Part shown: in pieces, positions 1-64,000 of the stretch | Numbering within the stretch: position 1 is the first letter of the stretch | How the letters are laid out: every line of letters starts with the position of its first letter | From: a virus | Taxonomy: Duplodnaviria; Caudoviricetes | Strand: one strand, 5' to 3' | IMG/VR virus record: IMGVR_UViG_3300009768_000006 | Location: 38,552-102,551 of that record | Length of the DNA: 64,000 nucleotides | Translations under genes and position numbers: made by a program | Notes under the pieces: model-generated | Database searches by the model: none | Seen by the model: only the letters and a program-made list of their open reading frames with translations | Told to the model about the DNA's origin: nothing

Positions 1-26
1 GTACTCTTAAAAAGGGGGACGTATAA

Positions 27-2027
27 ATGGCTGTATTAAAAATAAGAGATGCTAGTGGCAATTTAATAGATATACCTACTATAAAAGGAGCAGATGGTAG
101 AGGTATCGTATCTGTGAATAGGACAGCAGGTAATGGAGCTCCTGGTACTACTGACACTTATACTATTACATATACTGATAATACTACTAGTATCTTCTAT
201 ATATATAATGGAGTTGATGGAGTAGGAATTGTTAGCATCGATAAGACATCTACTCAAGGGTTAACAGATATATATACTATAGGATTATCAGATAATTCAT
301 CTCATACATTTACAGTTCATAATGGTATGTCCGGAATTACATTACCTATTGTGAATATTACAGGTGATTATCTAACGGATTGGGTAGGTAAAGAAGAACG
401 AGAGGCTTTCTTAGAGTACAATAGCAAAGAGCTGGATTTTAAAGCTCATATACTGATGAAACCTCAAGGTACTTCTTCTCTTGTTTATCCTAAGAAAAAC
501 TTCAATATAAAGATGTATAGTGACCATGATTTTACTACTAAATACAATGTTTCTATAAAGTCTAATTGGGGTCCTCATAATAAATACACATTAAAAGCAG
601 ACTATATCGATAAAACACATGCTTGTAATGTCGTATCTGCTCAAATAGCTGGTGAGATGGGTGATAAATATGATATATTACCTGATGCACCTAATCACGG
701 ACTTATTGAAGGATTCCCTGTTATAGTATACTTTAATGGAGATTATCAAGGTATATATAATTGGAATATTCCTAAAGATGGCTGGATGCTAGGCTTCGAT
801 GATGAAGAAAATAACTTGATATTGTGTGCTGAAGTACATGCAGGTGTAGGATCTTTCAGAGAATCCTTAATATCCTTTGGCGATACTTCATGGTCTCTAG
901 AGTATGGTGGTGAAGATGAAGAAGCAGCGATAACTTCTTTCAATAGGTTAATCACATTTATAAAGGATTCTAGTGATGCAGATTTTAGGACTAATTTTTC
1001 AGATTACTTAGATCTTGATTCGGCATTAAACTATTATTGTTTCTGCTATCTATCAGCTGCTATCGATAACTTAGGGAAGAATATGCTGATGGTCACTAAT
1101 GATAGATTAGTTTGGCATCCTGTACTATATGACTTGGATTCCTTATGGGGAGTATCATATGATGGTACTACAGCGATAGCCGCTGATTACAAATGTCCTG
1201 ATGATTACGAATGCTCTACAAGCTTATTATGGGAAAAGTTAGTAAGATGCTTTCCTAATGAACTTGCTACTCGATACTTTGATCTACGTAAGGATGTACT
1301 CAGTCAAGGTAATATTATAGGAGCTTTCAGAGAATATATAGCTCAGATACCTAAATGGGAATATGCAGATGAAGTAACTCTATGGACTGGTATGGCTGAT
1401 ATGATTAGATCTATGGAGCAAATATCTACATGGCTACCTAAGCGTATCAGGTATGTTGATTATATGTTTAGACAAATGTTCACAGTGACTGATGAGGATT
1501 ATGGTCGTTGTCTTTATGATTTGCCAGAGACTTTTATAGGCGATGGTATATCAGCAGTCATAAATACTGGCGTAGCTCTTTATAATAATGTAGATAGGGA
1601 TTGGACAGTTATTATGAGAGCGCCAAATGTACCTAAAACAGCAGGATTTGGCTATTTTGTGGCAGCACTTACAGATGGTGGCTTTGGCATTCAAGCATCT
1701 AGTGAAGTAGACAGCTCGGCAATAGTACACTTTGGCTATAATAGCTATGTTGAAACGTATCCTAGTGAAGATGAACATGACTATTTTACGATTGCTGTAG
1801 TTAAACAAGGTATTAATTATACAATATATCGTGATGGGGTACAGGTTGGAGATGTTGTAGTTAGCGATTTACAAATTCCTAATTTAATTCCTCTTAGAAT
1901 TGGCGCTAATGGAAGTCAGTCAGATACCTGGCAATATAGTAATGTTACTGTAAATAATCTAAGAATATATCGTAAGGCTTTAGGTAAAGCTGATATTCAA
2001 GGAATTATTACTGAAATGTTAAGCTGA
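27..2027 (+). CDS. Tail-associated protein with CotH-family kinase domain and C-terminal LamG/ConA-like domain
   Basis: QGTSSLVYPKKNF, YTLKADYID, GFPVIVYFNGDYQGIY, DNLGKN and YDLDSLWG are CotH motifs. N-terminal GADGRGIVS/TDTYTITY tail-type repeats. C-terminal YRDG...LRIG...LRIYRKAL LamG-like pattern. Confidence 0.8.
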   Translation: MAVLKIRDASGNLIDIPTIKGADGRGIVSVNRTAGNGAPGTTDTYTITYTDNTTSIFYIYNGVDGVGIVSIDKTSTQGLTDIYTIGLSDNSSHTFTVHNGMSGITLPIVNITGDYLTDWVGKEEREAFLEYNSKELDFKAHILMKPQGTSSLVYPKKNFNIKMYSDHDFTTKYNVSIKSNWGPHNKYTLKADYIDKTHACNVVSAQIAGEMGDKYDILPDAPNHGLIEGFPVIVYFNGDYQGIYNWNIPKDGWMLGFDDEENNLILCAEVHAGVGSFRESLISFGDTSWSLEYGGEDEEAAITSFNRLITFIKDSSDADFRTNFSDYLDLDSALNYYCFCYLSAAIDNLGKNMLMVTNDRLVWHPVLYDLDSLWGVSYDGTTAIAADYKCPDDYECSTSLLWEKLVRCFPNELATRYFDLRKDVLSQGNIIGAFREYIAQIPKWEYADEVTLWTGMADMIRSMEQISTWLPKRIRYVDYMFRQMFTVTDEDYGRCLYDLPETFIGDGISAVINTGVALYNNVDRDWTVIMRAPNVPKTAGFGYFVAALTDGGFGIQASSEVDSSAIVHFGYNSYVETYPSEDEHDYFTIAVVKQGINYTIYRDGVQVGDVVVSDLQIPNLIPLRIGANGSQSDTWQYSNVTVNNLRIYRKALGKADIQGIITEMLS

Positions 2028-2051
2028 TATCGAAGGAGGTGTATTTAGTAG

Positions 2052-2360
2052 ATGGAAATAATAGCTTCTTGGCTAGAAATGTTAGGCTTCGGAGGATTTT
2101 TAGTATCTATAATAATGTGGAGAATAAATAAAATGGATAAGTCTCAACGTGCTAGAGAAGCTGCTAGAATAAGTGAGAATATAATTATTATGAGAGGTTT
2201 ACAGGCTATAGGTAATTTATCTGAGGCTTCTGCAATAGCTATTAAACTCCAGAAATGTAATGGAGAGACTGATAGATCATTAGCAGAGTATGGTCTTTAC
2301 AAGCATGATCTAAACAATTATCTATTAAATCAGAATGCACTAAGGAATGAAGGTAAATAG
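2052..2360 (+). CDS. Small membrane protein, putative holin-like
   Basis: N-terminal TM helix, GGAGG RBS, located in lysis cassette. Confidence 0.5.
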   Translation: MEIIASWLEMLGFGGFLVSIIMWRINKMDKSQRAREAARISENIIIMRGLQAIGNLSEASAIAIKLQKCNGETDRSLAEYGLYKHDLNNYLLNQNALRNEGK

Positions 2361-2371
2361 GAGGATATATC

Positions 2372-2701
2372 ATGGAAATCGATATCACTACAGTTGTAAT
2401 AGCAATCATAGGTCTACTAGGCACTATCATATCAGCATTGATAGCTGCTGCTGCTCCTCATCTAATAAACTTAATAAAGAGTAAAGTATCTGAAGCTAAT
2501 TTTAATAGACTCAAAAAATATGCTGTATCTGCGGTGGAAGCAGCTGAGCAGATCATAACTGGTACTAAAGTAGGTGCAGAGAGAAAGAAGAAAGTTGAAG
2601 AATGGCTTAAGTCTCTTAATCTTACAGCTAATCTTGATGAAATAGAAATAGCTATAGAATCCGCAGTTAAGTCTATGAATGACAAGCTCATAGAGAAGTA
2701 A
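2372..2701 (+). CDS. Phage holin (LL-H family-like)
   Basis: N-terminal TM; AVEAAEQ...G.ERK..V..WL...IESAV pattern. Confidence 0.75.
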   Translation: MEIDITTVVIAIIGLLGTIISALIAAAAPHLINLIKSKVSEANFNRLKKYAVSAVEAAEQIITGTKVGAERKKKVEEWLKSLNLTANLDEIEIAIESAVKSMNDKLIEK

Positions 2702-2704
2702 TCT

Positions 2705-3085
2705 GTGAAGAAACCTCCTTATTCACAAATACTCACTGCTAGTGTAGTTATACTCGTATTTGGATTTGTAATATTTACATGCGTAGAGATGCATATCCAA
2801 CAAGATCTATCACCTTTAAATTCTATAGGACCTTATGTGATAGGTCTATTAGCTACAGTAGTTAGTGCTTATATGTGGAGGGCTAAACAAAGTGATCAGT
2901 ACACTCTAGACTTAATGAAATCAGAAGAAATGGCAAAAGGTAGACAACAATATGGTACTAACTATAAAAGTGAAACTGTTAACCATAATGATGAAGATAA
3001 TAGCTATTCCTCTAACTATAGTAGATATAGTAATAATGGAGGCTATACTAATTATCCATCAGATGGTGAAGATCCTAGTGGTTAA
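2705..3085 (+). CDS. Two-TM membrane protein (holin/antiholin-like)
   Basis: Two hydrophobic helices, directly upstream of endolysin. Confidence 0.45.
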   Translation: MKKPPYSQILTASVVILVFGFVIFTCVEMHIQQDLSPLNSIGPYVIGLLATVVSAYMWRAKQSDQYTLDLMKSEEMAKGRQQYGTNYKSETVNHNDEDNSYSSNYSRYSNNGGYTNYPSDGEDPSG

Positions 3086-3099
3086 GGAGGTACTATAAT

Positions 3100-3978
3100 A
3101 TGGCTGTCGAACTAGTAAAAGGTATAGACGTATCTAAATATCAGACTAAAACTGATTGGAATATATTAAAACAAGCTGGATATAAGTGGATCATAATTAG
3201 AGTAGGCTATCAAGGATATGGATCAGGAGGATTTGCAGAAGATCCTTTATTCAAACGTCATATCGATGATGCTCTAGCTGCAGATATACCTGTAGGATTG
3301 TATTGGATTTGTCAGTCTATCACAGTTCAGGAAGCTATCAATGCTGCTAAGTATATATTGGCTATCTTAGATAAGTACAAAATTCCTCTGTCTAAGATAC
3401 CTCTAGGTGTATGGTGGGATAATGAACCTACTACAGTATATCCTAAAGGAAGAGCTGATAAACTAGATAAGAATTTGAGGACTGATATAGGATTAGCATT
3501 CTTAGATACTATAGCATCAGCAGGATTGGTAGCAGGTATCTATACTAATCTACAGTATATCAATCATGAGCTAAATTTTGAGCAATTCGCTAAGTATCCT
3601 CTATGGTTAGCTCAATGGAATGCTAAAGGTCCTAGTAGGGAGTGTGCTATATGGCAGCATGGATCTATCAAGAACCTTCCTGGCGTAGTTGGAGAATGTG
3701 ATGTAAATGTGCTATATGATACTAGATTGTTAGGAGAGGTTAAGCCACCCATCGCTAATGAGAAAATCCCTGAAGGATTCATCCCTTATCCTGCGGTAGT
3801 TACTGCGAAGAATGGACTAAATGTTAGAGCAGGTGCTGGAGTTAATTTCAGCATAAGAGGAGTATTAAAATATAATAGTGAAATTGTTATATTAAAGGAA
3901 TCAAATGGATGGGGTAGAGTAGCACTAAGAGATAACTATTATGGTTGGATAAGTCTTAATTATACTAAACGTAGATAA
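3100..3978 (+). CDS. Endolysin: GH25 muramidase + SH3b cell-wall binding domain
   Basis: GIDVSKYQ, D-x-E (WDNE), LWLAQW, WQH...DVN; C-terminal LNVRAGAG...NGWG...GWIS. Confidence 0.9.
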   Translation: MAVELVKGIDVSKYQTKTDWNILKQAGYKWIIIRVGYQGYGSGGFAEDPLFKRHIDDALAADIPVGLYWICQSITVQEAINAAKYILAILDKYKIPLSKIPLGVWWDNEPTTVYPKGRADKLDKNLRTDIGLAFLDTIASAGLVAGIYTNLQYINHELNFEQFAKYPLWLAQWNAKGPSRECAIWQHGSIKNLPGVVGECDVNVLYDTRLLGEVKPPIANEKIPEGFIPYPAVVTAKNGLNVRAGAGVNFSIRGVLKYNSEIVILKESNGWGRVALRDNYYGWISLNYTKRR

Positions 3979-4014
3979 TAAGGAGCGTATAGTATATTAG
4001 AATATCGAAAGGTA

Positions 4015-4740
4015 GTGATTAAAATAGCTATAGCAGTTAATGGAGGACATGTCTCCAGAGCGATAGATTTCTATAACAAGGCAGGTAAGTACTTTATTAT
4101 AGGTGGTACTACACCGTGGAGTAATGAAGCATCTCCTGATGTTCCTAATATATCAGATTTCAAACTGATGAACGTAGTAGGACTTAAGAAGGTAGATAAT
4201 ACTTATATGGTAATACCTGATGATGCAGGTACTATAAACTATAGAAATCAGAACTGGAAAATTGTACCTCTCGAGATAAATACTAATGTAGGAGCATCAG
4301 GAGTAAGCTCAGGATCATTAGTGGTCACTGTAACTAGCCTTGCTGGATTAGTGGTAGGATCTAAGATACGTGTAAATAATATATATGATGCACGTATTGT
4401 TTCTATATCCAGCAATTCATTAACATTAGACACACCTGCTCCTGTAGCTATAGTAGCAGGTTCTCCTGTATTAGGAGGAGCTCATCCTGAAGGAGCCAAA
4501 TATGTATATGTAGAAAGCTATCTTAACTATGATGATTTTCCTTTAGTAACTTATAGGCAATTAGGATTATGTAGTGGAGTAACTCCTAATACGGATGATA
4601 TATTGCTATCAGCTGCTTATGCTGCTACAGGGAACAATGAGTATACATCTCTAGGAACTTTGGAAATCTTAGATAATAGAGTACCTAGTACTAGAGATGC
4701 TAATCAAAGAGAGCTTGTCAGTATTATCCTTGAGTTCTAA
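4015..4740 (+). CDS. Baseplate/virion structural protein
   Basis: IGGTTPWSNE..P, AKYVYV, YRQLGL, LEILDNR motifs typical of the myovirus baseplate protein preceding DUF4815. Confidence 0.6.
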   Translation: MIKIAIAVNGGHVSRAIDFYNKAGKYFIIGGTTPWSNEASPDVPNISDFKLMNVVGLKKVDNTYMVIPDDAGTINYRNQNWKIVPLEINTNVGASGVSSGSLVVTVTSLAGLVVGSKIRVNNIYDARIVSISSNSLTLDTPAPVAIVAGSPVLGGAHPEGAKYVYVESYLNYDDFPLVTYRQLGLCSGVTPNTDDILLSAAYAATGNNEYTSLGTLEILDNRVPSTRDANQRELVSIILEF

Positions 4741-4783
4741 CTTGTATATTGTATTATAATTATGAAGTATAAACTAGGAGGAT

Positions 4784-7700
4784 ATGTCTATGGCTAGGGT
4801 TAATATAAATCAAGCTCCTTACTATGATGACTACGATAGTAGTAAACAATACACACAATTACTAGCTCTTCCAGGTAGAGTAGCACAAGCTAGAGAATTC
4901 ACACAATTACAGTCTACTCTTAAAAATTCTATAAAAGAGCTAGGAAATTCTATATTCAAAGATGGTAATGTTGTAGAAGGTTGTCAAGTCATCGTAAATG
5001 AAGCTAAAACTAGTGCTACTGTGACTAGTGGTAGAGTTTACCTTAATGGCATGATACTAGAAGTCTCTGAGACTTCTGTACCTATATCAGGGACTGGTAC
5101 AGAAATTATAGGAGCTAAATTGATGGAAGCTATCATAACTGAAGCTGATGATAATACTCTAAAAGATCCTGCTCAAGGATATGATAACTATAATCAACCT
5201 GGATGCCATAGAGTAAGAAGCTGGATCACGATTACTGTAAATGATAATGAAGCCTCTGCTTTAGCCACTCTTGTGGATGGTGAGTTGTCTATAGAGACAT
5301 ATGCTCCTAATTATGATACACTAACTCAAACATTAGCTAGACGTACTCATGATGAATCTGGATCATATATAGTCGATGGATTGACTGTGAGAATAGAGGC
5401 TTCAGATAATCCTAGTAACTTCACAGTAGTAGTAGAACCCGGAAAAGCTTATGTGCTAGGCTATGAACTACGTATATTAACTCCTAAGAAATACTCTATA
5501 GGAAGATCCACGACTTATGATCCTGTACTAGCTACAAACTATTGGTATGATGAAGATGTCGATGATTATCTATTAGCTAGTGCTCCATATGTAAAAGAAA
5601 TTACGCAGGTGAAGGGATTTGTTAGCAAAACTGTTAATCAGACTATATCAAATAATACTGATCGAGTATTATTTGATGAGCTAGAAGTATCTCAGATATC
5701 TTCTGTTACGCAAGGAGCTACTACTTATACTGTAGGCAATAGCGATAGTACAGGTGACTGCTATCTGCAGAGAGAAGGTAGTAGGTATTATCTGAAGTGG
5801 AATGGTACAGCTAACTATCCTACTTTAAATACTAGCTACTCTGTAACCTACATATATAATCATACATTTATTAACAATACTGACTATGAATTATCGTTAG
5901 TAGATGATAAGCATTATCTGAGCTGGTTAGGCGCTAGTACTCCTATAGATGGTACTAACTTTACTGTAGCATATAATCAATATCTTGCTAGAAAAGATAG
6001 TGTATATATAGACAGATATGGTAATATAAACATCACTAGAGGTATTCCTGCTGAATATGGTTTTGAGGTATTGCCTGATAAATCTGCTAATACTCTAGAA
6101 CTAGCTCACATCTATAATCCTCCTGGTGGATTAGTAACTAGTAATTCTTCTCAAAGCATTCAGGTATATAATGTAGGTCTTACTAGGTTCACCATGAATG
6201 ATATCCAAAATCTACTAAATAGAATCAGGACTATCGAGTATGATCAAACAGTACTGAGCTTAAATGATGAAGCTAGACAGTATGAGACAGCTACTAGCAA
6301 GCGTGGTATATTCACTGATCCTCTTGTAGACTTAGCTAGGATTGACTACTATTATAACATGTCAGGTTCTACTGTAGTAGATCCTTCTAAGCCTGTATAC
6401 GATGTTACTATAGATACACTTAAGAATATCTGCTACCTGCCTACTGCTGTAGATATGCAGGATATGATAGCTAGCAATACTAGTACAGCTAAGCTATACA
6501 ACAAAGCAGCTACATTATCTAAATCTGGAGAATCTGTTATACTTACGCAGCTGAAAGCTACTAAGTCATATCAGATAAATCCTTACAGTGTGTTCCCTCA
6601 ACTACCTGAGATTAGCTTATCTCCTTCATCTGACTCATGGGTAGAAGATAATGTAATCACAGTACCAGTATCTCATAGTACTACAGAGATATTAACTACT
6701 TCTACTAGGAACATAGAGTTAACCTCTGTGATATCAGGTAGGTTCACATCTTATAAGGAGTCTACTACAGCTACAGTTGATACAGCTATAGGAGTTAAAG
6801 TATCTACAAGCTCTCAGGAATCTGTAATAAATCAGGAATCTGTAATGTACATAAGACAAAGAGAGATAACTGTAGAAGGTATAAACTTTCCTCCTACTGT
6901 AGATAATATAAGATGCTACTTTGATGGAGTACTAGTAGCACTTACTCCTACAGGATCTACGTTAGCAGGTACTATGTCAGGATCAGTTAAAGCTGATAAT
7001 AATGGATACTTATCTGCTAAATTCACTATACCTGCTAATATTCTGACAGGTATAAGAGAAGTCAAACTAGAGTCTGCTGCAGAAGTTGCCGGGTACAATA
7101 AATCAGCTTCAGCATTATATCAAGCAAATGGTACTATCAGGAATATCCGTAGGACTATAACTACATTAACTACTATACTGCTTAATAGAGTAACTACTAT
7201 TAGTACTCGTAATTATGTGGATCCTGTAGGTCAGACATTTGTTCTAGATAAAATGACTATTATAAATGCTATAGATTTATACTTTGAAGCTAAACCTGCA
7301 GGATCTGTACCAGTAACATGTGAGATACGAGAAGTAGTAAATGGATCTATATCTAGTACCATATATGGACATAAGACTCTAGCTGCATCTGAAGTATCTG
7401 TAAGTAGTGATAGTAGGACTGCTACTAGATTCGTTTTCGAAAATCCTGTATTATTAGAAGAGAATATAGAGTATGCATTTGTTATAAGATCTACATCTCC
7501 TTCATACAGAATATGGGTAGCAGATCTAGGAGGTCTAGATATCATATCTGGTGACGTAGTATTAGCTAACCCTTATCTTATAGGTGTTATGATGAGCTCC
7601 TCTAACAATTCATCTTGGAGTATGCATCAAACAACAGATGTAAAGTTTAGGCTTATAGCTGATACTTATGCTCAATCTTCTGATCTGATATTCAATCAGA

Positions 7701-8260
7701 TAGCAGGACTGGATTTCAGTAGAATATATCTGCTAGCTGATTACATCACTCCTAGTGGTACGAGCATTGATTGGTATTATAGCGTAGATGGAGGAGTTAA
7801 TTATAAGACTATAAGTCCTTATAATATTATACTACTTGATCAACTTAAGACTACATTTGATGTTAAAGCAACATTACGTAGAGATTCTAATAGTACTCTG
7901 TCTCCTATCGTGGCATTGGATACCATAGGATGCTCAGTATCTAAGTATGATACAGAAGGATATTATATAACTCAGAATATATCAGGATTAGATGCTTACA
8001 CGAAGGTTGATATAATCCTAGACACTTACATACCTAGTAATACTTCCTTGACTGTCTATGTTAGTAATGATAATGGAACTACATTAGAAGCAGCTACATT
8101 AGATAATCTATCAGTCAAGACTCTAAACTTCGGATGGAAAGAGCAGACTTATAAGGCTACAGTATCTAGTGCTACTCAGTGCAAGTTGTTCATAAAACTG
8201 GAATCTGATTATGAATATTTTACTCCTTCATTCAGAAGAGTAAGGATGGTAATGTATTAA
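4784..8260 (+). CDS. DUF4815-domain baseplate/adsorption protein
   Basis: APYYDDYD...PGRVAQAREFTQLQS, LARRTHDESGSY, PGKAYVLGYE, DPVGQTF. Confidence 0.85.
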   Translation: MSMARVNINQAPYYDDYDSSKQYTQLLALPGRVAQAREFTQLQSTLKNSIKELGNSIFKDGNVVEGCQVIVNEAKTSATVTSGRVYLNGMILEVSETSVPISGTGTEIIGAKLMEAIITEADDNTLKDPAQGYDNYNQPGCHRVRSWITITVNDNEASALATLVDGELSIETYAPNYDTLTQTLARRTHDESGSYIVDGLTVRIEASDNPSNFTVVVEPGKAYVLGYELRILTPKKYSIGRSTTYDPVLATNYWYDEDVDDYLLASAPYVKEITQVKGFVSKTVNQTISNNTDRVLFDELEVSQISSVTQGATTYTVGNSDSTGDCYLQREGSRYYLKWNGTANYPTLNTSYSVTYIYNHTFINNTDYELSLVDDKHYLSWLGASTPIDGTNFTVAYNQYLARKDSVYIDRYGNINITRGIPAEYGFEVLPDKSANTLELAHIYNPPGGLVTSNSSQSIQVYNVGLTRFTMNDIQNLLNRIRTIEYDQTVLSLNDEARQYETATSKRGIFTDPLVDLARIDYYYNMSGSTVVDPSKPVYDVTIDTLKNICYLPTAVDMQDMIASNTSTAKLYNKAATLSKSGESVILTQLKATKSYQINPYSVFPQLPEISLSPSSDSWVEDNVITVPVSHSTTEILTTSTRNIELTSVISGRFTSYKESTTATVDTAIGVKVSTSSQESVINQESVMYIRQREITVEGINFPPTVDNIRCYFDGVLVALTPTGSTLAGTMSGSVKADNNGYLSAKFTIPANILTGIREVKLESAAEVAGYNKSASALYQANGTIRNIRRTITTLTTILLNRVTTISTRNYVDPVGQTFVLDKMTIINAIDLYFEAKPAGSVPVTCEIREVVNGSISSTIYGHKTLAASEVSVSSDSRTATRFVFENPVLLEENIEYAFVIRSTSPSYRIWVADLGGLDIISGDVVLANPYLIGVMMSSSNNSSWSMHQTTDVKFRLIADTYAQSSDLIFNQIAGLDFSRIYLLADYITPSGTSIDWYYSVDGGVNYKTISPYNIILLDQLKTTFDVKATLRRDSNSTLSPIVALDTIGCSVSKYDTEGYYITQNISGLDAYTKVDIILDTYIPSNTSLTVYVSNDNGTTLEAATLDNLSVKTLNFGWKEQTYKATVSSATQCKLFIKLESDYEYFTPSFRRVRMVMY

Positions 8261-8418
8261 TGAAAGAAATAAAAGACACTAGAACTGGAGCTATAATATT
8301 CAAGAAAGATGATAACGAATTAGCGATGGATAGATTACTAGAAGATATTAAGAATCTTAAACTTCGTATTGAAGCTCTAGAAAAGCTAGCAGCAGAAAAA
8401 ACAAGAAAAAAAGTTTAA
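8260..8418 (+). CDS. Small coiled-coil protein after DUF4815 gene (MKEIKDTRTGAIIFK...)
   Basis: Hand-translated 52-aa ORF; TAATG overlap with upstream stop. Confidence 0.6.
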   Translation: MKEIKDTRTGAIIFKKDDNELAMDRLLEDIKNLKLRIEALEKLAAEKTRKKV

Positions 8419-8445
8419 AAATTTTTAAAAAAATTTTAAAAACAG

Positions 8446-8472
8446 GCAGGTCTTTTATATCTTTTGGCGAAC
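8446..8472 (+). promoter_or_regulatory. Host SigH-like promoter with upstream A/T tracts
   Basis: GCAGGTCTT-N11-GGCGAAC resembles the SigH consensus RNAGGAWWW-N11/12-RNNGAAT; A/T tracts at 8405-8443. Confidence 0.45.
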
Positions 8473-8526
8473 TATATATAATGAAAGGGAAAAATTCCCT
8501 AAAGAATTAACAAAGGAGAATTAACT

Positions 8527-9168
8527 ATGGAAAAGAAGATTAAGCTCGCCAGCAACGGTAAAGAGGTAGACTGGGAAGAAGTAGAAAAAACAGTAAGCAT
8601 CATCTGCAGGAAGTTCAACAACATTAACTCTCGCTACATTGAAGATCTCGCTCAAGAACTTAGAATTCATGCTTTCTACGTTTCCAATAACTATTACGAC
8701 TTATATCGTAAGGCCATTGATTTCTGGAGGACTCTGACCGTTAGAGTTTATCCAGAAATCCCTACATTTGACATGGAAATGAACCGCAGCGCGGAAATGG
8801 TGGAAAAGGCCAGTGAAATTAACTACAAGAGTCTCCTCGCTTCCGTCATGAAAGAACTTAATCGTCCTGGTGAGAACTTAGCTGATAAGAAAAAGAAGGA
8901 TCTTGCCATTCAAATCATGATGTTGATTGTTGAGGATATTGACGAAAATATGGAAGTAACTGAGGATATTAACCTCGATGGAAACGAGGCTGACAGAAAG
9001 TACATTGGAGCAAAGTTGAATGCTTCTTGGGTTTCTGAGAGGTTGCACGTCAGCTACAAAGCTGTAATGGCTGCAATGAGAGAACTGGAAGAGACCTTCG
9101 TAGGACTGGCTATGATGGGTAAAGTAGTTCTTGATGATCAGTATCGTGAAAATTACAGATTACGTTAA
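8527..9168 (+). CDS. Putative sigma-like transcription regulator
   Basis: EDLAQELRIH (region-2-like) and C-terminal HTH-like SWVSERLHVSYKAV; stand-alone unit with own promoter and terminator. Confidence 0.4.
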   Translation: MEKKIKLASNGKEVDWEEVEKTVSIICRKFNNINSRYIEDLAQELRIHAFYVSNNYYDLYRKAIDFWRTLTVRVYPEIPTFDMEMNRSAEMVEKASEINYKSLLASVMKELNRPGENLADKKKKDLAIQIMMLIVEDIDENMEVTEDINLDGNEADRKYIGAKLNASWVSERLHVSYKAVMAAMRELEETFVGLAMMGKVVLDDQYRENYRLR

Positions 9169-9174
9169 ATCATT

Positions 9175-9205
9175 AAACCTCCTGGTTGATAATCAGGAGG
9201 TTTTT
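9175..9205 (+). terminator. Intrinsic terminator
   Basis: AAACCTCCTG...CAGGAGGTTT followed by T-run. Confidence 0.85.
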
Positions 9206-9279
9206 CACATAAAAGGAGGAATTTTTAATTAATTTTCGTATTTTCATCAAAATATACGTACTGTACGTGTGATAAATAG

Positions 9280-9303
9280 GGCCAACTCTCGAGTCTCAAA
9301 CGT
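9280..9303 (+). promoter_or_regulatory. Phage promoter motif P1
   Basis: GGCCAACT-N11-AACGT. Confidence 0.6.
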
Positions 9304-9423
9304 CTCTTACGCTGAAGCGTAAGCTTCCGGAGCGTATAAGCGAAGAGTAGGCGTAGCAGCGTAGGTTAAGCGTCCGCAAAGCGGACATAAGCGCAAGCGC
9401 AAGAGACGGCCGTAGGCCGGAAG
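9301..9423. other. CG-rich multi-hairpin element (candidate origin or structured RNA)
   Basis: About 9 RGCGN repeats and five inverted-repeat pairs in 123 nt. Confidence 0.5.
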
Positions 9424-9481
9424 TATATATAAAATTATCTTATATCTATCGAGCTATATGTAGATATGAATCTAGATAATT

Positions 9482-9505
9482 TCCTAACTCTATGACATCT
9501 AACGT
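9482..9505 (+). promoter_or_regulatory. Phage promoter motif P2
   Basis: TCCTAACT-N11-AACGT upstream of HD operon. Confidence 0.7.
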
Positions 9506-9531
9506 TACTTATTACGAAGGAGAGATTTAAT

Positions 9532-10233
9532 ATGTATGAAAATCTTAGTAAGCTTTTATCCTCACCTCTTATGAATCTAGATCATGTCTATAGATATAGT
9601 GGTATTAAACAACAAGAGATGGAATCTATAGCTATCCATACTTTTGAAGTTCAAATGCTAGGTACTATGATTATAGATACTCTCCAGAATTATCATAATG
9701 AGAAAGACCTAGATATTAATAAATTTCTTAATCTAGCTTTTCATCATGATTTAGAAGAAGCTATTACAGGTGATATACCTAGACCTCTTAAGTATCATGA
9801 TAGTAATATTCATGAATCTTTAAATTCTATAGCTGAGCTAGTAGCTAAGGATCTATTCAGAAATAACTTCTTGGATTGTTCTTCTCATTATAAATCTTGG
9901 TCAGATGCTAAATCAGGTAAAGAAGGTCTTATTGTAAAATTAGCTGATACTCTTACAGTAGTATCTAAGACTATAAAAGAAATAGAGTTACTAGGTAATA
10001 AGTATTTTCTTAAAGTAGCTCTAGAAGTAAGATATTACTTAAATGAATTGGCTAAGAATATAGCTTGTACTGAATTAGACTTCAATTATCATAGCAAAAT
10101 GTATATGAATGATCTACTTTTAGAAGCTTCTAATCATCTAGGAAATATACTTTCTAAATATAGTGAGATAATTGATACGTGTATAACTATTGATAATACT
10201 ATGATAAATAATAATAAAGGAGAATGTGAATGA
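9532..10233 (+). CDS. HD-domain 5'-deoxynucleotidase (YfbR/DatZ-like)
   Basis: RYSG...ESIAIH...HHDLEEAITGDIPRPLK...KLAD. Confidence 0.85.
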   Translation: MYENLSKLLSSPLMNLDHVYRYSGIKQQEMESIAIHTFEVQMLGTMIIDTLQNYHNEKDLDINKFLNLAFHHDLEEAITGDIPRPLKYHDSNIHESLNSIAELVAKDLFRNNFLDCSSHYKSWSDAKSGKEGLIVKLADTLTVVSKTIKEIELLGNKYFLKVALEVRYYLNELAKNIACTELDFNYHSKMYMNDLLLEASNHLGNILSKYSEIIDTCITIDNTMINNNKGECE

Positions 10234-10988
10234 CCAACATAACTATCTTTGAGCCTCATGGTGATGATGCTCTTATATCTTGCTATAAATTATTAAGATC
10301 GGAGGATAATAATAAGCACATAATCACTTTCTCTGACAGATCTTCTAATAAACTAGAGGATAGACCAGAATTACCTAATGTTACTACTCAATTCCTAAAT
10401 ATCCCTGATGTACATTATGACAATCGTATCAAGTATAATACCTATGAATTGAAAAGATTGCTAAGCTCTAATGTAGACATCTACAGTTCCTATATAAATG
10501 ACTCAGATAAATTCTATAGTAAAGATATAGGAATAGACTTCGTAGATAATTATAGTAGGCATAAAGCTGCTATAATGGAGAAACTGGATAATACTGATGT
10601 AATTTTACTACCTTTCGGATTATTCCATCCTAACCATTTCATGACCAGAGATGTATTGGAAAGATTAATCTACTCTATGGATCTACAAGATAAACTTCTA
10701 TACTACATAGACAAACCTTACATAGAGAAGAAATATGTACAATACATGTTGACTTCAGCTATGAATAATATGCATTATACGTCTAATACAGTATTAGACT
10801 ATGATAAAGAAGATCCTGAAATCAAACTAGACATATTCAGAGAATGCTATCCTACTGAACAAGGATTGCTTAGATACTCTAGAAATACAGTATTGAATAG
10901 TCCTGATATGATAGTAAGCACAATCATCAACAATACTAAAGTAAGAGTATTCTTAGATACACTTATGATAGAAGGAGTAAGATTGTAA
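10230..10988 (+). CDS. PIG-L/LmbE-family N-deacetylase-like protein
   Basis: FEPHGDD (PHxDD), HPNH (HxDH-like), YYIDKPY. Confidence 0.65.
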   Translation: MTNITIFEPHGDDALISCYKLLRSEDNNKHIITFSDRSSNKLEDRPELPNVTTQFLNIPDVHYDNRIKYNTYELKRLLSSNVDIYSSYINDSDKFYSKDIGIDFVDNYSRHKAAIMEKLDNTDVILLPFGLFHPNHFMTRDVLERLIYSMDLQDKLLYYIDKPYIEKKYVQYMLTSAMNNMHYTSNTVLDYDKEDPEIKLDIFRECYPTEQGLLRYSRNTVLNSPDMIVSTIINNTKVRVFLDTLMIEGVRL

Positions 10989-10989
10989 C

Positions 10990-12132
10990 ATGAAAGTATT
11001 ATACTTTTGCTACTTGAAAAGTGATCCTAAGCTATGGCCTACTCTAGGAGATATGAGAATGGCTGTAGAAATGAGTAGAGCTCTAGGAAATAACTATGGC
11101 ATAATCCTAGCAGGAGATTTTAGATCCTTTACTGCAGATGAAGCCTATGAGTTGTGTAGTTCATACAATGCTATAGATTATCTGGACCTAGGTGAGTATT
11201 GTGACAGTGCTAGGTACATTAGTAATTCCGCTAAATCTCTCAAGAATATCATAGATAACTATGATCTTATCCATGTTCATACATCTAAGTTAGGTGTCAT
11301 GAGTACTATAAGAAGATTATATCCTAATATTCCAATGGTTGTATCTTATCATAGTCCTCCTGAGACATCAGAAGTAGGTCATTTCTATAAAGATGATCTA
11401 CTGAAATTCCTCAATCAGTCTGATTTCAGATTCGTATGTAACAGTAAGTCTCATAAACAACGTATGATAAATACTCTAAATGTACCAGTGCATACTGTAA
11501 CTAGCTTAACCTATGCCTATAATGCAATTACTGATATATATAATGTAGATAATACTACTAAAATATATAATACTGGTACTATAGGTAGAATAACCTCTGT
11601 GAAACGGATGCTTGATTTGGTGAAGTATTTTAAGTATCTGTATGAGAGGACAGGTGTGCAGTCTTATTATGTAGGAGATATAGGTCCTTATGAAAAGTCT
11701 CCTGATGCTATCAAGTACTATGAAGACTGTAAATATTATCTAGAATCTCCTGCTATAGACTGGATAAAATTTGCTACTCCTATTGAAATAGGACATATAG
11801 TGAAACAAGCTTATACATATACTACATTCAGTCAAGTAGAAACGTTTGGATTGACTCTACTAGAAGCTGGATTATCAGGTATACCTAGTGTAGTATTTGA
11901 TGTAGCAGGACACGGTGAGATTATAGATACAGGATGCAATGGGTATAAATTGAGTATCCCAGACAAGAAACGTTATAAAATATCAGATCTTCATGGAGAT
12001 TTCTATCAACTTGATACTATGGCTAGGGAACTTGATCCAGTTAAAGTAAGAGAGTATACTAAGAATAAATTCAATATGGATAAACTCTATAAAGACTTCG
12101 ATAGGATATACAAGGAGGTATTAAATGGATAA
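10990..12132 (+). CDS. GT-B glycosyltransferase (GT4-like)
   Basis: DLIHVH, GRITSVKR, ETFGLTLLEAGLSGIP, GEII..G.NG. Confidence 0.9.
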   Translation: MKVLYFCYLKSDPKLWPTLGDMRMAVEMSRALGNNYGIILAGDFRSFTADEAYELCSSYNAIDYLDLGEYCDSARYISNSAKSLKNIIDNYDLIHVHTSKLGVMSTIRRLYPNIPMVVSYHSPPETSEVGHFYKDDLLKFLNQSDFRFVCNSKSHKQRMINTLNVPVHTVTSLTYAYNAITDIYNVDNTTKIYNTGTIGRITSVKRMLDLVKYFKYLYERTGVQSYYVGDIGPYEKSPDAIKYYEDCKYYLESPAIDWIKFATPIEIGHIVKQAYTYTTFSQVETFGLTLLEAGLSGIPSVVFDVAGHGEIIDTGCNGYKLSIPDKKRYKISDLHGDFYQLDTMARELDPVKVREYTKNKFNMDKLYKDFDRIYKEVLNG

Positions 12133-12814
12133 TTTAGTGCAACGAGACTACAATGAGCATCTCAGGATTAACTCTGAGAAATCTAATGTCATGGATGATA
12201 AGTATAAACTCTCTGACGATCCGTGGGGTAATGGTGCTAGAGACTTATACACAATACCTATGAGTAGAGTGGTTAGTCTCGTGAAGAATCATATAAGCTA
12301 TCAAGATAGCAAGAATAATATCACCTGGTTAGATATAGGATGTGGTGGTGGATTTGTAGGTAGAGCTATTCGAAAGGCTCTCGTAGAAAATAATATGAAT
12401 ATCTGTATGGAAGGCTACGATATTTCTGATACAGCTATAAATAGGCTTTATGATAATCCTTCTCATAATCCCTATGATATATTATCAGTAGTTGATATGG
12501 AAGAAGTGACTGATGGTAGTTGCTATAAGCATGCGACCATAGTATCATTAGTAGAAGTGCTCTATTACTTAGGTACTAAGAGACCTTGGAAGAAGTCTGT
12601 AGATATGCTATGGGATTCATTACCTATAGGAGCTATAGTGGTAGTAGCAGATGGTCTTATCCCTTATCAATATAGAGATTATCTGAAAACTAAAGCAGAT
12701 GCTTCTCTATTACACAGCTATACAGATCCTGATACAGTAGTGAGTGAGGAAACTACATCAGCTGGTAAAAAGTGGAAACGTAATCTAAAAGTACGTATCT
12801 ATCAAAAGGGCTAA
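12125..12814 (+). CDS. Class I SAM-dependent methyltransferase
   Basis: DDPWG, WLDIGCGGG, GYDISDTAI, EVLYYL (NodS-like pattern). Confidence 0.85.
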   Translation: MDNLVQRDYNEHLRINSEKSNVMDDKYKLSDDPWGNGARDLYTIPMSRVVSLVKNHISYQDSKNNITWLDIGCGGGFVGRAIRKALVENNMNICMEGYDISDTAINRLYDNPSHNPYDILSVVDMEEVTDGSCYKHATIVSLVEVLYYLGTKRPWKKSVDMLWDSLPIGAIVVVADGLIPYQYRDYLKTKADASLLHSYTDPDTVVSEETTSAGKKWKRNLKVRIYQKG

Positions 12815-12832
12815 CTCATAGCATCTGAACGT
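12809..12832 (+). promoter_or_regulatory. Phage promoter motif P3
   Basis: GGCTAACT-N11-AACGT; its TAA is the MTase stop codon. Confidence 0.75.
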
Positions 12833-12842
12833 TTATATAGTT

Positions 12843-13018
12843 GTAAGTGGTCGCTCAAGTAAGTCAAATGATCCGATGAAAGTGGACAATCTGGACGAGT
12901 TGAGAAAGGGTGAGTTCCGATGCAGTAGGTAGTATTATAAAATGCTTTATAGATAAAATGAGGACGCTCTTTCGCCCTCAACCAATAAGCCTCCTACAAG
13001 TTAGAGGAGGCTTATTTT
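12843..13018 (+). ncRNA. Putative small structured RNA with own promoter and terminator
   Basis: No ORF; stems 12854-58/12900-04 and 12907-14/12971-78 (G-U pairs); bounded by P3 and a terminator. Confidence 0.6.
12984..13018 (+). terminator. Intrinsic terminator
   Basis: AATAAGCCTCCT...AGGAGGCTTATT followed by TT. Confidence 0.85.
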
Positions 13019-13027
13019 ATAATAATT

Positions 13028-13051
13028 GCCTAACTTAATAGAGTACAACGT
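13028..13051 (+). promoter_or_regulatory. Phage promoter motif P4
   Basis: GCCTAACT-N11-AACGT. Confidence 0.8.
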
Positions 13052-13084
13052 CTTTATAGTTGCTTACAAAGGAGGTTCAAAATT

Positions 13085-13414
13085 ATGAACAAAAAGTGCT
13101 TGGCAAGTCCCGTCTTGGTGGATGCAGTACTGATCAAAGACATTGTAGATGCAGCTAAAATCGACGAGTATGAGTCTATGCCTGTGTGGGTTCGTAGAGC
13201 ATTGGACGACGGTAGGCTGGTTATTAACGCTAAAGGAGTCGCTGTTGAAAGATATCAAGGAGAAATCTTGTATGGTAAGATGAGCGACTACTTGGTAAAA
13301 GGCTTGAACAATGACATTATCACTGTGAAAAGTACCATGTTCAGTGTCTATTACAGTGTGGTGGATTACAAATCTCTCAACAAACAATTTCGAGAAGAGT
13401 CAGGTGTGATCTAA
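13085..13414 (+). CDS. Hypothetical protein
   Basis: ORF with GGAGG RBS after P4. Confidence 0.7.
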   Translation: MNKKCLASPVLVDAVLIKDIVDAAKIDEYESMPVWVRRALDDGRLVINAKGVAVERYQGEILYGKMSDYLVKGLNNDIITVKSTMFSVYYSVVDYKSLNKQFREESGVI

Positions 13415-13415
13415 G

Positions 13416-15203
13416 TTGACTAATTATGACGATAAGTCTATCAGAGTCTTAGGGGACATAGAGCATGTAAGACTTCGCCCAACTATGTATATAAACACGG
13501 ATAGGCCTAGTTTCCAGATGTTCGATGAAATATTCTCTAACGCTCTTGATGAAGCTATAAATGGCTATGCTACGGAATTATCTGTAGAAATAGACTATAA
13601 ACAATCGAAGATAACTGTTACAGATAACGGTAGAGGCTTGCCACAAGGAATCAATGAAGAGACAGGTAAGCCTACTATCGTTATAATCTATAGCAAGCTC
13701 AATTCAGGAGGTAAGTATAACCAAGATAGCTATGGTATATCTGGAGGATTAAATGGAGTAGGATCTTGCGTAGTGAATGCTCTATCAAAACGTCTAGATG
13801 TAGTAACATGGAGAGATAAAATAGCTAAACATGCATCATTCAGTGAAGGTATCTTGACAGTATATGAGTCTATAGGAAATTACAAGTCCAAATCCAAATC
13901 TGGTACTATCGTATCATATTTTATAGATACTGATCACAAAATATTCACTAGTGATAGTCTTAGTACATATGAGCAAGACATATTAAACAAATTTAGGTTG
14001 GTTAAGACTTTAAGACCTGATATTAACTTAGTTTATAATGGGTCTGCTGTAGATCCTGTAGAATTAGATAAGTTCCTAGTATTCACTAAATCTACACTTT
14101 TAGATAATTCTATCATATACAATTCTAAAGACATTAAGTTAGCTATCAACTGGAGCATAGATACTAATGTATTGCATCAGCAAACTTACTGTAATTTCAT
14201 CCACAATATATTAGGCGGAGATAATGAAAAAGGATTAGAAGATGCTCTTGTAGAGTATTTTAATAATCGTGATATATTATTAGGATTACGTCTAGTAATT
14301 TCTACTATGTATCCTAATGTAGAATATGATTCTCAAGCGAAGCTAAAAGCTGTATCTAAAGACATGAGATTGTATGTAAAGGATAAAGTCCTAGCATATC
14401 TTAAGAATTATTTTAAATCAAATCCTGATGATAAAGAGAAGATAATTCAACTCATCAATACTAAACGAGTTGATATGAATAAAAGGAACAATAAGAGCAA
14501 TGTTCGCAGGGATAGGAAAACAGCCTATTTGAATGCTCTAGGAGTAAATGGTTTTGCTGATTGTACAACGAAGTGTAGGGATGATGCTGAGCTTTACATA
14601 TGTGAAGGTGAGTCAGCTGCGGGGTCTTTGAAGCAAGCTAGGGACGTCTTAACTCAGGCAATCATGCCCTTGAGAGGGAAGTTCATTAATGCTTACACTG
14701 CTGATGTCTCCTCATTATTGAAGAATGCGGAAGTAGCTACACTATTATCCAGTATTAATACAGGAATATATGAAGAAGCTAATATAGTAAAGTCTAGATA
14801 TGGTAAGATAATAATAACTACAGACGCAGATGAAGATGGTAAGAATATTGCTTGTCTGCTTATAGCATTCTTCGCTAATACCATACCAGATTTACTGAGG
14901 AATGGTCTAATATACTTAGCATTGCCTCCACTATACGGTACTAATATTAAGAATACATTTATCCCTATATATACTGAATTAGAGAAGGATAGATATTTAG
15001 CCCAAGGTGCATATGTACAACGTTATAAAGGTTTGGGTGAAATGTCCGTCCCTCAGATAAGTCTCTCCTGCATGAATAAGGAGACTAGAAAAATACTGCA
15101 ATTAGTATCTACTGACGCATGTATGAAAGTGGTGGCTGATATTATGGGTAGTAATTCAGATTACAGAAGAGATCTTCTTAAGAAAGTAGGTGTACTGCTA
15201 TGA
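13416..15203 (+). CDS. gyrB: Type IIA topoisomerase subunit B (GyrB/ParE-like)
   Basis: EHVRLRPTMYI, NALDEA, DNGRG, GGLNGVG, EGESA, PLRGK, DADEDG, RYKGLGEM. Confidence 0.9.
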   Translation: MTNYDDKSIRVLGDIEHVRLRPTMYINTDRPSFQMFDEIFSNALDEAINGYATELSVEIDYKQSKITVTDNGRGLPQGINEETGKPTIVIIYSKLNSGGKYNQDSYGISGGLNGVGSCVVNALSKRLDVVTWRDKIAKHASFSEGILTVYESIGNYKSKSKSGTIVSYFIDTDHKIFTSDSLSTYEQDILNKFRLVKTLRPDINLVYNGSAVDPVELDKFLVFTKSTLLDNSIIYNSKDIKLAINWSIDTNVLHQQTYCNFIHNILGGDNEKGLEDALVEYFNNRDILLGLRLVISTMYPNVEYDSQAKLKAVSKDMRLYVKDKVLAYLKNYFKSNPDDKEKIIQLINTKRVDMNKRNNKSNVRRDRKTAYLNALGVNGFADCTTKCRDDAELYICEGESAAGSLKQARDVLTQAIMPLRGKFINAYTADVSSLLKNAEVATLLSSINTGIYEEANIVKSRYGKIIITTDADEDGKNIACLLIAFFANTIPDLLRNGLIYLALPPLYGTNIKNTFIPIYTELEKDRYLAQGAYVQRYKGLGEMSVPQISLSCMNKETRKILQLVSTDACMKVVADIMGSNSDYRRDLLKKVGVLL

Positions 15204-15268
15204 TAGTGATGTTATTGCTCCTGTTATTAGCGATAATTACCTGCATAGTGGAGAGTCATTATGAATAA
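15200..15268 (+). CDS. 22-aa hydrophobic peptide overlapping both topoisomerase genes
   Basis: MIVMLLLLLLAIITCIVESHYE; ATGA overlap with gyrB stop. Confidence 0.35.
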   Translation: MIVMLLLLLLAIITCIVESHYE

Positions 15269-17081
15269 GTCTAACTTAGTAGGAGATATAGTTACAGATT
15301 ATACTGCTAGTTACGCTAAATACGTAGCTACATCTAGAGCTATTCCCTCTCTTATGGATGGCTTGAAGCCTGTAGCTAGAAGATGCATTAATAGTGCAGA
15401 TGATTTGAAGATATATCATGACAAGAAATTTCTTAAAGTAGCTAAATTAGAAGGACAAGTAATGGGTGACTATCATCCTCATGGAGGAGCATCCATGGTG
15501 CAGTTAGCTCAACCATTCAAGACTAGATATCCATTGTTCGATGGACAAGGTAATTTTGGCTGTGCTGATCTACCAAATTCAGTAGCAGCTTCTAGATACA
15601 TAGAGACGAAGCTGTCTAAATTCTGCGAGGATTTCTATCTTAAAGATGCTGAATTCGCAGATATCGATGATAATTATGACGGTAGATTGAAGGAGAAAGT
15701 ACTATACTATCCAGATTTACCTGGAGTGATGTTCACAGGAGCATCTGGTATAGCTGTAGGATTATCAACTAGTATCCCTATTCATACGATTACTGATGTA
15801 GCTAACTCATTGCTACTATATATAAAGAATAATTATAACAATACTGACAGTAATGAAGAGTACATTTCAGTACTTATGCCTGAGACTTGTGAGAAATCTA
15901 TAATAGCTACAGACAAAGTAGAAATAGCCTCTATGTATAAAAATGGAGAAGGATCTATAGTTTATAAAGCAGCTACTCATAGAGAGACTATAGATGGAGT
16001 TCCTGCATTGGTAGTAGATGCATTTCCTCCAGATTACTCTAAGAAGCGTCTTGATAATAGCATTATCCTTGATGCTGTAGAGAATAATATGCTTACATTA
16101 CTTAATGAATCCTCTGTGAATGTAAGATATGTTTTCATATCTTCTGATAGTAATCTTCTGGATACTATAGAGAATAAGCTAGACACTAGAATTAGCTATA
16201 GGTTCTACATAGAACATAGAGGAGTAATCAAAAAGTATAAATTAGCTGAGATCTATGACACATTTATAGTAGAAAAACTAGGGTTCATAGATAGAAAGTA
16301 TAAAGTACTGCTAGCTAAAGTAGAAAATCAATTAAAATATTATGAAGCTCTATTAAAATTTAGAAGTGGTAATTACGCTAAGAAGGTAATTAGTATGGAT
16401 GAGCAGGATGCTATATCTTATCTTAGTACTGAACTGAGAATAGATAAAACTGTGGCTTCTAGTATTTTAAGCTCTACTATAAGAGAATTGCTATCCTCTA
16501 ATCTGGATAATATAAACAGAAAATTATCAGATCTCAGAGATAAGAAACTTAATTATGAATCATTCATCGCTAATCCTCTGAATAAGCTGATCAATGACAT
16601 AGAAGTACTTAAGAGTAATTATTTAGGAGAAGTCCGTAATGCTGTGCATATCTCAGACATAATAGATAAGGTAGACATAGATACTCAGCTAGGACATATG
16701 AGTATCAATAAAACATCTAGATATCTGGTAGCTACGAAAGATAATAATATTATCTGTGTCTATGGTAGTGATTTAGTTTCAGATGCGGCAGTATCTACTA
16801 AATTAGTAATATCTGCAGAATACAATTATTATTTGCTAGTAGCTCCTAAGGGATTCATAGTTATGAGACTTGAAGATATTATCTCCAAGGGTAGTAAACT
16901 AAATTCTGGTGTATTAGCTAATATATTAGGATTCAATAATCTCAAGAATAGCATAGTGTACATGACCAGTGATAGTAGAAGGAAGTACAGCATAGCATTA
17001 GATGATACATTCTTACGTACTAGATTGTCTATAATATATCCTGATAGGGTAGTGACAGGCGCCTCCTTCTCATTTGCCTAA
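15261..17081 (+). CDS. gyrA: Type IIA topoisomerase subunit A (GyrA/ParC-like)
   Basis: RAIPSLMDGLKPVARR, YHPHG, GQGNFG, ASRY (catalytic Tyr), GIAVG. Confidence 0.9.
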   Translation: MNKSNLVGDIVTDYTASYAKYVATSRAIPSLMDGLKPVARRCINSADDLKIYHDKKFLKVAKLEGQVMGDYHPHGGASMVQLAQPFKTRYPLFDGQGNFGCADLPNSVAASRYIETKLSKFCEDFYLKDAEFADIDDNYDGRLKEKVLYYPDLPGVMFTGASGIAVGLSTSIPIHTITDVANSLLLYIKNNYNNTDSNEEYISVLMPETCEKSIIATDKVEIASMYKNGEGSIVYKAATHRETIDGVPALVVDAFPPDYSKKRLDNSIILDAVENNMLTLLNESSVNVRYVFISSDSNLLDTIENKLDTRISYRFYIEHRGVIKKYKLAEIYDTFIVEKLGFIDRKYKVLLAKVENQLKYYEALLKFRSGNYAKKVISMDEQDAISYLSTELRIDKTVASSILSSTIRELLSSNLDNINRKLSDLRDKKLNYESFIANPLNKLINDIEVLKSNYLGEVRNAVHISDIIDKVDIDTQLGHMSINKTSRYLVATKDNNIICVYGSDLVSDAAVSTKLVISAEYNYYLLVAPKGFIVMRLEDIISKGSKLNSGVLANILGFNNLKNSIVYMTSDSRRKYSIALDDTFLRTRLSIIYPDRVVTGASFSFA

Positions 17082-17099
17082 CTCTTGAGGATTGAACGT
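17076..17099 (+). promoter_or_regulatory. Phage promoter motif P5
   Basis: GCCTAACT-N11-AACGT; its TAA is the gyrA stop. Confidence 0.8.
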
Positions 17100-17121
17100 T
17101 GTTTATGTTGAGGTGAGGAAA

Positions 17122-17964
17122 ATGTGCAAAGTATATTTAGCTTCTGGTTGGTTCGACGAAATTTCTATGAGAGACATCAATGTACTAGAAGATACATTGT
17201 TATCACTTCCTGTCGATGCTTACCTGCCTAGGATTCATGGGAAGCTACTGAATGCAGGAGAGAAGAATGATGCTTCAGTCCGCAAGTCTATATATGAAGA
17301 GAACATGAAACATATAGACGAAGCAGATATAGTAGTAGCCAATGTTAATTCTGCTGTGAAGTATTATGATCAAGGAACTATGTATGAGCTAGGATACGCA
17401 TTAGCTGAGAACAAGCACGTAATCTGCGTGAATCTCAATAAGAATCCACCTAAGTACGAGTCTATACACGTAAATACTGTATATAGCCTGCATGAGTTAA
17501 AGCAGGCTATCAGACGATATATTGAAAGAATTGACTATGATCGTAAAGGTACGATCTATTACATCAGCGATTCTTCTCTATATGAAGAACCAGATTATTT
17601 CGATAATATGTCTATACTTAAGTTGTTAGATTATTATGAGATTGTATGCCTGGATGAGAATATTAAATATGCTCAGTCAACTATAGCGAAGCTGAAACGG
17701 TTCACTAATAAAGATTTACTGTTCGCTGTGATAGATAATAGGCATCCTGTAGTATCAATGGCTATAGGAGCAGCAAAGTCTGTAGGGTTGCCTGTAGTAA
17801 CTTATACTAATCATGATTATGGAGTAAATGTCATGCTCCTCGAGTCCATTCACTCTCATATAAAAGGATCTGAAGAATTGGTGAAGTTCGTAGAAGCATT
17901 GAAATCAGAAGGAGGTATCAATAGTCTTGATAGGAGTGATACGAAGAATATTCGTACTTATTAA
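17122..17964 (+). CDS. Nucleoside 2-deoxyribosyltransferase-family protein, apparently two NDT-like domains
   Basis: KVYLASGWF, DEADIVVA, DQGTMYELGYA. Start moved to ATG 17122 (GAGGTGAGG RBS; TTG 17092 lies inside P5). Confidence 0.8.
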   Translation: MCKVYLASGWFDEISMRDINVLEDTLLSLPVDAYLPRIHGKLLNAGEKNDASVRKSIYEENMKHIDEADIVVANVNSAVKYYDQGTMYELGYALAENKHVICVNLNKNPPKYESIHVNTVYSLHELKQAIRRYIERIDYDRKGTIYYISDSSLYEEPDYFDNMSILKLLDYYEIVCLDENIKYAQSTIAKLKRFTNKDLLFAVIDNRHPVVSMAIGAAKSVGLPVVTYTNHDYGVNVMLLESIHSHIKGSEELVKFVEALKSEGGINSLDRSDTKNIRTY

Positions 17965-17975
17965 GACATAATGTT

Positions 17976-19499
17976 ATGAAGCTATATCAGAAAGCAGAAT
18001 ATCCTTACAGGATATATTTAGGAGGAGAGGATGCAGAATTATATACAGTAGTATCTAATATAACTAGTAAATATTCTAAAGAAACTCAGGATAGTGATGA
18101 GTTATCTACGATAATACTTTTGGATAAAGATAATGATCCTTATACTTATATAGGATTATATAGTATCTTGAAAGCAGAGATACTCACAATGGGTTTCTCA
18201 GTAACTATAGATCTAGACTTACCTTCTTCGTTCAGTACTAAGTTAGCTAATATTGATAATAATTATCTCGATGGTATTACTTTACGAGACTATCAAATAG
18301 AAGCTATAAAGACTTGCTTAGATATCAAACGAGGGCTTGTCCAATCTCCTACGGGGAGTGGTAAGTCTGAAATGATAGCAGGTGTGTGTAAGTACTTGCT
18401 TTTGAATAAACAAGGTAATATACTTATATGTGTGCCTACTACGAATCTTCTATATCAGACAGTAGATAGATTAGAGCTACGTGGTATAGATAAGGATGAT
18501 ATATCAGCATTTGGCGATGGTAATACAATAGACTTCAATAGAAGAGTACTGGTAGCTACAGTAGCTTCTGTATACAATAGTATTGTGAAGGAATCTATTA
18601 CTCACAATGATTGGTACAAGAATGTGCTATGCACTATAATGGATGAAGCACATCATAGTCACTGTAGAACTTGGAGTACTATCATAGATAGTATAGCTCC
18701 TGAATATATATTAGGATTTTCTGCAGAACCATTCAATCGTACAGAGGATTATTTAGTCACTGATCTGATACTTAGAGGAATAGTAGGATCTATTATATAC
18801 TCTGTATCTATCGATAAGCTAGTAAAAGCAGGATATTTATCGAAGCCTTATGTTATAGCTCTAGATACTACTTATAATGGAAACATTATGAATATCATAG
18901 ATTGGCAAGTAGTTAACAAGCTAGGAATAATTACAAATAAAAGTAGAAATGAATCTATCGTAACTATAGCTAATTATCTAGTAAGCATAAATAAGAATCC
19001 TATAATATTAGTAGCACAGATAGCTCATGGTGAAACTATAGCTAAGATGATATCTAGCTATGGATATAAAGTAGCATTTATTACAGGAGGTCTTAATACT
19101 ACTATATATTTGGATGGTAGAGATATAGACAATTACAAAGATAAAGATGGTATAGTCAAAACTTTGTTCATGGAAAATGCTATAGATGTATTAATAGGTA
19201 CTTCTACTATGGATGAAGGTGTAGATTTACCATCGCTAAGTTCTGTGATATTAGCAGGAGGTAGTAAGAGTAAACTACGCATAATCCAAAGAATAGGTAG
19301 AGGATTAAGACCTAAGAAAGATGATAATACTACAGTGATTATAGACTTCAGAGATAGATTCAATGTAGTGTTAGCTAAGCATCATAGATTACGTAAAGAA
19401 ATGTTTGATTCACTTAATATCCCTGTCTATTATGGTAAAACTATAGAGAATATAGCAGAAATAATAAAGAATTTCAGCGAGGCCAACTCTCATACCTAG
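17976..19499 (+). CDS. SF2 DNA helicase (UvsW-like)
   Basis: LRDYQ, SPTGSGKS, DEAH, SAE, EGVDLP, QRIGRGLR. Confidence 0.9.
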   Translation: MKLYQKAEYPYRIYLGGEDAELYTVVSNITSKYSKETQDSDELSTIILLDKDNDPYTYIGLYSILKAEILTMGFSVTIDLDLPSSFSTKLANIDNNYLDGITLRDYQIEAIKTCLDIKRGLVQSPTGSGKSEMIAGVCKYLLLNKQGNILICVPTTNLLYQTVDRLELRGIDKDDISAFGDGNTIDFNRRVLVATVASVYNSIVKESITHNDWYKNVLCTIMDEAHHSHCRTWSTIIDSIAPEYILGFSAEPFNRTEDYLVTDLILRGIVGSIIYSVSIDKLVKAGYLSKPYVIALDTTYNGNIMNIIDWQVVNKLGIITNKSRNESIVTIANYLVSINKNPIILVAQIAHGETIAKMISSYGYKVAFITGGLNTTIYLDGRDIDNYKDKDGIVKTLFMENAIDVLIGTSTMDEGVDLPSLSSVILAGGSKSKLRIIQRIGRGLRPKKDDNTTVIIDFRDRFNVVLAKHHRLRKEMFDSLNIPVYYGKTIENIAEIIKNFSEANSHT

Positions 19500-19504
19500 A
19501 ACGT
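19481..19504 (+). promoter_or_regulatory. Phage promoter motif P6
   Basis: GGCCAACT-N11-AACGT. Confidence 0.7.
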
Positions 19505-19527
19505 TCTAATAGTTAGAGGTAGAAATT

Positions 19528-20916
19528 ATGACAATGGATGACATCATACTAGCAGCATTTCTAAGAGAACCACTATTCTACGCTAACTACAGTTCTATAG
19601 TAGATAGCAGTATGTTTGATGGTTCTACTCATCGGATAGCTATTAATCTTTATGTAGATTATATAAATACCTACATGAGAATGCCTACTGAAGATGAGAT
19701 GTATGCAGATCTCACAAGATATTGTACTAAGTATGGCATAGATGCATCTATGAAGCAAGCAACTATCGAGCAGCTACAACGATGCTATAAGATGAACTAT
19801 AATGTCAACTATGCTAAAGACAATTTCATAAAGTATGCTACTAAGAATAAATTAACTGCTGCTGTAATAAAGGCAGCAGAGACTATAAAGGGTAAAGATG
19901 ATGAATTAAGTGAGAAAGACTATAACTCGATTCTAGAGAATATACAAGAAGCTATAACTATAAGATCTAGAAGTACTGAAGGAGTAAGTCTGGCTGATGT
20001 AGCAGATGATCCTGTCAAATACATACAAGACAATAACAGATATGATGTAAACAAGATAGTGAAAACTGGGATACCTACTCTTGATGCAGCTCATATAGCG
20101 GGAGGGCCTTTGCCTGGAGAACTTTGCGTAGTAGCAGCTCCTCCTGGTAGAGGTAAATCCACTTTATTAATTAATGTAGGAGCTCATGCTATACTTTCAG
20201 GTCATGATGTAATTCATATATTCGTAGGTGATAACACTGAAGCTGACGGAGTATTGAGATATTGCGCTAGGCTTACAGGTGTGAGTATGCCTCAGATAAT
20301 GCTCAAATCTTCACAGTATGTAGAAACTTGGAAGTACATGAAGGAAAACTTCCACATAGGTAATCTAATATTAGGTGCTTATCCTATAGGTAGTCCTACT
20401 ATGTCAGATATAAGATCATTCATAACTAAGAATATGATACGAAGATCAATCGTACCTAAATTACTTATTATAGACTACATCGATAACTGTAGAAGAGATG
20501 ATGATGATAATTCTTATGAGTCTTTAGGAGTTCTTTATACTCAAATGAAGAATATATGTGAAGAAATGCAGCTAGTAGGATGGACTGCATCACAGCCTAA
20601 AGTAGATACATGGGATACAGACATAAATGCAGGATTGTCTAGTCTAGCTGAAAGCTCTAAGAAACAACACGTATTGGATATACTTATTACCATGAATAAA
20701 CGTAATGATCAAAACTATAGCATATATGTCCCTAAGTTTAGACGTGGTAGAAGTGACTTCAGTGTAGATCTTATTGTAGATTACGAACGTATGCTCATAA
20801 AAGAATCACTAGTTAGCAGAGCAAACGTACCTAGTAGCTCTGGGGTTAATCCAACTACTTATAATCAACAAGCTAATAATGCTAATTTGCCTCCTAGTCC
20901 ATTTACAGGTAAGTAA
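19528..20916 (+). CDS. Replicative DnaB-like helicase
   Basis: TGIPTLD..GG..PGEL...APPGRGKST, IIDYID, WTASQ. Confidence 0.85.
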   Translation: MTMDDIILAAFLREPLFYANYSSIVDSSMFDGSTHRIAINLYVDYINTYMRMPTEDEMYADLTRYCTKYGIDASMKQATIEQLQRCYKMNYNVNYAKDNFIKYATKNKLTAAVIKAAETIKGKDDELSEKDYNSILENIQEAITIRSRSTEGVSLADVADDPVKYIQDNNRYDVNKIVKTGIPTLDAAHIAGGPLPGELCVVAAPPGRGKSTLLINVGAHAILSGHDVIHIFVGDNTEADGVLRYCARLTGVSMPQIMLKSSQYVETWKYMKENFHIGNLILGAYPIGSPTMSDIRSFITKNMIRRSIVPKLLIIDYIDNCRRDDDDNSYESLGVLYTQMKNICEEMQLVGWTASQPKVDTWDTDINAGLSSLAESSKKQHVLDILITMNKRNDQNYSIYVPKFRRGRSDFSVDLIVDYERMLIKESLVSRANVPSSSGVNPTTYNQQANNANLPPSPFTGK

Positions 20917-20918
20917 TT

Positions 20919-21968
20919 ATGAGAGATGATTACAAGATATTAGTAGAGAGTAAACTCACTCCTGTAGGTATTAATGGTGATGATGTAATCTACAGATGTC
21001 CTGTATGTGAAGCTGTAAAAGGATCTGGTCATCTTCAGGTAAATTATAAAATAAATAAATATAATTGCTTTAAGTGTGATGTAGGAGGTTCTGATATAAA
21101 GAATCTACTGCACTTACTTAAAGTAGACGTGAGCATGGATTATGATGCTCTTTACAGTAGTTATGAGAAGAAATTAGACAATATCATATCATCTAAGTCA
21201 GCTAAGAAGCAGGTAACTACAATAAAAGATTATAGTAGAGATCTTAAGGTACTAACGTCCTATTATGATCAGCATACAAAACCATTAACTCCTGTAGCTA
21301 GGAGTTATTTAATATCTAGAGGATTAACTGATGATATAATAATGAAGCTACGAATATCTGAAGGAGTGAATAGATATAACGAGATTATTAAGATAAATAA
21401 TAAAGAATATCTAGGTAGAGATTATAGTGGTAGAGTGATGGTACCTTCTATATACGAAGATAATACTATATCATTCTTCGTAGGTAGGGATTACACAAAT
21501 ACTAAAAATAATAAGTATCTTAATCCTCCTAAGGATCTAGCATTCTCCTCTGAAGATGTATACAATTTGAACTTAGTAGAATCTAATTCAGTTATTATAT
21601 GTGAAGGTGTATTTACAGCTATAACTGTGATAGCAGGTTCAGGTAAAATAAATGCTGTAGCTACCTATGGTAAATCTATAAGCAGTAAATCTAACTCAAA
21701 TGAATCGGTAACTAGTCAAGGTGAGAAATTACTAGCTAGAAAGTTCCATACATATTATATAGCTTATGATGCAGATGCAATGAAGAATTCTATAGAGTCT
21801 GCTAAATATCTTAATGATAGAGGAGCTAATGTTAAAGTAGTACTAATTGATCCTCTAGTTTATGGAGCGAAAGCTGATATAAATGATATAGGTTATCAAG
21901 AATTCGTAAAACTTCTAAATAATTCGTTAACTTATGATAAGTACATTAGGCTAACTTTACTGAATTGA
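20919..21968 (+). CDS. DNA primase (Zn finger + TOPRIM)
   Basis: CPVC...CFKC, YLISRG, KYLNP, ICEGVF, AYDAD, DIND. Confidence 0.9.
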   Translation: MRDDYKILVESKLTPVGINGDDVIYRCPVCEAVKGSGHLQVNYKINKYNCFKCDVGGSDIKNLLHLLKVDVSMDYDALYSSYEKKLDNIISSKSAKKQVTTIKDYSRDLKVLTSYYDQHTKPLTPVARSYLISRGLTDDIIMKLRISEGVNRYNEIIKINNKEYLGRDYSGRVMVPSIYEDNTISFFVGRDYTNTKNNKYLNPPKDLAFSSEDVYNLNLVESNSVIICEGVFTAITVIAGSGKINAVATYGKSISSKSNSNESVTSQGEKLLARKFHTYYIAYDADAMKNSIESAKYLNDRGANVKVVLIDPLVYGAKADINDIGYQEFVKLLNNSLTYDKYIRLTLLN

Positions 21969-21972
21969 ACGT
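21949..21972 (+). promoter_or_regulatory. Phage promoter motif P7
   Basis: GGCTAACT-N11-AACGT upstream of luxS. Confidence 0.8.
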
Positions 21973-22009
21973 TTCTATATACGTAAGAATTGTAATGGAG
22001 GTATTACTA

Positions 22010-22495
22010 ATGATAATGAGTTTCTCGGTGGACCATACAAAATTAGTACCAGGACTCTATCTTTCAGAGAAGATAGGTAACATCTCTATCTGGGATATCA
22101 GGATGGTGGCTCCTTCATCTAAGAAGAAGCTCACAGGTCCTGTAGTTCACACTTTGGAGCACCTCCTAGCATTCTATATTAGATTGCATTTAGGAGAGAA
22201 GAAAGTCATAGGGTTGTATCCTATGGGATGCAAAACAGGATTCTATCTGGTTACTAAAAGAGCTAGTAAACATCAAGTATTGGAAGCGATGAAAGATGTC
22301 TTCCATATATTCTATACGAATGCTCAAGGGAGTTGGGAGGATAGAAATATTATAGCTATCCCTGGAGCTACAGAGAAAAGTTGTGGGAATCCTAACTACC
22401 ACAATCTTCCTGAAGCTCTGAAAGAAGCAGCTAAGTACTATGATAAGCTGTATATGCTGTACACTGTAGATATGGACTATGATAACTTAGTATAA
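22010..22495 (+). CDS. luxS: S-ribosylhomocysteine lyase LuxS
   Basis: SFSVDHTKL, DIR, HTLEH, PMGCKTGFY, IPGA...CGN..YH. Start reassigned to ATG 22010 (GGAGG RBS). Confidence 0.92.
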   Translation: MIMSFSVDHTKLVPGLYLSEKIGNISIWDIRMVAPSSKKKLTGPVVHTLEHLLAFYIRLHLGEKKVIGLYPMGCKTGFYLVTKRASKHQVLEAMKDVFHIFYTNAQGSWEDRNIIAIPGATEKSCGNPNYHNLPEALKEAAKYYDKLYMLYTVDMDYDNLV

Positions 22496-22510
22496 AGGAG
22501 AATATTACTA

Positions 22511-23560
22511 ATGAAGAGTGATAGGTTGGTACAAGGTAATTTTACAGGTCCTATAAGACCTACAGCTAAAATCATAAGTCATACTAGTTATCCTATCGGT
22601 ACTTTGTATACTGTATGGACAGGTACTAGATATGGTAGATGTCTGGATCCTAAGGTAGTTCAGGAGATTTATGATGGTAATTGGACAGAGGATCGCAGGG
22701 ACGAAGTTGAATTCATCTGTAAATGCTATCCTGAGTATACTGGTAGTTGGACTAGTAGGAAGACGCAGGCTTCCTCTGTGATTCTAGCGATTGCTCAGAA
22801 AGTCATAGAGTCAAATGTTCCTGCAGGAGAAGCGGTTCATCTTAATATCCAGATAGACAATGCTAGTGTTGCATGGCGTGAGCAGCTAGTCAGAGGTAGG
22901 ATATCTCAACAATTCTGGACTATGTCTACTAGGATCATGGACATGACGTCTATGGATGTGAACATGAATGATAGCATAAATCTTATCGGTGGTGAAGAAG
23001 CTGTAAAAATTTATGAGGATACTGTTCAGACTATCAGAGATGCTTATACTAAACTGATTGACCTAGGTATCCCTGTAGAGGATATCAGACTGCAACCTCA
23101 GAATCATGTTCATAGAGTGTACTGGATGGTTCCTCTACGTACGTTGGTAACTATTCTGAATAAACGTAGTGACTGGATCGCACAAGGATCTCTTTGGACT
23201 CCTATTGTATCCAGTATCATCTTAGCTCTAAGACAGATAGGGCTTTACAATGTTATAGCTCCGTTCATAGGGAAGCCTATGGTTGAGTTCTCAAAGGATC
23301 CTGAAGGGAACTATTTTGTTTCTAAATATATAATGGAAGCAGATAATGAAGATAGGTATAGTGGGAGAGATAAACTTCCATGTGATCCTCTATGGCTAGC
23401 ATACAGACATAAAACGATGCCAGCTCATACTAACATAGAGCATTATGATTATCTGAAGTCTGTCTACATGAATATTTGGTCTGATGAATATTTGGAAATA
23501 CTAGGATGGGATAGGGAGAATCCTGAGCAGTTAGGTTACTACGATAGACCTCAGGCATAA
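22511..23560 (+). CDS. Divergent ThyX-like (FAD-dependent thymidylate synthase family) protein
   Basis: REQLVRGR-X8-STR versus canonical RHR-X7-SxR; LGIPVEDIR resembles GxxxEDAR. Confidence 0.6.
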   Translation: MKSDRLVQGNFTGPIRPTAKIISHTSYPIGTLYTVWTGTRYGRCLDPKVVQEIYDGNWTEDRRDEVEFICKCYPEYTGSWTSRKTQASSVILAIAQKVIESNVPAGEAVHLNIQIDNASVAWREQLVRGRISQQFWTMSTRIMDMTSMDVNMNDSINLIGGEEAVKIYEDTVQTIRDAYTKLIDLGIPVEDIRLQPQNHVHRVYWMVPLRTLVTILNKRSDWIAQGSLWTPIVSSIILALRQIGLYNVIAPFIGKPMVEFSKDPEGNYFVSKYIMEADNEDRYSGRDKLPCDPLWLAYRHKTMPAHTNIEHYDYLKSVYMNIWSDEYLEILGWDRENPEQLGYYDRPQA

Positions 23561-23572
23561 CAAAAGATAGGA

Positions 23573-24196
23573 GTGTTCTTACAAATGAGCAAGTTTATAG
23601 GGATATCAGGTCCTACATGTACTTACAAAAGTACTATACATGCCTTATTGAAGAAAGTACTGCCTACGGATCCTAAAATAGTATACCTGGATGATATCCA
23701 TGATACTGTATGGAATAACTTGGTAAAGAGTGGTGTATTCTTTAACTATCAAGAACTGACTAGCGATAGAGATTACTTACTCATGTACATATCCAAGCTG
23801 ATAGATTACTATGCTAGTCAGATAGAGAAATACAAATACACTGATAACATTGTAATCATGGATGGGTGTATCGTAGACATATTAGTCTACAGTATGTTGA
23901 ATACCTGGTATCATTATCCAGTGAAAGAGTATACAGAGAAACTGATGGAAAAACTACTGAAGTATATGGATTACATAGACAATGTATTCATCACTATTCC
24001 TGATAAGAATAACGAAGAGAAACTTCAGTACAGCAGAAGAGCTCAACAAACTGCATTTAAGAAGAACAGGCCTCTAGAATGTTCATACTACAACATAGCT
24101 GGAGGTTTGCGTATATGTACGAAGCTTACATCAGACATAGTAAGTAATGCTAATATTATAAAAGAAAAAGTGCTAGAGTATGTAGCCTTACTGTGA
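23573..24196 (+). CDS. P-loop nucleoside/nucleotide kinase-like protein
   Basis: GISGPTCTYKST, IMDGCIVD. Confidence 0.55.
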   Translation: MFLQMSKFIGISGPTCTYKSTIHALLKKVLPTDPKIVYLDDIHDTVWNNLVKSGVFFNYQELTSDRDYLLMYISKLIDYYASQIEKYKYTDNIVIMDGCIVDILVYSMLNTWYHYPVKEYTEKLMEKLLKYMDYIDNVFITIPDKNNEEKLQYSRRAQQTAFKKNRPLECSYYNIAGGLRICTKLTSDIVSNANIIKEKVLEYVALL

Positions 24197-24208
24197 GCAT
24201 CATAACGT
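24185..24208 (+). promoter_or_regulatory. Phage promoter motif P8
   Basis: GCCTTACT-N11-AACGT. Confidence 0.7.
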
Positions 24209-24232
24209 TCTATATAATGGAGGTGATTACAC

Positions 24233-24958
24233 ATGCTCATAATAGATTCCATGGATAAACTACTAAACCACATAATAACAAATTGTTTTGAATATGACGG
24301 AATAGTAGTAGAAGGCTATGATTGTGTAGGTAAAGGTAGAGTACTAACTGATATAGCCTATGGATTAAATACTACTGTATATAGACCTGATTATACTGTA
24401 TGGACTCCTGAATTCTTAGGGAAAGAGGAAAGATGGAAGCTATCAGCTTACTATTTGGATATATGTTCTAAGCTTCATATTCCTAGAAAATCATTGAATA
24501 TCCAGGAATTCAGGAATAATCCTATAGACATATTTGATAGAGGAGTATTGTCAGGATATGTTTATAACCATGTAGATATAAGAAAATTCTACAAGGAGAT
24601 ATTAAGAGACTACAGACTACTTCATGTGATAGTGACCTGTGATGAATATAGTTTCTTCAAATACTTAGAATCTAGAAATAATAATATCACTGAGCAGCAG
24701 AAGCATGAGGAATTATTTAAATTAGCAGTTTACACTGAGTCATATGTTAATATTGCGAAGGAATTAGACCTATTAGCTTGTGTCTATATTAACAGTTATG
24801 ATCAATGCAAAGATAATTCTAATACTTGTGAAGGCTGTGGGCATTATAGCTATGGTGTATGTAAGAATCCTAGAAGTGATTATTATAACAATACAGTTAA
24901 TGATAATTTGAGCAGATGTAAAGTATCTAATGACGAGGAGATACAAGATGTACAATAA
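24233..24958 (+). CDS. dNMP kinase-like protein with C-terminal Cys cluster
   Basis: VVEGYDCVGK, IFDRG..SGYVY; CEGC...C...C tail. Confidence 0.6.
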   Translation: MLIIDSMDKLLNHIITNCFEYDGIVVEGYDCVGKGRVLTDIAYGLNTTVYRPDYTVWTPEFLGKEERWKLSAYYLDICSKLHIPRKSLNIQEFRNNPIDIFDRGVLSGYVYNHVDIRKFYKEILRDYRLLHVIVTCDEYSFFKYLESRNNNITEQQKHEELFKLAVYTESYVNIAKELDLLACVYINSYDQCKDNSNTCEGCGHYSYGVCKNPRSDYYNNTVNDNLSRCKVSNDEEIQDVQ

Positions 24959-27872
24959 ATGTGACCTTTGTAATTATAGTCAAGGAGCTTTTCATCAGAT
25001 TGAGCCTATAGGGAACTGCCAAGATGATGAGTGTGAGCTCCTGATTATAGGAGATTATCCTAAGGCTGAAGATGATGCTTCAGGATATCCATTGTCAAAT
25101 AGTAATCTTCAATTTTATTGGGAATTACTAAATGATCTTAAAGTAAAATATAAAGTAGTGTATGCTATGAAATGCATACCTATAGATTATAGAAATCGTA
25201 GGTATATGAAACCTACTATAAGTGACTTCGATACATGCATAAGGAATAACCTCGTAAATTATATAGTTAAAGTAGCTCCTGAGTGTATCCTGACATTAGG
25301 ACAGTTGGCTTTAGAAATTATGCTTGGCGAGGGTAAGAAGATAGGAGATTACAGAGAAAGAGCTGCTACGATTAGGATTCCTAATAAATCAGTGAAACTT
25401 ATCTCTACTTATAGCCCTTCTTATGCAGTTGATAATGAATCTACTATGTTCATGGATAGAGTTATAGAAGATACTGTGTATGCTAGCAGACATGCTATGG
25501 CTTACAGATATAAGGATACATATAAAACTATAACTTTAGATGCTATTGAATACTCTAAACTAGTAGATACTTTATTGTTAGATGATAGTGTAGAGTATAT
25601 TAGCTTCGATACAGAATCCAATGGACTTAATCCTCTAGTTCCTGGAGCAAAGATAACTTCTTTCTCTATATCCTATAACTATAATGTAGGTTACAATATA
25701 TTCTGCTATCATCCTGAGCTTGATATAAGTGATGAAGATAGACGTATTATTATAGAAGCATCAAAGAAGCTACTGACAAGTAAAAAAGTTATAGCTCATC
25801 ATATAAAGCATGAGTATCGATATGTTAAAGTATTGTGGGGATTCACTCCTAATCTAGTAGAAGATACAATGTATATGTCCTACTCATTGTTTATGTCAAA
25901 AGTAGGAGTAAGTAATGGATTAAAATATCTGGCTGGTAGATTCTTGCAGATGCCTCCGTGGGAAGAATACATAAATAGATATGTTGATCTATTCGATATG
26001 CTAAAGAAACTTAAGACTCTCGATGATGATAAAATAGCTAGATATAAAGATGTATACAATGACCTACAATTCACTAATGAAGAAGTTTATAAATGGTATA
26101 GTATATTGAAAGATCCTGATTATTATATTAGGCAAGTGGACTCTGAAGATGCTGATATATTCATGTGGATGATACCTGTGAGAGTATTAGAGAAATATGC
26201 TGGTATGGATGCTATAGCTCCTCTCATGCTTAAGGATGTCTTATTGCCTATGATAGAGTCTGATCCAGCTTTGTTAGAATCTTATAGGAGAGTAGTTAAA
26301 GGTGGAGGAGTATTTGCAAACATAGAGTTAAGAGGTATCAGGATCGAAGGTATAGATAGATGGACTACTATATATGAAGAGAAGATAGCTGAGCATTATG
26401 AGAAACTCAGATCTTATGATGAAGTATTAGCACTAGAATCTGAAGAAGGAGCTGTTTATAATCCTAATTCTAGTAAGCAGAATTCTAAGTTGTTCTTCGA
26501 TTATTTCAAGTTGCCTGTTATAGATAGTACATCATCTGGTAATCCTAGTACTAATGAAAATACATTGATAACTCTTATAAAGCAGTACAGAGAAAAATCA
26601 GATGAAAAGTCTGCTCGGGTATTGTCATTCCTGGAGAATTTCAGAGATTACAAGAAACTGTCTAAGATACATTCTACTTATTTCATAGGCCTTAGGAGAT
26701 TCATGCATGAGAATGATGCATTCGATGGTCATACTAACACTTATGTACCTAGTCCTAATGGAGTCCATGAGTTACATCTGCATCCACAATACTTGCTACA
26801 TGGGACTGAGACTGGTAGACTGTCTTCTAGTAATCCATCTATGCATGTAATACCTTTTAGATCAGATGTGAAGTCTATATTAGTTCCTCATGATCATAAA
26901 AGAGGAGGATTGTTCGTATCTGCTGACCAATCACAGCTAGAAATTAGAGTACTAGCATGTATCGTTGAGAAATTCTATGGAGATCCAAGTCTAGCTAATG
27001 CTTATAGAGAAGGTAGAGACATTCATCGATATAATGCGTCAAAGATTTTCTCTAAACCTGAAGAAGAAGTAGTAGATGCAGAACGTAGATTTGCTAAGAC
27101 TATCAGTTTCTCATTATTATACGGTAGTACAGAATATACTGTATCAGAGAATACAGGAAGGACTGTAGAGGAGTGCGCTCAACTTTTCAACCAGTTCTTT
27201 GAAGCTTTTCCGGGTGTAAAACTTTACATAGAAGATATGCATAAGTATGCATCTACTTATGGATGTGTCCGCACTCCATTTGGCAGGATAAGACATCTAG
27301 AGAACGCATTGCATCCTGAAGTACGTAGTAAGTATGAAGCATCTAAGAGACAAGCTCAGAATACTGTTATACAATCTACTGGTAGCGATATGTCACTCGT
27401 ATCTATAAACTACATGGATGATCATTTAATAGAGAAAAATTACAAATCAGCTGTAATAGCTTTCGTTCATGACTCCATAACTATAGATACTCATCCTGGA
27501 GAGTTATTTGAAATGATCGATCTACTCAAGTATTCTATGAAGACTCTGCTAGAGATGCTACCATGGGTAACTTGTCCGTTAGGAGTAGATATAGATATAA
27601 CAGATAATATGGCAGATCATTGTGGATTAAAGAGTATGGAGATCCTAGAAGATGGTTCTAGGATATTAGTATTAGATGGATATGACTATGAAGTAGCTGC
27701 AGTCATTAATGAAATGCGTGTAGCATATGAAATAATTAGCGAAGAATTATTATCAGAGAAGGAATTCTTCGAGAGTCCTGGAGATCTTGTAGCTAGAAAA
27801 GCAATTAATCTAGGATTCGATAATAAGACTTTTATAGAGCAGAAGAAGAAGATACACTTGAGAAAGAAATGA
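24948..27872 (+). CDS. polA: Family A DNA polymerase with N-terminal UDG family-4-like domain and 3'-5' exonuclease
   Basis: CDLC...IGDYP..EDD.SG.P (UDG4-like); SFDTES; TGRLSS; DQSQLEIR; AKTISFSLLYG; QSTGSD; VHDS. Confidence 0.92.
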   Translation: MYNKCDLCNYSQGAFHQIEPIGNCQDDECELLIIGDYPKAEDDASGYPLSNSNLQFYWELLNDLKVKYKVVYAMKCIPIDYRNRRYMKPTISDFDTCIRNNLVNYIVKVAPECILTLGQLALEIMLGEGKKIGDYRERAATIRIPNKSVKLISTYSPSYAVDNESTMFMDRVIEDTVYASRHAMAYRYKDTYKTITLDAIEYSKLVDTLLLDDSVEYISFDTESNGLNPLVPGAKITSFSISYNYNVGYNIFCYHPELDISDEDRRIIIEASKKLLTSKKVIAHHIKHEYRYVKVLWGFTPNLVEDTMYMSYSLFMSKVGVSNGLKYLAGRFLQMPPWEEYINRYVDLFDMLKKLKTLDDDKIARYKDVYNDLQFTNEEVYKWYSILKDPDYYIRQVDSEDADIFMWMIPVRVLEKYAGMDAIAPLMLKDVLLPMIESDPALLESYRRVVKGGGVFANIELRGIRIEGIDRWTTIYEEKIAEHYEKLRSYDEVLALESEEGAVYNPNSSKQNSKLFFDYFKLPVIDSTSSGNPSTNENTLITLIKQYREKSDEKSARVLSFLENFRDYKKLSKIHSTYFIGLRRFMHENDAFDGHTNTYVPSPNGVHELHLHPQYLLHGTETGRLSSSNPSMHVIPFRSDVKSILVPHDHKRGGLFVSADQSQLEIRVLACIVEKFYGDPSLANAYREGRDIHRYNASKIFSKPEEEVVDAERRFAKTISFSLLYGSTEYTVSENTGRTVEECAQLFNQFFEAFPGVKLYIEDMHKYASTYGCVRTPFGRIRHLENALHPEVRSKYEASKRQAQNTVIQSTGSDMSLVSINYMDDHLIEKNYKSAVIAFVHDSITIDTHPGELFEMIDLLKYSMKTLLEMLPWVTCPLGVDIDITDNMADHCGLKSMEILEDGSRILVLDGYDYEVAAVINEMRVAYEIISEELLSEKEFFESPGDLVARKAINLGFDNKTFIEQKKKIHLRKK

Positions 27873-27876
27873 TTGT

Positions 27877-28386
27877 ATGGATATTAGAGTAGAGGATCAT
27901 TTCAAGTTGGTGCATCATGTACTGCATAAGAAGTTCTACTACAAGTCTAAAGAAGACTATGAGGATTTATTTCAAGTAGGATGTATAGGATTACTGAAAG
28001 CTACCAGGACTTTTGATGAATCTAAAGCTATTAAGTTTTCTACGTATGCAGCTATGTGTATATATAATGAACTCCTCTGTTATCTAAGACCTAGCAAGAA
28101 TGAGATAAAGTGTGTATCTATATATGCAGATATATCAGAAGATGGATCTAACAATCTACTAGATTCTATAGCTGATACCAGTGATGATATAGTATATTCA
28201 TATGTATGTGATGGATTCCTAGAAATCTATAATAAACTATCTCCTCGGGATCAATCTATAATACATATGAGACTACTTGATAATTATACTAATAGAGAGA
28301 TAAGTAAGAAATATAATCTTTCACATACTACTGTTTCTAGAGTGCTAGCAGCTTTCAAGAAAGCTATGATGGACTATGTTAGTTAA
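27877..28386 (+). CDS. RNA polymerase sigma factor, sporulation (SigF/G/E/K)-like
   Basis: EDLFQVGCIGLLKA..FD...KFSTYA; region 4 TNREIS...SHTTVSR. Confidence 0.88.
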   Translation: MDIRVEDHFKLVHHVLHKKFYYKSKEDYEDLFQVGCIGLLKATRTFDESKAIKFSTYAAMCIYNELLCYLRPSKNEIKCVSIYADISEDGSNNLLDSIADTSDDIVYSYVCDGFLEIYNKLSPRDQSIIHMRLLDNYTNREISKKYNLSHTTVSRVLAAFKKAMMDYVS

Positions 28387-28389
28387 TTA

Positions 28390-28413
28390 GGCTAACTCTT
28401 ATATATCAAACGT
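28390..28413 (+). promoter_or_regulatory. Phage promoter motif P9
   Basis: GGCTAACT-N11-AACGT. Confidence 0.75.
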
Positions 28414-28590
28414 TTTTTTACTTTGAAAAGGAGCAAGATTAGACTTGACTCTTCAAAGAAATTATCAGGAGGCTACTAGAATGTACGAATTTGTTCATAA
28501 ACTATATTCGATCTTCAATTTTGTGAAGGATGTAATACCAGCTTTAGTTAAACCTGCCGCCCTGCCCGTGAGTGGAGAAAGGAGATTGAT

Positions 28591-28803
28591 ATGACAAGCC
28601 CCATGATATCACAGCTAAACAAGACAAGCCCCTGCACACCCACCTGCCCCGACCGCACGTCCACATGTCACGCGACCTGCCCCAAACAAAAAGCGTGGGA
28701 GGCGTACAAAAAGCCGATTTACAAGGCGAGGGAACTGGCGAACGAGATTTGCACCAGCACGGAGCATTGGGAGAACTACGCGCGGAAGGTGCGGATAGGA
28801 TGA
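28591..28803 (+). CDS. Small Cys-rich hypothetical (prophage-type)
   Basis: PC...CPDR...CHATC; strong RBS. Confidence 0.65.
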   Translation: MTSPMISQLNKTSPCTPTCPDRTSTCHATCPKQKAWEAYKKPIYKARELANEICTSTEHWENYARKVRIG

Positions 28804-28817
28804 AAGGAGATTGACAC

Positions 28818-28994
28818 ATGAAAACAACCAAAGACCTGATCGCGGAGGCGGAGCAGCTACAGGAGCGCGAGAAATACCCGTGTTACGGGTACGAGTGCTA
28901 CGAACGCGGTAATTACCATGTAGGGTGTAGCGCTTGCCCGTATTTCAAGCGACACCTGCCCGAGCCGCCCGAACAGGAAGGAGAACCGAAGTGA
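28818..28994 (+). CDS. Small Cys-rich hypothetical (MKTTKDLIAEAE...)
   Basis: Hand-translated 58 aa; GAAAGGAG RBS. Confidence 0.55.
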   Translation: MKTTKDLIAEAEQLQEREKYPCYGYECYERGNYHVGCSACPYFKRHLPEPPEQEGEPK

Positions 28995-29272
28995 GCCGAC
29001 TTATTGATGCAGACAATCTGCTTAGTAAATTCAATATAGACGATATGACAAATATAAACGGTTGTGTCCCAATGAGCATTGCAAGGCGGACAATAGAATC
29101 CGCCCCGACCGTCGAAGCTGCGCCGGTGGTGCATGGAAGGTGGATATACCAGAGATTAGTCAGCGCAGACCCATACAAGTGTAGCGTCTGCGGCGATACC
29201 GTCAACGTATACGCTTACTACTATTGCCCCAGCTGCGGCGCAATCATGGACGGAAAGGAGGGAAACCAGTGA
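28991..29272 (+). CDS. Zn-ribbon protein of the RLIDAD...APTV...HGRW...CPxCGA prophage family
   Basis: GTG start overlapping upstream stop; characteristic motifs. Confidence 0.75.
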   Translation: MSRLIDADNLLSKFNIDDMTNINGCVPMSIARRTIESAPTVEAAPVVHGRWIYQRLVSADPYKCSVCGDTVNVYAYYYCPSCGAIMDGKEGNQ

Positions 29273-29430
29273 AACGCTTCCTGCTATGACTAGTCTTTGA
29301 CAGCGGCATAAAGCTTGGGCGGATGGCTCCGTATCTATTTGGGTTGGCGATACGCAGTCGCCCACACAGGGTCATTGAGATTAATTGTGGCGCTCGGGCT
29401 AAAGGAAAGGAGGAAAACTGGGATGCCTGA
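29269..29430 (+). pseudogene. Small ORF with in-frame TGA at codon 7
   Basis: MKRFLL*LVFDSGIKLGRMAPYLFGLAIRSRP...; GGAGG RBS; TGA at 29287. Confidence 0.5.
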
Positions 29431-29608
29431 AAGCGTGACCGTCGCATGCCCCTACTGCGGACGTGTAACGAATTCAGTTTTGGAAAATTTATCCAAAATA
29501 AAAGTTACTAAGTGCATCCCATGCGGTAGGCTGTTTGTCACGAAAGCTACGATTGTAACAACCGTTATCGCTGTCGGCCTCAAAATCGAAGGCGAGGAAC
29601 ATAAGTAA
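29423..29608 (+). CDS. Zn-ribbon hypothetical (MPESVTVACPYCG...)
   Basis: CPYC/CIPC; AGGAGG RBS. Confidence 0.6.
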   Translation: MPESVTVACPYCGRVTNSVLENLSKIKVTKCIPCGRLFVTKATIVTTVIAVGLKIEGEEHK

Positions 29609-29643
29609 GTCCGCTAGTCAGTCAGCAGAGAAAGGAGCAAAAA

Positions 29644-29871
29644 GTGAAGGCAAAAGTAATAATCGTACTTGGGTTGTTGGCTATGTTCCTATTAACAGGA
29701 TGTGATGAAAAGTATCCGCTCATTGAAGTTCACACAGGGTCTTTTACGTGGGAGAAAAGAACGATACAGCTGGGCGACCGATTTGTGCTGAGGGAGTGGT
29801 ACCCCTACGATATTATTAAGACTGATAAAGGCATGGACATAGTAATCCATTTTGACAATGTAGAGGAATAA
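29644..29871 (+). CDS. Putative lipoprotein
   Basis: Signal peptide with LTGC lipobox. Confidence 0.6.
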   Translation: MKAKVIIVLGLLAMFLLTGCDEKYPLIEVHTGSFTWEKRTIQLGDRFVLREWYPYDIIKTDKGMDIVIHFDNVEE

Positions 29872-29882
29872 GGAGATATAAT

Positions 29883-30083
29883 ATGAAGCCCTATGATAGA
29901 ACTTTAAGTATCGCTGCATTGATAGTTATATTAATGACCTTCATTATAATGACTGTAGGATACTTCAAGTTGTTATATCTACATGATCTGATTATGTATT
30001 GGCCTATACCTATAATGGGATTCTATTGTGGAGCAGGTGTAACTATAGTTATCTATAAGATAACTAAGAAGAAACATTCTTGA
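29883..30083 (+). CDS. Small two-TM membrane protein
   Basis: Hydrophobic helices, AGGAG RBS. Confidence 0.6.
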   Translation: MKPYDRTLSIAALIVILMTFIIMTVGYFKLLYLHDLIMYWPIPIMGFYCGAGVTIVIYKITKKKHS

Positions 30084-30110
30084 TATCATAGTATACAAAG
30101 GAGAATAATT

Positions 30111-30500
30111 ATGGTTATTGAGAACACTAACTTAGAAATGTTTGGTTTAACTCCTGAAGAAACTACTGAAGATGATATATTAGTAGCAGTAGGTATCATG
30201 CTTAAAGTTCTAAGACAAAATCTAAATCTTACTCAAAGTCAAGCTAGTGAACGGACAAATTTGGCTTCAGCCAGAGTATCCAATCTCGAATCAGGAGATT
30301 TCAATCCTACATTAAAAACATTATTCAAGTATGTGAAAAGTTTAGGAGGAGAACTTACTATAAACATAGGACCTAGAGGTTTAGGTAAATCCTATGTTCC
30401 TCAAGACATATATGATGTAAAGAAACTAGCTGATGCTATATTAAGTAAATCAAAGGAACTAGAATACTTAGTGACTATGCTTCAGAAGATGACTAAATAA
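30111..30500 (+). CDS. XRE-family HTH regulator
   Basis: LRQNLNLTQSQAS...VSNLESG..NPTLKTL. Confidence 0.85.
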   Translation: MVIENTNLEMFGLTPEETTEDDILVAVGIMLKVLRQNLNLTQSQASERTNLASARVSNLESGDFNPTLKTLFKYVKSLGGELTINIGPRGLGKSYVPQDIYDVKKLADAILSKSKELEYLVTMLQKMTK

Positions 30501-30502
30501 TT

Positions 30503-30526
30503 TCATAATCCTATATTATCTAACGT
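30503..30526 (+). promoter_or_regulatory. Degenerate phage promoter motif P10
   Basis: TCATAATC-N11-AACGTTACTTAT. Confidence 0.45.
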
Positions 30527-30553
30527 TACTTATAATGAAGGAGTGAATTTACA

Positions 30554-30754
30554 ATGAACAACAATAATTCAATAGGTTAAATCAGTTTTACTGGACTTCT
30601 AACTGTAGTATTCATAGTGCTTAAGCTGGTAGGCGTGATCAATTGGTCTTGGTGGTGGGTGCTGTCGCCCGTTTGGATTGTTATATCAATTGCAATTATT
30701 ATTGGCGTTGTGAGCCTTGTAATAGTCGTGATTGGTACAGGGCGAAAAAATTGA
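30554..30754 (+). pseudogene. Membrane protein (FIVLKL.GVINWSWWWVLSP family) with in-frame TAA at codon 9
   Basis: Hand translation; TAA at 30578. Confidence 0.6.
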
Positions 30755-30823
30755 GCTGAATGGTTACCATTATGAAACAGATCAAGAGGTCGATGCTGAC
30801 TTACTTAGAAAGGTGAACGCACA

Positions 30824-31405
30824 ATGATAGCATGTGTGAAACACTTTATTACAATTACACGACATAAGTGGTATGTCATGATTGCTTGTTTTAAATGCGG
30901 ACTCATATGGCAAGGGTTAGTACACGACATAAGCAAGTATTCACCGATAGAATTTTTTGCTTCGGCGCGATACTTTCAAGGCACTGGTTCCCTGATAGAC
31001 GCGGAGAAACGCGAAAAGGGCTATTCAATCGCGTGGCAAAATCACAAGGCTAAGAACAAGCATCATTGGCACTACTGGACGGATTTTGAAAATGGCAATC
31101 TGATATTGCTCCTCATGCCGCCGAAATATGTTGCAGAGATGCTCTGTGATTGGATAGGTGCTGGGAAAGCCTACAATAAGAATAAATGGACAATAAGTAG
31201 CTTGACAGATTGGTATGCTAAAAACCGTGAGATATATCATCTTCATACCAGCACGAAAGCGTACATTGATATGTTGATGGAGAACGTAAAAGATGAAAAA
31301 GATCTTTTCGCGCAATGGATAAATGTCAAGAGAATAGCTGAGAATTATGCACTTGACAAACTTGATAATAGCTTTTATCAGCCACCATTGAAGGTTGTGG
31401 AATAG
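30824..31405 (+). CDS. DUF5662-like HD-fold protein
   Basis: RHKWYV, HDISKYSP.EF, HK..NKHHW.YW, EMLCDWIGAG. Confidence 0.75.
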   Translation: MIACVKHFITITRHKWYVMIACFKCGLIWQGLVHDISKYSPIEFFASARYFQGTGSLIDAEKREKGYSIAWQNHKAKNKHHWHYWTDFENGNLILLLMPPKYVAEMLCDWIGAGKAYNKNKWTISSLTDWYAKNREIYHLHTSTKAYIDMLMENVKDEKDLFAQWINVKRIAENYALDKLDNSFYQPPLKVVE

Positions 31406-31424
31406 ATAATAAGGAGGGTGTATA

Positions 31425-31640
31425 ATGAGCTACCATACTATTAGCAATAGATCTGCTCAGACTGAGAGAAGAACTATAGCTGAGTAGGCTTACCTAGACA
31501 ATCTTCGAATAATTGATCCTGATGGTTTTGACAGATTCGATCCTGATCTATGGGAGAAGAAGATTACTAAGGATCAGTATAAGAAAGGTATAGTTAACAG
31601 TACTGTAGAGTATATATCTGGTAGTATGAGTAAGGAGTGA
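31425..31640 (+). pseudogene. Small ORF with in-frame TAG at codon 21
   Basis: ...RTIAE*AYLDNLRIIDPDGFDR...; AGGAGG RBS; TAG at 31485. Confidence 0.55.
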
Positions 31641-31885
31641 TACTTATGTTCACTATAGCTACTAGTTATTGTAAAAAGTGTAAATATCATGTACAAGTTT
31701 CTACTAGTTATTTTGATCCTGATGGTAATAGATTGTACTCGAATGCGTGTGATAATGGATATGATTTGAAATCTGCTACTGAACTATGTGTTAGACCTAA
31801 AGCATGCATTCGTCACAATGATAGATCAGAAAACGCAATTTCTAGTGATATCAATGATAAAGATATGGAGAAGTGGTTAAGGTGA
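31637..31885 (+). CDS. Hypothetical Cys-rich protein
   Basis: ORF, operon context. Confidence 0.55.
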   Translation: MILMFTIATSYCKKCKYHVQVSTSYFDPDGNRLYSNACDNGYDLKSATELCVRPKACIRHNDRSENAISSDINDKDMEKWLR

Positions 31886-32172
31886 ATAAATCTAAATTAC
31901 AGTATAAGTTCGTTATGAATGGGACTTGTAATAATGATATTAATGAGTGCATATTCGATAAAGGTGGTCCTAGAGGATTACTATATGATCCAATATATGG
32001 AGTTACTCGTATAGGACTACATAATGGAGCAGTATTTATAGAAGGATTAATAGTTGATAACGATATAGATAACTGTTTCGCTAAATTCAGGAGGCTTAAA
32101 ATGATAGCTACTGCTAGATTTAAGAATTGTACTAGTATCGTGGATCTAGCACTAGGCAATGTAGATTATTAG
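31873..32172 (+). CDS. Hypothetical protein
   Basis: ORF, operon context. Confidence 0.55.
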   Translation: MVKVNKSKLQYKFVMNGTCNNDINECIFDKGGPRGLLYDPIYGVTRIGLHNGAVFIEGLIVDNDIDNCFAKFRRLKMIATARFKNCTSIVDLALGNVDY

Positions 32173-32195
32173 GCTAACTCTATCAACTTTAACGT
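32172..32195 (+). promoter_or_regulatory. Phage promoter motif P11
   Basis: GGCTAACT-N11-AACGT. Confidence 0.8.
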
Positions 32196-32224
32196 CTATT
32201 ATAACGTGACTTAAGGAGGTTACT

Positions 32225-33832
32225 ATGGATTATAAGGAAATAGTAGAAGGATTAGTTCACAAATTAGAGAAAGCTGATGAAAGCTATTATCTTACAGGTG
32301 AGCTGATCATGACTGATGATACCTATGATGCTTGCTTATCTATGCTGAAGAAACTAGATAGCAATAATCCTTATCTTAGTAAGGTAGGGGTTAAGAATAT
32401 ACCTGAGGATTCTGTGAAAGTATACAGAGAGATTCCGATGGGTACTCTAGCTAAGTACTATAAATCTGATGATGTAGTATTTTGGGCTAAGCAACTGTAT
32501 CCTGTACTCGTGTCTCCTAAATATGATGGATTTGCTTGTGAAATTATCTATAATGATAGAGGATTCATATCTGTCATCAGTACTAGAGGATCTGGTAATA
32601 TAGGAGAAGATGTCAGCAAATCCTTCAAACATATAAATGGGATTCCTCTCTATGATAAATCACTTGCATCTGTGATAGTCAGAGGTGAATGCATCATCTC
32701 GAAGAAACATCATGATGCAGTTAAAGCTAGTGGTTACAATGCTATGAGGAATGCAGTACCAGGTATTGTAAGATCCTGCAATGAATCTATGCTCAAATAT
32801 GTTGAATTTGTAGCATATGAATTCATAGACGAATTTGATACTAGAGTAGAACAGAGAGAGAAATATGGCAAATTATTCAGGATTGAAGACTATACTATAG
32901 CTAATAATGAACAAGAGCTAGCCGATGCTTATAATAAGCTGGTAGCTAATAGAGAGACTTATGCTTACGACATGGATGGTGTAGTACTCAAAAGTAATAA
33001 TCTCTATAAGTTCGATGATTATAGATTACCTACTACGATGATCGCTTGGAAGTTTGGATCTACTAGACAAACTACTATACTGCAAAATATAGAATATCAG
33101 ATGGGAGCTACAGGTGGATTCACTCCTATCGGTATATTTGATAAAGTAGAGTTTCAAGGAGCTAGTTTAACTAGAGCCTCATTAGGAAATATGACTAGAT
33201 TGTACAAAGACTTGAAAGATATTACTATCGGATCAGTAATTGAAGTATCCAGAAGAGGAGATATAATTCCTTATATTGAGAGTGTAGTAGAAGTTAATGA
33301 AGTATCTGATAAACTATCTAGGTTATCAGTTTGTCCTTATTGTAATCAGGAGTTAGAGTATACTGACTATGAACCTAGATGTGTAAATAAGAGCTGCAAG
33401 GAGTTATTGAAGCTCCAAGTATTCAACTTTATAAAGCTTATAGGAATCAATGGAGTAGGTAGAGGACTGACTGATGCACTTGTTGATAATGAGATAATCT
33501 CAAAATTGCCTGACATCTACAATATGAATCCTGATAAGATAAGAGAATTACCTAGACAAGGTGATAGCTCTGTGAAGAAGTGGAAGGCTCTGCAAGATAA
33601 GCGACTTACAGATGCTCAGATACTTACAGCTTATCCATTTGTAGGATTAGGAGAGAAAATATGGCAGTCATTATTAGGAGTGTTCACTATTGATGAGCTG
33701 CTAAATATTGATGAAATAGCATTGAGAGAAGCTAAAGTGAAAGGTATAGGAGATATGAAAATAACTTCTATAGTAACTCAATTATCAGAGAATAGAGAAT
33801 CTATTCGAGAACTCATAGAATCTATCAAATAA
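32225..33832 (+). CDS. ligA: NAD-dependent DNA ligase (no BRCT domain)
   Basis: YY...MTDDTYD, KYDG, STRG.G..GEDV, RGE, DGVVLK, AWKF, RRGDIIP, CPYC. Confidence 0.92.
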   Translation: MDYKEIVEGLVHKLEKADESYYLTGELIMTDDTYDACLSMLKKLDSNNPYLSKVGVKNIPEDSVKVYREIPMGTLAKYYKSDDVVFWAKQLYPVLVSPKYDGFACEIIYNDRGFISVISTRGSGNIGEDVSKSFKHINGIPLYDKSLASVIVRGECIISKKHHDAVKASGYNAMRNAVPGIVRSCNESMLKYVEFVAYEFIDEFDTRVEQREKYGKLFRIEDYTIANNEQELADAYNKLVANRETYAYDMDGVVLKSNNLYKFDDYRLPTTMIAWKFGSTRQTTILQNIEYQMGATGGFTPIGIFDKVEFQGASLTRASLGNMTRLYKDLKDITIGSVIEVSRRGDIIPYIESVVEVNEVSDKLSRLSVCPYCNQELEYTDYEPRCVNKSCKELLKLQVFNFIKLIGINGVGRGLTDALVDNEIISKLPDIYNMNPDKIRELPRQGDSSVKKWKALQDKRLTDAQILTAYPFVGLGEKIWQSLLGVFTIDELLNIDEIALREAKVKGIGDMKITSIVTQLSENRESIRELIESIK

Positions 33833-33850
33833 TACTATGGAGGTATAATA

Positions 33851-34870
33851 ATGGAATCTACACTTGATCTTCTACTGAAGAGGAAGCCTAGCAAGAAAAT
33901 TGCTGAATACATTAAAGAAGATGATGATAACGATGAAGAAGAGTTGAATAAAGAAGACGTGGGTGAAGACGGTGAAGAGCTTCAAGCTGAAGAGTATGAC
34001 GATGAATATGATCAAGAAGATACTGGAGATGAAGTAGAAGCTGGAGATGATTCAGTTACTGATGATGATTCATCTACTGAAGATGATTCAGGCGATGAAG
34101 AGGATATAAGATCTGAAAGTGATGACTTTGATGCAGAGACAAAGGATACTCCGGATGAAGAAATTGATTCTGATGAGAAAGATGATAAACCTATATTACC
34201 TAAGCCTGATGAGAAGGATGATCTAGGTAAGAATCCTCTTGATAATGTATATGCAGTGAACTATACTATAGGAGATCCTGTAGTATTAGTGTATACTGAT
34301 AATAGAAAGTCCAAGCTAACTGCAGTAATAGATGGCTATGACAAACAAGGATTCTACATATTGAAGTGGGGTAACAATAAGAGAACTCCTGGTGTCACTG
34401 ATACTATGATTAGTAGCATAGTGCAAAACCAAGAATCTACTATGGAGTGCATCTGCGGTAGTAAGAACATAATCAAAGAGAATAACAATCTAGTGTGTGA
34501 TGACTGTGGCAGGCTTATAGATGACAAGCGTAAGTCTCCTATGAAAAGTGTATTAGGTCCTGTTAATACAGGTAATAAGCCTAATATACCTTTGTCAGAG
34601 GAAACAGAGGATAGCAGCAAGACTATAGTAGTTAAACTACATACAGGGGTATGGGGATCACATACAGGTGAACATACTGAGTATTATGTAAGAAAAGCTA
34701 TTAAGACAGTTAAGAATACAGCTAAAACATTAGAGGCTAATATAACATCAGTGGAGAATAATAAGATAACTATACTAGTAACTAAGTGCACGAGTAATCA
34801 GCTTGATAAACTCATGAAAGCTATTAGAAATAGTGTAATAACTATATCTGATGTGGAGTTAGTGAGGTAA
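33851..34870 (+). CDS. Hypothetical protein with long D/E-rich N-terminal region
   Basis: Acidic tract of about 95 aa, CICG/CDDC zinc ribbon. Confidence 0.7.
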   Translation: MESTLDLLLKRKPSKKIAEYIKEDDDNDEEELNKEDVGEDGEELQAEEYDDEYDQEDTGDEVEAGDDSVTDDDSSTEDDSGDEEDIRSESDDFDAETKDTPDEEIDSDEKDDKPILPKPDEKDDLGKNPLDNVYAVNYTIGDPVVLVYTDNRKSKLTAVIDGYDKQGFYILKWGNNKRTPGVTDTMISSIVQNQESTMECICGSKNIIKENNNLVCDDCGRLIDDKRKSPMKSVLGPVNTGNKPNIPLSEETEDSSKTIVVKLHTGVWGSHTGEHTEYYVRKAIKTVKNTAKTLEANITSVENNKITILVTKCTSNQLDKLMKAIRNSVITISDVELVR

Positions 34871-34939
34871 TCCGTGCATAGGACAATAATACGTTCGATA
34901 GAATTTATGTAGATTAATCCTTATACTATCGTGGTAGGC

Positions 34940-34976
34940 TGAACCTAGCCTCCTCATCGAAGCTAGGTTCATTTTT
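34940..34976 (+). terminator. Intrinsic terminator
   Basis: TGAACCTAGC...GCTAGGTTCA followed by TTTTT. Confidence 0.8.
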
Positions 34977-34977
34977 A

Positions 34978-35001
34978 GGCTAACTTCTCAGTACTGCACG
35001 T
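34978..35001 (+). promoter_or_regulatory. Phage promoter motif P12
   Basis: GGCTAACT-N11-CACGT. Confidence 0.7.
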
Positions 35002-35067
35002 CTATAAGGTTGTAAAGTTATTCTACTAGAATTGCTTCCCACATATAAGTAAAAGGAGATATAACAA

Positions 35068-36228
35068 ATGAGCTTCATCCAGAACAAACCTAATTTGGAT
35101 CAAATGAAAAAGTACTTAGAGAATAATAAGAGAGACTATCAAGACATCTGGTGGTCCATACCTGCTGGTACATCTTCTATCAGGTTCATGCCTCCGTGGG
35201 ATTCCAAAGGACTTGTAGCATTGCAAGTCAGTATGCACAATATCGAGTACAAAGCTCCGAAATCCACTTACACTAAATACAATTGGACTTGCGTGAATAA
35301 GACATTCGGAAGTCCTTGTAAGATTTGCGAAGGTCTGGCTAACCTAGCAAATGCAGGAGTAGATGTCAGTATCTATGATACATCAAGAAGCTACTATGCG
35401 AATGTGCTAGTCATGTATGATCCATCATCGCAGGATCCTAACAAGAGTGCCGTAGGTAAACTCAAAGTATGCAGGATTCCTAAAACTGTGTATGACTGGT
35501 TGGTATCTCAGATTACTAATCCGATGATCGGTGACATTACTGATGTTAACTCCGGTATTGATGTGATCGTCACCAAATCTGGTACTGGATTGGCTACTAA
35601 TTACACTTGCACTCTTTCTCCTGCTGGTCGTACTCCTGTCCCTGCTGAAATACTGAAAGGCATCACTGAACTCCATAACCTTGATAACATTTTCAGTGAA
35701 GGTTTCGATGATGAAACTGTCAATGAACTTATGAACAGTTTGAATCGAGCAGCTTCTGCTATTCCTGGTAATACTCAACAGTTTGCTCAAGTATCAGGAG
35801 CTTATAATCCTAATCCTCCTTTGAACTATAACCAGGCAGCATATCAACCTTATGGTACAAATATGATGCCTCAAATGCCTCAACCTCCTCAAGCTCCTCA
35901 AATGCCTCAACCTCCTCAAGCTCCTCAAATGCCTCAACCTCCTCAAGCTCCTCAGAATTCTGCTCCTACGAATCCTCCCTGGAATCCAGCAACTACACAA
36001 GGTAGTACAGCATCTATTCCTAAGTCTCCATTCGGAGCAGCAGCACCTCAACCTCCTCAGGCTCCTCAGATGCCTCAAATGCCTCAAGCTACATCAAACC
36101 AAGATGCTGTCCCACCTCCTGCTGCTAGTAATTCACCAGCACCCACATGCTTCGGTAAGTACAATGAAGCAGCTGTACAGTGCGTAATATGTCCTCATGA
36201 AATAAATTGTATGAGGTCTAAGAAGTGA
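35068..36228 (+). CDS. Single-stranded DNA-binding protein (gp32-like) with Pro/Gln tail
   Basis: IRFMPP, C...CKIC, YYANV, DITD...G.D...KSGTG..TNY; adjacent to recA. Confidence 0.7.
   Translation: MSFIQNKPNLDQMKKYLENNKRDYQDIWWSIPAGTSSIRFMPPWDSKGLVALQVSMHNIEYKAPKSTYTKYNWTCVNKTFGSPCKICEGLANLANAGVDVSIYDTSRSYYANVLVMYDPSSQDPNKSAVGKLKVCRIPKTVYDWLVSQITNPMIGDITDVNSGIDVIVTKSGTGLATNYTCTLSPAGRTPVPAEILKGITELHNLDNIFSEGFDDETVNELMNSLNRAASAIPGNTQQFAQVSGAYNPNPPLNYNQAAYQPYGTNMMPQMPQPPQAPQMPQPPQAPQMPQPPQAPQNSAPTNPPWNPATTQGSTASIPKSPFGAAAPQPPQAPQMPQMPQATSNQDAVPPPAASNSPAPTCFGKYNEAAVQCVICPHEINCMRSKK
35875..35955 (+). repeat. 3 x 27-nt tandem repeat (MPQPPQAPQ)
   Basis: ATGCCTCAACCTCCTCAAGCTCCTCAA three times. Confidence 0.95.
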
Positions 36229-36292
36229 CACGAGCCTATGTATTAAAGTGGTAGGGTATAAGTATCCTACCACTATGTTATAAGGAGCAAAT

Positions 36293-37525
36293 ATGTTCAA
36301 CAGAAATGATTTCATAGTAAACAATAACTATTACTATATAGGTAATGGATTCGAACATAAATTACCTATAGGTATTCCTACTATAGATATAGCATTAGGT
36401 GGAGGTATACCTCTAGATGGAGCTCTAATAGAAATATTTGGAGAAGAAAGTCATGGTAAAACCACGCTAAGCTATAGAATATGTAAGAGATGCACAGATG
36501 AGAATGGCTACATCACATGGATAGATAGTGAAACATCCTATGATGAATCCTGGGCTAGAGTACAAGGAGTCAATACTGAAAGATTGATACCTTATAGGAT
36601 TGGCTGTATGGAAGATACTAATGATGTCATTATAGCTGATATCAAGAAGTATAAAGAAACATATTTACCTTGGTTGCTAGATAATTCATGGAAGCCTACT
36701 AAATCCTATCTGGATAGTGTAGGAATTGATAGTAAATTACCTCTAGCTACTATAAAAGAACAACTATCTGAGATTGCTCCTAGTCACATTATTGTATGGG
36801 ATTCATTAGCAGGTTCTCCTGTTCGTAGCGTAGCAGAAGCAGGAGCTAACTATTCAGAAGGTATAGCTTATAGAGCTAGACTTATAAAGTCATTCTTGTC
36901 TAGATATAGAGTACATGTAGAGGGATGCTCCAAAGTAGCTATGATACTGGTAAATCAAGTCATAGATAACATAGGAGATACTTATGGACCTGCATTCAGT
37001 ACTCCTGGAGGTAGAGGACTCAAGCATAGTAAACACTTATCTATATATGTGAAGAAATCAGGATCAGGAGAGAAAGATTCTGAAAACTATACAATAACTG
37101 ATTATGTAGTATTGTCTATAGTAAAGAATAAAATCACTCCTGTTATAGCATCATTCCCTGTGATATTCTCTAAGGCTAGAGGATTCTTAGGAGCTACTAG
37201 CGTACTAGAATATCTGCTAAATATGAAGTGGTTTACTAACGCAGGATCTTGGAAGAAATTTGACTATATCACGTATGATGAATCTACAGGAGAAATAATT
37301 AATACAGAAGAGGTCAGTTTCCAAAAAGGTAATTTCTATACTCTCATAGGAAAACGTCCTGAAATATTCTTGTACTTGTGCAATCAGATTAAGCAGCTCA
37401 TCTCATTGAAGTTCCCAGAGAATCCTGCTATATCTAATGTGAATATAGAGGATATAATAGAGGCTTGTCTAGCAGAGACTAATGCTATACCTACTGAAGA
37501 AGAGACTATAAGCATAGATCAATAA
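36293..37525 (+). CDS. recA: RecA/UvsX-like recombinase
   Basis: IDIALGGGIP, EIFGEESHGKTT, WIDSE, VWDS, VNQ, TPGGRGLKH, KNK. Confidence 0.88.
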   Translation: MFNRNDFIVNNNYYYIGNGFEHKLPIGIPTIDIALGGGIPLDGALIEIFGEESHGKTTLSYRICKRCTDENGYITWIDSETSYDESWARVQGVNTERLIPYRIGCMEDTNDVIIADIKKYKETYLPWLLDNSWKPTKSYLDSVGIDSKLPLATIKEQLSEIAPSHIIVWDSLAGSPVRSVAEAGANYSEGIAYRARLIKSFLSRYRVHVEGCSKVAMILVNQVIDNIGDTYGPAFSTPGGRGLKHSKHLSIYVKKSGSGEKDSENYTITDYVVLSIVKNKITPVIASFPVIFSKARGFLGATSVLEYLLNMKWFTNAGSWKKFDYITYDESTGEIINTEEVSFQKGNFYTLIGKRPEIFLYLCNQIKQLISLKFPENPAISNVNIEDIIEACLAETNAIPTEEETISIDQ

Positions 37526-37527
37526 TC

Positions 37528-37551
37528 GCCTAACTCCCTAGGTTTTAACGT
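37528..37551 (+). promoter_or_regulatory. Phage promoter motif P13
   Basis: GCCTAACT-N11-AACGT. Confidence 0.8.
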
Positions 37552-37585
37552 CTTTATATATGTAGTGATTCCAGGAGGTTCTACA

Positions 37586-38617
37586 ATGACTCGATTGAAT
37601 TATAAGCCTGTTATATTAATAATCGACGGAGCTCATTGTTTACGACGTAGCATGTATCAGCCTAATCTAAGAGAGTTAGCTACTAGTACAGGAGTACCTA
37701 CAGGAGGAATCTATGGTTTCATGAGCAGTATTAAATCTGCTGTATCGTTGATGAGTGCTAGTAGCTTGATAGTATGTTGGGAAGGAGGTCATTCTGCTAG
37801 ACGTAAATCTCTCTACGAAGACTATAAACATAGAGAGTCTACAGAAGAAGAGACACGTGATGCATTAGGCTATACGGATTACGAGTATTATGTGCATCAG
37901 ATTAGCTGGATAAAGCAGATCCTCCCATGCTTAGGTGTCAAGCAGTTGAGGGTGGACGGTAAGGAAGGCGACGATATTCTATTCCAAGCTACTAGACTCA
38001 TAGATGGTCAGAAAGTAATAATCTCTGAAGATAGTGACTTCCAGTGTATCATCTCTGATGATATCCATATGTACAGACCTATTAAAAAGCAGTATATAAG
38101 CTTGGCTAACTTCAGTGAAGTGAATGGCTACAAATCTCCTAAGCATTTCCTTTACTCTAAGGTACTATTAGGAGATGGCTCTGATAACATTCCAGCTGTT
38201 GCTAAAGGTGTAGGTGCTACTACTGTAATGAATATTCTGAATAAAATAGAAAATGAAGAGGAGATAACTCCTAATAAAATACTGTCTATCGCTAATGAAT
38301 TAGGAGGATCCAGGAACATGAAATTAGTAGAAGCTGGATCAGGTCCTATCATCAGGAATCTTAATCTTATTGATATCTCAAAAGAAGTGTTCGATTTCTA
38401 TGAGATAAAAGGATTAATAGATGACATAAAATCTATCACGACTATTAATGTAGACAAAGCGAACAAGATATTTAGAGCATTAGAGTTCCAGCCTACTACT
38501 ATAGATGTCATAATGAATGGATTATTGAGGATGGCAAATTATCCTCTAGATAAACTGATCAATGTGGATTATGTAAGACGTTACCTAGCTGGAGAAACTT
38601 CAGTATTACAAGGTTAG
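37586..38617 (+). CDS. 5'-3' exonuclease / flap endonuclease (RNase H-like)
   Basis: LIIDG, R...Y..YK..R, EGDD, SEDSDF, GDGSDNIP.V..GVG. Confidence 0.9.
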   Translation: MTRLNYKPVILIIDGAHCLRRSMYQPNLRELATSTGVPTGGIYGFMSSIKSAVSLMSASSLIVCWEGGHSARRKSLYEDYKHRESTEEETRDALGYTDYEYYVHQISWIKQILPCLGVKQLRVDGKEGDDILFQATRLIDGQKVIISEDSDFQCIISDDIHMYRPIKKQYISLANFSEVNGYKSPKHFLYSKVLLGDGSDNIPAVAKGVGATTVMNILNKIENEEEITPNKILSIANELGGSRNMKLVEAGSGPIIRNLNLIDISKEVFDFYEIKGLIDDIKSITTINVDKANKIFRALEFQPTTIDVIMNGLLRMANYPLDKLINVDYVRRYLAGETSVLQG

Positions 38618-38631
38618 CAGAAAGGTTAATT

Positions 38632-39612
38632 ATGTTGTTAGGCATATATGGAGATGTTCACGCCACTAGGAACATGAGAAATAATCAAGCAATCTGGGAA
38701 TCTTCAGTAATCAAATCTATGAACTCTATGTACAGTAAGTTCACAGAGCTAGGAGTAGAGAAAGCAATATGCTTAGGAGACTTTTTCGATACACCAAGAT
38801 TAGAAGCTAAGAATGTAGAGTTCATTACGAATCTATTAGATATAATGTCTACTGTGCCTACAATAATGCTACTAGGTAATCATGAAGCAGTAGATGCAGG
38901 TAGCGATGTACTGTCTTATATAAACAATTATCCAGGTATAAGTACAGTTAGGGATATAGAAATAGACAATAACTTGTTGTATCTGCCTTATAGCGTAGAT
39001 ATATCTTCAGTAGATGACTTGTTCAAGGATAGATATATATTCACTCACCATGATATATATGGATCTACACTAGCAGCAGGTAAATCAGTAGCTAATTTTG
39101 GAGTACCTACTGAGATATTTAAGGAAGCTAAATTCGTCTATAATGGACACGTTCATACCAGATCTATTATAGGTAATGTAATGAACGTAGGTAGTTTACT
39201 GACTACTAAATTCGGAGAGCTAACTTTCAGTGATTACCCGTTTTATTATGTGTTAAATACTGAAACAGATAAGATTACCTACTATAAAAATCTAGAAGCT
39301 ATGATACACATCACTGTAAACACTAGCCAGGTGAATCAAATAGCTAAATATTATCCTGAGTATAATATTGATAGAGTATTCATAACATTAGAGTATGAAG
39401 ATAGTGAGTGTCCTGATGTTAGTAACTTGGATTATAAAAACATAAGATTCAAGAAACTGATATCTGATGATATAACTTCGGATTCTAATACTATTGTTAA
39501 GAATAATCTAGATCTTCCATCTATAATAGCAGAGTATATAATGAAAGATACTTCAATATCAGATGCTAAGAAGCAACTGTATATTAATAAGGCTTGGGAG
39601 TTATTGAAATGA
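38632..39612 (+). CDS. SbcD/Mre11-like metallophosphoesterase
   Basis: GDVH, LGDFFD, GNHE, HH, GHVH. Confidence 0.88.
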   Translation: MLLGIYGDVHATRNMRNNQAIWESSVIKSMNSMYSKFTELGVEKAICLGDFFDTPRLEAKNVEFITNLLDIMSTVPTIMLLGNHEAVDAGSDVLSYINNYPGISTVRDIEIDNNLLYLPYSVDISSVDDLFKDRYIFTHHDIYGSTLAAGKSVANFGVPTEIFKEAKFVYNGHVHTRSIIGNVMNVGSLLTTKFGELTFSDYPFYYVLNTETDKITYYKNLEAMIHITVNTSQVNQIAKYYPEYNIDRVFITLEYEDSECPDVSNLDYKNIRFKKLISDDITSDSNTIVKNNLDLPSIIAEYIMKDTSISDAKKQLYINKAWELLK

Positions 39613-41330
39613 TTATTAGTTCATTAACTATGTGCAACTTTCTGTCTCATGTGGATACTACTATCTCATTTACAGAGTATTCAGGATTAGTACTGATAGA
39701 AGGTATCAATGTAGATGGACATTATAGTAGTAATGGATCAGGTAAGTCTACTATACTGGAAGGTATAGTATATAGCATCACAGGGAATACATTAAGAGGA
39801 TCTCCTGTATCTGAACTAGTCAATAGGAATTTTGGTAAGAACATGAAGGTAAGTTTAGAATTCCTTATAGACAAAGTAAAATATACAATAACTAGATATA
39901 GGAAAGATTCAGTTAATGGTGATAAAGTATTTTTGTACAAAGATGGTGTAGACATCACCAGAAGAGTAAACAAGGATACTCAGGAAGATATAGATAACTT
40001 AGTAGGAGTGCCTTCTAAAATTCTACTTAGTACAATATTAATGGGAGAAGGATTAACATCTAGATTCACTCAATTATCTGATACAGATAAGAAGTATGTT
40101 ATTGAGTCTACACTTAATCTAGGATATGATATAAACTCTGTAAGGATCAAGGCTAGTAGTCAGCTATCAGCTTGTAATTCAAAGTTAGCAGAAACTAGTG
40201 GATCACTAGCTACATTAGCTAATATAGCTAACAAAGGATTCACCGAAGAGTCCTTAGCTGATGCTATAGCGACCTCTAGAAGAAAGATAGATGATGCTAA
40301 AATCGAACTAGCATCAGTGATGGATTCACTGAAATCTGCTCATGCTTACATGGACAGTATGAATAATAAGTATAAAGTATTAGCTGATGCTAAGAATACT
40401 ATAGAAACTTATCTTAATATGAAGTCTATGAAGGAACGTGAAATACTTAATCATAAGTCTTCCTTGAATGCACTTGAGAAGGTAGATCATCCTATATGTG
40501 AAGTGTGCCATCAGTCTATTGTAGATGAGAATGCTATGGCTGCTACTAGATATTATTACGATTCATTAATAACTGTAGCATCTAATGAGCTGACTAATAT
40601 ATACTCTAAGCTGAACGAGTATCCAGATGTAGATATTATAAATAGTAAGTTAGCAACTACTACAAACTTATGTAGAGAACTTCAGAATAACTATACACTA
40701 TTATCAGAGAATAAAACTAGTCTAGAGGTAGCTATTAGTGTAGCTAGTAAAGACATAGAGAATTATAGTCATAGCATGAAGGAATTGCAAGAGTTATCTA
40801 GTAATATGACTAAGCTAGAAGAATTAGCTCAGGATTATAAGAATTCTATAGATATGTATAAGTATCTGGTGGATTTGTATAGTCCTAAGGGTATAATATT
40901 GTACGTGCTTCAAGAGGCTATAAACTATATAAATGATAGATTATCAGTGTATACTAGCATATTGCTAAATACTACATATAAATTATCGGTAGCAAGTGGT
41001 AAAGTAGTTATTGAGAACGAGAAAGGATCTAGCTACCAGTCATTATCTAATGGTGAGAAGCGTAGGCTGGATATAGCCATTCAACTTAGCCTTCATGATT
41101 ATGTACATATCTATTGTAGTATGAAAATAAACTGCTGTTTCATAGATGAAGTACTAGATACGTTAGATGAAATAGGAGTGAATAATATAACTGAAGTGCT
41201 GAAGATGAAGATAGAATATTGTAACTTGACTAGCATATATGTTATAACTCATAATAATGAATTAAAAGATCAGTTTGATAGGATTATAACTGTTACTAAG
41301 AATAGAGAAGGTAATTCTTATATATCATAA
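39609..41330 (+). CDS. SbcC/Rad50-like ATPase
   Basis: NFLSH, NGSGKST, CEVC hook, LSNGE, IDE, ITH. Confidence 0.9.
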   Translation: MIISSLTMCNFLSHVDTTISFTEYSGLVLIEGINVDGHYSSNGSGKSTILEGIVYSITGNTLRGSPVSELVNRNFGKNMKVSLEFLIDKVKYTITRYRKDSVNGDKVFLYKDGVDITRRVNKDTQEDIDNLVGVPSKILLSTILMGEGLTSRFTQLSDTDKKYVIESTLNLGYDINSVRIKASSQLSACNSKLAETSGSLATLANIANKGFTEESLADAIATSRRKIDDAKIELASVMDSLKSAHAYMDSMNNKYKVLADAKNTIETYLNMKSMKEREILNHKSSLNALEKVDHPICEVCHQSIVDENAMAATRYYYDSLITVASNELTNIYSKLNEYPDVDIINSKLATTTNLCRELQNNYTLLSENKTSLEVAISVASKDIENYSHSMKELQELSSNMTKLEELAQDYKNSIDMYKYLVDLYSPKGIILYVLQEAINYINDRLSVYTSILLNTTYKLSVASGKVVIENEKGSSYQSLSNGEKRRLDIAIQLSLHDYVHIYCSMKINCCFIDEVLDTLDEIGVNNITEVLKMKIEYCNLTSIYVITHNNELKDQFDRIITVTKNREGNSYIS

Positions 41331-41340
41331 AGGAGTAATT

Positions 41341-41760
41341 ATGGTAAAATTTAGTAAGCTGGATCCAAATGCTGTAATTCCTGTCAGAAAGACTTTATTA
41401 GCTGCAGGATATGACATGAGTGCTAATGAGTGCTACATTATCCTTCCTCATGCTATAGCTTTAGTAGGAACAGGGATAACCGCTACACTAGAAGATGATC
41501 AGTGGATAGATCTTCGAATCAGGAGTAGTCTAGCATTATCAGGGTTAATGCTCATGAATGGAGCAGGCGTTGTAGATGCTGATTATGCAGGTAATGAGAT
41601 AAAATTTATGCTATATAACGCTTCAGATAAGCCAGTTGCTATAGAAGCATATCAAAGGATAGGACAAGCTATCATCAGCACTTATCATAAAGTAGATGAT
41701 GATCATCTATATCAAGCAGATGTTCGCATTAGTGGATTTGGGAGCACAGGAGATAAATAA
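41341..41760 (+). CDS. dut: dUTPase (trimeric)
   Basis: AAGYD, RSSLA, GVVDADY, RIGQ, R.SGFGSTG. Confidence 0.95.
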   Translation: MVKFSKLDPNAVIPVRKTLLAAGYDMSANECYIILPHAIALVGTGITATLEDDQWIDLRIRSSLALSGLMLMNGAGVVDADYAGNEIKFMLYNASDKPVAIEAYQRIGQAIISTYHKVDDDHLYQADVRISGFGSTGDK

Positions 41761-41761
41761 T

Positions 41762-42100
41762 ATGAAGAAACAAGATGCATTCATGAAGAAATTGTGTAAC
41801 GTAGGGCAAGCTGTTGAAGTAGCTAAAGCAGCAGCTGCTGATGCTGTTGAAGATTATCATAAGCAGAACTTTGGATTGTTAGCTAGCATCTCAGTTAATA
41901 TAGAACTTCTAAAATCTATATTATTTGCTAATAATCTGATCACTGAAGAGCAATACTCTGAAAAATTCGAAGAAAGTATGGGAGCTTATATAGAGAACAT
42001 AAATAAAGTAGTTAAGGAATATACTGATAATCTGAAAGTTAAGTTAGCAGCTACTGAGGATCCTAAGGTAAACATCAAGACAGAAAGTAGAGGGAATTAA
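41762..42100 (+). CDS. Hypothetical protein
   Basis: ORF; start after GGAG RBS. Confidence 0.65.
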   Translation: MKKQDAFMKKLCNVGQAVEVAKAAAADAVEDYHKQNFGLLASISVNIELLKSILFANNLITEEQYSEKFEESMGAYIENINKVVKEYTDNLKVKLAATEDPKVNIKTESRGN

Positions 42101-42101
42101 T

Positions 42102-43115
42102 ATGAGTAAAGTTTACAATAAATGTAAACTAAGCGATGTACTTTACAATGATGATCTTAGTATAGACAATAAGGTCGTATCTACTTTGCTCAGAAAATAC
42201 TCTGGTATGAGATTCTCCACTATAGATGATATCCTGGCCAAGACGAATAGAGAGTTCATTATAAATCTAGCCAATGTGCTCGTTCCAGGTGAGTTAACTT
42301 TCCTAGTCAGTGACAAGAATGTGTTAGGGATTACAGAAGGTGATAGGGATCCAGTGTTAAATACTGTATTTGTATCTACAGTGAAGACTCATATCGTGAA
42401 TACTAATCTGGAGATCTCTGAGATATATAGTAAATCAGATACTAGTAGCTCTATATTGTTGAAAAGGACTACTCCTATAACTGTAGAATTGGACAATAAG
42501 TCTTATGATTACACTGTAGGAGTATTATTAGAGAATGATGAGCTATCTAATGCTCATGCTCGGTTAGTAATGTATATGGATGATATTCCTGTATATTTAC
42601 CTTTAAGCAATTATAGCCTGACTAATGCTAGATATCGCAAAACCACGGGTAGTGATATAGAAGCATTAGAAGTCTTGATGCTTAGAGTAGTAGACGACTT
42701 CAGGGAAGATATGCTTGTAGACAGAGTCCTAGGTTTCCACAAGAAGTTATCTAAGCTGACTAGTATAACTGCTACATATGAAGAGTATAAATCTTTACTA
42801 GACAGTATCAATAAGGCTATTATATCTATGGAAGGATATAGCGAAGATGTCACTATAGATGATAATATGTTAGATTACTTCACTGCTAATTATGGTGATG
42901 TTGATATACATAGTAAGTCATTCTTGTGGAGATGTACAGCTATAGCTCCTAATAGTGTAATGGCTATAATCACAGAAGCATTGAATATCCTCAATCAACA
43001 TAAAGATTTAGTAGGAGATTATGCATCTGGTGTAAGAGAGCTATTAGGTGAGTATATATCTACAAGACGTATATCACAGGAAATAGCTAAGAAGACTGTC
43101 TATAATGTTACCTGA
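42102..43115 (+). CDS. Hypothetical protein
   Basis: Long ORF in operon. Confidence 0.7.
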   Translation: MSKVYNKCKLSDVLYNDDLSIDNKVVSTLLRKYSGMRFSTIDDILAKTNREFIINLANVLVPGELTFLVSDKNVLGITEGDRDPVLNTVFVSTVKTHIVNTNLEISEIYSKSDTSSSILLKRTTPITVELDNKSYDYTVGVLLENDELSNAHARLVMYMDDIPVYLPLSNYSLTNARYRKTTGSDIEALEVLMLRVVDDFREDMLVDRVLGFHKKLSKLTSITATYEEYKSLLDSINKAIISMEGYSEDVTIDDNMLDYFTANYGDVDIHSKSFLWRCTAIAPNSVMAIITEALNILNQHKDLVGDYASGVRELLGEYISTRRISQEIAKKTVYNVT

Positions 43116-44124
43116 GATAGAAATAGCACTACAAGCTTCTCCAGATTATGATAAGATAAACAGTATCGGTGATGAAATATTCAAGTTAGGTAAGTTCGAG
43201 CTACTAGATGAGTACATGCTACTAGTAGCTCCTTTAATTAATAAATCTTATTATAAGTATATATCTACATATGATGATAGATATTATGCTAGAGAAGATC
43301 TTGTTCAAGATGTTTATACTATCCTATATAGAGACATGAAGCTAAGGTGGGATAAGTATATAAGAGTGGAAGATTATTATAAATATATAAGTGTATTAGC
43401 TACTAATATAATGATGAATCTAGTACATAATTATCATAGCTATTACAAGAATGATGAATATGATCCAGAATTCAGTAAAGATATAATGAAAGAAAGAGTT
43501 ATTACAGATAAGATAGAATATAGAATAATGATGGATAGTGTGAAAACTTCTATAGTAGATAAATCAATGGAATTAGCTAATAATAGAGGTAGGTTGTCGT
43601 CTATAATATTACGTATAATAGATTGTAAGTATGGTAAAAATTCTAATACTACTAATATAGATAAATTAAAGTATAAATTTAGAGTAGTAATGATAAGTAA
43701 TAATGAATTTAAGCATTGTTGTTATTTAGCAGATTATTACTATAAGTTAGCTTATAATTATCAGAAATCATCTTTAAGAGAGGATGGTAGTATGCTGCAG
43801 ATATTAGAGAATATATTTAGTAGATTTGGATCACTAACCTACAAGATACTAGTTGATAAATATGCTGATAGTATAATACCTGAAATATTTGCAGAGTTCG
43901 GTAGCGAGATAGCTAGAAAATTCGTCAAATCGTTCAGTGGTAGAACTATTACTGTACCTAATTATGATAGCTTCAAGGATGACTTATTAGCAGGAATGAT
44001 CCTTACATTATCTAAATGTGATAAAAACCGTCTTTATGATATAGCAGTAGAGTATGACCTTCCGTATAAAATGGTTAAAAGGATATATGATAATTCTATA
44101 CATTATATGAAGGATGGTGAATAG
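43105..44124 (+). CDS. Putative transcription factor (sigma region-2-like N-terminus, Mor-like C-terminus)
   Basis: REDLVQDVY; FG...A.KFVKSFSGRTITVP...DIAVEYDL....VKRI. Confidence 0.5.
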   Translation: MLPEIEIALQASPDYDKINSIGDEIFKLGKFELLDEYMLLVAPLINKSYYKYISTYDDRYYAREDLVQDVYTILYRDMKLRWDKYIRVEDYYKYISVLATNIMMNLVHNYHSYYKNDEYDPEFSKDIMKERVITDKIEYRIMMDSVKTSIVDKSMELANNRGRLSSIILRIIDCKYGKNSNTTNIDKLKYKFRVVMISNNEFKHCCYLADYYYKLAYNYQKSSLREDGSMLQILENIFSRFGSLTYKILVDKYADSIIPEIFAEFGSEIARKFVKSFSGRTITVPNYDSFKDDLLAGMILTLSKCDKNRLYDIAVEYDLPYKMVKRIYDNSIHYMKDGE

Positions 44125-44126
44125 GT

Positions 44127-44801
44127 ATGAAAACTCCTATTATACCTAGTCAATGTAAATTATGCAGTAACTTCAATGCAGATACGATGATGTGTAATGT
44201 TCATGAACAGTTGCCTGGTGAGTATTCCAGAGAAAATGTATCTGATTGTCCTGAATTTACTGAAACTAATAACATGGATAAAGATATCATACTTAGAGAT
44301 TATCTAGATGATGATGAAGGTATAGCAAATACTGTAAAGTTAATTGTAGATAAAATATTAGTAGGATATGAAGAAAAATTTAAAGTAATGTTAATAGGTA
44401 TAGCAAGGAAGAAAATCAAGTCTATATTAACTATGACAGATATGATAGACAATATATTAGATAGATTGAATGCTAGAGTAGAGGATATGAACACTACGCA
44501 ATATATAAGATTACTATCAGAGTTGAATATTTCTGTGAATAATGATATATCTTATATAATGAAATTAGTAAGTACTGCTAATAATCCTAAAGATATAACT
44601 GCGTTATTTATGAGTAATAACAATGTAATTAATCTAAATTCAGGATCATCTCCGACTACAGATATAAAAGCATCAGATATGCTAAGTATATCCAGTGCCT
44701 CTAGAGATAAGATTAGAGATGCTTTTGATGCTATACTGAATAATGTTAATGAAATAGTTAATCCTGTAGAGATAGTTGAGGATGATAAAGATGAGTATTA
44801 A
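44127..44801 (+). CDS. Hypothetical protein (N-terminal Cys/His cluster)
   Basis: ORF in operon. Confidence 0.65.
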   Translation: MKTPIIPSQCKLCSNFNADTMMCNVHEQLPGEYSRENVSDCPEFTETNNMDKDIILRDYLDDDEGIANTVKLIVDKILVGYEEKFKVMLIGIARKKIKSILTMTDMIDNILDRLNARVEDMNTTQYIRLLSELNISVNNDISYIMKLVSTANNPKDITALFMSNNNVINLNSGSSPTTDIKASDMLSISSASRDKIRDAFDAILNNVNEIVNPVEIVEDDKDEY

Positions 44802-45099
44802 TGATTCTATTATAGAAAGGATGATGAATGATAAGAATGTAAAAAGATTAGGATTAACTGAATTTAGCGCGAAAGGTATAGTAGAAGCCTTTTTCACATC
44901 TATGATGGATGTATTGATAGATAAAGGTAATGTAGAAATATCAGAAGATATAAGATTTGAGATAATACCTACGAAAGGTAGAGTGCATAAACTACGAGGT
45001 GTAGTTTATAATTCAACAAGAAGCTACAAGATTAAAACATCTATATCAAATAGTCTATACGAAAGGATTAAGGAAGAATATGATGAATACAGAGTATAA
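44791..45099 (+). CDS. HU/IHF-like DNA-binding protein
   Basis: AKGIVEAFF..MMDVL..KGNVEI...RFEI...KGR...YKIK...S.SL. Confidence 0.6.
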   Translation: MSINDSIIERMMNDKNVKRLGLTEFSAKGIVEAFFTSMMDVLIDKGNVEISEDIRFEIIPTKGRVHKLRGVVYNSTRSYKIKTSISNSLYERIKEEYDEYRV

Positions 45100-45307
45100 A
45101 TATCCTACAGAAGTACTGAAGAATAGATATGTACCGATAGATGATATAAGCAAACATGTAGACATATCTAAGAAATCAGTGAAGAGATATATAAAAGCAG
45201 GAAGAGTACGTATAGCTGAATTCACTATTCCTGGAGATAAAGTAAGATCCTTACATGTTAATATCGATGATATAGACAAATGCATAGAGGAAGATCAATG
45301 CAAGTAA
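45080..45307 (+). CDS. Small HTH (excisionase/MerR-like) DNA-binding protein
   Basis: IDDISKHVDISKKSVKRYIKAG. Confidence 0.6.
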   Translation: MMNTEYKYPTEVLKNRYVPIDDISKHVDISKKSVKRYIKAGRVRIAEFTIPGDKVRSLHVNIDDIDKCIEEDQCK

Positions 45308-45831
45308 TCATAGGTATAGATCCCTCACTAAATAGTTCAGGTATAGCTGTTATCCAGCATAATAATGCAGGTACAGTAGTTACCTATGAATCAGTGTGTC
45401 CTAAAGAATTATCATCGATATCAAGGTTAAATTATAACTATAACAGATATTATAATATACTGAATTCTTATAGAGAAATAGACTGTGTAGCCTATGAGTG
45501 TCAGATTAATCAGATGAGGTTTGGAGGATCATCAGGCTATATATTACAATTAGCTGAGAATATAGGTATACTAAAATTAGCTATATACAATAATCCTCAT
45601 ATAAAATTAGTGTTAGCAGTACCTCCTGGAGATATCAAAACCTTCGCCACAGGTAAACATAATGCTACTAAAGAAGAGATGATTGATGCTGTAGCTAGCA
45701 GACATAAGAAGAGTATGCATACTATTATAGCTGAGTCCTCTATAAATGATGTAGCAGATGCATATCATTTAGCTAATTATGCTAAACAAATATTAGATAA
45801 TAATACTTATGATAAGTATATTGTGAAGTGA
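45298..45831 (+). CDS. ruvC: RuvC-like Holliday junction resolvase
   Basis: IIGIDPSL.SSG, VAYE, IKTFATG..NATKEEM, DVADA. Confidence 0.85.
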   Translation: MQVIIGIDPSLNSSGIAVIQHNNAGTVVTYESVCPKELSSISRLNYNYNRYYNILNSYREIDCVAYECQINQMRFGGSSGYILQLAENIGILKLAIYNNPHIKLVLAVPPGDIKTFATGKHNATKEEMIDAVASRHKKSMHTIIAESSINDVADAYHLANYAKQILDNNTYDKYIVK

Positions 45832-45854
45832 GCTAACTTCATATAGTTTAACGT
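45831..45854 (+). promoter_or_regulatory. Phage promoter motif P14
   Basis: AGCTAACT-N11-AACGT. Confidence 0.75.
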
Positions 45855-45881
45855 TTTATAAGGTGTGAGAACTATTAAGGA

Positions 45882-46094
45882 GTGATTAACTTGACTTATC
45901 AACAATTCGCAGATACTATAAAGTATATATCAGATCATATACAAAGTTATAGATTCTACATAACAATCGCTAATTCATGCATTGACGTATCCATTATGGA
46001 TAGATATATAGATATAGAATATCATCATGCACAATTTACAGACATAAATGTATATAGAACATTCATAGAATACATGTTTCGGAATTGTAAATAA
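45882..46094 (+). CDS. Hypothetical protein
   Basis: ORF after P14. Confidence 0.55.
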   Translation: MINLTYQQFADTIKYISDHIQSYRFYITIANSCIDVSIMDRYIDIEYHHAQFTDINVYRTFIEYMFRNCK

Positions 46095-46130
46095 TCATAT
46101 AGTACAGCACCTCTAGCAGCTCTAATACTC

Positions 46131-46154
46131 GCCTAACTATTAACTTCATAACGT
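46131..46154 (+). promoter_or_regulatory. Phage promoter motif P15
   Basis: GCCTAACT-N11-AACGT. Confidence 0.8.
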
Positions 46155-46204
46155 TACATATTGTGTAAGCTAGAGTTTGAAAATGTAAAAAGGAGGTAAA
46201 TAAC

Positions 46205-46471
46205 ATGTTTTCAGTCGGAAAATTAACTCAAGCAGGTATTGATGTTGAATCTAAAGGAGGGCAATGGCTTTTACTTTTCTGCGAAGAAGCCTCACTGAAT
46301 CCTGATAAACATTTCAATATCATGGGTTTCGTTAGCACTTTGTACAAGGGTTCGGATAAAGTTTCAGCTTTCTCTTGTTACAAATCTGCTAGTGTAGCCG
46401 CTACTCACAGTCTTCGATGTGCAGGCATTCCTACATCACTGAAGAAGTTCATTAATCAAATGGTGAACTAA
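46205..46471 (+). CDS. Hypothetical protein
   Basis: AGGAGG RBS after P15. Confidence 0.7.
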   Translation: MFSVGKLTQAGIDVESKGGQWLLLFCEEASLNPDKHFNIMGFVSTLYKGSDKVSAFSCYKSASVAATHSLRCAGIPTSLKKFINQMVN

Positions 46472-46476
46472 AATTC

Positions 46477-46500
46477 GCCTAACTCATCAGTAGCTAACGT
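46477..46500 (+). promoter_or_regulatory. Phage promoter motif P16
   Basis: GCCTAACT-N11-AACGT upstream of tRNA/ncRNA block. Confidence 0.8.
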
Positions 46501-46573
46501 TTATTATGGTGTAAAAAGTTCTTTGAAAACTTCATAAATAAACTGGATCAGGACTCTTAATTGAGTCCTTCGT

Positions 46574-46650
46574 GGATCGTTAGTTCAGTTGGTTAGAGCA
46601 TCTGTCTCATAAACAGAGTGTCACTGGTTCAAGTCCAGTACGATCCACCA
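46574..46650 (+). tRNA. tRNA-CAT (Ile2 or elongator Met)
   Basis: Cloverleaf GGATCGT/ACGATCC, anticodon arm TCTGT-CTCATAA-ACAGA, encoded CCA. Confidence 0.9.
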
Positions 46651-47235
46651 GGCCGCAATCGGCCATAAGTTAAGCTGGCGAGTGCTAGTAGGATTCCTTC
46701 TGGTGAAATCCCAGATATGCTTCGAAGGATGCCTCATGGAATAGCCACTTGCTTTTAGAGGACATTGAAGACTCTCACAAGTAATGCGAGACTGTTGGAG
46801 AAATCTTCTTAATGATGGACTTAGTAGCGAGTGAGTTCCTTCTAAGTGAACTGCGTTACGCAGATTATTTAAGGATGAGCGTTGGTAGGAAACGATACTT
46901 ACCGAGGGGTAGCGCAACTACTGGTAACAGGATGTTGAGGTTGGTTCAGCTATCAGCCAAGGATGGGACTTGGCAAAAGTCCTGTTCATCCATTAAAAAT
47001 CTTTCGAAGGTTGCTTCCTAATCTTTGTCTAAAGGAGGGTGAACGGCAAGGAACCAGGGTTCGAACCTTAGGTTGAGGTTTATGTTCGTGGAGCTAGGAT
47101 GCAAGCTAATAAGGGTGATCAAATAGGTCATCAAACTTAGCCTATACGGAGCGTAGAAGCGGGGAAAATAGACCTAAGAGTGGCGAGGTAGGATTACTCG
47201 GTATGGGACAACGCCTGTCTCATAAAATCCGTTTC
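46651..47235 (+). ncRNA. Large structured ncRNA candidate (about 580 nt)
   Basis: ORF-poor, GC-elevated, more than 10 hairpins with G-U pairs, abuts the tRNA CCA end. Confidence 0.65.
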
Positions 47236-47270
47236 TTTAAAGTACTAATTAGTGAAAGGATGATTTACTA

Positions 47271-47570
47271 ATGAAGAAACTATATAATGTGGCTTTGATA
47301 AAGAAGGTAACTCCTGATGAATTAGCAGAACAGGAAGTTCATGAAACGTGAGCTTCTGTAATAAATGGTGCAGAACTTTACGCAACTAAAGCTCCTAATG
47401 GTAAAGATGTTGAAATTTTGTTCTGGAGGAGCATGAAGCTGAAAAGTTTAGTAAGTCTGATATTCACTAGGGATTTCGCTAAGGAGCACTTCAAAGTCAC
47501 TGGTAACGCTTCAGATTGGATGGGGCAAGAAATCAGTAAGCAGATAAACAAAGAGGAAGATTACAACTAA
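47271..47570 (+). pseudogene. 99-codon ORF with in-frame TGA at codon 27
   Basis: MKKLYNVAL...EVHET*ASVING...; GAAAGGA RBS; TGA at 47349. Confidence 0.55.
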
Positions 47571-47581
47571 GTATAAAGTTT

Positions 47582-47972
47582 GTGGTAGGATATCTGGATG
47601 ACATTCCACGATTAGCTAGCGTCGTGTTCCTACCATGATAAAAGAAATCCAGCGTTGAAGGGATACGTTACGCCTTCCGGGGTCGCAGATTGTGGGACTT
47701 GGTAACAAGACTTATAAGGGGAAGGGTCTGCGTGTGTGGGATTCGGTGTGTGGCAAATCTCACAAAGTAAAAGAAGCAAGGGTTAGATAGGGTTAGGGGT
47801 TTAGCAGGTTTATGGGCTGTGGCCGATGGCCATTTCTTCTTACTGCTAGACAAAGGCAACCATCATGAATGAAGGTTGGTGTAGCTTCTTTTAAGGGTTA
47901 ATGTGCTCTTATCGTTTATGAAGGTAAGACAAATCCAAAGGGTTTAAGTAGGGTTCGAGTCCCATTTAAAAG
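47582..47972 (+). ncRNA. Structured ncRNA candidate (about 390 nt) with pseudoknot, G-tracts and T-loop
   Basis: Multiple nested stems; GGGTTCGAGTCCC at 47951; ends just before tRNA-Asn. Confidence 0.6.
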
Positions 47973-47979
47973 CATAGTT

Positions 47980-48054
47980 GGTGAGTTAGCTCAACGGTAG
48001 AGCTTTCGGCTGTTAACCGAACGGTTGTGAGTTCGAATCTCACACTCACCTCCA
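47980..48054 (+). tRNA. tRNA-Asn(GTT)
   Basis: GGTGAGT/ACTCACC, TTCGG-CTGTTAA-CCGAA, CCA. Confidence 0.92.
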
Positions 48055-48104
48055 GAATCTTATAACCTGTAGCTATATGATGAATAAGTAAGGAGTTTCT
48101 AAAG

Positions 48105-48416
48105 ATGTTCAAAACAGGTATTATCAGAAGAATTGATGATCTTGGAAGAATCGTAATCCCTAGGGATGTTAGACGTAGATTAGGACTTATCGAAGGTGCT
48201 GCACTAGAAATCTGCATCGATCAAGGTAAAGTATTTCTTCAGAAATATGATCCTACAGAGGATGTTAATGGTCATATAAGCTCACTCAAGGACGTACTTA
48301 ATGATGCTAAGGGTTATACGTTACCTAATGATTGTGTAGAAAGCTTGCTCACTATGTTGCAAGACTTCGAGCAAACTTTACAAGAAGGGATTCAGAAACA
48401 GAGAAAACTTGTGTAA
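48105..48416 (+). CDS. AbrB/SpoVT-family transcription regulator
   Basis: TGIIRRIDDLGRIVIP..VRR.L.L.EG..LEI. Confidence 0.9.
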   Translation: MFKTGIIRRIDDLGRIVIPRDVRRRLGLIEGAALEICIDQGKVFLQKYDPTEDVNGHISSLKDVLNDAKGYTLPNDCVESLLTMLQDFEQTLQEGIQKQRKLV

Positions 48417-48438
48417 TGAAAGTGAGGTTTAAATATGT

Positions 48439-48585
48439 ATGAATGAGCCTATTATTGAGATGAATCAAGAGTGGGAAAGTCTGGATGTTGATGATTTGAT
48501 GGACTTAGATCTATTGGATTTAGATGATCCTGATATTACTGAGTATGATGGTTGCGATTTTGGAGACATAGATTACTATGAATAA
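48439..48585 (+). CDS. 48-aa hyper-acidic protein
   Basis: Hand translation; 19 D/E, no K/R. Confidence 0.45.
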   Translation: MNEPIIEMNQEWESLDVDDLMDLDLLDLDDPDITEYDGCDFGDIDYYE

Positions 48586-48609
48586 CCTATTATATATTAG
48601 GAGTTTACT

Positions 48610-48936
48610 ATGAAGAAGGCAATGCTATCTCAGCCTATGGCTGGCAAGACGGAAGAGGAGATCATTTCAACGAGAGAAAAAGCTATCAAGCTTCTGGAAT
48701 CTCTAGGATATGAAGTAGTCAATACTCTATTCACAGATGAGTGGTACAGTAAAGAGAAAATGGTCGAAAGAGGCGTAGTCCAGATTCCACTTTGTTTCCT
48801 TGCTAAAAGCCTAGAGAATATGTCACTATGTCATGCAGCTTATTTCTGTGATGGTTGGGAGAAAGCTAGAGGCTGCAGAATTGAGCATGATGCAGCTGAA
48901 GCTTATGGACTCGAAATCCTATATGAGAGGACATAG
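48610..48936 (+). CDS. DUF4406-like (NDT-fold) protein
   Basis: MLSQPMAG...YFCDGWEKARGCRIEH..A..YG. Confidence 0.7.
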   Translation: MKKAMLSQPMAGKTEEEIISTREKAIKLLESLGYEVVNTLFTDEWYSKEKMVERGVVQIPLCFLAKSLENMSLCHAAYFCDGWEKARGCRIEHDAAEAYGLEILYERT

Positions 48937-48947
48937 ATAAGACACTA

Positions 48948-48974
48948 GCTATCATGACGGAATCGGCAGACGTA
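48948..48974 (+). pseudogene. 5' fragment of a tRNA-Leu
   Basis: GCTATCATGACGGAATCGGCAGACG parallels the 5' end of tRNA-Leu(TAG) at 53203. Confidence 0.6.
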
Positions 48975-48977
48975 TAA

Positions 48978-49064
48978 GGCGGTATGGTGGAATTTGGCAT
49001 ACACACTGAACTTAAAATTCAGCAAGAGAAATCTTTGCGAGTTCGAATCTCGCTACCGCTACCA
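48978..49064 (+). tRNA. tRNA-Leu(TAA)
   Basis: CTGAA-CTTAAAA-TTCAG, long variable arm, CCA. Confidence 0.9.
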
Positions 49065-49165
49065 GATTGAATAAGAAAACAATAGCCTGATCATCTATTG
49101 AGATAATGATGCTCCTACATCAAGCTTATTCAATTAATTTAATAATTATTAGGAGGTAATTAACC

Positions 49166-49387
49166 ATCTATAAATGCATATGCAGTAAAGAATTTGAGAA
49201 GAGTCAATCTTATGTTGCTCATTGTAGTCATTGCAAAGTTCATTTAGGTTATAGTCCTATTGATAGATTTGGAGAATCTAGAGCATGGAATAAAGGTAGG
49301 ACTGTAGAAGATCCTGTATATGGAGATTCTATTAAGAAGATGAATATACAGACCCCTATTTATGACCTAACTTATACTATCTCGTAG
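49166..49387 (+). pseudogene. Degenerate homing-endonuclease-like N-terminus
   Basis: AGGAGG RBS then ATC in place of ATG; YKCICSKEF...AHCSHC, AWNKG (NUMOD3-like). Confidence 0.5.
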
Positions 49388-49448
49388 ACTTAGCAGAAAT
49401 TCCTATGAATAAGACAACAATTCATCTAATAGAAGCTGAATAAATTTA

Positions 49449-49472
49449 GCCTAACTTAAGACTAATGAACGT
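49449..49472 (+). promoter_or_regulatory. Phage promoter motif P17
   Basis: GCCTAACT-N11-AACGT. Confidence 0.8.
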
Positions 49473-49527
49473 CTATTAGGTTGAAAGAGGAATTAACTCT
49501 TAATTAACTTGAGGAGGATTTAAGAAA

Positions 49528-50436
49528 ATGGAAAGAATGACTGAAAGAGTCCCTATGTGGGAGAGGATTGGCACTTCTTCTGAGGATCACAGCTTTGATG
49601 CTCTGTTCAACAAAGCAGGTCTCAACTACAAGGTTGAGGTGAGAGATCTTCTCACAAGCAATGGCGTAGAGGTCAGGAAGGTCCCTGATAGGTTCGCTAC
49701 TGTCAGATCCGATACGGGCGATGTGCTCGGTATCGTAAGTGATCGGTACAAGGTTTGCCAGAATGAAGATGCTCTGGATTTCGTCAAGTTCATCGATGGA
49801 GTGGATCTCATCAGAGCAGGTATCTACAATGGAGGTTCCGGCTGCTACATGATCGGTAAGCTCCCTGAAGTCACTGTCCTCGGAGATAAAATCAGGCCTA
49901 ACATCATCTGGCAGAACACTCATGATGGATCTGGGAGCATCAGAAGTACTGTCTGCATGCTGCGTCTCGTTTGCCAGAATCAGTTCGTGCAAAGCTTCAA
50001 GAATTCGCCTGTGACTATCAAGTTCTCTCACATGGGCGACTTGAATGAAAAACTTCTCGCTGCTAAGCAGCAACTCGTCAGTGTCTATGACTACATCAGC
50101 GTGTATGAGGAAGAAGCTACTAAGTATGCTAGGAGCAAGATCACTCCTGAGAAATTCAACAAGATTCTCCAGTCCATGTTCAATATCAAAGAAGATAACT
50201 CGCCCAGGCTGAACCAGAGGCTCGAAACTGAGAAATCCATGTTTATCACAGCCTATGAACAAGAGGATAACCAGAACTTCAAAGGTACAAAGTGGGGAGT
50301 CATCAACGCTTTCAGTGACTTCATTACTCACGGAGCTCCTTCCCGTAAGTCTGAGAACTGGGATGAGAACAGATTCCTCTGGAGTCTGAATCCTAGCATC
50401 ATGGACAACTTCGTAGAGCTTATCGAAGCTGCTTAA
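49528..50436 (+). CDS. DUF932/DUF945-family protein
   Basis: AGLNYKV, ATVRSDTG.VLGIVSDRYKVCQN, NTHDGSG, RLVCQN, GTKWGVINA. Confidence 0.85.
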   Translation: MERMTERVPMWERIGTSSEDHSFDALFNKAGLNYKVEVRDLLTSNGVEVRKVPDRFATVRSDTGDVLGIVSDRYKVCQNEDALDFVKFIDGVDLIRAGIYNGGSGCYMIGKLPEVTVLGDKIRPNIIWQNTHDGSGSIRSTVCMLRLVCQNQFVQSFKNSPVTIKFSHMGDLNEKLLAAKQQLVSVYDYISVYEEEATKYARSKITPEKFNKILQSMFNIKEDNSPRLNQRLETEKSMFITAYEQEDNQNFKGTKWGVINAFSDFITHGAPSRKSENWDENRFLWSLNPSIMDNFVELIEAA

Positions 50437-50443
50437 AATCAGC

Positions 50444-50476
50444 AGGAGGCTGAGATAACCTCTTAGCCTCCTTATT
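50444..50476 (+). terminator. Hairpin/terminator before tRNA-Val
   Basis: AGGAGGCTGAGA...TCTTAGCCTCCT. Confidence 0.65.
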
Positions 50477-50478
50477 CT

Positions 50479-50554
50479 AGTCCGTTAGCTCAGTTGGGAG
50501 AGCGCTTGCCTTACAAGCAAGAGGTCCAGGGTTCGAGCCCCTGACGGACTACCA
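50479..50554 (+). tRNA. tRNA-Val(TAC)
   Basis: CTTGC-CTTACAA-GCAAG, CCA. Confidence 0.93.
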
Positions 50555-50574
50555 TAATATATAAGGAGGGTTCT

Positions 50575-51123
50575 ATGCATAAATTTCTATATGAGAGTGA
50601 CTATAATGATGATCCTGAAATAGTACATCAAGAATATACTAGTGCTAAGACCAGTATCAATAGTAGAAAATTACCTGCTATATTCTCGAAGATAGATTTC
50701 GAAGAAGGATCTATAAATTTGGATATAGGAGGAGGTAAGTATGATAATGTAGCAAATTGGATGAAACGTACTTATAATGCTACTAACTTGGTATATGATC
50801 CTTACAATAGATCTGATGAACATAATAGTAGAGTAATAAATATAGTCAGGGAACATGGAGGAGCAGACACAGTTACCTGCTCTAATGTATTGAATGTCAT
50901 AAAAGAAGAAGAAGCTAGGCTTGCTGTATTAAGAAACTGTAGAAAGTATCTTAAGCCTGGAGGTACTTGCTATATCACAGTCTATGAGAATGATAGAGAT
51001 GGAGTAGGTAAAGTTACTACTTCAGGATATCAGCTCAATAGAAGATTAGCGGATTATGTAGATGAAGTTAGCGAAATCTTCAGATCAGTTACTATACGTA
51101 ATAATATGATAATAGCTAGGTAA
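50575..51123 (+). CDS. Class I SAM-dependent methyltransferase
   Basis: NLDIGGGK, YDPY, SNVLNVI, LKPGG. Confidence 0.85.
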   Translation: MHKFLYESDYNDDPEIVHQEYTSAKTSINSRKLPAIFSKIDFEEGSINLDIGGGKYDNVANWMKRTYNATNLVYDPYNRSDEHNSRVINIVREHGGADTVTCSNVLNVIKEEEARLAVLRNCRKYLKPGGTCYITVYENDRDGVGKVTTSGYQLNRRLADYVDEVSEIFRSVTIRNNMIIAR

Positions 51124-51134
51124 GGAGAATCATC

Positions 51135-51449
51135 ATGGATAAAGAGAATATACTAAGACTATGTCTACAATCCTATGGTATATACTCACAGTCTATCATG
51201 GCTTTAGAAGAAATGAGTGAATTAGCTAAGGAGCTTTGCAAGACTTTCAGAGTACCTGACGATAAGGTATTTGAGCTAGGCTTAGCTGATAAGATAAGAG
51301 AAGAAATAGCTGATGTCAAAATCATGATGTATCAATTAGAACTATATTATGGTGATACTAGTGAATGGGAAGAGAAGAAATTAGCTAGACTAGAGGCTAT
51401 TATGAACAGAGATGCTAAGAATGGTAGTAATACATTCGTCATAAAATAG
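51135..51449 (+). CDS. MazG-like nucleotide pyrophosphohydrolase
   Basis: EEMSEL..EL...EEIADV. Confidence 0.75.
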   Translation: MDKENILRLCLQSYGIYSQSIMALEEMSELAKELCKTFRVPDDKVFELGLADKIREEIADVKIMMYQLELYYGDTSEWEEKKLARLEAIMNRDAKNGSNTFVIK

Positions 51450-51472
51450 CCTAACTCATGAGGATGTAACGT
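51449..51472 (+). promoter_or_regulatory. Phage promoter motif P18
   Basis: GCCTAACT-N11-AACGT, 10 nt upstream of tRNA-Ser. Confidence 0.85.
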
Positions 51473-51482
51473 TTATTATGTT

Positions 51483-51570
51483 GGAGAGTTGTCCGAGTGG
51501 TTTATGGAGTTGGTCTTGAAAATCAACGATCCTCCAGGATCCCAGAGTTCAAATCTCTGACTCTCCGCCA
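51483..51570 (+). tRNA. tRNA-Ser(TGA)
   Basis: GGAGAGT/ACTCTCC, TTGGT-CTTGAAA-ATCAA, variable arm, GCCA. Confidence 0.92.
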
Positions 51571-51910
51571 GTGCTTAGCGATAGGTAGTAGTCTAAGCTA
51601 GTATGGAACAAGAGGCTGTAAACTGATGAAGTTTACGAGATCTCCAAGATAAGTTTATGATAAGAATTAACTTACTCTTGCAAGTACATTAATTATACTA
51701 GTTATAATAAAGCTCGTACAAGTAATCCTTAGTATCTTATCTACTATGTCAACGTAGGTCTAAACGTTGAGAAAGGTTATGGAGTACGAAGGTTGTGGAG
51801 AGTCTAAGTATTATAGGAGAGGGGTTAGTTGATCTGTTGTGTCGGAGGGTAGGAGTACTAGCAATTCATGTTACTGAGTACAAGTATCCTGTAATGCTTA
51901 TTCTCTCCAT
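51571..51910 (+). ncRNA. Structured ncRNA candidate (about 340 nt)
   Basis: No ORF; long stems with G-U pairs directly after tRNA-Ser. Confidence 0.55.
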
Positions 51911-51934
51911 GGATCTTAAAAAAGGAGTTTACTT

Positions 51935-52240
51935 ATGAAAGACTATCAGGTCAGAGTGAATTGCACTGAAACTACTACTAGGGATGTCATAGTGAACGTA
52001 GATCCTATGGAATTCCTTGATCAGCTAATAACTTCTGTAGTTCAGCTTCCTAGAGACACTATCATAGATGATAAAGGGAATTATGTAATTCCTAATAAAG
52101 ATATCTCTCAGAGATTGATCATCAACAATTACATAACTCTCAATGTCAAACTCAGTGAAGAAGAAATCACTGTATTCAAGGATATCTTAAAGCTTAAGGA
52201 TTCTTTAAACAAGCTACTTAATGGTCCATTAGCTCAGTAG
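51935..52240 (+). CDS. Hypothetical protein (3' end overlaps tRNA-Arg)
   Basis: AGGAG RBS. Confidence 0.6.
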   Translation: MKDYQVRVNCTETTTRDVIVNVDPMEFLDQLITSVVQLPRDTIIDDKGNYVIPNKDISQRLIINNYITLNVKLSEEEITVFKDILKLKDSLNKLLNGPLAQ

Positions 52241-52299
52241 GATAGAGCAATAGCCTTCTAAGCTATGAGTCTGAGGTTCGATTCCTCAATGGATCACCA
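52223..52299 (+). tRNA. tRNA-Arg(TCT)
   Basis: ATAGC-CTTCTAA-GCTAT, CCA. Confidence 0.92.
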
Positions 52300-52326
52300 A
52301 CACTAGTAACGGAGGATCTAACTAAT

Positions 52327-52572
52327 ATGAATTACTTGCATAGAGTTGAAGCAGCTATAGTAGAGAAAATATATGAGCAGGGAGGTGTATGGTGTAAAAT
52401 TACTACTTTAAAGACTAACGTTGATATAACTATATACAGATATGGATTCACAGCATATGAGAATTTGGCTAGAGATAAATTCGCTGTAATAGAATCAGGA
52501 GTTACTAAGCTAGAGGAAGCATCTCTACAAGATGTTGCCAAGTATATAATAATCAGGAATAAATCTAAGTGA
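52327..52572 (+). CDS. Hypothetical protein
   Basis: GGAGG RBS. Confidence 0.6.
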   Translation: MNYLHRVEAAIVEKIYEQGGVWCKITTLKTNVDITIYRYGFTAYENLARDKFAVIESGVTKLEEASLQDVAKYIIIRNKSK

Positions 52573-52573
52573 T

Positions 52574-52647
52574 GCTAATGTAGTATAAAGGTAGTATACT
52601 AGTCTTCCAAATTAGTGGTGTGGGTTCGATTCCCATCATTAGCTCCA
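52574..52647 (+). tRNA. tRNA-Gly(TCC)
   Basis: GCTAATG/CATTAGC, CTAGT-CTTCCAA-ATTAG, TCCA. Confidence 0.88.
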
Positions 52648-52830
52648 ATTAACTAAGGAGGATTACATAATGGAAGAGAAACTCTATATCTATAGGATCT
52701 CAGAAACTTTTCCTCTTGAAATTGAATTGATGGATAAACGTACAATAGTTTATGAGAACTCGCAATATTACTACTGTAAAGTTAATGGAGTTAATGGGTC
52801 AATCTATCTAGAGTCTCATCCAAAAACTAT

Positions 52831-53070
52831 GTGAACAATCCAGAACTAGGATTGCATTCAGTATTTACAGAATCCTTCTTGAGAGAACATGATTATAATA
52901 TAGAAGCATTATTAAGGGATAAGCTGAAGGATTCTTTGAGATGGAAAATTAATCATGATCAATTAAATATCGAAGAGCTTGAAGATAGACTGAAGAAAGC
53001 TAGAGAATCATTGAAATCACACTCAGATCAACTACAAGTCTTGACTGATAATACTGAAGAATCTACGTAA
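52831..53070 (+). CDS. Hypothetical coiled-coil protein (possibly 3' part of a frameshifted gene starting at 52670)
   Basis: ORF; upstream 54-codon ORF overlaps at ATGTGA. Confidence 0.45.
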   Translation: MNNPELGLHSVFTESFLREHDYNIEALLRDKLKDSLRWKINHDQLNIEELEDRLKKARESLKSHSDQLQVLTDNTEEST

Positions 53071-53075
53071 ATCCT

Positions 53076-53151
53076 GCTCCGTTAGCTCAATTGGTAGAGC
53101 ATCGGTTTTGTACTCCGAGGGTTGCGAATTCAAATTTTGCACGGAGCTCCA
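53076..53151 (+). tRNA. tRNA-Thr(TGT)
   Basis: GCTCCGT/ACGGAGC, anticodon loop TTTGTAC, slightly degenerate stems. Confidence 0.8.
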
Positions 53152-53157
53152 ATATAA

Positions 53158-53181
53158 GGCTAACTTTAGACATTAGAACGT
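53158..53181 (+). promoter_or_regulatory. Phage promoter motif P19
   Basis: GGCTAACT-N11-AACGT. Confidence 0.8.
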
Positions 53182-53202
53182 TACTTATTGTGTAACCAAG
53201 AA

Positions 53203-53288
53203 GCTACTATGGCGGAATTGGCAGACGCGATGGTCTTAGAAGCCATTGGAGAATATCCGTGTCGGTTCGAGTCCGACTAGTAGCACCA
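53203..53288 (+). tRNA. tRNA-Leu(TAG)
   Basis: GCTACTA/TAGTAGC, ATGGT-CTTAGAA-GCCAT, variable arm, CCA. Confidence 0.92.
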
Positions 53289-53310
53289 AAAGAATAACTA
53301 GGAGTAATTT

Positions 53311-53784
53311 ATGAATAAAAGAATTATTGAATGCAAATTCTTAACAACCTCGACTCCTTGGGAGTATTCATATGAATCTGGTAAATACGTTATTAAGACT
53401 AAATCTGGATTTTATATAGGTGTAGTAGAATCGAAGCTATCAGCACAATTACTCATAGATAGTGTAAATAATTATGAAAAACTGCTTGATGACTACAATA
53501 AGATAGACTCTAAGTTAGAGTATTACAAGAAACTTTTAGCAAAGTACAGTCAATCTAAGAATAATTCGGATTGGCATTATGTGAGTGACTGTGCTCCTAT
53601 TATACTAGTTCATGATTACTGTAGTAAATTACTAGAATTATCAGATGGTAATTCTACTGTTCTGGGATATTATACTAAAGATAGAGTTTATATCCCTTAT
53701 GACTCTACTATCACTAGCCTATATACTATAGATAAAGTAGTAAAGTGGAGATACTATGAGGAGGCAATAGATTATGATTATTAA
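53311..53784 (+). CDS. Hypothetical protein
   Basis: ORF with RBS. Confidence 0.65.
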   Translation: MNKRIIECKFLTTSTPWEYSYESGKYVIKTKSGFYIGVVESKLSAQLLIDSVNNYEKLLDDYNKIDSKLEYYKKLLAKYSQSKNNSDWHYVSDCAPIILVHDYCSKLLELSDGNSTVLGYYTKDRVYIPYDSTITSLYTIDKVVKWRYYEEAIDYDY

Positions 53785-54166
53785 GTTGTATGGAAAAGAG
53801 TATAAAGTAAATCTAACAGTTGCATCCTATAGTCAGTATGGCAATTTAGCTTTGCAGCTTATTCATACTGATGATGATGGATATTTAGAACCTTTCGGAT
53901 TCATCACTAAAAATCTCTCTAACGTAGATAAATTCCAAGCATTCTTAGATGTTAACAATATGCCTGGTATAGAAGTATTTGTGCAGAAATACAAACTAGG
54001 AGTACCTAAAGGAACTATGGCTAGTTCTGGCTATTGTATGTATCCTCTTTATGAGTTCGATGAGGCTGTACTAAGAAGCTATGATAACTATGGTGTTGAT
54101 AAATATTTGAAGGTTAATGATTATAAGAAAGGTGTTCATAATGAGAATAAGAGGAACCGCAGCTAG
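53774..54166 (+). CDS. DUF4313-like protein
   Basis: LALQL...EPFG.IT.NL...AFLDVNN...SGYC.YPLYEF. Confidence 0.7.
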   Translation: MIIKLYGKEYKVNLTVASYSQYGNLALQLIHTDDDGYLEPFGFITKNLSNVDKFQAFLDVNNMPGIEVFVQKYKLGVPKGTMASSGYCMYPLYEFDEAVLRSYDNYGVDKYLKVNDYKKGVHNENKRNRS

Positions 54167-54317
54167 TTATGTAATAGGTACAGTTGCATTATTAGTAGTC
54201 GGTAAGATAATATCGGACGGTAACTTCCTTTCAAGTTATATTGGTAGGATCATATCTGGATTACTTATAGTAGCAGGATTGATATTATTTATCTATCTGT
54301 ATATTAAATATATGTAA
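54141..54317 (+). CDS. Small two-TM membrane protein
   Basis: Hydrophobic helices. Confidence 0.5.
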   Translation: MRIRGTAASYVIGTVALLVVGKIISDGNFLSSYIGRIISGLLIVAGLILFIYLYIKYM

Positions 54318-54328
54318 GAGGAGTAACT

Positions 54329-54598
54329 ATGGCTAAATCAGTAATTCTAATCAGTACACCTAATTGTGGTAAGTGCAAAATGCTCTATCAAAGTCTCAAG
54401 TCTTATTGCCAACGTAAAGATATACCTATGGAAAAGATAGACTATGAGAACCTTCCAGAGAATATCCAGGAAGATGTAGTGAAGTCTAATCATAAATCTG
54501 TACCTATCTTGTATCTGATTACAGATGAGTACAATTATGTATTTGGAGGAGATAATGCATTTCTAGATCTGAAACAATTCTTGATGGATAATAAATAA
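54329..54598 (+). CDS. Glutaredoxin/thioredoxin-like protein
   Basis: CGKC, SVP. Confidence 0.8.
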   Translation: MAKSVILISTPNCGKCKMLYQSLKSYCQRKDIPMEKIDYENLPENIQEDVVKSNHKSVPILYLITDEYNYVFGGDNAFLDLKQFLMDNK

Positions 54599-54613
54599 TA
54601 TAAGGAGTAATAT

Positions 54614-55741
54614 ATGTATCAATACATAACGTCAGAATCAGTATGTGCAGGTCATCCTGATAAGTTGTGCGATAAGATAGCAGATAGCATATTGGATGAA
54701 GCTATTCGTATAGATAAGTATGCTAGGATGGCTGTAGAAGCTACCATAAAAGATAACTTCATATTTATCTATGGTGAGTCTAGTGTAGATGGTATAGACT
54801 ATGGAGGTATCGCGAAGAAAGTTATCGAAGATGTAGGTTATGATGAAGATTATGAAGTATTAATCAAAGTATCAAAACAATCCAACGAGATAGCTAATGC
54901 AGTGATTAATCCTTCATCTGGTAAATTAGGCGCTGGGGATCAAGGTATAGTGTATGGATATGCTACAGATGAAACTCCTAACTATATGCCGATGCCTATA
55001 TATCTTGCTCATGCTATAGCTAAAAAACTAGACAATCCAGACTATAGATATATATTAGGTCCTGATGGTAAGACTCAAGTAACTGTAGCTTACAACAATA
55101 AATATAAACCTGCCGATGTGCATAATATATTAGTTTCTAAGCAACATAGAGAAAATGTTAATATCAAGGAGCTTAGAGACTTTCTTCAATACAAATTGAA
55201 CTTTAAATCATTAATGGATGAGCTGAATCTTTATTCCTATTTTACTAATGATTTAGAGTATCAAGGATATGCTCCTGCCTATATCATCAATCCATCTGGT
55301 AGCTTTGTAGTAGGAGGATCATTTGGAGATAGTGGTACTACAGGTAGGAAGATAGTAGTAGATACATATGGAGGAGTAGGCAGAGTAGGAGGTGGCGCTC
55401 TAAGCAGTAAGGATCCTACTAAAGTAGATAGATCAGGAGCTTATTACGCTAGATATGTAGCTAAGAATATAGTGTACAATAAGCTAGCAACTAGATGTGA
55501 GATACAAGTTGCTTATGGTATAGGATTATCTGAACCTATCTCTTTCCATTTAGATTGCTATGGTACTAATACTGAGCCTATTAATAATATATATAGTCTA
55601 ATAGGTGATAAATTCGATTTTAGTCCATACAATATCATAGAAGAACTAGATTTGCGTAGACCTATCTATGCAGATACAGCTGTATATGGTCACTATGGTG
55701 ATCCTAAATATCCTTGGGAGCAAGTCAAAATAATTACTTAG
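54614..55741 (+). CDS. metK: S-adenosylmethionine synthetase
   Basis: TSESV..GHPDK, GAGDQG, PDGKTQVT, GRKIVVDTYGG, GGGALSSKDPTKVDRSG. Confidence 0.96.
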   Translation: MYQYITSESVCAGHPDKLCDKIADSILDEAIRIDKYARMAVEATIKDNFIFIYGESSVDGIDYGGIAKKVIEDVGYDEDYEVLIKVSKQSNEIANAVINPSSGKLGAGDQGIVYGYATDETPNYMPMPIYLAHAIAKKLDNPDYRYILGPDGKTQVTVAYNNKYKPADVHNILVSKQHRENVNIKELRDFLQYKLNFKSLMDELNLYSYFTNDLEYQGYAPAYIINPSGSFVVGGSFGDSGTTGRKIVVDTYGGVGRVGGGALSSKDPTKVDRSGAYYARYVAKNIVYNKLATRCEIQVAYGIGLSEPISFHLDCYGTNTEPINNIYSLIGDKFDFSPYNIIEELDLRRPIYADTAVYGHYGDPKYPWEQVKIIT

Positions 55742-55764
55742 GCTAACTTCAGAGGATGTAACGT
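55741..55764 (+). promoter_or_regulatory. Phage promoter motif P20
   Basis: GGCTAACT-N11-AACGT. Confidence 0.8.
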
Positions 55765-55796
55765 TACTATATGTATAAGAAAGGAGTGTTAAGAAT

Positions 55797-56672
55797 ATGA
55801 AGCTAACTAGAGACGTTATCCAGAAATTGATCATATTAGCGGGGTTGCAAGAGAAAGGATTACTTACGATTTCTCAAGTTACTAATGTGGACGGAACTGT
55901 GCATGATTACAGCACAAGTCCTGAGATTATCAGTAATGCAGAGAAGTGTAATTTCTCACTAAGAGGATCTTACTCAGGATCTCCAGTATTCAGTACTATC
56001 TACATTGTAAAAAATTATGATGTACAAGTGCTGAATCTTAATGTTAAAATCGATGAACCTCATGGTGATTTCCTGGATATCAAGGAGCTTCTGAATGAAG
56101 GATATTCTAGCTTCTATGAAGATGGGAAAGTATTCATAAAAGGAGTAGTAGAATTCTCAGGTAACAAATTCACTAATGAGGATACTGCTAACATCGATGT
56201 ATTAGGTAGCCAAATAGTAAGTTATATAAAGGCTATCGATTATTATTCTAATCTACTGTCTCAGACTCGTAAGGTCATCAAGGAGATGAAACCTCCAGTT
56301 GAGAAGTCAGCTGATGAACCTAAAGATGATACGCCGGTAGAGGAAGAAGTAATCAAAGAAACTATTCAATGTGTCAGTTATCAGTACAAGCACGATATCA
56401 ATTATGGGGATTATACCTCAATATTACGAGCTAATAGCTTAGAAGCACTTCAGCAGTATGCTACTGATTTGCGATTGACTATCCAACGTGCTCGTACTAC
56501 ATCAAGAGCTTTGCAGTATGCAATGGATATGATTCTCCAGTATTCTGTCAGCTTGAATGAGGGTCATTATCCCTCACTTCCTCTTCCTAGAAGTAAGAAT
56601 AAAACCTATCAAGTAATAAATACATACGAAGGTAGAGAACTTCGCCGAATCGTATGGAATATAAAGGAGTAG
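55797..56672 (+). CDS. Hypothetical protein
   Basis: AAGGAG RBS after P20. Confidence 0.7.
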   Translation: MKLTRDVIQKLIILAGLQEKGLLTISQVTNVDGTVHDYSTSPEIISNAEKCNFSLRGSYSGSPVFSTIYIVKNYDVQVLNLNVKIDEPHGDFLDIKELLNEGYSSFYEDGKVFIKGVVEFSGNKFTNEDTANIDVLGSQIVSYIKAIDYYSNLLSQTRKVIKEMKPPVEKSADEPKDDTPVEEEVIKETIQCVSYQYKHDINYGDYTSILRANSLEALQQYATDLRLTIQRARTTSRALQYAMDMILQYSVSLNEGHYPSLPLPRSKNKTYQVINTYEGRELRRIVWNIKE

Positions 56673-56677
56673 TGAAT

Positions 56678-56965
56678 ATGGGTGACATTGTAAACGAAGT
56701 AAGAAAGCATCGTATCAACATGATCGTGAAGCTTCTGGAGACTGAGATAGAAGGTTTGAAGAAGCAAGGTTATGAAGTAGAGTTCGGTAAAATCGGTCAG
56801 AAGTCTACGTATGCTCTGATCAAGAATAAGGAAGGTGAAGAGTATGTAGGTTATACTTATGTAGCCAACCTGAACAACAGTGATCCTGACTATGGCAACT
56901 ATAAAGCTCTTCTTCAGGCTACTGCCAGGAAGTCATTCGAAGAAGATAAAGTAAAGTCCAAGTAA
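56678..56965 (+). CDS. Hypothetical protein
   Basis: AAGGAG RBS. Confidence 0.6.
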   Translation: MGDIVNEVRKHRINMIVKLLETEIEGLKKQGYEVEFGKIGQKSTYALIKNKEGEEYVGYTYVANLNNSDPDYGNYKALLQATARKSFEEDKVKSK

Positions 56966-56971
56966 TTTATG

Positions 56972-57003
56972 AAGAGAGTAGGCTAAATACCTACTCTCTT
57001 TTA
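56972..57003 (+). terminator. Intrinsic terminator
   Basis: AAGAGAGTAGG...CCTACTCTCTT followed by T-run. Confidence 0.85.
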
Positions 57004-57082
57004 CTACTTATTCTTTTTACCACGGTAAGCTGAATACAAGAAAAATGACTTATAGCCTATAGAGCAAGCACAGGAGGAAAGT

Positions 57083-57688
57083 ATGATAGGTATCGTAGTA
57101 GCACAAGAAGAAGAAGCTAGAGATCTTATAGAAGTCTTAAATCTTCATCATAACTGGCAGAACCTGCATTACGGTGATAATATAATACTCAGTATATCAG
57201 GAGTAGGTATGTTGAATGCAGCTATGGCTACAAGATTTCTATTAGATGAAGATGATCATATGGATAAACTAATCAACATAGGTACATGTGGTGGTAGATC
57301 TATTCAGCCTAACACTATCGTATCACCTAGGATCATCCACAATGCTGATATGGATTTAACCGCTTTCGGACATGACCTATATTACAATCCAGGTATGAGT
57401 AACAATATAATGATCACAGGATATGAAGGATTATTGGATGTACCTTGTTATACTACATCTAAGTTCAATGATAAAATAATATCAAAGTATGAACAATATA
57501 TCATAGATATGGAATTATATGGAATAGCATTTGCTTGTAAATCTTATCATCCTTATATAAACTTATCAGCTATCAAACTAGTTACTGATAATAGTGCTGA
57601 TACTAACGATGCTAAGTATACTTATGAGGAGAATTTAGCAAATAACTACAAGGACTTTGTTAAGAAAATAGCAAGCATGATTTCCTAG
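57083..57688 (+). CDS. mtnN: MTA/SAH nucleosidase (Pfs/MtnN)
   Basis: IGIVVA.EEE, SGVGMLNAA, INIGTCGG, D.DLTAFG, DME, K.VTDNSA. Confidence 0.85.
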   Translation: MIGIVVAQEEEARDLIEVLNLHHNWQNLHYGDNIILSISGVGMLNAAMATRFLLDEDDHMDKLINIGTCGGRSIQPNTIVSPRIIHNADMDLTAFGHDLYYNPGMSNNIMITGYEGLLDVPCYTTSKFNDKIISKYEQYIIDMELYGIAFACKSYHPYINLSAIKLVTDNSADTNDAKYTYEENLANNYKDFVKKIASMIS

Positions 57689-57869
57689 TATAGTGCTGGA
57701 TTCATAGCTTTAAATAGCTTTTTTATCAACTATAAGATTGCTTACCGCTTTTTGAATTTACCTATGTTCTAACTCTAATTAAAATTCGTAGCTACGTCCA
57801 TAAATTTTCAAATTCTTCACATAGACTAGGCGTATAATAGTTCAGATTAGTGTACGCTAGGGAGGTTAC

Positions 57870-58118
57870 TACGCGTGTATATGTATGATAGTATAAGTAA
57901 TAAATCCTGGATAGGATCTAGAAGATATAATCATATAAACTATTCGTCATATGATCTTCTAGTAATGTACTACGTACTTATACTAGAGAGATCATCTGCC
58001 GTAATTAAGATTATAACTAACTATATGATATTAACTATGATTAACTATAATAACTATACAATAATCTATTTAATATTATCGCTTATATGTGCATATGATG
58101 TGTACATGCACGTGCGCG
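57870..58118. other. Origin-like element: nested inverted repeats, 5 x TAACTA, purine-pyrimidine tracts
   Basis: See corresponding finding; intergenic upstream of nrdD. Confidence 0.4.
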
Positions 58119-58136
58119 AGAGAAAGTTGGTATGAC

Positions 58137-59936
58137 ATGTTTGAAAGATCTATTCAGGATTCCAAAACCAGTAAAGATATAATTGATTCTTACATTTTCG
58201 ATAAGGATTGGAGAGTCAAAGAAAGTAGCAGTGCTACAAAAAGTATAGGAGCATTAGGTAAATACATTATTAGTGAAGTTACAAAGGATTACTGGCTCAG
58301 AGAAGTATACAATAAAACAGATGATAGAATAGCGAGAGCTCATAGACAAGGTTTCATGCATATACATGATCTAGGAGGATTAACATTATACTGCTGCGGA
58401 TACAGTCTTAAGAATATACTACTGAAAGGAGTTAGAGGGATCCCTAATATTCCTAAGTCTGGTCCTGCTAAGCATTTCATGAGTGTATTGAACCAGATTA
58501 TAAATCTAACATCTATTTATCAGAATGAAATTATGGGAGCAGTAGCCTTCTCTAGTGTAGATGTTTTACTTGCTCCATTCATAAAAGTAGATGGTCTATC
58601 ATATGATGAAGTTAAGCAACATCTACAGAACTTTATATATTCTATCAATAGTAATAGTAGAGCAGGAGCAGAACCTGCTTTCACTAACATAACACTAGAT
58701 ATAACTCCTGATAGAACTATGCTAAATAAACATGTCATAATAGGAGGTAGAGAACAGGAATTTACTTATAAGGATTGTCAACGTGAGATAGATATGTTCA
58801 ATAGAGCATTCTGTGAGCTGATGATCCATGGTGATACTGAAGGTAATCCATTTGCTTATCCTATTCCTACATATAACATCCATGATAGATTTGATTGGGA
58901 TAATCCTAATAATAATTTAATGTGGGAAATGTCAGGTAAGTATGGATATCCTTACTTCGCTAACTTCATAAATAGTGATCTATCTATGGAAGAGAGTAGA
59001 AGCATGTGTTGCCGATTGAGGCTAGACATGAGAGAACTCTCTAAAAGATATGGAGGTCTATTTGGATCAGGAGATAGTACAGGTTCTATAGGAGTAGTAA
59101 CTCTGAATCTACCTAGATTGGCATACTTAGCTGCTAAGGAACAGGATAGTAAAGCCAAGTTCTATGAATTATTAGATCATTATATGGATCTAGCAAAGAC
59201 TAGTCTACTAGTAAAACGTGATTTCATCAAGAAGAATGTATTGGATGCTAATCTACTACCGGCTTATGAATATTATGTAGGTACATTAGATAACCATTTC
59301 AATACAATAGGTCTAATAGGCATGAATGAGATGTGTATGAATTTGCTAGGTATAGATATTAGAGAGCCTGCAGCTAAGGAATTCTGCTTAGAAGTACTAG
59401 ATCATATGAGAGATAGACTATCTGATTATCAAGAAGAGACTAAGCAGCTATTTAACTTAGAAGCTACTCCTGCTGAGAGTACAGCATATAGATTAGCTAA
59501 GTTGGATGTAGAAGAGTTCTCTGACATATATGCTCAAGGAAGTAAAGAAGCTCCTTATTACACTAACTCATGTCATATTCCTGTGAAAAATGTTACTACA
59601 TTAAAGGATCTATTCGATCACCAGAATGAGTTGCAACAAAAATTCACAGGAGGTACTGTAGTACACTGCTATCTAGAAGGTCCTATCACAGGATTACAAG
59701 CTAAGAAGATAGTCAAGTCTGTATGTGAGAATTATAAAGTTCCTTATATAAGTTTATCTCCTCTGAATACTATATGTCCAGAGCATGGTCTATTACTTCG
59801 TTCGTCAGATTATTGTCCTACATGTGGAAGAGAGACAGATAAGTATCAACGAATCACAGGATATATAAGGAATGTTAAATACTGGAATCCTGGTAAAGTG
59901 TCTGAATACACGGATAGGCATCAGTTGAAAGCATAG
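58137..59936 (+). CDS. nrdD: Anaerobic (class III) ribonucleoside-triphosphate reductase
   Basis: HIHDL, YCCG, RSMCCRL, TPAES, YYTNS, CPEHG...CPTCG, RITGY glycyl-radical motif. Confidence 0.95.
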   Translation: MFERSIQDSKTSKDIIDSYIFDKDWRVKESSSATKSIGALGKYIISEVTKDYWLREVYNKTDDRIARAHRQGFMHIHDLGGLTLYCCGYSLKNILLKGVRGIPNIPKSGPAKHFMSVLNQIINLTSIYQNEIMGAVAFSSVDVLLAPFIKVDGLSYDEVKQHLQNFIYSINSNSRAGAEPAFTNITLDITPDRTMLNKHVIIGGREQEFTYKDCQREIDMFNRAFCELMIHGDTEGNPFAYPIPTYNIHDRFDWDNPNNNLMWEMSGKYGYPYFANFINSDLSMEESRSMCCRLRLDMRELSKRYGGLFGSGDSTGSIGVVTLNLPRLAYLAAKEQDSKAKFYELLDHYMDLAKTSLLVKRDFIKKNVLDANLLPAYEYYVGTLDNHFNTIGLIGMNEMCMNLLGIDIREPAAKEFCLEVLDHMRDRLSDYQEETKQLFNLEATPAESTAYRLAKLDVEEFSDIYAQGSKEAPYYTNSCHIPVKNVTTLKDLFDHQNELQQKFTGGTVVHCYLEGPITGLQAKKIVKSVCENYKVPYISLSPLNTICPEHGLLLRSSDYCPTCGRETDKYQRITGYIRNVKYWNPGKVSEYTDRHQLKA

Positions 59937-60048
59937 AATATTATGTTTAGATGAGGTAGCCTACAATGGTCCTTGGGTAAGATCATAGCAGGTAGGAGAT
60001 AATGTAGATTGCGGTCCTACAAGCTCATCTAGGTACTTTCAAAGTTTA

Positions 60049-60072
60049 GGCTAACTTTAAGGTTTATAACGT
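60049..60072 (+). promoter_or_regulatory. Phage promoter motif P21
   Basis: GGCTAACT-N11-AACGT. Confidence 0.8.
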
Positions 60073-60125
60073 CTATTAGGTTGGAAGAAGAATTAACTTG
60101 TAATTAACTTAAGGAGGATTCTAAA

Positions 60126-60809
60126 ATGGAACAAAGTATCTTGAGTAAAATCTCGAAACTTCTGGTACTAGCATCCGACAACTGTAACGAAAACGAATCT
60201 TACGTAGCGGCCATGAGAGCTCAGGAACTCATGGCTAAATATAAACTGTCAGAAAAGGATCTTAACGACTCCTCAAAGAAGGATAAAGAACTTTGCCGCT
60301 ATAAGTCTCCTTATTACTATACTAGTCGAGGCAGAAACTTGTATCTCGCTAGGCTGATAAACGTCTTAGGAGATGCTTACTGCTGCGTTGGGTATATTTC
60401 AACTCCTAGAAGAACTCAGAGTCACTTTCTTGTGTTCTTAGGATATAAGAGTGACATTGAAGTTCTTCGCAGGGTGTTGGATATGATAGTGAGCAGAGTA
60501 AATAATAGCATAGAGAAGATCTACAAGGAGTACGATGGATATCCTGCCTCGTACATAAACAACTTGATAGAGAACTATACGAAGGCCTACGTGATAGGAT
60601 TAAAAGAATCTCTCCAATCCCAGCAGGATGCTCACAAGGATTGGGGATTAGTATTAGTTAAGCCTAAGGAAGCTACTGAATTTCTTAATAACTTATCAAA
60701 ACCTGAGTATCAAGTGAAGAACAATTACTCTTCTTACAATCCAGATATGTATAATAAAGGATACCATGATGGATCCAGTTTCGCTGATAGGTTGAAATTA
60801 GAAGCGTAA
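60126..60809 (+). CDS. DUF2786-domain protein
   Basis: KISKLL.LA....NE...A...AQELMAKY. Confidence 0.8.
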   Translation: MEQSILSKISKLLVLASDNCNENESYVAAMRAQELMAKYKLSEKDLNDSSKKDKELCRYKSPYYYTSRGRNLYLARLINVLGDAYCCVGYISTPRRTQSHFLVFLGYKSDIEVLRRVLDMIVSRVNNSIEKIYKEYDGYPASYINNLIENYTKAYVIGLKESLQSQQDAHKDWGLVLVKPKEATEFLNNLSKPEYQVKNNYSSYNPDMYNKGYHDGSSFADRLKLEA

Positions 60810-60824
60810 ATAATCAAATAAATT

Positions 60825-60848
60825 ACCTAACTTAATGTTTTCTAACGT
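60825..60848 (+). promoter_or_regulatory. Phage promoter motif P22
   Basis: ACCTAACT-N11-AACGT. Confidence 0.75.
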
Positions 60849-60919
60849 TACTTAGGTTGCGATAACAATAAGGTTATTAGGAATAAAAGATATAAGTATC
60901 TTTACTAAAGAAAGATTAG

Positions 60920-61183
60920 GTGATCATGTTGATCAAGAACAAGACAGAACAAGTAAGATCATATGTGGCTACTGGACAATATATGAAAGCTCTTGCTATC
61001 TGTAAAAGTTGGAGATACTCATTACCTAGCTATACTCAAGTATTACAAGATGGATATGAAAGTAAATTGTATCCAGATTTTTATCGCCAATTAGGTAAAA
61101 ATCCTGAAGAATACTACAATAGAGCAGTAGAATTACTGAAGCTCATATATCTCGATGAAGAGGAGTATGATTATGAACCGTAA
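60920..61183 (+). CDS. Hypothetical protein
   Basis: ORF after P22. Confidence 0.65.
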   Translation: MIMLIKNKTEQVRSYVATGQYMKALAICKSWRYSLPSYTQVLQDGYESKLYPDFYRQLGKNPEEYYNRAVELLKLIYLDEEEYDYEP

Positions 61184-61334
61184 GACTATTATAGATTTCT
61201 TTTTCTATCTAGTGACTGTCCTATTCATATCATGGTTTATCGTATCTTTCACGTACGTAATAATCCAGAATGTAAACATAGCAGGATACGAATTACCTAG
61301 ATGGAATATATTCTATGTGTTCATGAAACTGTAA
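61173..61334 (+). CDS. Small membrane protein (MNRKTIIDFFFY...)
   Basis: Hand-translated 53 aa; GAGGAG RBS. Confidence 0.5.
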   Translation: MNRKTIIDFFFYLVTVLFISWFIVSFTYVIIQNVNIAGYELPRWNIFYVFMKL

Positions 61335-61358
61335 TTAACTATATTCAGGAGGATACTT

Positions 61359-61928
61359 ATGTCTACTAATGATCTTACTTCATTACCTATCTACAACCTT
61401 AGCAAGAAACAGAAGTATAATCCTACAAAAGTAATCGACAGAATGAGATGTATGGAGTGTATGAAAGAATCAGGATCTTGTAACTACATAACATGTAGTA
61501 ACTACAATCACTACAGATGCAGGAGTACATATTCTCTAGACTATATATACAATTACTATAAGTCTATCATACTGGATAAAGATCCAGGTGATTGGCCTAT
61601 AGTCATATATAATAACATCGCTCAGAATTCTCCTAAGAAGCTTCCTCTATCATTAAGTATCTATTTAAGAGAAGTCAGTGAAGCTAATTACATCCCTAAG
61701 CTCTATATCTACTCTAAGATTACTCAGCATATTACTATCTACGCATATATAAACTTAGAGAATATGAAGATAGTATTATATACAGGGGTAGAGAAGTCTC
61801 CTAATATCATCAAGGCTGTAACACAGCTATGTAAGAATATATCCTCTATCTTATCTATGAAGAATAATGACGTTGCTAATAATACATCTACTACTACTGA
61901 TGATAATAAATTACAAGGAGCTATCTAA
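61359..61928 (+). CDS. Hypothetical protein (Cys cluster)
   Basis: GGAGG RBS. Confidence 0.6.
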   Translation: MSTNDLTSLPIYNLSKKQKYNPTKVIDRMRCMECMKESGSCNYITCSNYNHYRCRSTYSLDYIYNYYKSIILDKDPGDWPIVIYNNIAQNSPKKLPLSLSIYLREVSEANYIPKLYIYSKITQHITIYAYINLENMKIVLYTGVEKSPNIIKAVTQLCKNISSILSMKNNDVANNTSTTTDDNKLQGAI

Positions 61929-61934
61929 CATACT

Positions 61935-62393
61935 ATGATCATCTCACACAAAGGTATATACTATGATAGGTATGACACACCATTCGGTATAGGAGCACTT
62001 ATATGTGCTATCTCATGTAATAACCACTGTAGAGGATGCTTCCATCAGGATCGTAATGATCCTATTATACAGGAAGAAGCAGAGTCTATCATATCTAAAG
62101 TACTCTCTAATCCCTTCGTAAATGGTATTATACTAGGTTACTTAGAGTGGTTAGATGGACAGTATGAGGAGGCTCTAGAACTAATTAAGCTAGCACAGAA
62201 TAATAATCTACAAGTTATCCTATATACGCACTGTACGTATGATGATATAGTTAAGAAGTATAGTAAGTTACTCTTATGTAAAGGTATTTATATAAAGCTA
62301 GGAGCATATGATGATACTAGATTGATATCTAACTATACATCATATAATGTACCACTAGCTAGTTCTAATCAGTATATAATAAGAGTAGAATAG
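61935..62393 (+). CDS. nrdG: NrdG-like radical-SAM activase
   Basis: CNNHCRGC (CxxxCxxC), K.G.Y, LASSNQ. Confidence 0.75.
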   Translation: MIISHKGIYYDRYDTPFGIGALICAISCNNHCRGCFHQDRNDPIIQEEAESIISKVLSNPFVNGIILGYLEWLDGQYEEALELIKLAQNNNLQVILYTHCTYDDIVKKYSKLLLCKGIYIKLGAYDDTRLISNYTSYNVPLASSNQYIIRVE

Positions 62394-62406
62394 GAGAATA
62401 TAGTAT

Positions 62407-62793
62407 ATGGATAATATAAAGCTCGCTGATGTAGTCTACATAATAAGTAAAGATATAATAGGGAAGATATTATCCATAGATAACAAGCATCTAACAGGTA
62501 ATATCCATGGTGTAGATAACACTAATAATGGTATAACTATAGATATATCCTCAGTGAATAGTATAGAATATAAGTTACTATCTATAGATGATACTCCTAT
62601 AACTATAAAGTATACAGGTATGGATCCTGATGATGATATGATATCTGTAGATAATCTGATAAATATGAATAAAAATCTCAAGAAGAAGTATAAACATCAT
62701 ATGAATAAATGTAAGAAATTACATAAAGATATAGAATATAGTAATAAGCTATTGCTAACTATACTAGATCGAATAAGATCAGTATCTAAATAA
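62407..62793 (+). CDS. Hypothetical protein
   Basis: AGGAG RBS. Confidence 0.6.
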   Translation: MDNIKLADVVYIISKDIIGKILSIDNKHLTGNIHGVDNTNNGITIDISSVNSIEYKLLSIDDTPITIKYTGMDPDDDMISVDNLINMNKNLKKKYKHHMNKCKKLHKDIEYSNKLLLTILDRIRSVSK

Positions 62794-62819
62794 TATATAC
62801 ATATAAGGAGTAATCAATC

Positions 62820-64000
62820 ATGCCTTTTAATAAAAGATTAAACAAACAATCAGCAGGATTATTACCAGATGGATATGGAGTATGCTCTCCTATAGGTGTC
62901 TGCTATGAAGTATTATTAGATAAATCTGAAGAACCTTCTCTAGAGGATCCTAGATATTATACTAGAAGTACTGTAGTATCTATAGATAATAATAATTATG
63001 AGTTATTTAGAAATAGAGTACGCACGAATAGTCAAGCTATGTCTGTGAATTATATGGTACCTACAGATAAATCTCCAGACGTATATTGGACACTTACAGG
63101 TAATAAATCAGGTACAACTAAACTTTATGATAAAGCTGTGAGATCGAATATGATGAAGGAAGCTACTATAATCAATAAAAAATCATCTAAATTACATAGT
63201 AATAATACTAATAATAGAAACTTAAAATTTGCTGAACCTACTACTATCAAAGAAGCTGATAGCTCAAAAGATCTCAATGAGATCATATATAATAAGATCC
63301 GAGAGTCTAGGATTAAAAGTCTAAAGGAATCTAAAGAAGATATCCAGAGATTAATAAATTATGCTGGAGAAGAATTAGCTAATGAATTCCTAGACATTAA
63401 AAGTAGGATTAAACCTCCTCAAAATGATATCTACTATTGGTTAAAAAGACCTTTAGAAGAATTTGAAGAATTCATGGAGGAATCTAGATCTGCTATTTCT
63501 AATAGTCAGAAAAGATCTTCAGGAAAATCAGGAGCTAAACTGATCTACTCAGACTCCGATTGGAAGGTATATCATATTACTACTTATGAAGCTTCAGTTT
63601 ATTATGGTAAAGGTACTAAATGGTGTATATCTGGCATAGAAAAAGGTAAAGAATATTTTGATGATTATCATAGCAACGGAATAGAATTTTACTTTTATAT
63701 CAATAGATCAGGAGAAAAATACGCCTTATCTTACAATCCTACTACGGATTATTTTGAGGTATACAATGCAGAAGATAATCCTGTAGAGGATATACCTAAT
63801 GCTCCTATAATAGAAGGACTTCCTGTATTCATACCAAACATGAAAGTTATTAATGGAGTTCTGATAGAATACTCAAAATTATCTTCTGATATTAATGTAA
63901 CTATTCCTAATAGTGTAACTAGTATAGGTGATTATGCTTTCGATGGATGTAAATCACTTAAATCTATTAACATCCCTAATAGTGTAACTAGTATAGGTGA
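62820..64000 (+). CDS. BspA-type leucine-rich-repeat protein (runs off window end)
   Basis: Open frame from ATG 62820; [11 protein letters not shown] domain; [33 protein letters not shown] with a 69-nt repeat unit. Confidence 0.85.

Follow-up and report, generated by a model that had tools for sequence, protein, structure and literature searches.

A four-gene phage operon encoding an HD deoxynucleotidase, an LmbE-type deacetylase, a GT4 glycosyltransferase and a methyltransferase: a candidate sugar arm of DNA hypermodification

The window (the whole stretch of 64,000 nucleotides that was analysed) contains an operon of four plus-strand genes at 9532–12814, which encodes four predicted soluble enzymes with intact catalytic motifs: an HD-domain 5'-deoxynucleotidase (HD), an LmbE/PIG-L-type deacetylase, a GT4 glycosyltransferase (GT) and a class I methyltransferase (MTase; Table 1). 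We consider it somewhat probable (about 0.55) that this operon serves a phage DNA hypermodification pathway as its sugar arm, the case for DNA as the target being circumstantial and drawn from genomic context in several directions. A DNA hypermodification operon had been proposed in the preliminary description; its enzyme families held up and its DNA target is argued from context, while two finer assignments, NodS membership of the MTase and DatZ-like specificity of the HD protein, were not supported.

Table 1. Positions in the window of the operon genes, their putative regulatory signals and two genes of putative nucleotide metabolism.
Feature	Position	Strand	Basis or remark
Terminator-like hairpin and T-run	about 9176-9206		upstream of operon
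Promoter-like motif copy, CTAACT-N11-AACGT	9484..9505	+	27 nt upstream of HD ATG
Gene 1, YfbR-like HD-domain 5'-deoxynucleotidase, 233 aa	9532..10233	+	PF12917 1e-24
Gene 2, predicted distant LmbE/PIG-L-superfamily zinc de-N-acetylase of a mostly viral clade, 252 aa	10230..10988	+	profile, fold, motifs
Gene 3, retaining GT4 (GT-B fold), BshA-like glycosyltransferase, 380 aa	10990..12132	+	PF13439, PF00534
Gene 4, class I SAM-dependent MTase with family-specific DPWGN N-terminal segment, 229 aa	12125..12814	+	Pfam sub-cut-off, PDB profile
Strong hairpin then T-run, likely terminator for operon read-through	12985..13019	+	
Atypical ThyX-like protein	22511-23560		
dTMP-kinase-like protein	23573-24196		adjoining ThyX-like gene

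The four genes overlap or abut, with a 4-nt overlap between HD and deacetylase, a 1-nt gap between deacetylase and GT and an 8-nt overlap between GT and MTase, and all four carry a GGAG-type ribosome-binding site 6–10 nt 5' of the ATG. They are flanked by two putative terminators, the downstream one having a 12-bp stem common to the MFE and centroid folds. The window has 17 copies of the motif found upstream of the operon, where 0.03 would be expected by chance, and all are on the plus strand; the operon itself contains none, the following copy lying at 12811. In a scan of the 102.5-kb genome all 17 copies were located from the operon onward and none in the first 48 kb, which are assumed to hold structural genes. 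The earlier claim of one promoter and four tightly coupled genes is in agreement with the motif copy at 9484, junctions of −8 to +1 nt and the two terminators. The operon is one transcription unit, and the promoter motif groups it with replication and nucleotide-metabolism genes. Membrane-spanning segments were found in none of the four proteins and strong palindrome avoidance was not seen in the genome, each a weak point in favour of a DNA target. The source of the DNA is an uncultured phage of anaerobic bacteria, known from a metagenome.

The HD protein scored 87.7 bits against PF12917 (Pfam cut-off 25.9) and matched phrog_7076 of PHROG at 1e-34. Its best PDB match was YfbR (2paq, 5e-10), with the HD...TGDxPxP block aligned and H36, the HHD at residues 70–72 and TGDIPRP in register; the NCBIfam cut-off for the YfbR-type equivalog was missed (58 bits vs. 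122). Of the earlier YfbR/DatZ-like assignment, the YfbR-like part agreed with PF12917 and 2paq, whereas the DatZ-like specificity was traced to the label of phrog_7076: no DatZ chain was among the PDB matches at E ≤ 0.01, where YfbR was the nearest solved relative, and none of the scanned window ORFs resembled adenylosuccinate synthetase (PurZ). The nearest relatives in GenBank phages were those of LIS04 (44%) and SP-15 (38.5%), followed by YerA41 and Carin-5.

Analysis of the gene 2 product (P0001) gave no Pfam match, PF02585 included, and no PHROG match. A homolog (G002) reached 12.3 bits against the PF02585 cut-off of 28.2, and remote family members gave E values of 0.0016–0.008, under the cut-off. 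A profile of 83 family sequences matched Dbv21 (1.2e-10), teicoplanin Orf2* (8e-9) and diacetylchitobiose deacetylase (1e-4). A fold search with the AF2 model (pLDDT 72) returned Dbv21 (Z 9.7), 3we7 (8.9), BC1534 (8.8) and MshB (7.8), and six of the seven best VIA-align matches were structures of the LmbE family, with its single-domain, Rossmann-like fold (Z 9.7 to 7.6 over 164–180 residues). The (A/P)HxDD motif, source of the zinc-binding His and Asp and of the catalytic Asp in this superfamily, is EPHGDD (residues 8–13), aligned to PHLDDA of Dbv21 and Orf2*, and the HxxH motif, which provides the third zinc ligand, is HPNH (residues 133–136), aligned to HPDH of Dbv21. Among the 83 sequences D12, D13 and H136 are invariant, and H10 and H133 are each kept in at least 90%. 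Based on profile, motifs and structural model, gene 2 is predicted to encode a remote LmbE/PIG-L zinc deacetylase whose catalytic residues are all in place, and its earlier description as PIG-L-like was borne out by profile and fold despite the absent Pfam match. The clade comprises 311 representatives (50% identity) at E ≤ 1e-3; the Atlas clusters nearest to the deacetylase are 93% and 71% viral.

Both glycosyltransferase domains of gene 3 were above their Pfam cut-offs (Glyco_transf_4, 40.2 bits vs. 28.5; Glycos_transf_1, 38.1 bits vs. 26.4), and the EX7E pair E284/E292 is invariant in six homologs, down to 19% identity. The family profile matched the BshA structures 2jjm (6e-21), 3mbo (7e-21) and 5d00 (2e-19), with the next match at 2e-14; 3mbo and 5d00 were also the top Foldseek matches of the AF2 model (pLDDT 87.5). 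The proposed GT4-like identity holds, with BshA enzymes as the closest solved relatives. Membership of the BshA equivalog was ruled out: BshA was the best NCBIfam match, at 41 bits against a cut-off of 273.7, and is still the closest solved relative.

For gene 4, matches to Methyltransf_23, Methyltransf_12 and Methyltransf_31 were all under the Pfam cut-off, and the best PDB profile matches were 9sls (3e-7), the BpumL/BamL N-methyltransferases (8e-7) and NodS (3e-4); together these support the class I assignment made earlier. NodS was the PDB match with the longest N-terminal coverage, and among full-length structural leads in the Atlas a NodS cluster ranked first (TM 0.74). The more specific claim of a NodS-type enzyme was not supported, since the Pfam NodS model PF05401 had no match in the genome and a homolog in a relative (G001) scored 10.6 bits against the 24-bit cut-off. 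The MTase is NodS-like by fold only and no NodS member by Pfam score.

The order HD, deacetylase, GT4, MTase, 5' of topoisomerase II, was also found in two distant phages (L004 and L005), with identities in L004 of 41, 30, 22 and 41%, respectively, and similar values in L005. Natural fusions support a module running from GT to deacetylase to MTase: P0039 joins the deacetylase family to the MTase family of the operon (hhalign probability 100%, E 8e-51), P0133 is likewise a deacetylase–MTase fusion, and P0074, P0142 and P0147 are deacetylases fused to GT-B glycosyltransferases. Elsewhere, members of the deacetylase clade are found among genes of DNA metabolism. In Pseudomonas phage QdP_Psa3, whose genome also encodes a ThyA homolog, the deacetylase gene and the end of PolA overlap, and genes for a GT4, an epimerase and another GT come next. 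In L009 the deacetylase gene is located beside a thymidylate-synthase homolog (~1 kb), a dNMP kinase and a MazG-like NTP pyrophosphatase, and in L006 beside a PolB-type exonuclease, a GT2–sulfotransferase fusion and a GT4.

Further phage genes could supply the precursor and the methyl donor. The ThyX-like protein has RGR where RHR is expected; it is found in both syntenic relatives, and its only full-length match in a GenBank phage was in the SP-15-like Listeria phage LIS04. SP-15 has a Thy1-domain protein that is likewise an orphan and was proposed in the SP-15 study as the modifying synthase (PMC5977210). A published definition of hypermodification clusters places a GT within ~10 kb of a thymidylate-synthase-type or dioxygenase (5mYOX) gene among replication genes (bioRxiv 10.1101/2023.12.21.572611). 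Here, ~10.4 kb within one motif-defined regulon separate the GT stop (12132) from the ThyX-like start (22511), which puts the operon at the edge of that limit. The phage also encodes MetK, a Pfs-like nucleosidase and LuxS, which together form a SAM cycle.

In the proposed pathway, the HD enzyme would hydrolyse a canonical deoxynucleotide (most probably that of thymidine), which would be replaced by a modified dUMP derivative made by the ThyX-like protein and phosphorylated by the dTMP-kinase-like protein. After replication, the BshA-like GT4 would move an N-acetylhexosamine (probably GlcNAc, from host UDP-GlcNAc) onto a base hydroxyl in DNA, the LmbE-like enzyme would strip the acetyl group from the DNA-linked sugar, and the MTase would methylate the deacetylated product, most plausibly at the freed amine. 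The outcome would be a bulky, positively charged adduct in the major groove, with MetK, Pfs and LuxS keeping up the SAM turnover that methylation per base would demand and protection from restriction enzymes and further defences aimed at DNA as the expected gain. The exact product, a cationic N-methyl-glucosaminyl pyrimidine formed by GT4 transfer of GlcNAc to a ThyX-derived thymidine analogue and tailored, while still linked to DNA, by the phage-specific LmbE-type enzyme and the MTase, is put forward tentatively, as a possible structure that is rather doubtful in its details.

A DNA target is supported by the regulon common to the operon and replication genes, by the gene order kept in two relatives, by the positions of the deacetylase clade in unrelated phages, next to PolA or to a thymidylate-synthase/dNMP-kinase/NTP-pyrophosphatase cassette, and by the phage-encoded SAM cycle. 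It is further supported by the HD relatives in phages with hypermodified thymidine: the DNA of SP-15, YerA41 and Carin-5 contains glycosylated hypermodified thymidine (PMC5977210, PMC12686479). Phage GTs acting on DNA are known. DLP3 gp76 and gp77, whose top Foldseek match is BaBshA, added arabinose to a DNA-linked sugar when supplied together in vitro (PMC13326640), and phage gene clusters with GT-B enzymes resembling BshA/MshA put N-acetylhexosamine on 5hmC in DNA (bioRxiv 10.1101/2023.12.21.572611). BshA-like GTs working on DNA and 5hmC bearing HexNAc are both in the literature, and novelty would lie in the tailoring of a DNA-linked sugar. Several points count against the proposal: the ThyX-like protein may simply be a diverged form of an ordinary thymidylate synthase, and MetK, Pfs and LuxS might work for other methyltransferases or in signalling. 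The closest solved relatives of the GT and of the deacetylase superfamily (BshA, MshB and Dbv21) act on small molecules or glycopeptides, and textbook routes to low-molecular-weight thiols begin with a GT4 and an LmbE enzyme. It also counts against the proposal that SP-15, YerA41 and Carin-5, the relatives whose DNA is known to be modified, do not have the deacetylase, GT and MTase of the operon.

The three sugar enzymes could instead glycosylate a host envelope polymer (wall/lipoteichoic acid or capsule) or a phage virion protein and thereby affect the virion surface or, as a form of superinfection exclusion, the availability of receptors, with the HD protein as merely a co-transcribed nucleotide-pool gene. 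The DUF4815 baseplate gene immediately preceding the operon is a position that may be compatible with such targets, TarM, SdgA/B and GtfA (GT4 enzymes adding GlcNAc to teichoic acid or proteins) are among the weaker GT matches, and in SP-15, LIS04 and HSE3 the HD gene is located between helicase and primase genes, away from sugar genes. We regard this explanation as unlikely, given that the promoter motif ties the operon to replication genes, that the deacetylase clade has the polymerase and nucleotide-cassette neighbours described above, that the HD gene is co-transcribed with the sugar genes in all three syntenic phages, and that BshA leads the next solved GT relative by about six orders of magnitude, with TarM and GtfA lower still.

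A soluble product, either a GlcN conjugate of the bacillithiol/mycothiol type, possibly N-methylated, or an aminoglycoside-like metabolite that aids the infected cell or harms competitors, would fit the BshA enzymes being the closest solved GT relatives and best NCBIfam match (far under the cut-off, as given above), as well as the membership of the deacetylase in the superfamily of BshB, MshB and Dbv21. N-methyl-bacillithiol is, moreover, known from some bacteria. This origin nevertheless appears very unlikely: no Pfam or NCBIfam match naming a BshC- or MshC-type cysteine ligase was obtained among the scanned window ORFs, the GT score falls short of BshA membership, and the deacetylase clade is mostly viral and set in DNA-metabolism neighbourhoods. 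Proven DNA glycosyltransferases share BshA as top structural match (PMC13326640), so that likeness to BshA does not discriminate between a DNA and a small-molecule target. An RNA target, such as the glycosylation and methylation of a modified base in the phage's own tRNAs, is highly improbable. Nine phage tRNA genes do lie under the CTAACT-N11-AACGT motif, and the nearest PHROG label of the MTase is 'tRNA methyltransferase' (weak, 5e-5), but genes for queuosine or other tRNA-base pathways were not found among the scanned ORFs, the HD deoxynucleotidase, ThyX-like and dTMP-kinase-like proteins indicate deoxynucleotides, and the neighbourhoods in other phages feature DNA polymerase and thymidylate-synthase homologs.

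Few phage shields against restriction enzymes and CRISPR nucleases work as well as glycosylated bases, and such bases also hamper sequencing and phage engineering. To our knowledge, the known examples of DNA glycans carry neutral or acidic sugars. If the DNA hypermodification proposal is true, the known chemistries would be extended by a positively charged glycan, an amino sugar that is unmasked and methylated while on DNA; enzymatic de-N-acetylation and N-methylation of a glycan linked to DNA would be without precedent, and two new enzyme types acting on such sugars would be gained, an LmbE-type deacetylase and its partner methyltransferase. The viral LmbE clade, with 311 representatives frequently fused to GT and MTase genes or neighbouring them, would then be usable as a searchable marker for such phages in metagenomes, and its ~300 representatives would point to amino-sugar DNA modification as a widespread type so far overlooked. 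A concrete demand would also be tied to the ThyX-like orphans of SP-15-type phages and to the phage MetK/Pfs/LuxS cycle.

The GT4 and PIG-L pair had been likened to BshA/BshB, and because the enzyme assignments hold, the analogy is apt. BshA/BshB and MshA/MshB likewise combine a retaining GT4 with EX7E and an LmbE-fold enzyme with His/Asp/His metal-binding motifs, and follow the same logic of adding an N-acetyl sugar and then unmasking its amine. Unlike these systems, the pair in the operon falls far under the family cut-offs (41 vs. 273.7 bits; no PF02585 match), occurs in a phage with no cysteine ligase identified among the scanned ORFs, and is joined by an HD deoxynucleotidase and an MTase in a phage replication regulon; the GT acceptor is probably neither malate nor inositol phosphate. 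Dbv21 and Orf2*, the GlcNAc deacetylases of the A40926 and teicoplanin pseudoaglycones, are the best profile and fold matches of gene 2. They deacetylate GlcNAc after its GT-B attachment to a large acceptor and before further N-tailoring, but identity is only ~15%, their acceptor is a glycopeptide and the next step is N-acylation rather than methylation.

Known phage DNA glycosylation systems include the T4 alpha- and beta-GTs, the arabinosyl-5hoC of RB69 and DLP3, and TET/ThyS-linked GT clusters adding Hex, HexNAc, Hep or Kdo to 5hmC. In these, as proposed here, a pyrimidine hydroxyl is glycosylated post-replication by phage GT-B enzymes, some with BshA as top structural match (PMC13326640; bioRxiv 10.1101/2023.12.21.572611), and the genes are linked, as in the operon phage, to thymidylate-synthase homologs, dNMP kinases and pool-clearing hydrolases. 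The operon GT has no detectable sequence similarity to the known phage DNA GTs, the precursor enzyme is ThyX-like here and ThyA-like or TET-like there, and an LmbE-type deacetylase and a sugar methyltransferase are not described for these systems in the literature searched. SP-15 (Thornevirus), YerA41 and Carin-5, which encode some of the HD proteins closest to gene 1 in GenBank, share with the operon phage a long PolA with an N-terminal UDG-like domain (PMC12686479), and are without the deacetylase family, GT and MTase of the operon. Carin-5 has a deacetylase and several GTs adjoining its polymerase gene, proposed as DNA-glycan builders; its deacetylase is, unlike gene 2, annotated as a polysaccharide deacetylase, of another family. 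A comparable sequence of steps is found in Nod-factor synthesis: the GT (NodC) belongs to GT2, the de-N-acetylase (NodB) to CE4 and the acceptor is a chitin oligomer, unlike in the operon, but with the N-methyltransferase NodS the order of chemistry is the same as that proposed here.

The four-gene operon proposed in the preliminary description was confirmed as four tightly joined plus-strand ORFs at 9532–12814. The first two genes overlapped by 4 nt, the second and third were separated by 1 nt, and the third and fourth overlapped by 8 nt; a GGAG-type ribosome-binding site preceded each of the four genes. The preceding gene ended in a hairpin with a T-run (approximately 9176–9206), and a strong hairpin was located downstream of the operon (see table). 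The promoter motif CTAACT-N11-AACGT occurred 17 times in the window, always on the plus strand (0.03 copies expected by chance); the nearest copy was 27 nt upstream of the operon's first ATG, none lay inside the operon, and the next was at 12811. Because of the junctions, the ribosome-binding sites, the hairpins and the presence of a motif copy before but not within the operon, the four genes were regarded as one unit. The source IMG/VR virus record (102,551 bp with direct terminal repeats, the window being bases 38552–102551) carried all motif copies from the operon onward and none in its first 48 kb, assumed to hold the structural genes. The operon is therefore the first unit of a regulon that also comprises replication, nucleotide-metabolism and tRNA genes.

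Other elements were observed around these motif copies. A copy with one mismatch at 9282, located after the upstream terminator and before the motif copy of the operon itself, was followed by a 126-nt GC-rich hairpin cluster (9282–9430) in a CpG-poor genome; its RNA fold z-score was −3.2, with 0 of 200 shuffles folding equally well, and its candidate roles are those of a small RNA, a leader or an origin-like element. The copy at 12811 overlapped the methyltransferase stop codon and was followed by approximately 190 gene-free bases up to the strong terminator hairpin (12811–13022). This stretch may be a short transcript; as a whole it folded barely above chance (z = −1.56). Nine tRNA genes (Met, Asn, Leu x2, Val, Ser, Arg, Gly and Thr) were found at 46574–53288 with motif copies interspersed.

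The first gene matched PF12917 (1e-24), and its best solved relative was YfbR (5e-10), to which it aligned at both the metal ligands and the TGDxPxP block; its product is predicted to be a YfbR-like HD 5'-deoxynucleotidase. Of the original "YfbR/DatZ-like" assignment, the YfbR part is upheld by PF12917 and the YfbR structure, and the DatZ part derives only from the label of PHROG 7076. A Z-genome reading (DatZ with PurZ) was considered unlikely, since no PurZ-like ORF was seen among the window ORFs scanned. The second gene had no match in Pfam, PHROG or NCBIfam, a six-sequence profile retrieved nothing meaningful from the PDB, and Foldseek on its model gave weak, mixed matches only; its assignment was made based on an 83-sequence profile and a wide VIA-align search. 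An exhaustive profile search recovered 311 clade representatives at E ≤ 1e-3, and the nearest Atlas clusters were 93% and 71% viral. Against solved structures, the 83-member profile matched Dbv21 (1.2e-10) and Orf2* (8e-9), both GlcNAc-pseudoaglycone deacetylases, diacetylchitobiose deacetylase (1e-4) and, weakly, MshB. The EPHGDD and HPNH motifs were invariant in five homologs and aligned with the zinc-binding motifs of Dbv21, Orf2* and related deacetylases, and LmbE-family structures made up six of the seven best VIA-align matches (Z 9.7 to 7.6) of the AF2 model (pLDDT 72). Profile, fold and motifs thus bear out the proposed PIG-L-like deacetylase, as a distant member of the LmbE/PIG-L superfamily that the Pfam model misses.

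The third gene showed GT4 Pfam matches above cut-offs and an invariant EX7E pair. Its family profile matched BshA structures at 6e-21 to 2e-19 (next match 2e-14), and BshA structures were also the top Foldseek matches of its model (pLDDT 87.5), in agreement with the GT4-like glycosyltransferase first described. A BshA equivalog was ruled out, as the gene scored 41 bits against an NCBIfam cut-off of 273.7 bits. The fourth gene encoded a class I methyltransferase in which a DPWGN N-terminal segment is conserved. Its solved relatives were mixed (a type-12 methyltransferase, plantazolicin N-methyltransferases and, at 3e-4, NodS), a NodS cluster being the best full-length structural lead; the class I methyltransferase assignment stands, but "NodS-type" membership is not supported, as the Pfam NodS model was not matched and the likeness is one of structure and profile. 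Membrane-spanning segments were found in none of the four proteins. The operon DNA had no similar sequence among GenBank phages at the nucleotide level; tblastn against the same phages returned one marginal match for the glycosyltransferase, only the Pseudomonas phage QdP_Psa3 for the deacetylase and none for the methyltransferase.

The order HD, deacetylase, GT4, methyltransferase was kept ahead of topoisomerase II genes in two other IMG/VR phages, L004 and L005 (22–41% identity). Protein P0039 fuses the deacetylase to the methyltransferase family of the fourth gene (hhalign probability 100%, E 8e-51), P0133 fuses it to another methyltransferase, and P0074, P0142 and P0147 to GT-B enzymes. 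This synteny and these natural fusions support a module of glycosyltransferase, then deacetylase, then methyltransferase, and the deacetylase-methyltransferase fusion fits a methylation step that would act on the freed amine. From identical contig sizes alone, we infer that the closest homologs of the three enzymes are co-located on Logan contigs (4453, 5475, 16269 and 36694 bp). The position of 12811–13022 was taken in both relatives, L004 and L005, by an additional ORF of some 380 aa; its two copies shared 28% identity, had no Pfam or PHROG match and no counterpart in the genome of the window phage, and may encode a further tailoring enzyme.

Coordinates of features in the window and, where indicated, in L004 and L005
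Feature	Length	Coordinates	Remarks
Hairpin downstream of operon		12985-13019	strong, terminator-like
Nucleoside 2-deoxyribosyltransferase-fold protein	290 aa	17092-17964	kept in L004, L005 and LIS04
LuxS		21965-22495	
ThyX-like protein	349 aa	within 22511-24958	RGR replaces RHR signature; no PHROG match
dTMP-kinase-like P-loop protein		within 22511-24958	after ThyX-like gene
ORF without family match	241 aa	within 22511-24958	after ThyX-like gene
PolA	980 aa		UDG-like N-terminal domain; after 241-aa ORF
MetK (SAM synthetase)		54614-55741	
Pfs-like MTA/SAH nucleosidase		57083-57688	
Extra ORF, L004	~380 aa	3450-4586	between MTase and topoisomerase II genes
Extra ORF, L005	~380 aa	9072-10220	between MTase and topoisomerase II genes

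What was observed directly is the structure of the operon, the families its enzymes belong to, their intact catalytic motifs, and the synteny, the fusions and the gene neighbourhoods; the following pathway is proposed. The HD enzyme would clear one of the canonical deoxynucleotides, with a thymidine nucleotide as the probable substrate, and the ThyX-like enzyme and kinase would supply the polymerase with a hydroxyl-bearing dU analogue. The GT4 enzyme would move GlcNAc from host UDP-GlcNAc onto this hydroxyl in DNA, the LmbE-like enzyme would take off the acetyl group, and the methyltransferase would methylate the deacetylated product. Based on context, we estimate the probability that the module acts on DNA at roughly 0.55; the full chemistry from GlcNAc through GlcN to an N-methyl product is possible but doubtful.

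Downstream, the ThyX-like, kinase, deoxyribosyltransferase-fold, dUTPase and PolA genes are what an arm supplying modified nucleotides would be expected to contain. Among GenBank phages, the ThyX-like protein had a full-length match only in LIS04, an SP-15-like Listeria phage, and the protein was also present in L004 and L005; a similarly orphan Thy1-domain protein of SP-15 was proposed by its authors as the modifying synthase (PMC5977210). The deoxyribosyltransferase-fold gene shares its region of the replication module with the ThyX-like gene and adjoins it in LIS04; its product may be a nucleotide N-glycosidase clearing or salvaging a base. After the dUTPase gene, five consecutive ORFs (134, 337, 339, 224 and 107 aa; 41696–45099) had no Pfam or PHROG match. 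LuxS, MetK and the Pfs-like nucleosidase make up most of an activated methyl cycle, consistent with a stoichiometric demand for methyl groups, and a second class I methyltransferase was located at 50575–51123.

DNA as the target is indicated by the motif that the operon has in common with replication genes and that is absent from the first 48 kb, and by the DNA-related neighbourhoods of the deacetylase clade in independent phage lineages. In QdP_Psa3, whose genome also has a ThyA homolog, the deacetylase gene and the end of the DNA polymerase gene overlap, and genes for a GT4, a nucleotide-sugar epimerase and another glycosyltransferase come after the deacetylase. In phage locus L006 the deacetylase is flanked by a PolB-type exonuclease and a GT4, and a GT2-sulfotransferase fusion is adjacent. 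An unrelated metagenomic phage contig (L009, 9986–14102) carries a short LmbE-like gene and, about 1 kb away, a divergent thymidylate-synthase homolog, after which come a dNMP kinase and a MazG-like NTP pyrophosphatase. A thymidylate-synthase homolog, dNMP kinase and NTP pyrophosphatase form the classical base-replacement cassette, and this locus may represent a second type of cluster for modifying DNA with amino sugars. The HD relatives point the same way: the nearest in GenBank phages were in LIS04, SP-15, HSE3 and GXN1, with YerA41 and Carin-5 farther away, and the DNA of SP-15, YerA41 and Carin-5 contains glycosylated hypermodified thymidine (PMC5977210, PMC12686479). The lack of strong palindrome avoidance in the genome was counted as a weak point in favour of DNA.

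Counted against DNA were the baseplate gene abutting the operon and the small-molecule substrates of the solved relatives. Glycosylation of an envelope polymer or virion protein is unlikely, and production of a bacillithiol-type GlcN-conjugate in soluble form is quite improbable; modification of RNA is hardly credible. The BshA likeness does not argue against DNA, since BshA-like glycosyltransferases are already known to act on it. BaBshA was the top Foldseek match of DLP3 gp76 and gp77, which, supplied together in vitro, extended the sugar chain on DNA (PMC13326640), and phage gene clusters with BshA/MshA-like GT-B enzymes put N-acetylhexosamine on 5hmC (bioRxiv 10.1101/2023.12.21.572611).

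The DUF4815 baseplate protein (1158 aa) was 33–34% identical to its SPO1/SP-10-group counterparts, and the phage is a distant relative of this group of myophages. Its anaerobic ribonucleotide reductase and activase suggest an anaerobic host. The nearest DNA polymerases were of the SPO1/SP-10 type, not specifically those of SP-15 or YerA41; the UDG-PolA architecture is common to the window phage, SP-15 and YerA41, and no close relationship is claimed. Phages with known modified DNA lack the deacetylase, glycosyltransferase and methyltransferase of the operon, which was also counted against a DNA target. Phage DNA glycosylation has already been published, including HexNAc on 5hmC and BshA-like DNA glycosyltransferases. 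The literature searched contained no description of a pathway of this kind with an LmbE-type deacetylase or with a sugar methyltransferase. Carin-5 has a proposed polysaccharide deacetylase near its polymerase. The candidate novelty here would be an LmbE-type deacetylase together with a sugar methyltransferase in a phage DNA glycosylation pathway.

Follow-up and report, generated by a model that had tools for sequence, protein, structure and literature searches.

The metK, luxS and nucleosidase genes and their surroundings

The window analysed here, a stretch of 64,000 nucleotides, belongs to the genome of an uncultured phage, which is complete at 102,551 bp and carries a 95-bp terminal repeat. 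As a preliminary description of this DNA had reported, three plus-strand ORFs are found at 22010-22495 (luxS), 54614-55741 (metK) and 57083-57688 (a pfs-like gene), and the encoded enzymes are apparently intact in family, fold and conserved catalytic residues and are predicted to be active.

The luxS gene is inserted between the primase and a ThyX-like gene, and its ATG at 22010 is preceded by a GGAGG ribosome-binding site 8 nt upstream. The 161-aa product, an S-ribosylhomocysteine lyase homologue, scores 122 bits against PF02664 (cutoff 27), falls under every NCBIfam equivalog cutoff, and matches the consensus in all 30 invariant or at least 90% conserved columns. Alignment to the B. subtilis LuxS (1J98) reveals an additional insert of 8-10 residues in the phage protein and the retention of Ser6, His11, Arg39, His54, Glu57, His58, Cys84 and Cys126; the HTLEH and PMGC motifs emphasized earlier are intact and the metal-ligand Cys is also there. 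The model has a pLDDT of 88 and its 18 significant PDB matches are LuxS without exception; the best database matches come from Clostridia.

MetK (375 aa, three MetK Pfam domains) qualifies as an equivalog, with 409 bits against TIGR01034 (cutoff 309), and matches phrog_1569 (E 1.5e-117); 138 phage records contain relatives that are 42-45% identical. Directly 5' of metK lies a small glutaredoxin/NrdH-like redoxin gene (54329-54598, plus strand), with weak Pfam Glrx-like and thioredoxin matches and a phrog_22 thioredoxin domain, whose homologue is kept in the closest syntenic relative. Between metK and the nucleosidase gene are two plus-strand orphan ORFs of 291 and 103 aa (55797-56965). Neither has a match in Pfam, PHROG, PDB or Atlas; the shorter has a homologue in the syntenic relative.

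The third gene, with an AGGAGG ribosome-binding site, encodes a compact MTAN-like adenosyl-nucleoside hydrolase of 201 aa. It scores 49 bits against PF01048 (cutoff 25), all 19 PDB sequence matches are MTA/SAH nucleosidases, and hhalign gives 99.8% against E. coli Mtn (b0159). The model (pLDDT 93.9) has a best Foldseek TM of 0.86, and the Foldseek matches listed are all MTANs or futalosine hydrolases. Thus, as for LuxS and its B. subtilis counterpart, the phage enzyme shares fold and catalytic residues with E. coli Mtn, keeping E12, F151, M173, E174 and D197. It differs from Mtn in being some 30 residues shorter and in having Lys for Arg193, Thr for Ser196 and Gln for Met9. The earlier name Pfs is therefore backed by profile, fold and catalytic residues but overstated, since the protein misses all MTAN equivalog cutoffs of NCBIfam; it appears to be a member of a short divergent subfamily, with putative SAH/MTA hydrolysis.

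A phage promoter-like motif, CTAACT-N11-AACGT, occurs in 17 exact copies, all on the plus strand, against 0.05 expected. One copy (21951-21972) lies directly 5' of luxS and overlaps the end of the primase gene, in agreement with the earlier placement of luxS behind a promoter. Another (53160-53181) heads a stretch containing a tRNA (53203-53285), small ORFs, the redoxin gene and metK, and a third (55743-55764) begins 2 nt past the metK stop codon. Past the orphan ORFs and before the nucleosidase gene, the plus strand has a terminator-like element (56971-57001; -17.3 kcal/mol, z = -5.6), a 12-bp hairpin with a U-rich tract behind it, which a simple terminator scan did not list. Co-regulation of the trio as one unit is thus not demonstrated, because the genes are dispersed and the hairpin parts the nucleosidase gene from the upstream motif.

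Several candidate SAM consumers accompany these genes, all on the plus strand. The two methyltransferases noted previously are both class-I SAM-dependent enzymes: one (12125-12814; phrog_4752, with Methyltransf_23/12/31 Pfam matches all under cutoff) is the last gene of an HD/GT4/PIG-L/MTase operon for presumed sugar/methyl modification, and the other (50575-51123, 182 aa) scores 38 bits against Methyltransf_23 (cutoff 27). Furthermore, metK and the nucleosidase gene are located within a redoxin-NrdD-NrdG module that includes the anaerobic ribonucleotide reductase nrdD (58089-59936; PF13597, 535 bits) and its radical-SAM activase nrdG (61935-62393; Fer4_12 26 bits, a weak Radical_SAM match, phrog_626), the latter also as described before. 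Activation of NrdD requires SAM, which NrdG uses with the formation of 5'-deoxyadenosine. The previously reported lack of a methionine synthase in the window extends, for the homocysteine methyltransferase family PF02574 (MetH/MmuM type), to all 102,551 bp of the genome, the MetE family PF01717 lying outside this search.

Phage origin of the genes

The three genes are native to the phage, as indicated by the complete genome, the phage motif and codon use within the genome range. With the genome's own long ORFs as reference, metK has a codon adaptation of 0.718 and the pfs-like gene one of 0.710 (genome mean 0.69 +/- 0.066). The "native composition" claimed for the whole trio holds for these two and for the CpG depletion, which agrees with the genome; luxS is somewhat atypical (codon adaptation 0.608, GC3 0.395), similarly to its neighbour thyX. 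We rejected the LuxS matches in the checked "Bacteriophage sp." records of the phage collection as phage genes: the surrounding PTS, two-component and sugar genes mark these records as bacterial chromosome, so that contamination of this kind is common. That the present genes come from host DNA, through a chimeric or contaminated contig, is, nevertheless, extremely improbable. Terminal repeats mark the genome as complete, and the trio genes lie on one strand, tightly packed between phage replication and ribonucleotide reductase genes. In addition, the phage-specific motif stands before luxS and at the head of the stretches with metK and pfs, the CpG depletion of the genes agrees with that of the genome, and the best cellular match is only about 41% identical for LuxS and 38-39% for the nucleosidase.

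The same trio in other phages

Among 50 LuxS-bearing IMG/VR contigs, 14 carry metK, mtnN and luxS as a tight cassette, in the order metK-mtnN-luxS or mtnN-luxS-metK and with LuxS sequences from two clades. One of these contigs has terminal repeats and represents a complete genome. The cassette flanks, checked in one contig per gene order, contain phage endolysins, dUTPase, ParB and reverse transcriptase. Matches to PF01555 are present in all four near-complete cassette genomes, and C5 methyltransferase matches in 6 of the 14 records, including two of the near-complete genomes. In the LuxS tree the sequence of our phage stands alone on a long branch, and the AU test weakly rejects a single clade for all trio-linked LuxS (p-AU 0.038). 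The trio recurs independently, the other phage groups with it numbering at least two. Moreover, metK, mtnN and luxS have been named as gut viral auxiliary genes by Kieft et al. 2021 (bioRxiv 10.1101/2021.01.05.425418), whose text notes luxS with mtnN and metK with dcm, and whose Table S1 places all three together on one rumen viral contig. The view that the trio was new to phages is refuted by the IMG/VR cassettes and this table; it is already known in many uncultured phages, and the present genome represents a familiar type in unusual form.

The same three enzyme families are united in one phage genome here, in the genes of Kieft et al. and in the IMG/VR cassettes (e.g., IMGVR_UViG_3300045988_108377). 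Nevertheless, the cassette genes are contiguous, overlapping and beside an endolysin gene, whereas ours are dispersed over 35 kb, with luxS 32 kb from metK. Likewise, the cassette MTANs are canonical (230-260 aa, 120-190 bits on PF01048), in contrast to the divergent 201-aa protein described above, which is about 22% identical to a cassette MTAN. Finally, the cassettes accompany DNA methyltransferases, while DNA methyltransferases of the Dam, Dcm and N4/N6 kinds are all missing from this genome. Particular to this phage are therefore the dispersed genes, the divergent short nucleosidase and the absence of a canonical DNA methyltransferase and of a methionine synthase.

LuxS, MetK and the nucleosidase are all absent from the closest syntenic relative, as are the GT4 of the sugar operon and the counterpart of the 12125-12814 methyltransferase, in a linear record that may be incomplete. 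The luxS gene is missing at the same primase/ThyX-like junction, and the relative keeps NrdD (75% identical), ThyX, PolA and the second methyltransferase (63% identity). The proposed co-occurrence of the trio with the GT/PIG-L/MTase operon gains some support from this pattern: the two would co-vary, as one data point from a single, possibly incomplete relative.

Proposed supply of SAM and clearance of its by-products

The reading that we favour as probable is SAM supply combined with clearance of SAH and 5'-deoxyadenosine, feeding phage methylation. It agrees with the intact look of the enzymes, their native setting among SAM-using genes, the recurrence of the trio, the DNA methyltransferases that go with the cassettes and the co-variation with the sugar operon. 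We infer the activity of the enzymes, the substrate range of the nucleosidase, the flux and the main consumer, for which the sugar-operon methyltransferase is the candidate. MetK would convert methionine and ATP to SAM, which the phage methyltransferases would turn into SAH and NrdG into 5'-deoxyadenosine. Both products inhibit the enzymes producing them, and the compact nucleosidase may strip adenine from each; LuxS would then convert S-ribosylhomocysteine to homocysteine and DPD. NrdG uses about one SAM per NrdD activated and so cannot alone explain MetK. The genome contains 66,440 A:T pairs, and by our own estimate one methyl per thymine over about 100 progeny would consume millions of SAM, many times the typical cellular pool. 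In the want of a canonical DNA methyltransferase, such a high flux would depend on a putative modification pathway, and the genome-scale methylation proposed earlier is hypothetical. Counting against this reading are also the equivalog cutoffs missed by LuxS and the nucleosidase, the dispersal of the three genes with the intervening hairpin, and a homocysteine-side pocket of the nucleosidase that sequence does not reveal.

Separate accessory acquisitions are an unlikely alternative, with MetK as a general SAM source as in many phages, the nucleosidase serving mainly 5'-deoxyadenosine removal for NrdG or else adenine salvage towards nucleotides, and LuxS as a passenger. The scatter over 35 kb, the own motif and somewhat atypical codon use of luxS, and the position of the nucleosidase gene directly 5' of nrdD and behind the hairpin all agree with it, as does the frequency of MetK alone in phages (the 138 records). 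A homologous short nucleosidase on another viral contig (L006), whose record has neither LuxS nor MetK, adjoins a phosphoribosyltransferase, which fits adenine salvage; however, no phosphoribosyltransferase was found in our genome. To our knowledge, LuxS has no substrate other than the product of SAH nucleosidase. The tight cassettes of at least two other phage groups and the joint absence of all three genes from the closest relative also argue against separate acquisition.

Selection for signalling, with AI-2 released by infected cells altering neighbours (e.g., biofilm formation, defence expression, prophage induction), is less likely again. DPD made by LuxS becomes AI-2, so that an active enzyme necessarily yields it, as an unavoidable chemical by-product whether selected or not. 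The motif of luxS within the replication gene block is compatible with a signalling role, and metagenome papers have already voiced the notion with regard to viral luxS (PMC13644194). This role is nonetheless speculative: the annotated parts of the genome revealed neither a receptor or transporter for AI-2 nor a quorum-sensing regulator, and the likely host group, judging from the clostridial LuxS matches, commonly makes AI-2 itself. AI-2 output would, moreover, be limited by SAH flux and not by LuxS alone, and the translational coupling of luxS to mtnN and metK in the cassette phages, where the genes overlap, points to metabolism. Slightly less probable still is counter-defence, in which the trio keeps SAM for self-methylation against restriction or offsets a SAM-lowering host response. 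The metK and dcm of gut phages have been interpreted as protection against restriction-modification (PMC11283538), and DNA methyltransferases are present in the cassette phages; the want of a canonical one here speaks against this explanation, which in any case overlaps with SAM supply and by-product clearance without replacing it.

Under the favoured reading of SAM supply and by-product clearance, the phage would act on the host SAM pool, as does phage T3 with its SAM lyase (PMC8406200), an enzyme with no sequence relation to those described here. The direction would be opposite: T3 degrades SAM and also blocks MetK, while our phage would supply SAM and remove its by-products. Compared with the Pfs/LuxS branch of the bacterial activated methyl cycle, the phage, having no methionine synthase of the MetH/MmuM type, would leave the cycle open, with homocysteine re-methylated by the host or lost. 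The module would thus serve mainly to supply SAM and to relieve product inhibition.

The phage genome and the trio within it

The IMG/VR virus record that carries the three genes is 102,551 bp long, and the window spans its bases 38,552-102,551. The record begins and ends with the same 95 bases, so the phage genome is complete. Its GC content is 35%, and the + strand holds nearly all genes. The three open reading frames of the preliminary description are all present as described on this strand: luxS (22010-22495), metK (54614-55741) and a nucleosidase gene, there called pfs (57083-57688). The motif CTAACT-N11-AACGT has 17 copies on the + strand against 0.05 expected; one lies immediately 5' of luxS (21951), another at the head of the metK-containing stretch (53160), and a third immediately 3' of metK, at the head of the stretch towards the nucleosidase (55743). 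A sigma-70-family factor of the phage (Sigma70_r2 and r4; 27877-28386) is a candidate reader of this motif. metK and the nucleosidase gene have codon adaptation values of 0.718 and 0.710 (genome, 0.69 +/- 0.066); luxS is lower than both at 0.608, a value similar to that of the neighbouring thyX, and CpG is depleted in all three genes alike. From the motif copies, codon adaptation and CpG depletion we conclude that the trio is native to the phage, and these features, together with the terminal repeat, speak against a contig chimeric with host DNA. Megablast of both gene regions against the phage collection returned no match, and an Rfam scan found 8 tRNAs only, with no riboswitch or other RNA element near luxS, metK or the nucleosidase gene.

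The phage encodes a GH25/SH3 endolysin which, with a Spo0A-like gene of its relative IMGVR_UViG_3300029305_001653, points to a spore-forming Bacillota host. The protein of this relative (L068, 8100-8507) has a Spo0A C-terminal domain (105 bits) and suggests a spore-forming Bacillota host, with interference with sporulation as a possible function.

LuxS, MetK and a compact MTAN-like nucleosidase

The identity of metK as a methionine adenosyltransferase gene is unambiguous: the product scores 409 bits against the TIGR01034 equivalog cutoff of 309, its N-terminal, central and C-terminal domains each exceed their Pfam cutoffs, and it matches phrog_1569 with an E value of 1.5e-117.

LuxS reaches 122 bits with PF02664 (gathering threshold 27) and covers profile positions 2-147 of 154, that is, the full domain. 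In a phmmer alignment to the B. subtilis protein (1J98), Ser6, His11, Arg39, His54, Glu57, His58, Cys84 and Cys126 are identical. In B. subtilis numbering we take His54, His58 and Cys126 to be metal ligands, Glu57 and Cys84 to be catalytic, and Ser6, His11 and Arg39 to contact the substrate. An alignment of 29 homologues has 30 columns that are invariant or nearly so, and the phage protein shows the consensus residue at every one. Its structural model (pLDDT 88) matches LuxS in each of the 18 PDB entries with E <= 0.001 (TM 0.68-0.75). The gene had been described with intact HTLEH and PMGC motifs; the conservation of every aligned 1J98 metal and catalytic residue and the predicted LuxS fold make the protein look intact, and the proposed ATG start at 22010 is backed by a GGAGG site 8 nt upstream. 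The sequence is divergent, and so it falls below the NCBIfam equivalog cutoffs of all ten models (best NF002604, 107.6 bits vs 158); in a set of 5.8 billion proteins its best-matching homologue shares about 41% identity with it, and a single-query IMG/VR scan returned no close relative.

The 201-aa nucleosidase scores 49 bits vs 25 with PF01048 (PNP_UDP_1), a match at superfamily level only, and misses the cutoffs of all nine NCBIfam models (NF004079, 47.5 bits vs 169; TIGR01704, 35.4 vs 73.8). Its PDB sequence matches are MTA/SAH nucleosidases without exception (19 of 19). A HMMER scan of 1.84 billion representatives recovered a family of proteins of roughly 200-220 aa with 33-39% identity, and in hhalign the profile of this subfamily matches E. 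coli Mtn over 189 columns (probability 99.8%, E 1e-29). E11, F128, M143, E144 and D169 of the phage protein correspond to E. coli Glu12, Phe151, Met173, Glu174 and Asp197, of which Glu12, Glu174 and Asp197 are the catalytic residues. In the alignment of 36 subfamily members E11, M143 and E144 do not vary and F128 and D169 hardly vary; E. coli Arg193 is replaced by a Lys that is likewise invariant. The model (pLDDT 93.9) finds either MTANs or futalosine hydrolases among all Foldseek matches listed; H. pylori MTAN in complex with SRH and adenine ranks first (TM 0.86), and futalosine hydrolases score nearly as high as MTANs. On sequence and modelled fold, the product of 57083-57688 is predicted to be an MTAN-type adenosyl-nucleoside hydrolase that may act on SAH, MTA, 5'-deoxyadenosine or futalosine. 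The pfs label is where the preliminary description is weak: it holds as to MTAN-like fold, residues and homology to Mtn, but not at the level of the MTAN equivalogs, whose cutoffs are all missed.

A single-query IMG/VR scan found no close relative of the nucleosidase either. The 36-sequence alignment is too diverse for scanning IMG/VR, and a 7-sequence alignment used instead found two viral loci; a pattern run against 185,579 species genomes gave no match, an absence weakly supported given how narrow the pattern is. A 98-kb viral contig (IMGVR_UViG_3300025168_013179, 6606-10507) encodes a GroEL-like chaperonin, a phosphoribosyltransferase and a short MTAN-like nucleosidase; the latter two directly adjoin and look like an adenine-salvage pair, and the record holds neither LuxS nor MetK. 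This neighbour prompted us to consider adenine salvage as the primary role of the phage nucleosidase, a reading we rejected, as no phosphoribosyltransferase was found in the whole phage genome.

metK, mtnN and luxS in other phages

The preliminary description knew of no phage in which the trio had been characterised; the trio itself is not new to phages. metK, mtnN and luxS are listed among gut viral auxiliary genes, luxS and mtnN co-occur on single viral genomes, and one 340-kb rumen viral contig carries all three, with mtnN adjoining luxS (Kieft et al. 2021, bioRxiv 10.1101/2021.01.05.425418, Table S1 for the rumen contig). LuxS relatives occur in 52 IMG/VR contigs, 50 of which were searched whole: a PNP_UDP_1 protein is present in 18, MetK above the family cutoff in 27, and all three in 14, where they form a tight cassette. 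L043, an 89-kb genome that is complete with terminal repeats, has the cassette in the order metK-mtnN-luxS. Both junctions overlap by 4 nt, and the cassette lies directly 3' of a GH108 endolysin gene and amid dUTPase and ParB genes. A second viral contig (L023) has the order mtnN-luxS-metK, with a 14-nt overlap of mtnN and luxS and metK 9 nt after luxS, again 3' of an endolysin gene and with a reverse transcriptase nearby. This reverse transcriptase is of the diversity-generating type (phrog_1423; 3810-5276), a few kb from the cassette, in a provirus. The trio is found in at least three arrangements among unrelated phages, contiguous and translationally coupled in the cassettes but dispersed in the phage studied here. 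The nucleosidase of the latter is about 22% identical to the MTAN of the 89-kb genome, against 39% between the MTANs of these two cassettes. All four near-complete cassette genomes have N6/N4 DNA methyltransferase matches; two of them, and four more of the 14 records with a cassette (six in all), match C5 methyltransferases as well. We regard the recurrence as good comparative evidence that SAH clearance, besides SAM supply, limits phage methylation.

In the LuxS tree the phage protein sits on a long branch outside both cassette clades, with a single sister from a 9.9-kb viral fragment with polymerase-like genes (L014, IMGVR_UViG_3300002406_000338). In this fragment (3572-9908) luxS adjoins ORFs of 847 and 1764 aa; the latter is weakly similar to PolA of the phage studied here, so luxS would lie among replication genes there too. 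Constraining all trio-linked LuxS sequences to be monophyletic lowers the log-likelihood by 43 units (p-AU 0.038), a weak rejection of a single clade, since the group was named after the tree was seen.

The LuxS matches inspected in the curated phage collection, unlike the IMG/VR cassettes, sit on bacterial chromosome fragments. Two records labelled 'Bacteriophage sp.' were rejected as phage because cellular genes surround luxS: PTS, GH1, two-component and AzlC genes flank luxS-mtnN in MT835487.1, and an MFS transporter gene lies near luxS-mtnN in MT835476.1. Both look like bacterial chromosome, and the unverified, unannotated Staphylococcus, Listeria and Enterococcus 'phage' luxS records are probably host contigs too. 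Our literature search found no paper with biochemistry on a phage LuxS or a phage MTAN, and phage SAM-cycle auxiliary genes appear to be without any biochemically characterised member. The trio described here is a dispersed, divergent instance of these already recognised genes.

Gene context and a possible role in DNA modification

metK and the nucleosidase gene sit within the anaerobic ribonucleotide reductase module, in the order NrdH-like redoxin, metK, two orphan ORFs, nucleosidase, nrdD and nrdG, with about 2 kb and four ORFs between nrdD and nrdG. luxS lies 32 kb from metK, and metK is separated from the nucleosidase gene by the orphan pair and by a strong hairpin (56971-57001; 12 bp, U-rich tail, -17.3 kcal/mol, z = -5.6). 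Since this terminator-like element, overlooked by a simple terminator scan, precedes the nucleosidase gene, the latter may be transcribed separately. The 291-aa orphan ORF of the interval has no match in Pfam, PHROGs, PDB or ESM Atlas. The nucleosidase gene and nrdD are 400 nt apart, and the interval (57689-58088) contains neither a credible ORF nor a match to Rfam. Translation of nrdD probably starts 3' of the GTG given for it, as alignment with the relative begins only at residue 20.

As to SAM users, the two methyltransferases previously noted are both present as class-I genes, one at 12125-12814 as the final gene of the HD/GT4/PIG-L/MTase operon and the second at 50575-51123. Searches of the whole phage genome found no Dam-type, N6/N4 or C5 DNA methyltransferase and no radical-SAM enzyme further to NrdG. 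The reported lack of a methionine synthase in the window extends to the whole genome for PF02574 homocysteine methyltransferases, MetE (PF01717) lying outside this search. A nucleoside 2-deoxyribosyltransferase-fold protein (17092-17964) and a MazG-like NTP pyrophosphohydrolase (51135-51449) add to the nucleotide-pool genes and may be part of the putative modification pathway.

The closest relative found, IMGVR_UViG_3300029305_001653, is syntenic with the phage (identities: PolA 51%, NrdD 75%, ThyX-like 62%). Its primase and ThyX-like genes adjoin directly, without an intervening luxS, LuxS is absent from its whole record, and metK and the nucleosidase gene are absent from its redoxin-to-nrdD stretch. 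Of the sugar operon it lacks the GT4 and methyltransferase genes but retains that for the HD hydrolase, and it also keeps the second methyltransferase of the genome. About 6 kb of other content replaces the GT4/PIG-L/MTase genes (L069, 8600-14850), and the HD hydrolase homologue is on the opposite strand. The relative therefore lacks both the trio and the core of this sugar/methyl operon, whereas the phage has both, in what is one comparison with a linear and perhaps incomplete record. A coupling of the trio to the putative hypermodification operon is possible. We consider it less likely than not, if worth stating, that this phage lineage gained the trio with the GT4/PIG-L/methyltransferase operon to fuel stoichiometric N-methylation of a DNA-linked amino sugar, and not Dam/Dcm methylation, and that it uses for this a compact MTAN subfamily so far known only from metagenomic and viral contigs.

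SAH and 5'-deoxyadenosine are product inhibitors. In the scheme we favour, MetK would raise SAM supply, the methyltransferases would yield SAH and NrdG 5'-deoxyadenosine, and the nucleosidase would strip adenine from both. LuxS, as predicted from its sequence and model, would then convert S-ribosylhomocysteine to homocysteine and DPD, which would leave the phage-encoded cycle unclosed, with DPD, and hence AI-2, as a released by-product. The genome has 66,440 A:T pairs; if the methyltransferase of the sugar operon acted once per thymine, we infer for a burst of about 100 a demand of millions of SAM molecules and many turnovers of the pool. AI-2 signalling as a selected function is speculation, although, if true, it would bear on community signalling in the gut. 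The preliminary interpretation of the trio is in this sense partly supported.

The leads of most use are the compact MTAN subfamily, a small and well-modelled enzyme, and a possible link between the trio and the putative hypermodification operon, the co-variation being a concrete handle on that pathway. If active, the module would show a phage with methyl-hungry DNA modification sparing its own methyltransferases from SAH poisoning.

What the first reader, a model, noticed from the sequence alone, without database searches (positions are those of the whole stretch)
22511..27872. Divergent ThyX, two kinases and UDG-PolA: precursor arm for a non-canonical nucleotide
Seen: the ThyX signature is altered to RGR-X8-STR with extra sequence; two different P-loop kinases follow; PolA has DQSQ in motif A (usually DYSQ) and a UDG-like domain. 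Known: thymidylate-synthase homolog + dedicated kinase + adapted polymerase is the layout of base-substituting phages (hmU in SPO1, hmC in T4). Inference: the ThyX-like enzyme may make a methyl/hydroxymethyl dUMP or dCMP derivative that the 9.5-12.8 kb operon then decorates.
Basis: inference. Interest (0 to 1): 0.7.

Follow-up and report, generated by a model that had tools for sequence, protein, structure and literature searches.

The report
Phage ThyX-like nucleotide-modification gene arm
An uncultured 102-kb phage carries a phage-only, strongly altered relative of the flavin thymidylate synthase ThyX, followed by two nucleotide kinases and a repair-coupled DNA polymerase; its helper genes otherwise occur almost only in phages with heavily modified thymine, so it probably makes a replacement for thymidine, though the product is unknown.

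Summary
Window 22511-27872 encodes a 349-aa ThyX-fold protein with RGR-x8-STR in place of RHR-x7-SxR. It is followed by two divergent Tmk/dNK-type P-loop kinases and a 980-aa UDG-exonuclease-PolA with DQSQLE in motif A.

- **ThyX-like family:** it is large (165 clusters at 90% identity) and seen only on viral or metagenomic contigs. It is absent from 185,579 species genomes and falls far below NCBI's thyX cut-off. It keeps the dUMP-binding arginines and loses His53, His79, Asn85, Glu86 and Tyr91.
- **Cultured relatives:** the only cultured carrier is Listeria phage LIS04, an SP-15 relative that also has a ThyA.
- **Co-occurring genes:** every record holding the enzyme also holds a tandem NDT-like protein (among 50,697 phage records: SP-15 and LIS04 only). 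Each also holds a YfbR-like HD nucleotidase, found in 23 of those records, mostly SP-15, YerA41, Carin-5 and their kin.
- **Side issues:** LuxS is a lineage-specific insertion. DQSQ is only a clade signature.

My odds are about 0.55 for a pool-level arm making a 5-substituted dUMP and about 0.3 for plain dTMP supply.

The parts
21951..21972 (+). Phage promoter-like motif CTAACT-N11-AACGT, ahead of luxS, the ThyX-like gene and kinase 1
   Evidence: 24 matches with up to 1 mismatch against 0.97 expected, 22 of them on the + strand at gene boundaries. This copy is exact and lies at the end of the primase gene.
22010..22495 (+). LuxS homologue. It is co-transcribed with the arm but is a lineage-specific insertion, not a core part
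   Evidence: Pfam LuxS E 2.9e-35. An RBS GGAGG precedes the ATG at 22010. In L004 and L005 the primase gene abuts the ThyX-like gene directly. The LuxS family is found in 0 of 4 related records.
22511..23560 (+). ThyX-fold protein P0001 (349 aa), member of a phage-only divergent subfamily. The signature RGRISQQFWTMSTR lies at 22892-22933
23573..24196 (+). Kinase 1 (P0002), a dNK/AAA_28/Tmk-like P-loop nucleoside or nucleotide kinase. The probable start is the ATG at 23585
   Evidence: Syntenic homologues occur in L004 (37% identity) and L005 (31%).
24187..24208 (+). Second promoter-like motif (1 mismatch), ahead of kinase 2 and the polymerase
24233..24958 (+). Kinase 2 (P0003), Tmk/dNK-like, with an invariant C-terminal Cys/His cluster
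   Evidence: It shares at least 12 contigs with the ThyX-like protein, judged by identical longest-contig lengths.
24930..27872 (+). UDG-like domain, 3'-5' exonuclease and family A DNA polymerase (980 aa). Motif A DQSQLEIR lies at 26925-26948, and about 85 aa follow the Pfam PolA match
17092..17964 (+). Tandem NDT-like protein. The N-terminal domain keeps the catalytic Glu (GTMYELGYA); the C-terminal domain is a degenerate second NDT-like domain. It accompanies the ThyX-like gene in every record
9532..10233 (+). YfbR-like HD 5'-deoxynucleotidase, first gene of the sugar operon. It is a marker shared with SP-15-type phages
10230..12814 (+). Decoration genes: a 252-aa protein, a GT4/GT1 glycosyltransferase and a SAM methyltransferase. 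This is the presumed post-replicative arm, outside the finding
Evidence: Pfam. A GT homologue is present in G003 only.
41341..41760 (+). dUTPase, the likely source of dUMP
58089..59936 (+). Anaerobic ribonucleoside-triphosphate reductase NrdD, which would supply dUTP and other dNTPs

Best explanation
These four genes are the nucleotide-pool arm of a thymidine-replacement system of the SP-15 / SPO1 kind, built on a ThyX fold instead of a ThyA fold.

Proposed flow:
1. NrdD and the dUTPase give dUMP.
2. The ThyX-like flavoenzyme binds dUMP through its conserved arginine tetrad and adds a carbon substituent at C5. Because its flavin/folate-side residues are remodelled, the product is not plain dTMP. 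My first guess is 5-hydroxymethyl-dUMP, formed by water capture of the exocyclic-methylene intermediate. A longer hydroxyalkyl group is the alternative.
3. The Tmk-like kinase 2, and perhaps kinase 1, make the diphosphate. Host NDP kinase makes the triphosphate.
4. The UDG-exo-PolA inserts it opposite A, while its N-terminal domain guards against or handles uracil.
5. The HD 5'-deoxynucleotidase, the tandem NDT-like enzyme and the dNK-like kinase 1 form a nucleoside-level shunt. This shunt removes or recycles canonical thymidine nucleotides.
6. The GT4 / deacetylase / methyltransferase operon decorates the new hydroxyl after replication.

Shown here: folds, families, residue conservation, synteny and co-occurrence. 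Inferred: every chemical step, the product, and the presence of any modified base in the virion DNA.
For: (a) ThyX fold with the substrate site kept. Z 14-15 to ThyX structures. Equivalents of T. maritima Q75, R78, R90, E144, R147, R165 and R174 are invariant in 26 of 26 members.

(b) It does not behave like a standard ThyX.
- NCBIfam thyX scores 26.7 bits against a cut-off of 87.9.
- His53 becomes N/D/S. His79 becomes G/S/N. Asn85 becomes W/F. Glu86 becomes T/V/L/M. Tyr91 becomes I/T/V/P.
- About 130 extra residues are strongly conserved, with 53 invariant columns.

(c) Phage-only distribution. 165 clusters were found, many on 90-140 kb contigs. None was found in 185,579 species genomes. One of 50,697 phage records holds it, LIS04, which also has a full ThyA.

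(d) Obligate companions.
- The tandem NDT-like gene is present in the window, G001, G002, G003, LIS04 and L012. Otherwise it occurs only in SP-15.
- The YfbR-like HD is present in all five related records at 36-44% identity. It occurs in 23 phage records, dominated by SP-15, LIS04, YerA41, Carin-5 and RHph_TM30-type phages. PMC13697223 and PMC12686479 describe these phages as T-hypermodified or as SP15-like polymerase carriers.

(e) YerA41 has the same tool set side by side: HD, UDG-PolA, dNK, glycosyltransferase and CE4 esterase. GXN1 has its HD behind two glycosyltransferases.

(f) The genome has no ThyA-type hydroxymethylase and no TET/JBP. If its DNA is glycosylated on a pyrimidine, this enzyme is the only candidate source of the hydroxyl.

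(g) The order ThyX-like, kinase 1, kinase 2, polymerase is conserved in L004 and L005/L010.

(h) DHPU of SP-15 is made before DNA synthesis (PMC5977210).
Against: - No chemistry was tested, and no DNA composition data exist for this phage or for LIS04.
- The ThyX-like gene is the only thymidylate-synthase homologue in this genome and in the complete relative G001. That is what a plain, fast-evolving dTMP synthase would look like.
- Two of the three residues mutated in the folate-site structures, E144 and R174, are conserved. Methylene-THF chemistry may therefore be intact.
- No ThyX-family hydroxymethylase is known (my own knowledge).
- SP-15's own second Thy1 protein, gp130, is barely similar to this family. 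The tie to DHPU runs through LIS04, whose DNA has not been analysed.
- Phages with ordinary DNA also carry Tmk, dNK and nucleotidases, T5 and T4 for example (my own knowledge).
- The genome assembled from a metagenome to a DTR-bounded contig, unlike YerA41 and Carin-5, whose DNA resisted sequencing (PMC12686479).
- Kinase 1 has a damaged Walker A in this phage.
Confidence: 0.55

Rival explanations
1. Ordinary nucleotide supply. The ThyX-like protein is a fast-evolving phage thymidylate synthase that makes dTMP. The kinases are a thymidylate kinase and a deoxynucleoside kinase for normal salvage. The polymerase is an SPO1-type replicase, and the phage DNA carries normal thymine. Any glycosylation genes act elsewhere or on another base.
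For: - It is the sole thymidylate-synthase homologue in G000 and in the complete G001.
- The ThyX fold is kept and all dUMP-binding arginines, plus E144 and R174, are conserved.
- Many phages carry long 'ThyX-like' proteins of 300-370 aa.
- The genome was sequenced and assembled without trouble.
Against: - The protein fails the thyX equivalog by 60 bits.
- His53, His79, Asn85, Glu86 and Tyr91 are all replaced.
- The family is absent from cellular genomes.
- LIS04 keeps it beside a full ThyA.
- It is always linked to a tandem NDT-like gene and an HD gene that are otherwise confined to SP-15-type, T-hypermodified phages.
Confidence: 0.3
2. Pentose-derived side chain, a special case of the main reading. 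The ThyX-like enzyme uses reduced flavin to couple an aldehyde, rather than methylene-THF, to C5 of dUMP. The aldehyde would be 2-deoxyribose or its 5-phosphate, released by the HD nucleotidase and the tandem NDT-like hydrolase. The product is a 5-(polyhydroxypentyl)-dUMP, the long-sought type of route to SP-15's dihydroxypentyluracil.
For: - The ThyX-like, NDT-like and HD genes are strictly linked, and directly adjacent in L012.
- The NDT-like gene is restricted to SP-15 and LIS04 among isolates.
- ThyX can take free formaldehyde through a flavin N5 adduct (titles of PDB 7NDW and 7NDZ).
- His53 and Tyr91 are lost.
- A FabG-like reductase sits beside gp130 in SP-15.
Against: - The idea is purely inferential. 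The 1978 paper could not be read.
- E144 and R174 of the folate site are conserved.
- SP-15 gp130 is not a member of this subfamily.
- No precedent exists for such a reaction.
- Extra deoxygenation steps would be needed, and no reductase is evident in the window.
Confidence: 0.08
3. One or both kinases act after replication, on a hydroxyl of the modified base in DNA, as 5-hmdU DNA kinases do in M6, ViI, SP10 and PhiW-14. They would activate the hydroxyl for group transfer rather than phosphorylate free nucleotides.
For: - 5-HMUDKs are P-loop kinases encoded near hypermodification genes (PMC8989533).
- SP-15-type side chains carry a phosphate (PMC5977210).
- Two kinases are more than a one-step dNMP-to-dNDP need.
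Against: - tblastn of P0002 and P0003 finds none of the phages that encode 5-HMUDKs, even at E 0.01.
- Both resemble Tmk and dNK, which are small-molecule kinases.
- No aGPT-Pplase-type transferase was noticed in the Pfam scans.
Confidence: 0.07

Closest known systems
Thymine hypermodification of SP-15-type phages (SP-15, LIS04, YerA41, Carin-5; PMC5977210, PMC12686479, PMC13697223)
   Same: - YfbR-like HD nucleotidase at 36-44% identity.
- Tandem NDT-like protein, in SP-15 and LIS04.
- ThyX-like protein at 43% identity, in LIS04.
- UDG-fused PolA, NAD-dependent ligase, dNK-type kinase and glycosyltransferases close by.
- In SP-15 the side chain is built at the nucleotide level.
   Different: - The polymerase is 980 aa, without the large inserts of the SP15-like subfamily, and aligns to LIS04 only over residues 567-888.
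- Motif A is DQSQ rather than DFSQ.
- SP-15's gp130 is not in this ThyX subfamily.
- The sugar genes differ: a GT homologue is found in G003 only.
- The two kinases have no homologue in any isolate.
- The genome is half the size.
5-hydroxymethyluracil pathway of SPO1-type Bacillus phages, and the hmC pathway of T4
   Same: The logic is the same: a pyrimidine C5-modifying thymidylate-synthase homologue, a dNMP kinase, dUTPase and clearing enzymes, and the phage's own polymerase (UDG-fused in SPO1-like phages, PMC13697223), with glycosylation after replication in T4. SPO1-like and SP-10 polymerases are the best full-length matches of P0004, at 25-27% identity.
   Different: Those hydroxymethylases are ThyA-fold enzymes that work through an active-site cysteine. 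Here the fold is ThyX, which is flavin-dependent, and no ThyA homologue exists in the genome.
Flavin-dependent thymidylate synthase ThyX (T. maritima TM0449, M. tuberculosis ThyX)
   Same: The fold matches at Z 14-15. The dUMP-binding arginines, Q75, E144 and S88 are kept, with S88 as S or T.
   Different: - There is no His in the RHR motif.
- His53, Asn85, Glu86 and Tyr91 are replaced.
- About 130 extra conserved residues are present.
- The protein scores 26.7 bits against a cut-off of 87.9 on the thyX equivalog.
- The family is phage-only.
PolB, the ThyX-like UMP/dUMP C5-methylase of polyoxin biosynthesis (PDB 4P5A, 4P5B)
   Same: It is a ThyX-fold enzyme recruited to a specialised pathway, with a comparable structural match (Z 12.7-13.5).
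   Different: PolB still methylates and keeps standard motifs (my own knowledge). There is no sequence relationship beyond the fold (12% identity).

Membership tests
ThyX (FAD-dependent thymidylate synthase, PF02511 / TIGR02170) | ThyX fold | tested here: met
   AF2 model with pLDDT 89. Foldseek E 1.9e-08 to Mtb and Tm ThyX. VIA Z 14-15, rmsd 2.6-2.9, about 200 residues aligned.
ThyX (FAD-dependent thymidylate synthase, PF02511 / TIGR02170) | Signature RHR-x7-S-x-R | tested here: not met
   The window has RGR-x8-S-T-R. The family has R-[GSN]-[RK] with x7 or x8, and no member has the His.
ThyX (FAD-dependent thymidylate synthase, PF02511 / TIGR02170) | dUMP-binding residues (Tm Q75, R78, S88, R90, R147, R174) | tested here: met
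   The profile alignment to TM0449 with column counts: Q, R, R, R and R are 26 of 26; S88 is S in 20 and T in 6.
ThyX (FAD-dependent thymidylate synthase, PF02511 / TIGR02170) | Folate/flavin-side residues (Tm H53, H79, N85, E86, Y91, E144) | tested here: not met
   Only E144 is kept. H53 becomes N/D/S, H79 G/S/N, N85 W/F, E86 T/V/L/M, and Y91 I/T/V/P. The roles of these residues are taken from PDB mutant titles and from memory.
ThyX (FAD-dependent thymidylate synthase, PF02511 / TIGR02170) | Score above the curated family cut-off | tested here: inconclusive
   Pfam Thy1 scores 48.5 bits against a cut-off of 24.8, but only over profile positions 54-171. The NCBIfam thyX equivalog scores 26.7 bits against a cut-off of 87.9.
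ThyX (FAD-dependent thymidylate synthase, PF02511 / TIGR02170) | Makes dTMP from dUMP, CH2-THF and NADPH; binds FAD; homotetramer | not testable with these tools
   This needs enzyme assays or thyA complementation.
Thymidylate kinase / deoxynucleoside kinase superfamily (PF02223, PF01712) | P-loop, DR(Y/H)-type motif and NMP-kinase fold, for kinase 2 (P0003) | tested here: inconclusive
   VEGYDxVGKG and DRG are invariant. P0003 itself has no Pfam hit. Of 17 relatives, 7 hit dNK and 5 hit Tmk, with best E 4e-06. The PDB profile hit to vaccinia Tmk has E 0.07. The best folds are dTMP kinases, at E 7e-04 and TM about 0.4.
Thymidylate kinase / deoxynucleoside kinase superfamily (PF02223, PF01712) | Walker A and dNK/AAA_28 fold, for kinase 1 (P0002) | tested here: inconclusive
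   AAA_28 scores 28.9 bits against a cut-off of 27. dTMP kinase scores 24.3 bits against 83.25. Atlas structural neighbours are dNK and AAA_28 families, TM 0.73-0.84. Walker A reads GxxxxYKS here and GxxxxGKT in L004 and L005.
5-hmdU DNA kinase (5-HMUDK) | Sequence similarity to M6 gp54, ViI gp67, SP10 gp186 and their kin | tested here: inconclusive
   tblastn of P0002 and P0003 against 50,697 phage records, which include those phages, gave no such match at E 0.01. No profile comparison was made.
UDG-fused family A polymerases of T-modified phages (SPO1-like / SP15-like; PMC13697223) | N-terminal UDG-fold domain + 3'-5' exonuclease + PolA | tested here: met
   PF03167 at 36.2 bits, PF01612 at 25.4 bits and PF00476 at 235 bits.
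UDG-fused family A polymerases of T-modified phages (SPO1-like / SP15-like; PMC13697223) | Catalytic UDG motifs (GE... and ..HP..) | tested here: not met
   The window has IIGDYPK and TYSPSY. L004 has GDFPK and TYHPSY. SP-15 has GEAPG and TYHPAY. YerA41's motifs also deviate (VLIGY, MYSL), yet it is reported active (PMC13697223), so activity remains open.
UDG-fused family A polymerases of T-modified phages (SPO1-like / SP15-like; PMC13697223) | SP15-like subfamily: over 1000 aa with Insert 1, Insert 2 and a C-terminal domain | tested here: not met
   The protein is 980 aa. tblastn aligns it to the LIS04 polymerase only over residues 567-888. About 85 aa follow the PolA match, but no similarity to the SP15-like C-terminal domain was detected.
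Nucleoside 2-deoxyribosyltransferase / DNPH1 superfamily (PF05014) | Catalytic Glu motif, and an N-terminal YLAxPFF-type (nucleoside) rather than GSIRGG-type (nucleotide) motif | tested here: met
   PF05014 E 9e-19. GTMYELGYA aligns to the Glu motif of both NDTs and DNPH1. The N-terminus KVYLASGWF aligns to NDTs 7O62 and 6EVS from residue 11, whereas DNPH1 aligns only from residue 59. The second domain lacks the Glu.

The most novel reading that the evidence does not exclude
This phage-only ThyX subfamily would be the first flavin-dependent enzyme that installs something other than a methyl group on dUMP. In the boldest form it reductively couples a deoxyribose-derived aldehyde, supplied by the always-linked HD nucleotidase and tandem NDT-like hydrolase, to C5 of dUMP. 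That would give the pentyl-diol type side chain whose origin in SP-15 has been unknown since the 1970s. It would also mean that a large clade of uncultured ~100-kb phages, probably of anaerobic Firmicutes, carries such DNA.
Probability: 0.1. Interest if true: 0.9.

Novelty: new variant of a known kind. Interest (0 to 1): 0.62.

Why it matters
Thymine-replacing phages are known. Every characterised route starts from a ThyA-fold hydroxymethylase or a TET/JBP oxygenase. The route to the long C5 linkers of SP-15, YerA41 and Carin-5 is still unsolved (PMC12686479, PMC13697223).

This work defines three linked gene families: a ThyX-like enzyme, a tandem NDT-like protein and a YfbR-like HD nucleotidase. 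They tie a large, uncultured phage clade to that group. LIS04_124 and LIS04_121 are testable candidates in a cultured phage.

If the enzyme makes a non-methyl product, that would extend ThyX chemistry and give new tools for making modified DNA. It would also flag many metagenomic phage genomes as carrying DNA that resists restriction and possibly some sequencing chemistries. If it only makes dTMP, the finding reduces to an unusually divergent thymidylate synthase.

Tried and rejected
**LuxS as C5 donor.** LuxS makes 4,5-dihydroxy-2,3-pentanedione, which recalls the dihydroxypentyl side chain. I rejected it as a core part.
- LuxS is absent from L004, L005 and L010, where the primase gene abuts the ThyX-like gene.
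- It is absent from 4 of 4 related records, and tblastn finds none in LIS04 or SP-15.
- It fits better with MetK and the Pfs-like gene (note e1-5959156).

**SP-15 gp130 as an orthologue of P0001.**
- It is not supported by sequence: BLASTP E 0.07, hhalign probability 1.4%.
- Only the gene position and a W-x-x-S-x-R-T motif are shared.

**DQSQ as a sign of an adapted polymerase.** It is only a clade signature.

**Searches that gave little.**
- DNA-level similarity to known phages: none.
- Single-sequence PDB searches with the kinases: nothing.
- hhalign of both kinases against the YerA41 dNK: no relationship beyond the P-loop.
- The word-indexed search for the NDT-like protein found only 3 proteins. 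The exhaustive search was needed.
- PHROGs has no family for the ThyX-like protein or the kinases.
- IMG/VR and JGI scans gave only 3 and 7 loci.

**Tools and papers not available.**
So there was no read-level look at modified bases and no sample origin.
- The two Walker & Mandel 1978 papers are not held.

**Not run.** I did not run complex prediction, because a homodimer pass would not separate the rival readings.

Full report
**Setting.** The window is bases 38552-102551 of a 102,551-bp IMG/VR virus record with a 95-bp direct terminal repeat. Almost all genes lie on the + strand. From 9.5 kb onward the gene order is as follows.
- A YfbR-like HD nucleotidase, a 252-aa protein, a GT4 glycosyltransferase and a methyltransferase.
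- Topoisomerase II B and A, then a tandem NDT-like protein.
- A helicase, DnaB and a primase.
- LuxS, the ThyX-like protein, kinase 1, kinase 2 and the UDG-exo-PolA.
- A sigma factor, then NAD-dependent ligase, gp32-like SSB, RecA, FEN, SbcCD and dUTPase.
- Further on, MetK, a Pfs-like nucleosidase and NrdD.

A motif CTAACT-N11-AACGT occurs 24 times against about 1 expected. One copy lies before luxS and one before kinase 2. The finding therefore spans two early or middle transcription units.

**Observation.** Three refinements apply.
- The x8 spacing belongs to the closest subclade. Most members have x7, and the motif is R-[GS]-[RK]...W-x-x-[ST]-x-R.
- Kinase 1 has a Gly-to-Tyr change in Walker A in this phage only.
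- The UDG motifs deviate (GDYPK, TYSPSY), while L004 keeps the His.

**The ThyX-like protein.** An AF2 model from 26 homologues (pLDDT 89) matches ThyX structures only. The roughly 200 fold residues are spread over residues 11-325, so about 130 residues are insertions.

A profile alignment to T. maritima ThyX, combined with column counts, gives the following.
- Q75, R78, R90, E144, R147, R165 and R174 are invariant. S88 is S or T.
- H53, H79, N85, E86 and Y91 are never conserved. N85 is Trp in 24 of 26 members.
- The arginines argue for a uracil mononucleotide substrate, not dCMP.
- The flavin/folate face is remodelled, though E144 and R174, which were mutated in the folate-site structures listed, remain.

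The protein reaches only 26.7 bits on NCBI's thyX equivalog, whose cut-off is 87.9.

The family is large. It has 165 clusters at 90% identity, many on 90-140 kb contigs. It was not found in any of 185,579 species genomes. It occurs in one of 50,697 phage records, Listeria phage LIS04 (43% identity). High conservation (53 invariant columns) rules out a decaying gene.

**Context is the main evidence.**
- LIS04 is classified with SP-15, the phage whose DNA carries glucosylated, phosphoglucuronylated 5-(4',5'-dihydroxypentyl)uracil made at the nucleotide level (PMC5977210).
- LIS04 also has a complete ThyA. Its ThyX-like gene is therefore unlikely to be a mere duplicate function.
- In LIS04 and SP-15 the Thy1-fold gene follows an NDT-like gene. 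SP-15's gp130 is, however, hardly similar to the family.

*The tandem NDT-like protein (17092-17964).*
- It is homologous over its full length to SP15_127 (26%, E 8e-23) and to LIS04_121.
- Among all phage records it is found only in those two phages.
- It forms a small family of about 25-30 full-length representatives among 1.84 billion proteins.
- It is present in every record that holds the ThyX-like gene: the window, G001 (complete), G002, G003, LIS04, and the small contig L012. In L012 the order is NDT-like, YfbR-like HD, ThyX-like.
- Its N-terminal motif and alignments resemble nucleoside deoxyribosyltransferases rather than the nucleotide hydrolase DNPH1.

*The HD nucleotidase (9532-10233).*
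- It is 36-44% identical to proteins in all five related records.
- It has homologues in 23 phage records. These are SP-15, LIS04, YerA41 and its twin GN1, Carin-5, eight RHph_TM30-type rhizobiophages, HSE3, GXN1 and a few others.
- SP-15, YerA41 and Carin-5 are experimentally T-hypermodified. LIS04 and RHph_TM30 are listed among the SP15-like polymerase carriers (PMC13697223, PMC12686479).
- In YerA41 the HD gene directly precedes the UDG-PolA. A dNK, a glycosyltransferase, two SDRs and a CE4 esterase follow.
- In GXN1 the HD gene follows two glycosyltransferases.

The window's set is HD, deacetylase-like protein, GT4, methyltransferase, dNK-like kinase, Tmk-like kinase, UDG-PolA and NAD ligase. 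It is the same kind of tool kit.

**The kinases and polymerase.** Both kinases belong to the Tmk/dNK class. Neither has a homologue in any isolate. They are conserved in the closest subclade only, next to the ThyX-like gene (and contig-length matches). Kinase 2 carries an invariant Cys/His tail.

The polymerase is nearest to SPO1-, SP-10- and LysYB1-type UDG-PolAs, at 25-27% identity. It lacks the inserts of the SP15-like subfamily. DQSQ is shared by the clade, whereas SP-15 and LIS04 have DFSQ, so it carries no weight.

**Reading.** I put about 0.55 on a pool-level arm that makes a 5-substituted dUMP. Within that, hydroxymethyl is the first guess and a longer hydroxyalkyl the second. The arm would carry the nucleotide to the polymerase, with HD, NDT and dNK as a nucleoside-level shunt and the GT operon decorating afterwards.

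No ThyA-type hydroxymethylase or TET/JBP enzyme exists in the genome. If a pyrimidine hydroxyl is glycosylated, this enzyme must provide it.

I put about 0.3 on plain dTMP synthesis. The gene is the only thymidylate-synthase homologue here and in G001, and the substrate site and part of the folate site are intact.

Two minor rivals remain. One is DNA-level kinases. The other is a pentose-aldehyde coupling, which would explain the NDT and HD linkage and the 1978 ribose-label title but has no direct support.

**LuxS.** The luxS gene sits between the promoter and the ThyX-like gene only in this phage.

**Novelty and limits.** Thymine-replacement arms are known. A ThyX-fold, phage-only enzyme at their head, tied to a tandem NDT-like protein and an SP-15-type HD nucleotidase, has not been described in the papers I could search.

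All function is inferred. No DNA chemistry exists for any carrier. Neighbourhood look-ups and read mapping were unavailable. The scan had already noted the same arrangement in another genome (e1-5840526).

Noticed in passing
window 22010-22495, 54614-55741, 57083-57688, 12125-12814, 50575-51123: The phage encodes LuxS, MetK and a Pfs-like nucleosidase together with two SAM methyltransferases. This is a full SAM-use and SAH-clearing set. LuxS is missing from four related records.
   Followed up: partly
window 23573-24196; L004 11153-11761; L005 11060-11704: Kinase 1 has Walker A GPTCTYKST in this phage but the canonical GPSxTGKT in both relatives. The copy here may be weakened or altered.
   Followed up: partly
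window 24233-24958 (residues 198-229): The kinase 2 family has an invariant C-terminal cluster (C199, C202, H204, C210, C229) that looks like a zinc knuckle. This is unusual for Tmk/dNK kinases. The model is of low confidence there (pLDDT 52-73).
   Followed up: partly
L005/L010 12398-16000: The polymerase gene of this relative is interrupted. The ORF ends at 14674, while motif A lies at 15944 in another frame, which suggests an intein, an intron or a homing-endonuclease insertion. SP-15's polymerase is annotated with an intron endonuclease.
   Followed up: no
LIS04 (OQ999172.1) 97566-98126; GXN1 (PQ819873.1) 42678-42956: Two unannotated genes in public records. LIS04 has an HD nucleotidase homologue (43% identity). 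GXN1 has a stretch similar to kinase 2, right behind its HD gene and two glycosyltransferases.
   Followed up: partly
window 9282-62350: The motif CTAACT-N11-AACGT occurs 24 times (about 1 expected), 22 of them on the + strand at gene boundaries of the replication and nucleotide genes. It is a likely phage promoter, perhaps read with the sigma factor at 27877-28386.
   Followed up: partly
window 27-2027: A CotH-kinase-like domain is fused to a LamG/concanavalin-like domain, within the tail and lysis module beside a GH25-SH3 lysin and a DUF4815 protein.
   Followed up: no
L003 (G001) 961-9158: The complete 142-kb relative has a PolX thumb protein, a UvrD helicase, a sugar-1-phosphate nucleotidyltransferase, a 745-aa unknown protein and an HD protein just upstream of its ThyX-like gene. 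That layout is closer to the SP15-like one.
   Followed up: partly

Follow-up and report, generated by a model that had tools for sequence, protein, structure and literature searches.

A putative multi-domain structured RNA directly downstream of tRNA-Met in the tRNA island of an uncultured phage

The large structured RNAs encoded in phage tRNA islands, i.e. GOLLD, ROOL and the lncRNAs of phage K, are abundant transcripts, and cryo-EM has revealed that GOLLD and ROOL form RNA-only cages; to our knowledge, however abundant they are, none of them has been assigned a function. The tRNA cluster of phage T4 also gives rise to stable non-tRNA RNAs, namely the species 1 and 2 RNAs (rnaC and rnaD), which are co-transcribed with the tRNAs and freed by tRNA-type processing; at ~140 nt they are much smaller than the candidate described here, and we know of no function for them to date. 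Both GOLLD and ROOL lie near tRNA islands, GOLLD env-38 being placed downstream of a tRNA-Met, and the members of the GOLLD family are usually at least 800 nt long and share a universally conserved 3' domain (bioRxiv 10.1101/2024.12.08.627333). Phage K (Kayvirus, Herelleviridae) produces an abundant lncRNA of ~635 nt, which follows tRNA-Met, occupies the interval between this gene and gp032 and is transcribed from the promoter of the tRNA (PMC9241854; KF766114, positions 13595-14229). In our searches the 3' end of this lncRNA (KF766114 13632-13768, minus strand) scored 43.4 bits against DUF3800-I, just below the gathering score of 44.2 bits.

Here we describe a locus found in a window of 64,000 nt, i.e. 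the whole stretch of DNA that was analysed, which covers positions 38552-102551 of an IMG/VR virus record; the record is 102,551 bp long and has direct terminal repeats. Our reading, to which we give a probability of roughly 45%, is that positions 46651-47236 specify a non-coding, plus-strand, multi-domain structured RNA belonging to the tRNA operon of the phage, an orphan accessory RNA that would stand outside the catalogued families. The genome has a GC content of 35.2% (0.352) and almost all of its genes on the plus strand. Its DNA polymerase, of family A, shares only ~25% identity with the enzymes of cultured myophages of Bacillus, Lysinibacillus and Lactobacillus; as judged from sequence the phage represents a deep-branching uncultured lineage, and we infer that its host is probably a Firmicute. 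ARAGORN predicted 9 tRNA genes within 46574-53288, mixed with small ORFs and several ORF-free stretches. The tRNA-Met that precedes the candidate is not of the initiator type, since it has a G1-C72 pair and lacks the GGG/CCC anticodon stem; windows containing its leader hairpin together with part or all of the tRNA fold with z-scores of about -3.8. In the same island, a DUF932 (PF06067) gene at 49528-50436 has a GC content of 44-49% versus 35% in the genome and both of its strands are open; it was probably imported recently, from which it follows that foreign GC-richer DNA enters this region.

The candidate begins at the base directly after the CCA of tRNA-Met, as placed by ARAGORN and Rfam, and extends over 585 nt (Table 1). 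The initial annotation, made from the letters of the sequence, had proposed a ~580-nt non-coding candidate abutting the 3' end of a tRNA, elevated in GC and devoid of any credible ORF, and our results agree with it in all these respects. Thus, the tRNA ends at 46650 and the candidate starts at 46651; the six frames are all closed, with 10-15 stop codons in each of them between 46651 and 47260. The longest overlapping ORFs (98 aa on the minus strand and 69 aa on the plus strand) have neither a Pfam match nor a usable RBS spacing, and exact look-up in a collection of 15 billion proteins showed that neither of the two is a called gene there; the small ORFs of the candidate are not credible because the Shine-Dalgarno-like runs lie right against their start codons or overlap them. 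The GC content of the stretch is 0.43-0.46 versus 0.29-0.33 in the flanking genes (43-46% within a 35% genome), and the intergenic gaps outside the tRNA island range from 0.24 to 0.39. The non-coding stretch is limited on its 3' side by ORF 47271-47570, which is free of further stops when its single in-frame TGA is read as tryptophan; the read-through translation had no PHROG match, and the part after the TGA (47418-47570, the sole part scanned against Pfam) had no match there. Comparison of the candidate with the other ORF-free spacers of the tRNA island revealed no paralogy.

Table 1. Features at and around the candidate RNA (positions in the window; P, predicted pairing probability)
Feature	Position	Strand	Remarks
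Promoter-like motif CTAACT-N11-AACGTT, then TATTAT	46479..46508	+	72 nt upstream of tRNA-Met
Leader hairpin AGGACTC-TTAATT-GAGTCCT	46551..46570	+	Sequence reading; 3 nt before the 5' end of tRNA-Met
tRNA-Met (anticodon CAT) with encoded CCA	46574..46650	+	ARAGORN; Rfam tRNA, 67.5 bits
Predicted 5' module of 3 short hairpins, the first being GGCCG-CAAU-CGGCC at the first base after CCA	46651..46715	+	P 0.97, 0.88, 0.91
Predicted main 290-nt domain, 11-bp closing helix CUUCGAAGGAU/AUCUUUCGAAG around a multi-helix junction	46720..47009	+	Closing helix P=0.98
Predicted 94-nt domain closed by UUGC.UCCUA/UAGGA.GCAA	47011..47104	+	Closing helices P 0.85-0.90; inner pairing ambiguous, P ~0.55
Predicted hairpin domain GCUAA...GGUGAUC-AAAUA-GGUCAUC...UUAGC	47105..47141	+	P 0.91, 1.00
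Predicted 3' 82-nt domain closed by AGAAGCGG/CCGUUUCU, with hairpin UAUGGGACA-ACGCC-UGUCUCAUA	47155..47236	+	P 0.86, 0.94
Downstream 99-codon ORF with RBS and a sole in-frame TGA at 47349	47271..47570	+	3' limit of the non-coding stretch

Transcription of the candidate from an upstream promoter is suggested by the motif CYWACT-N11-AACGTY, which occurs at 23 sites in the window, where 1.1 would be expected; 22 of the sites are on the plus strand, and the copies that were placed lie at gene boundaries. The sites include 45833, 46133, 46479, 49451, 51451, 53160 and 55743, and copies directly precede tRNA-Met and tRNA-Ser(tga). This distribution points to what is probably the phage's own promoter class, and the copy at 46479, whose similarity to the copies at 49443 and 51443 extends over 41 nt, probably drives both tRNA-Met and the candidate. 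There is no copy of the motif between 46501 and 49451, i.e. for ~3 kb downstream, and no convincing intrinsic terminator was found within or after the candidate. Therefore, tRNA-Met, the candidate, ORF 47271-47570, a second ORF-free stretch and tRNA-Asn are probably contained in one transcript.

On the plus strand the candidate folds with a minimum free energy of -191.6 kcal/mol (z -3.48), a stability reached by none of 100 dinucleotide shuffles, and a second folding run gave a z of -3.9. It contains 10 uninterrupted helices of at least 7 bp versus 6.5 +/- 1.8 in the shuffles, 2 of 100 of which reach 10, and fewer G-U pairs than these. The minus strand yielded a z of only -0.64 and folding with DNA parameters a z of -2.04; therefore, the signal is specific to RNA read from the plus strand, which is the transcribed strand. 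As control, 20 coding windows of 585 nt were taken from this genome; their mean z was -0.85 (sd 1.19) and their minimum -3.36, so that the candidate lies ~2 sd beyond the genome's own background, at the edge of its spread and not as a far outlier. The definedness of the fold is only mildly above that of shuffles (7/60 and 5/60 shuffles), and among local windows of 150 nt the lowest values fall at 46825-47049 (z -3.6 and -2.6), with some coding windows being similar. Altogether, the modelling indicates a moderate folding excess over chance. The evidence for the candidate consists of the thermodynamics of one sequence and of its genomic context, which fit a real orphan RNA but also recently acquired or decaying DNA.

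Every one of the dense stems listed in the initial annotation was recovered in its place, most of them with an ensemble pairing probability of at least 0.75. In the anatomy predicted from this single sequence, the 290-nt domain, which appears in the minimum free energy and centroid structures alike, holds ~7 hairpins, one of them with a GUAA tetraloop (46921-46930), and inner helices with P 0.73-1.00. The following 94-nt domain carries an orphan Shine-Dalgarno-like run, AAAGGAGGG, at 47031-47039, and a T-arm-like sequence, CCAGGGTTCGAACC (47054-47067), which agrees with the tRNA-Val T arm of the phage at 13 of 14 bases. The 12-mer CTGTCTCATAAA at 47216-47227, situated in the final hairpin of the candidate, repeats the anticodon stem-loop of tRNA-Met (46603-46614), with ~0.03 chance matches expected; its interpretation as an integration scar was rejected, as no tRNA 3' half follows the repeat. 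An 11-nt GAAA tetraloop receptor was also considered for CCUAAG (47173-78) and UAUGG (47202-06), which occur in the right order, yet it was rejected because the geometry of the intervening helix is unfit and UAUGG is predicted (P 0.94) to pair in another hairpin. No well-supported pairing connects the modules, so that the stretch may act as one RNA or as several.

Homologs of the candidate were sought in isolate, plasmid and metagenomic data alike. Blastn against INPHARED and PLSDB retrieved tRNA matches only or nothing, and the exact 25-nt 3' half of tRNA-Met had 0 matches in IMG/VR. For the large collections, exact peptide patterns were taken from the translated spurious frames that span the candidate; with these patterns, and likewise in RuvC alignment scans, nothing was retrieved from JGI metagenomes or GTDB genomes, the single IMG/VR match (L014) was discarded as a 26-nt chance match unaccompanied by a tRNA, and the other viral scan was empty. 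The flanking 88-aa protein is present in the collection of 15 billion proteins, on 3 contigs in all (JGI/IMG, ENA), one of which is presumably the window's own record. The relatives found in IMG/VR were only IMGVR_UViG_3300029305_001653 (G001), which is clear, and a distant fragment (G003). G001 shares 51% identity with the phage in PolA and 49-52% in RuvC, and its RuvC gene is likewise followed by a tRNA island with, as we read its sequence, the same kind of promoter motif. Gene content and order between RuvC and tRNA-Asn differ from those of the window, tRNA-Met is absent from this relative, and the ORF-free stretches 46651-47260 and 47556-47979 have no similarity to it; a covariance model built on the 156 nt of the candidate that fold best had no match in G001 even with filters off, and none in G003. 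Within the tRNA island, the unit formed by tRNA-Met and the RNA has the look of a cassette placed in a hypervariable segment. As no homolog was found anywhere searched, the fold has no support from covariation: with the large collections searched through exact patterns, INPHARED, PLSDB, IMG/VR, JGI, GTDB, G001 and G003 did not provide even one independent homolog with the compensatory changes that would mark a conserved class.

The tRNA island of G001 presents two peculiarities of its own. A 173-nt tRNA (L012:7824-7996; Rfam 44.1 bits) bears an insertion between the D arm and the T arm, modelled by ARAGORN as a 79-nt anticodon-loop intron plus a long variable arm; 79 nt are too short for a group I intron. 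Directly after tRNA-Asn there is an extra tRNA (L012:8596-8666; Rfam 47.4 bits), which ARAGORN reports at relaxed thresholds only, as tRNA-Pro-like.

A first question is whether the candidate could be a highly diverged GOLLD, ROOL, group I or II intron, tmRNA or RNase P RNA missed by covariance models. In size and place it resembles the first two: the 585 nt lie 3' of tRNA-Met in a nine-tRNA island, as would suit ROOL (~580 nt, in phages or prophages near a tRNA island), and a location near phage or prophage tRNAs is also that of GOLLD. However, when Rfam 15 was searched at gathering level over the whole window, and at E<=10 with lax filters over 9 kb and with a 641-nt query, the former search retrieved tRNAs only and the latter two only tRNAs and noise, with no GOLLD, ROOL, OLE, RNase P, tmRNA, intron or ribozyme match. 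This is the cmscan comparison that the initial annotation had suggested, and it left the candidate outside all the families named there. The best non-tRNA match, HTH-XRE, reached 23.7 bits versus a cut-off of 49.8 and was taken as chance. The covariance model of GOLLD (RF01998), including the conserved 3' domain, had no match at any threshold tried, and when the complete virus record was searched specifically for ROOL (RF03087), nothing was retrieved, although the same search found none in control genomes either. As to tmRNA, ARAGORN detected neither tRNA nor tmRNA inside the candidate at the default, 95% and 85% thresholds, and Rfam no tmRNA; a permuted tmRNA was called at 75%, i.e. at noise level, with an atypical tag (AGKIDLRVAR) that lacks the usual hydrophobic end, and was rejected. 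Introns of group I or group II were discarded as well, there being no Rfam intron match and tRNA-Met being complete without the stretch, and ARAGORN in intron mode (0-900 nt) found no intron-split tRNA around the candidate. A missed member of a known family is thus very improbable indeed. The chance is somewhat better, if still quite slim, that the stretch instead comprises a series of separate small RNAs (sRNAs or tRNA-like modules) which processing would free one from another, since the predicted fold falls into five self-contained modules, no long-range pairs between them are well supported and the pairs closing its 5' and 3' ends are absent from the centroid; this sits badly with the lack of internal promoters and terminators, with the absence of matches between any module and known small RNAs, and with a largest module that by itself measures 290 nt. 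We also consider unlikely a cis-acting role as structured leader, in which the candidate would be the long 5' untranslated region of ORF 47271-47570 and later genes, stabilising or regulating the mRNA once the tRNA is cut off. Neither a terminator nor a promoter motif separates the candidate from the ORF, the last domain stops ~20 nt upstream of its RBS and the first base after CCA is also the exact start of the GC hairpin, as would be convenient for such a leader, but 585 nt would be very long for a gene of 99 codons, this gene carries an in-frame stop and no riboswitch or leader family of Rfam matched the candidate.

The explanation that competes most directly with a functional RNA is that the stretch is non-functional filler, i.e. 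DNA that was imported recently or is decaying (what is left of a foreign gene or of tRNA genes), carried along in the hypervariable part of the island, transcribed just as a spacer and degraded once the tRNA is processed, with stems that come from GC-rich composition and chance. We regard it as possible, though doubtful. The stretch was found neither in the sole clear relative nor in any of the collections searched, the interval from RuvC to tRNA-Asn has another gene content and order than in the relative with the compared non-coding stretches being dissimilar, a TGA interrupts the neighbouring ORF, a GC-rich gene that was probably imported lies nearby and one coding control window also folds at z -3.36. 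Traces of tRNAs point in the same direction. Besides the T-arm sequence shared with tRNA-Val (13/14) and the 12-mer of the tRNA-Met anticodon region, the five best local similarities of the candidate to 19 phage tRNAs exceed those of all 100 shuffles, and a poor tRNA-like relic is found at 47884-47974, 5 nt before tRNA-Asn; this element, called tRNA-Ile(tat) of 87-91 nt by ARAGORN at 85%, has a good T loop (GGGTTCGAGTCCC), a mismatched acceptor and 3-bp arms, and may be a decayed tRNA that ends the second ORF-free stretch (47571-47979). On the other hand, the best of the single tRNA alignments lacks significance (matched by 17 of 100 shuffles), and inside the candidate there is no Rfam tRNA at E<=10 and none by ARAGORN at 85%. 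Decay does not predict a folding excess that is strand-specific and stronger under RNA than under DNA parameters. Moreover, neutral DNA in an AT-rich phage is expected to drift toward low GC, and a stretch with 44% GC would have to have arrived very recently to survive this AT-biased drift.

A structured RNA is the likeliest single reading, because the stretch is non-coding and high in GC, its folding excess resides on the plus strand, it belongs to a promoter-driven tRNA unit and it starts with a hairpin at the processed 5' end. Published precedents for its layout, i.e. the phage K lncRNA and GOLLD env-38, also speak for this reading. The initial annotation had gone further and suggested that it may be a new giant RNA class. 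The features on which this relied do hold (a non-coding, GC-elevated, stem-dense stretch abutting a tRNA and matching nothing in Rfam), but neither a second member nor covariation was found, and such a class cannot be asserted since nothing similar was found elsewhere. It is tempting to speculate that the candidate is the first known representative of a new class of multi-domain phage RNAs ~0.6 kb in size, and that it is carried in a tRNA-Met-linked cassette, released by tRNA processing, functionally convergent with GOLLD and ROOL and perhaps self-assembling or ribosome-binding through an exposed Shine-Dalgarno-like loop, an idea that we hold to be rather unlikely.

For the structured RNA itself, the following course of events can be proposed. 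As the position of the motif and the lack of a terminator suggest, the transcript would start at the phage-specific promoter motif (46479-46501) and continue across tRNA-Met into the candidate. Excision of the tRNA would be the work of RNase P and of the maturation of its 3' end, the latter step would create the 5' end of the candidate, and the GC hairpin of the first 14 nt could shield this new end from 5'-end-dependent decay. The body is predicted, from one sequence, to fold into the 290-nt junction domain with its 11-bp closing helix and then into three smaller domains. Its role would most likely be that of a stable trans-acting RNA of the tRNA island, as in GOLLD, ROOL or the tRNA-Met-linked lncRNA of phage K, and our guess is that it could touch translation, tRNA biology or host takeover.

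The present value of the candidate is that of a flagged single-sequence case. Among the known systems, GOLLD (RF01998) resembles it in being large and ornate and in occurring in phages and prophages, often within tRNA islands, env-38 being placed behind a tRNA-Met just as the candidate is; however, with 585 nt the latter is shorter than the 800 nt or more usual in GOLLD, and it does not match the model. The length of the ROOL model (RF03087), 574 positions, is close to that of the candidate, and ROOL is likewise encoded in phages and prophages near tRNA islands, but the candidate does not match this model, and no pseudoknotted architecture of the ROOL type could be recognised in it. The likeness to phage K extends to the whole layout, with a promoter, a tRNA-Met and a ~0.6 kb non-coding RNA on the same strand of a large phage. 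Their sequences have no similarity, though; the phage K stretch is AT-rich (35% GC) and ends at an annotated terminator, whereas the candidate has 44% GC and runs into an ORF without a terminator, and phage K infects the Firmicute Staphylococcus aureus whereas the host of our phage is only inferred. If the reading as a structured RNA is true, the finding of an unrelated RNA with the same promoter/tRNA-Met/0.6-kb layout in a deep-branching lineage would suggest that such a layout represents a recurrent, convergent solution, and would offer another handle on what the RNAs of the GOLLD, ROOL and phage K kind do.
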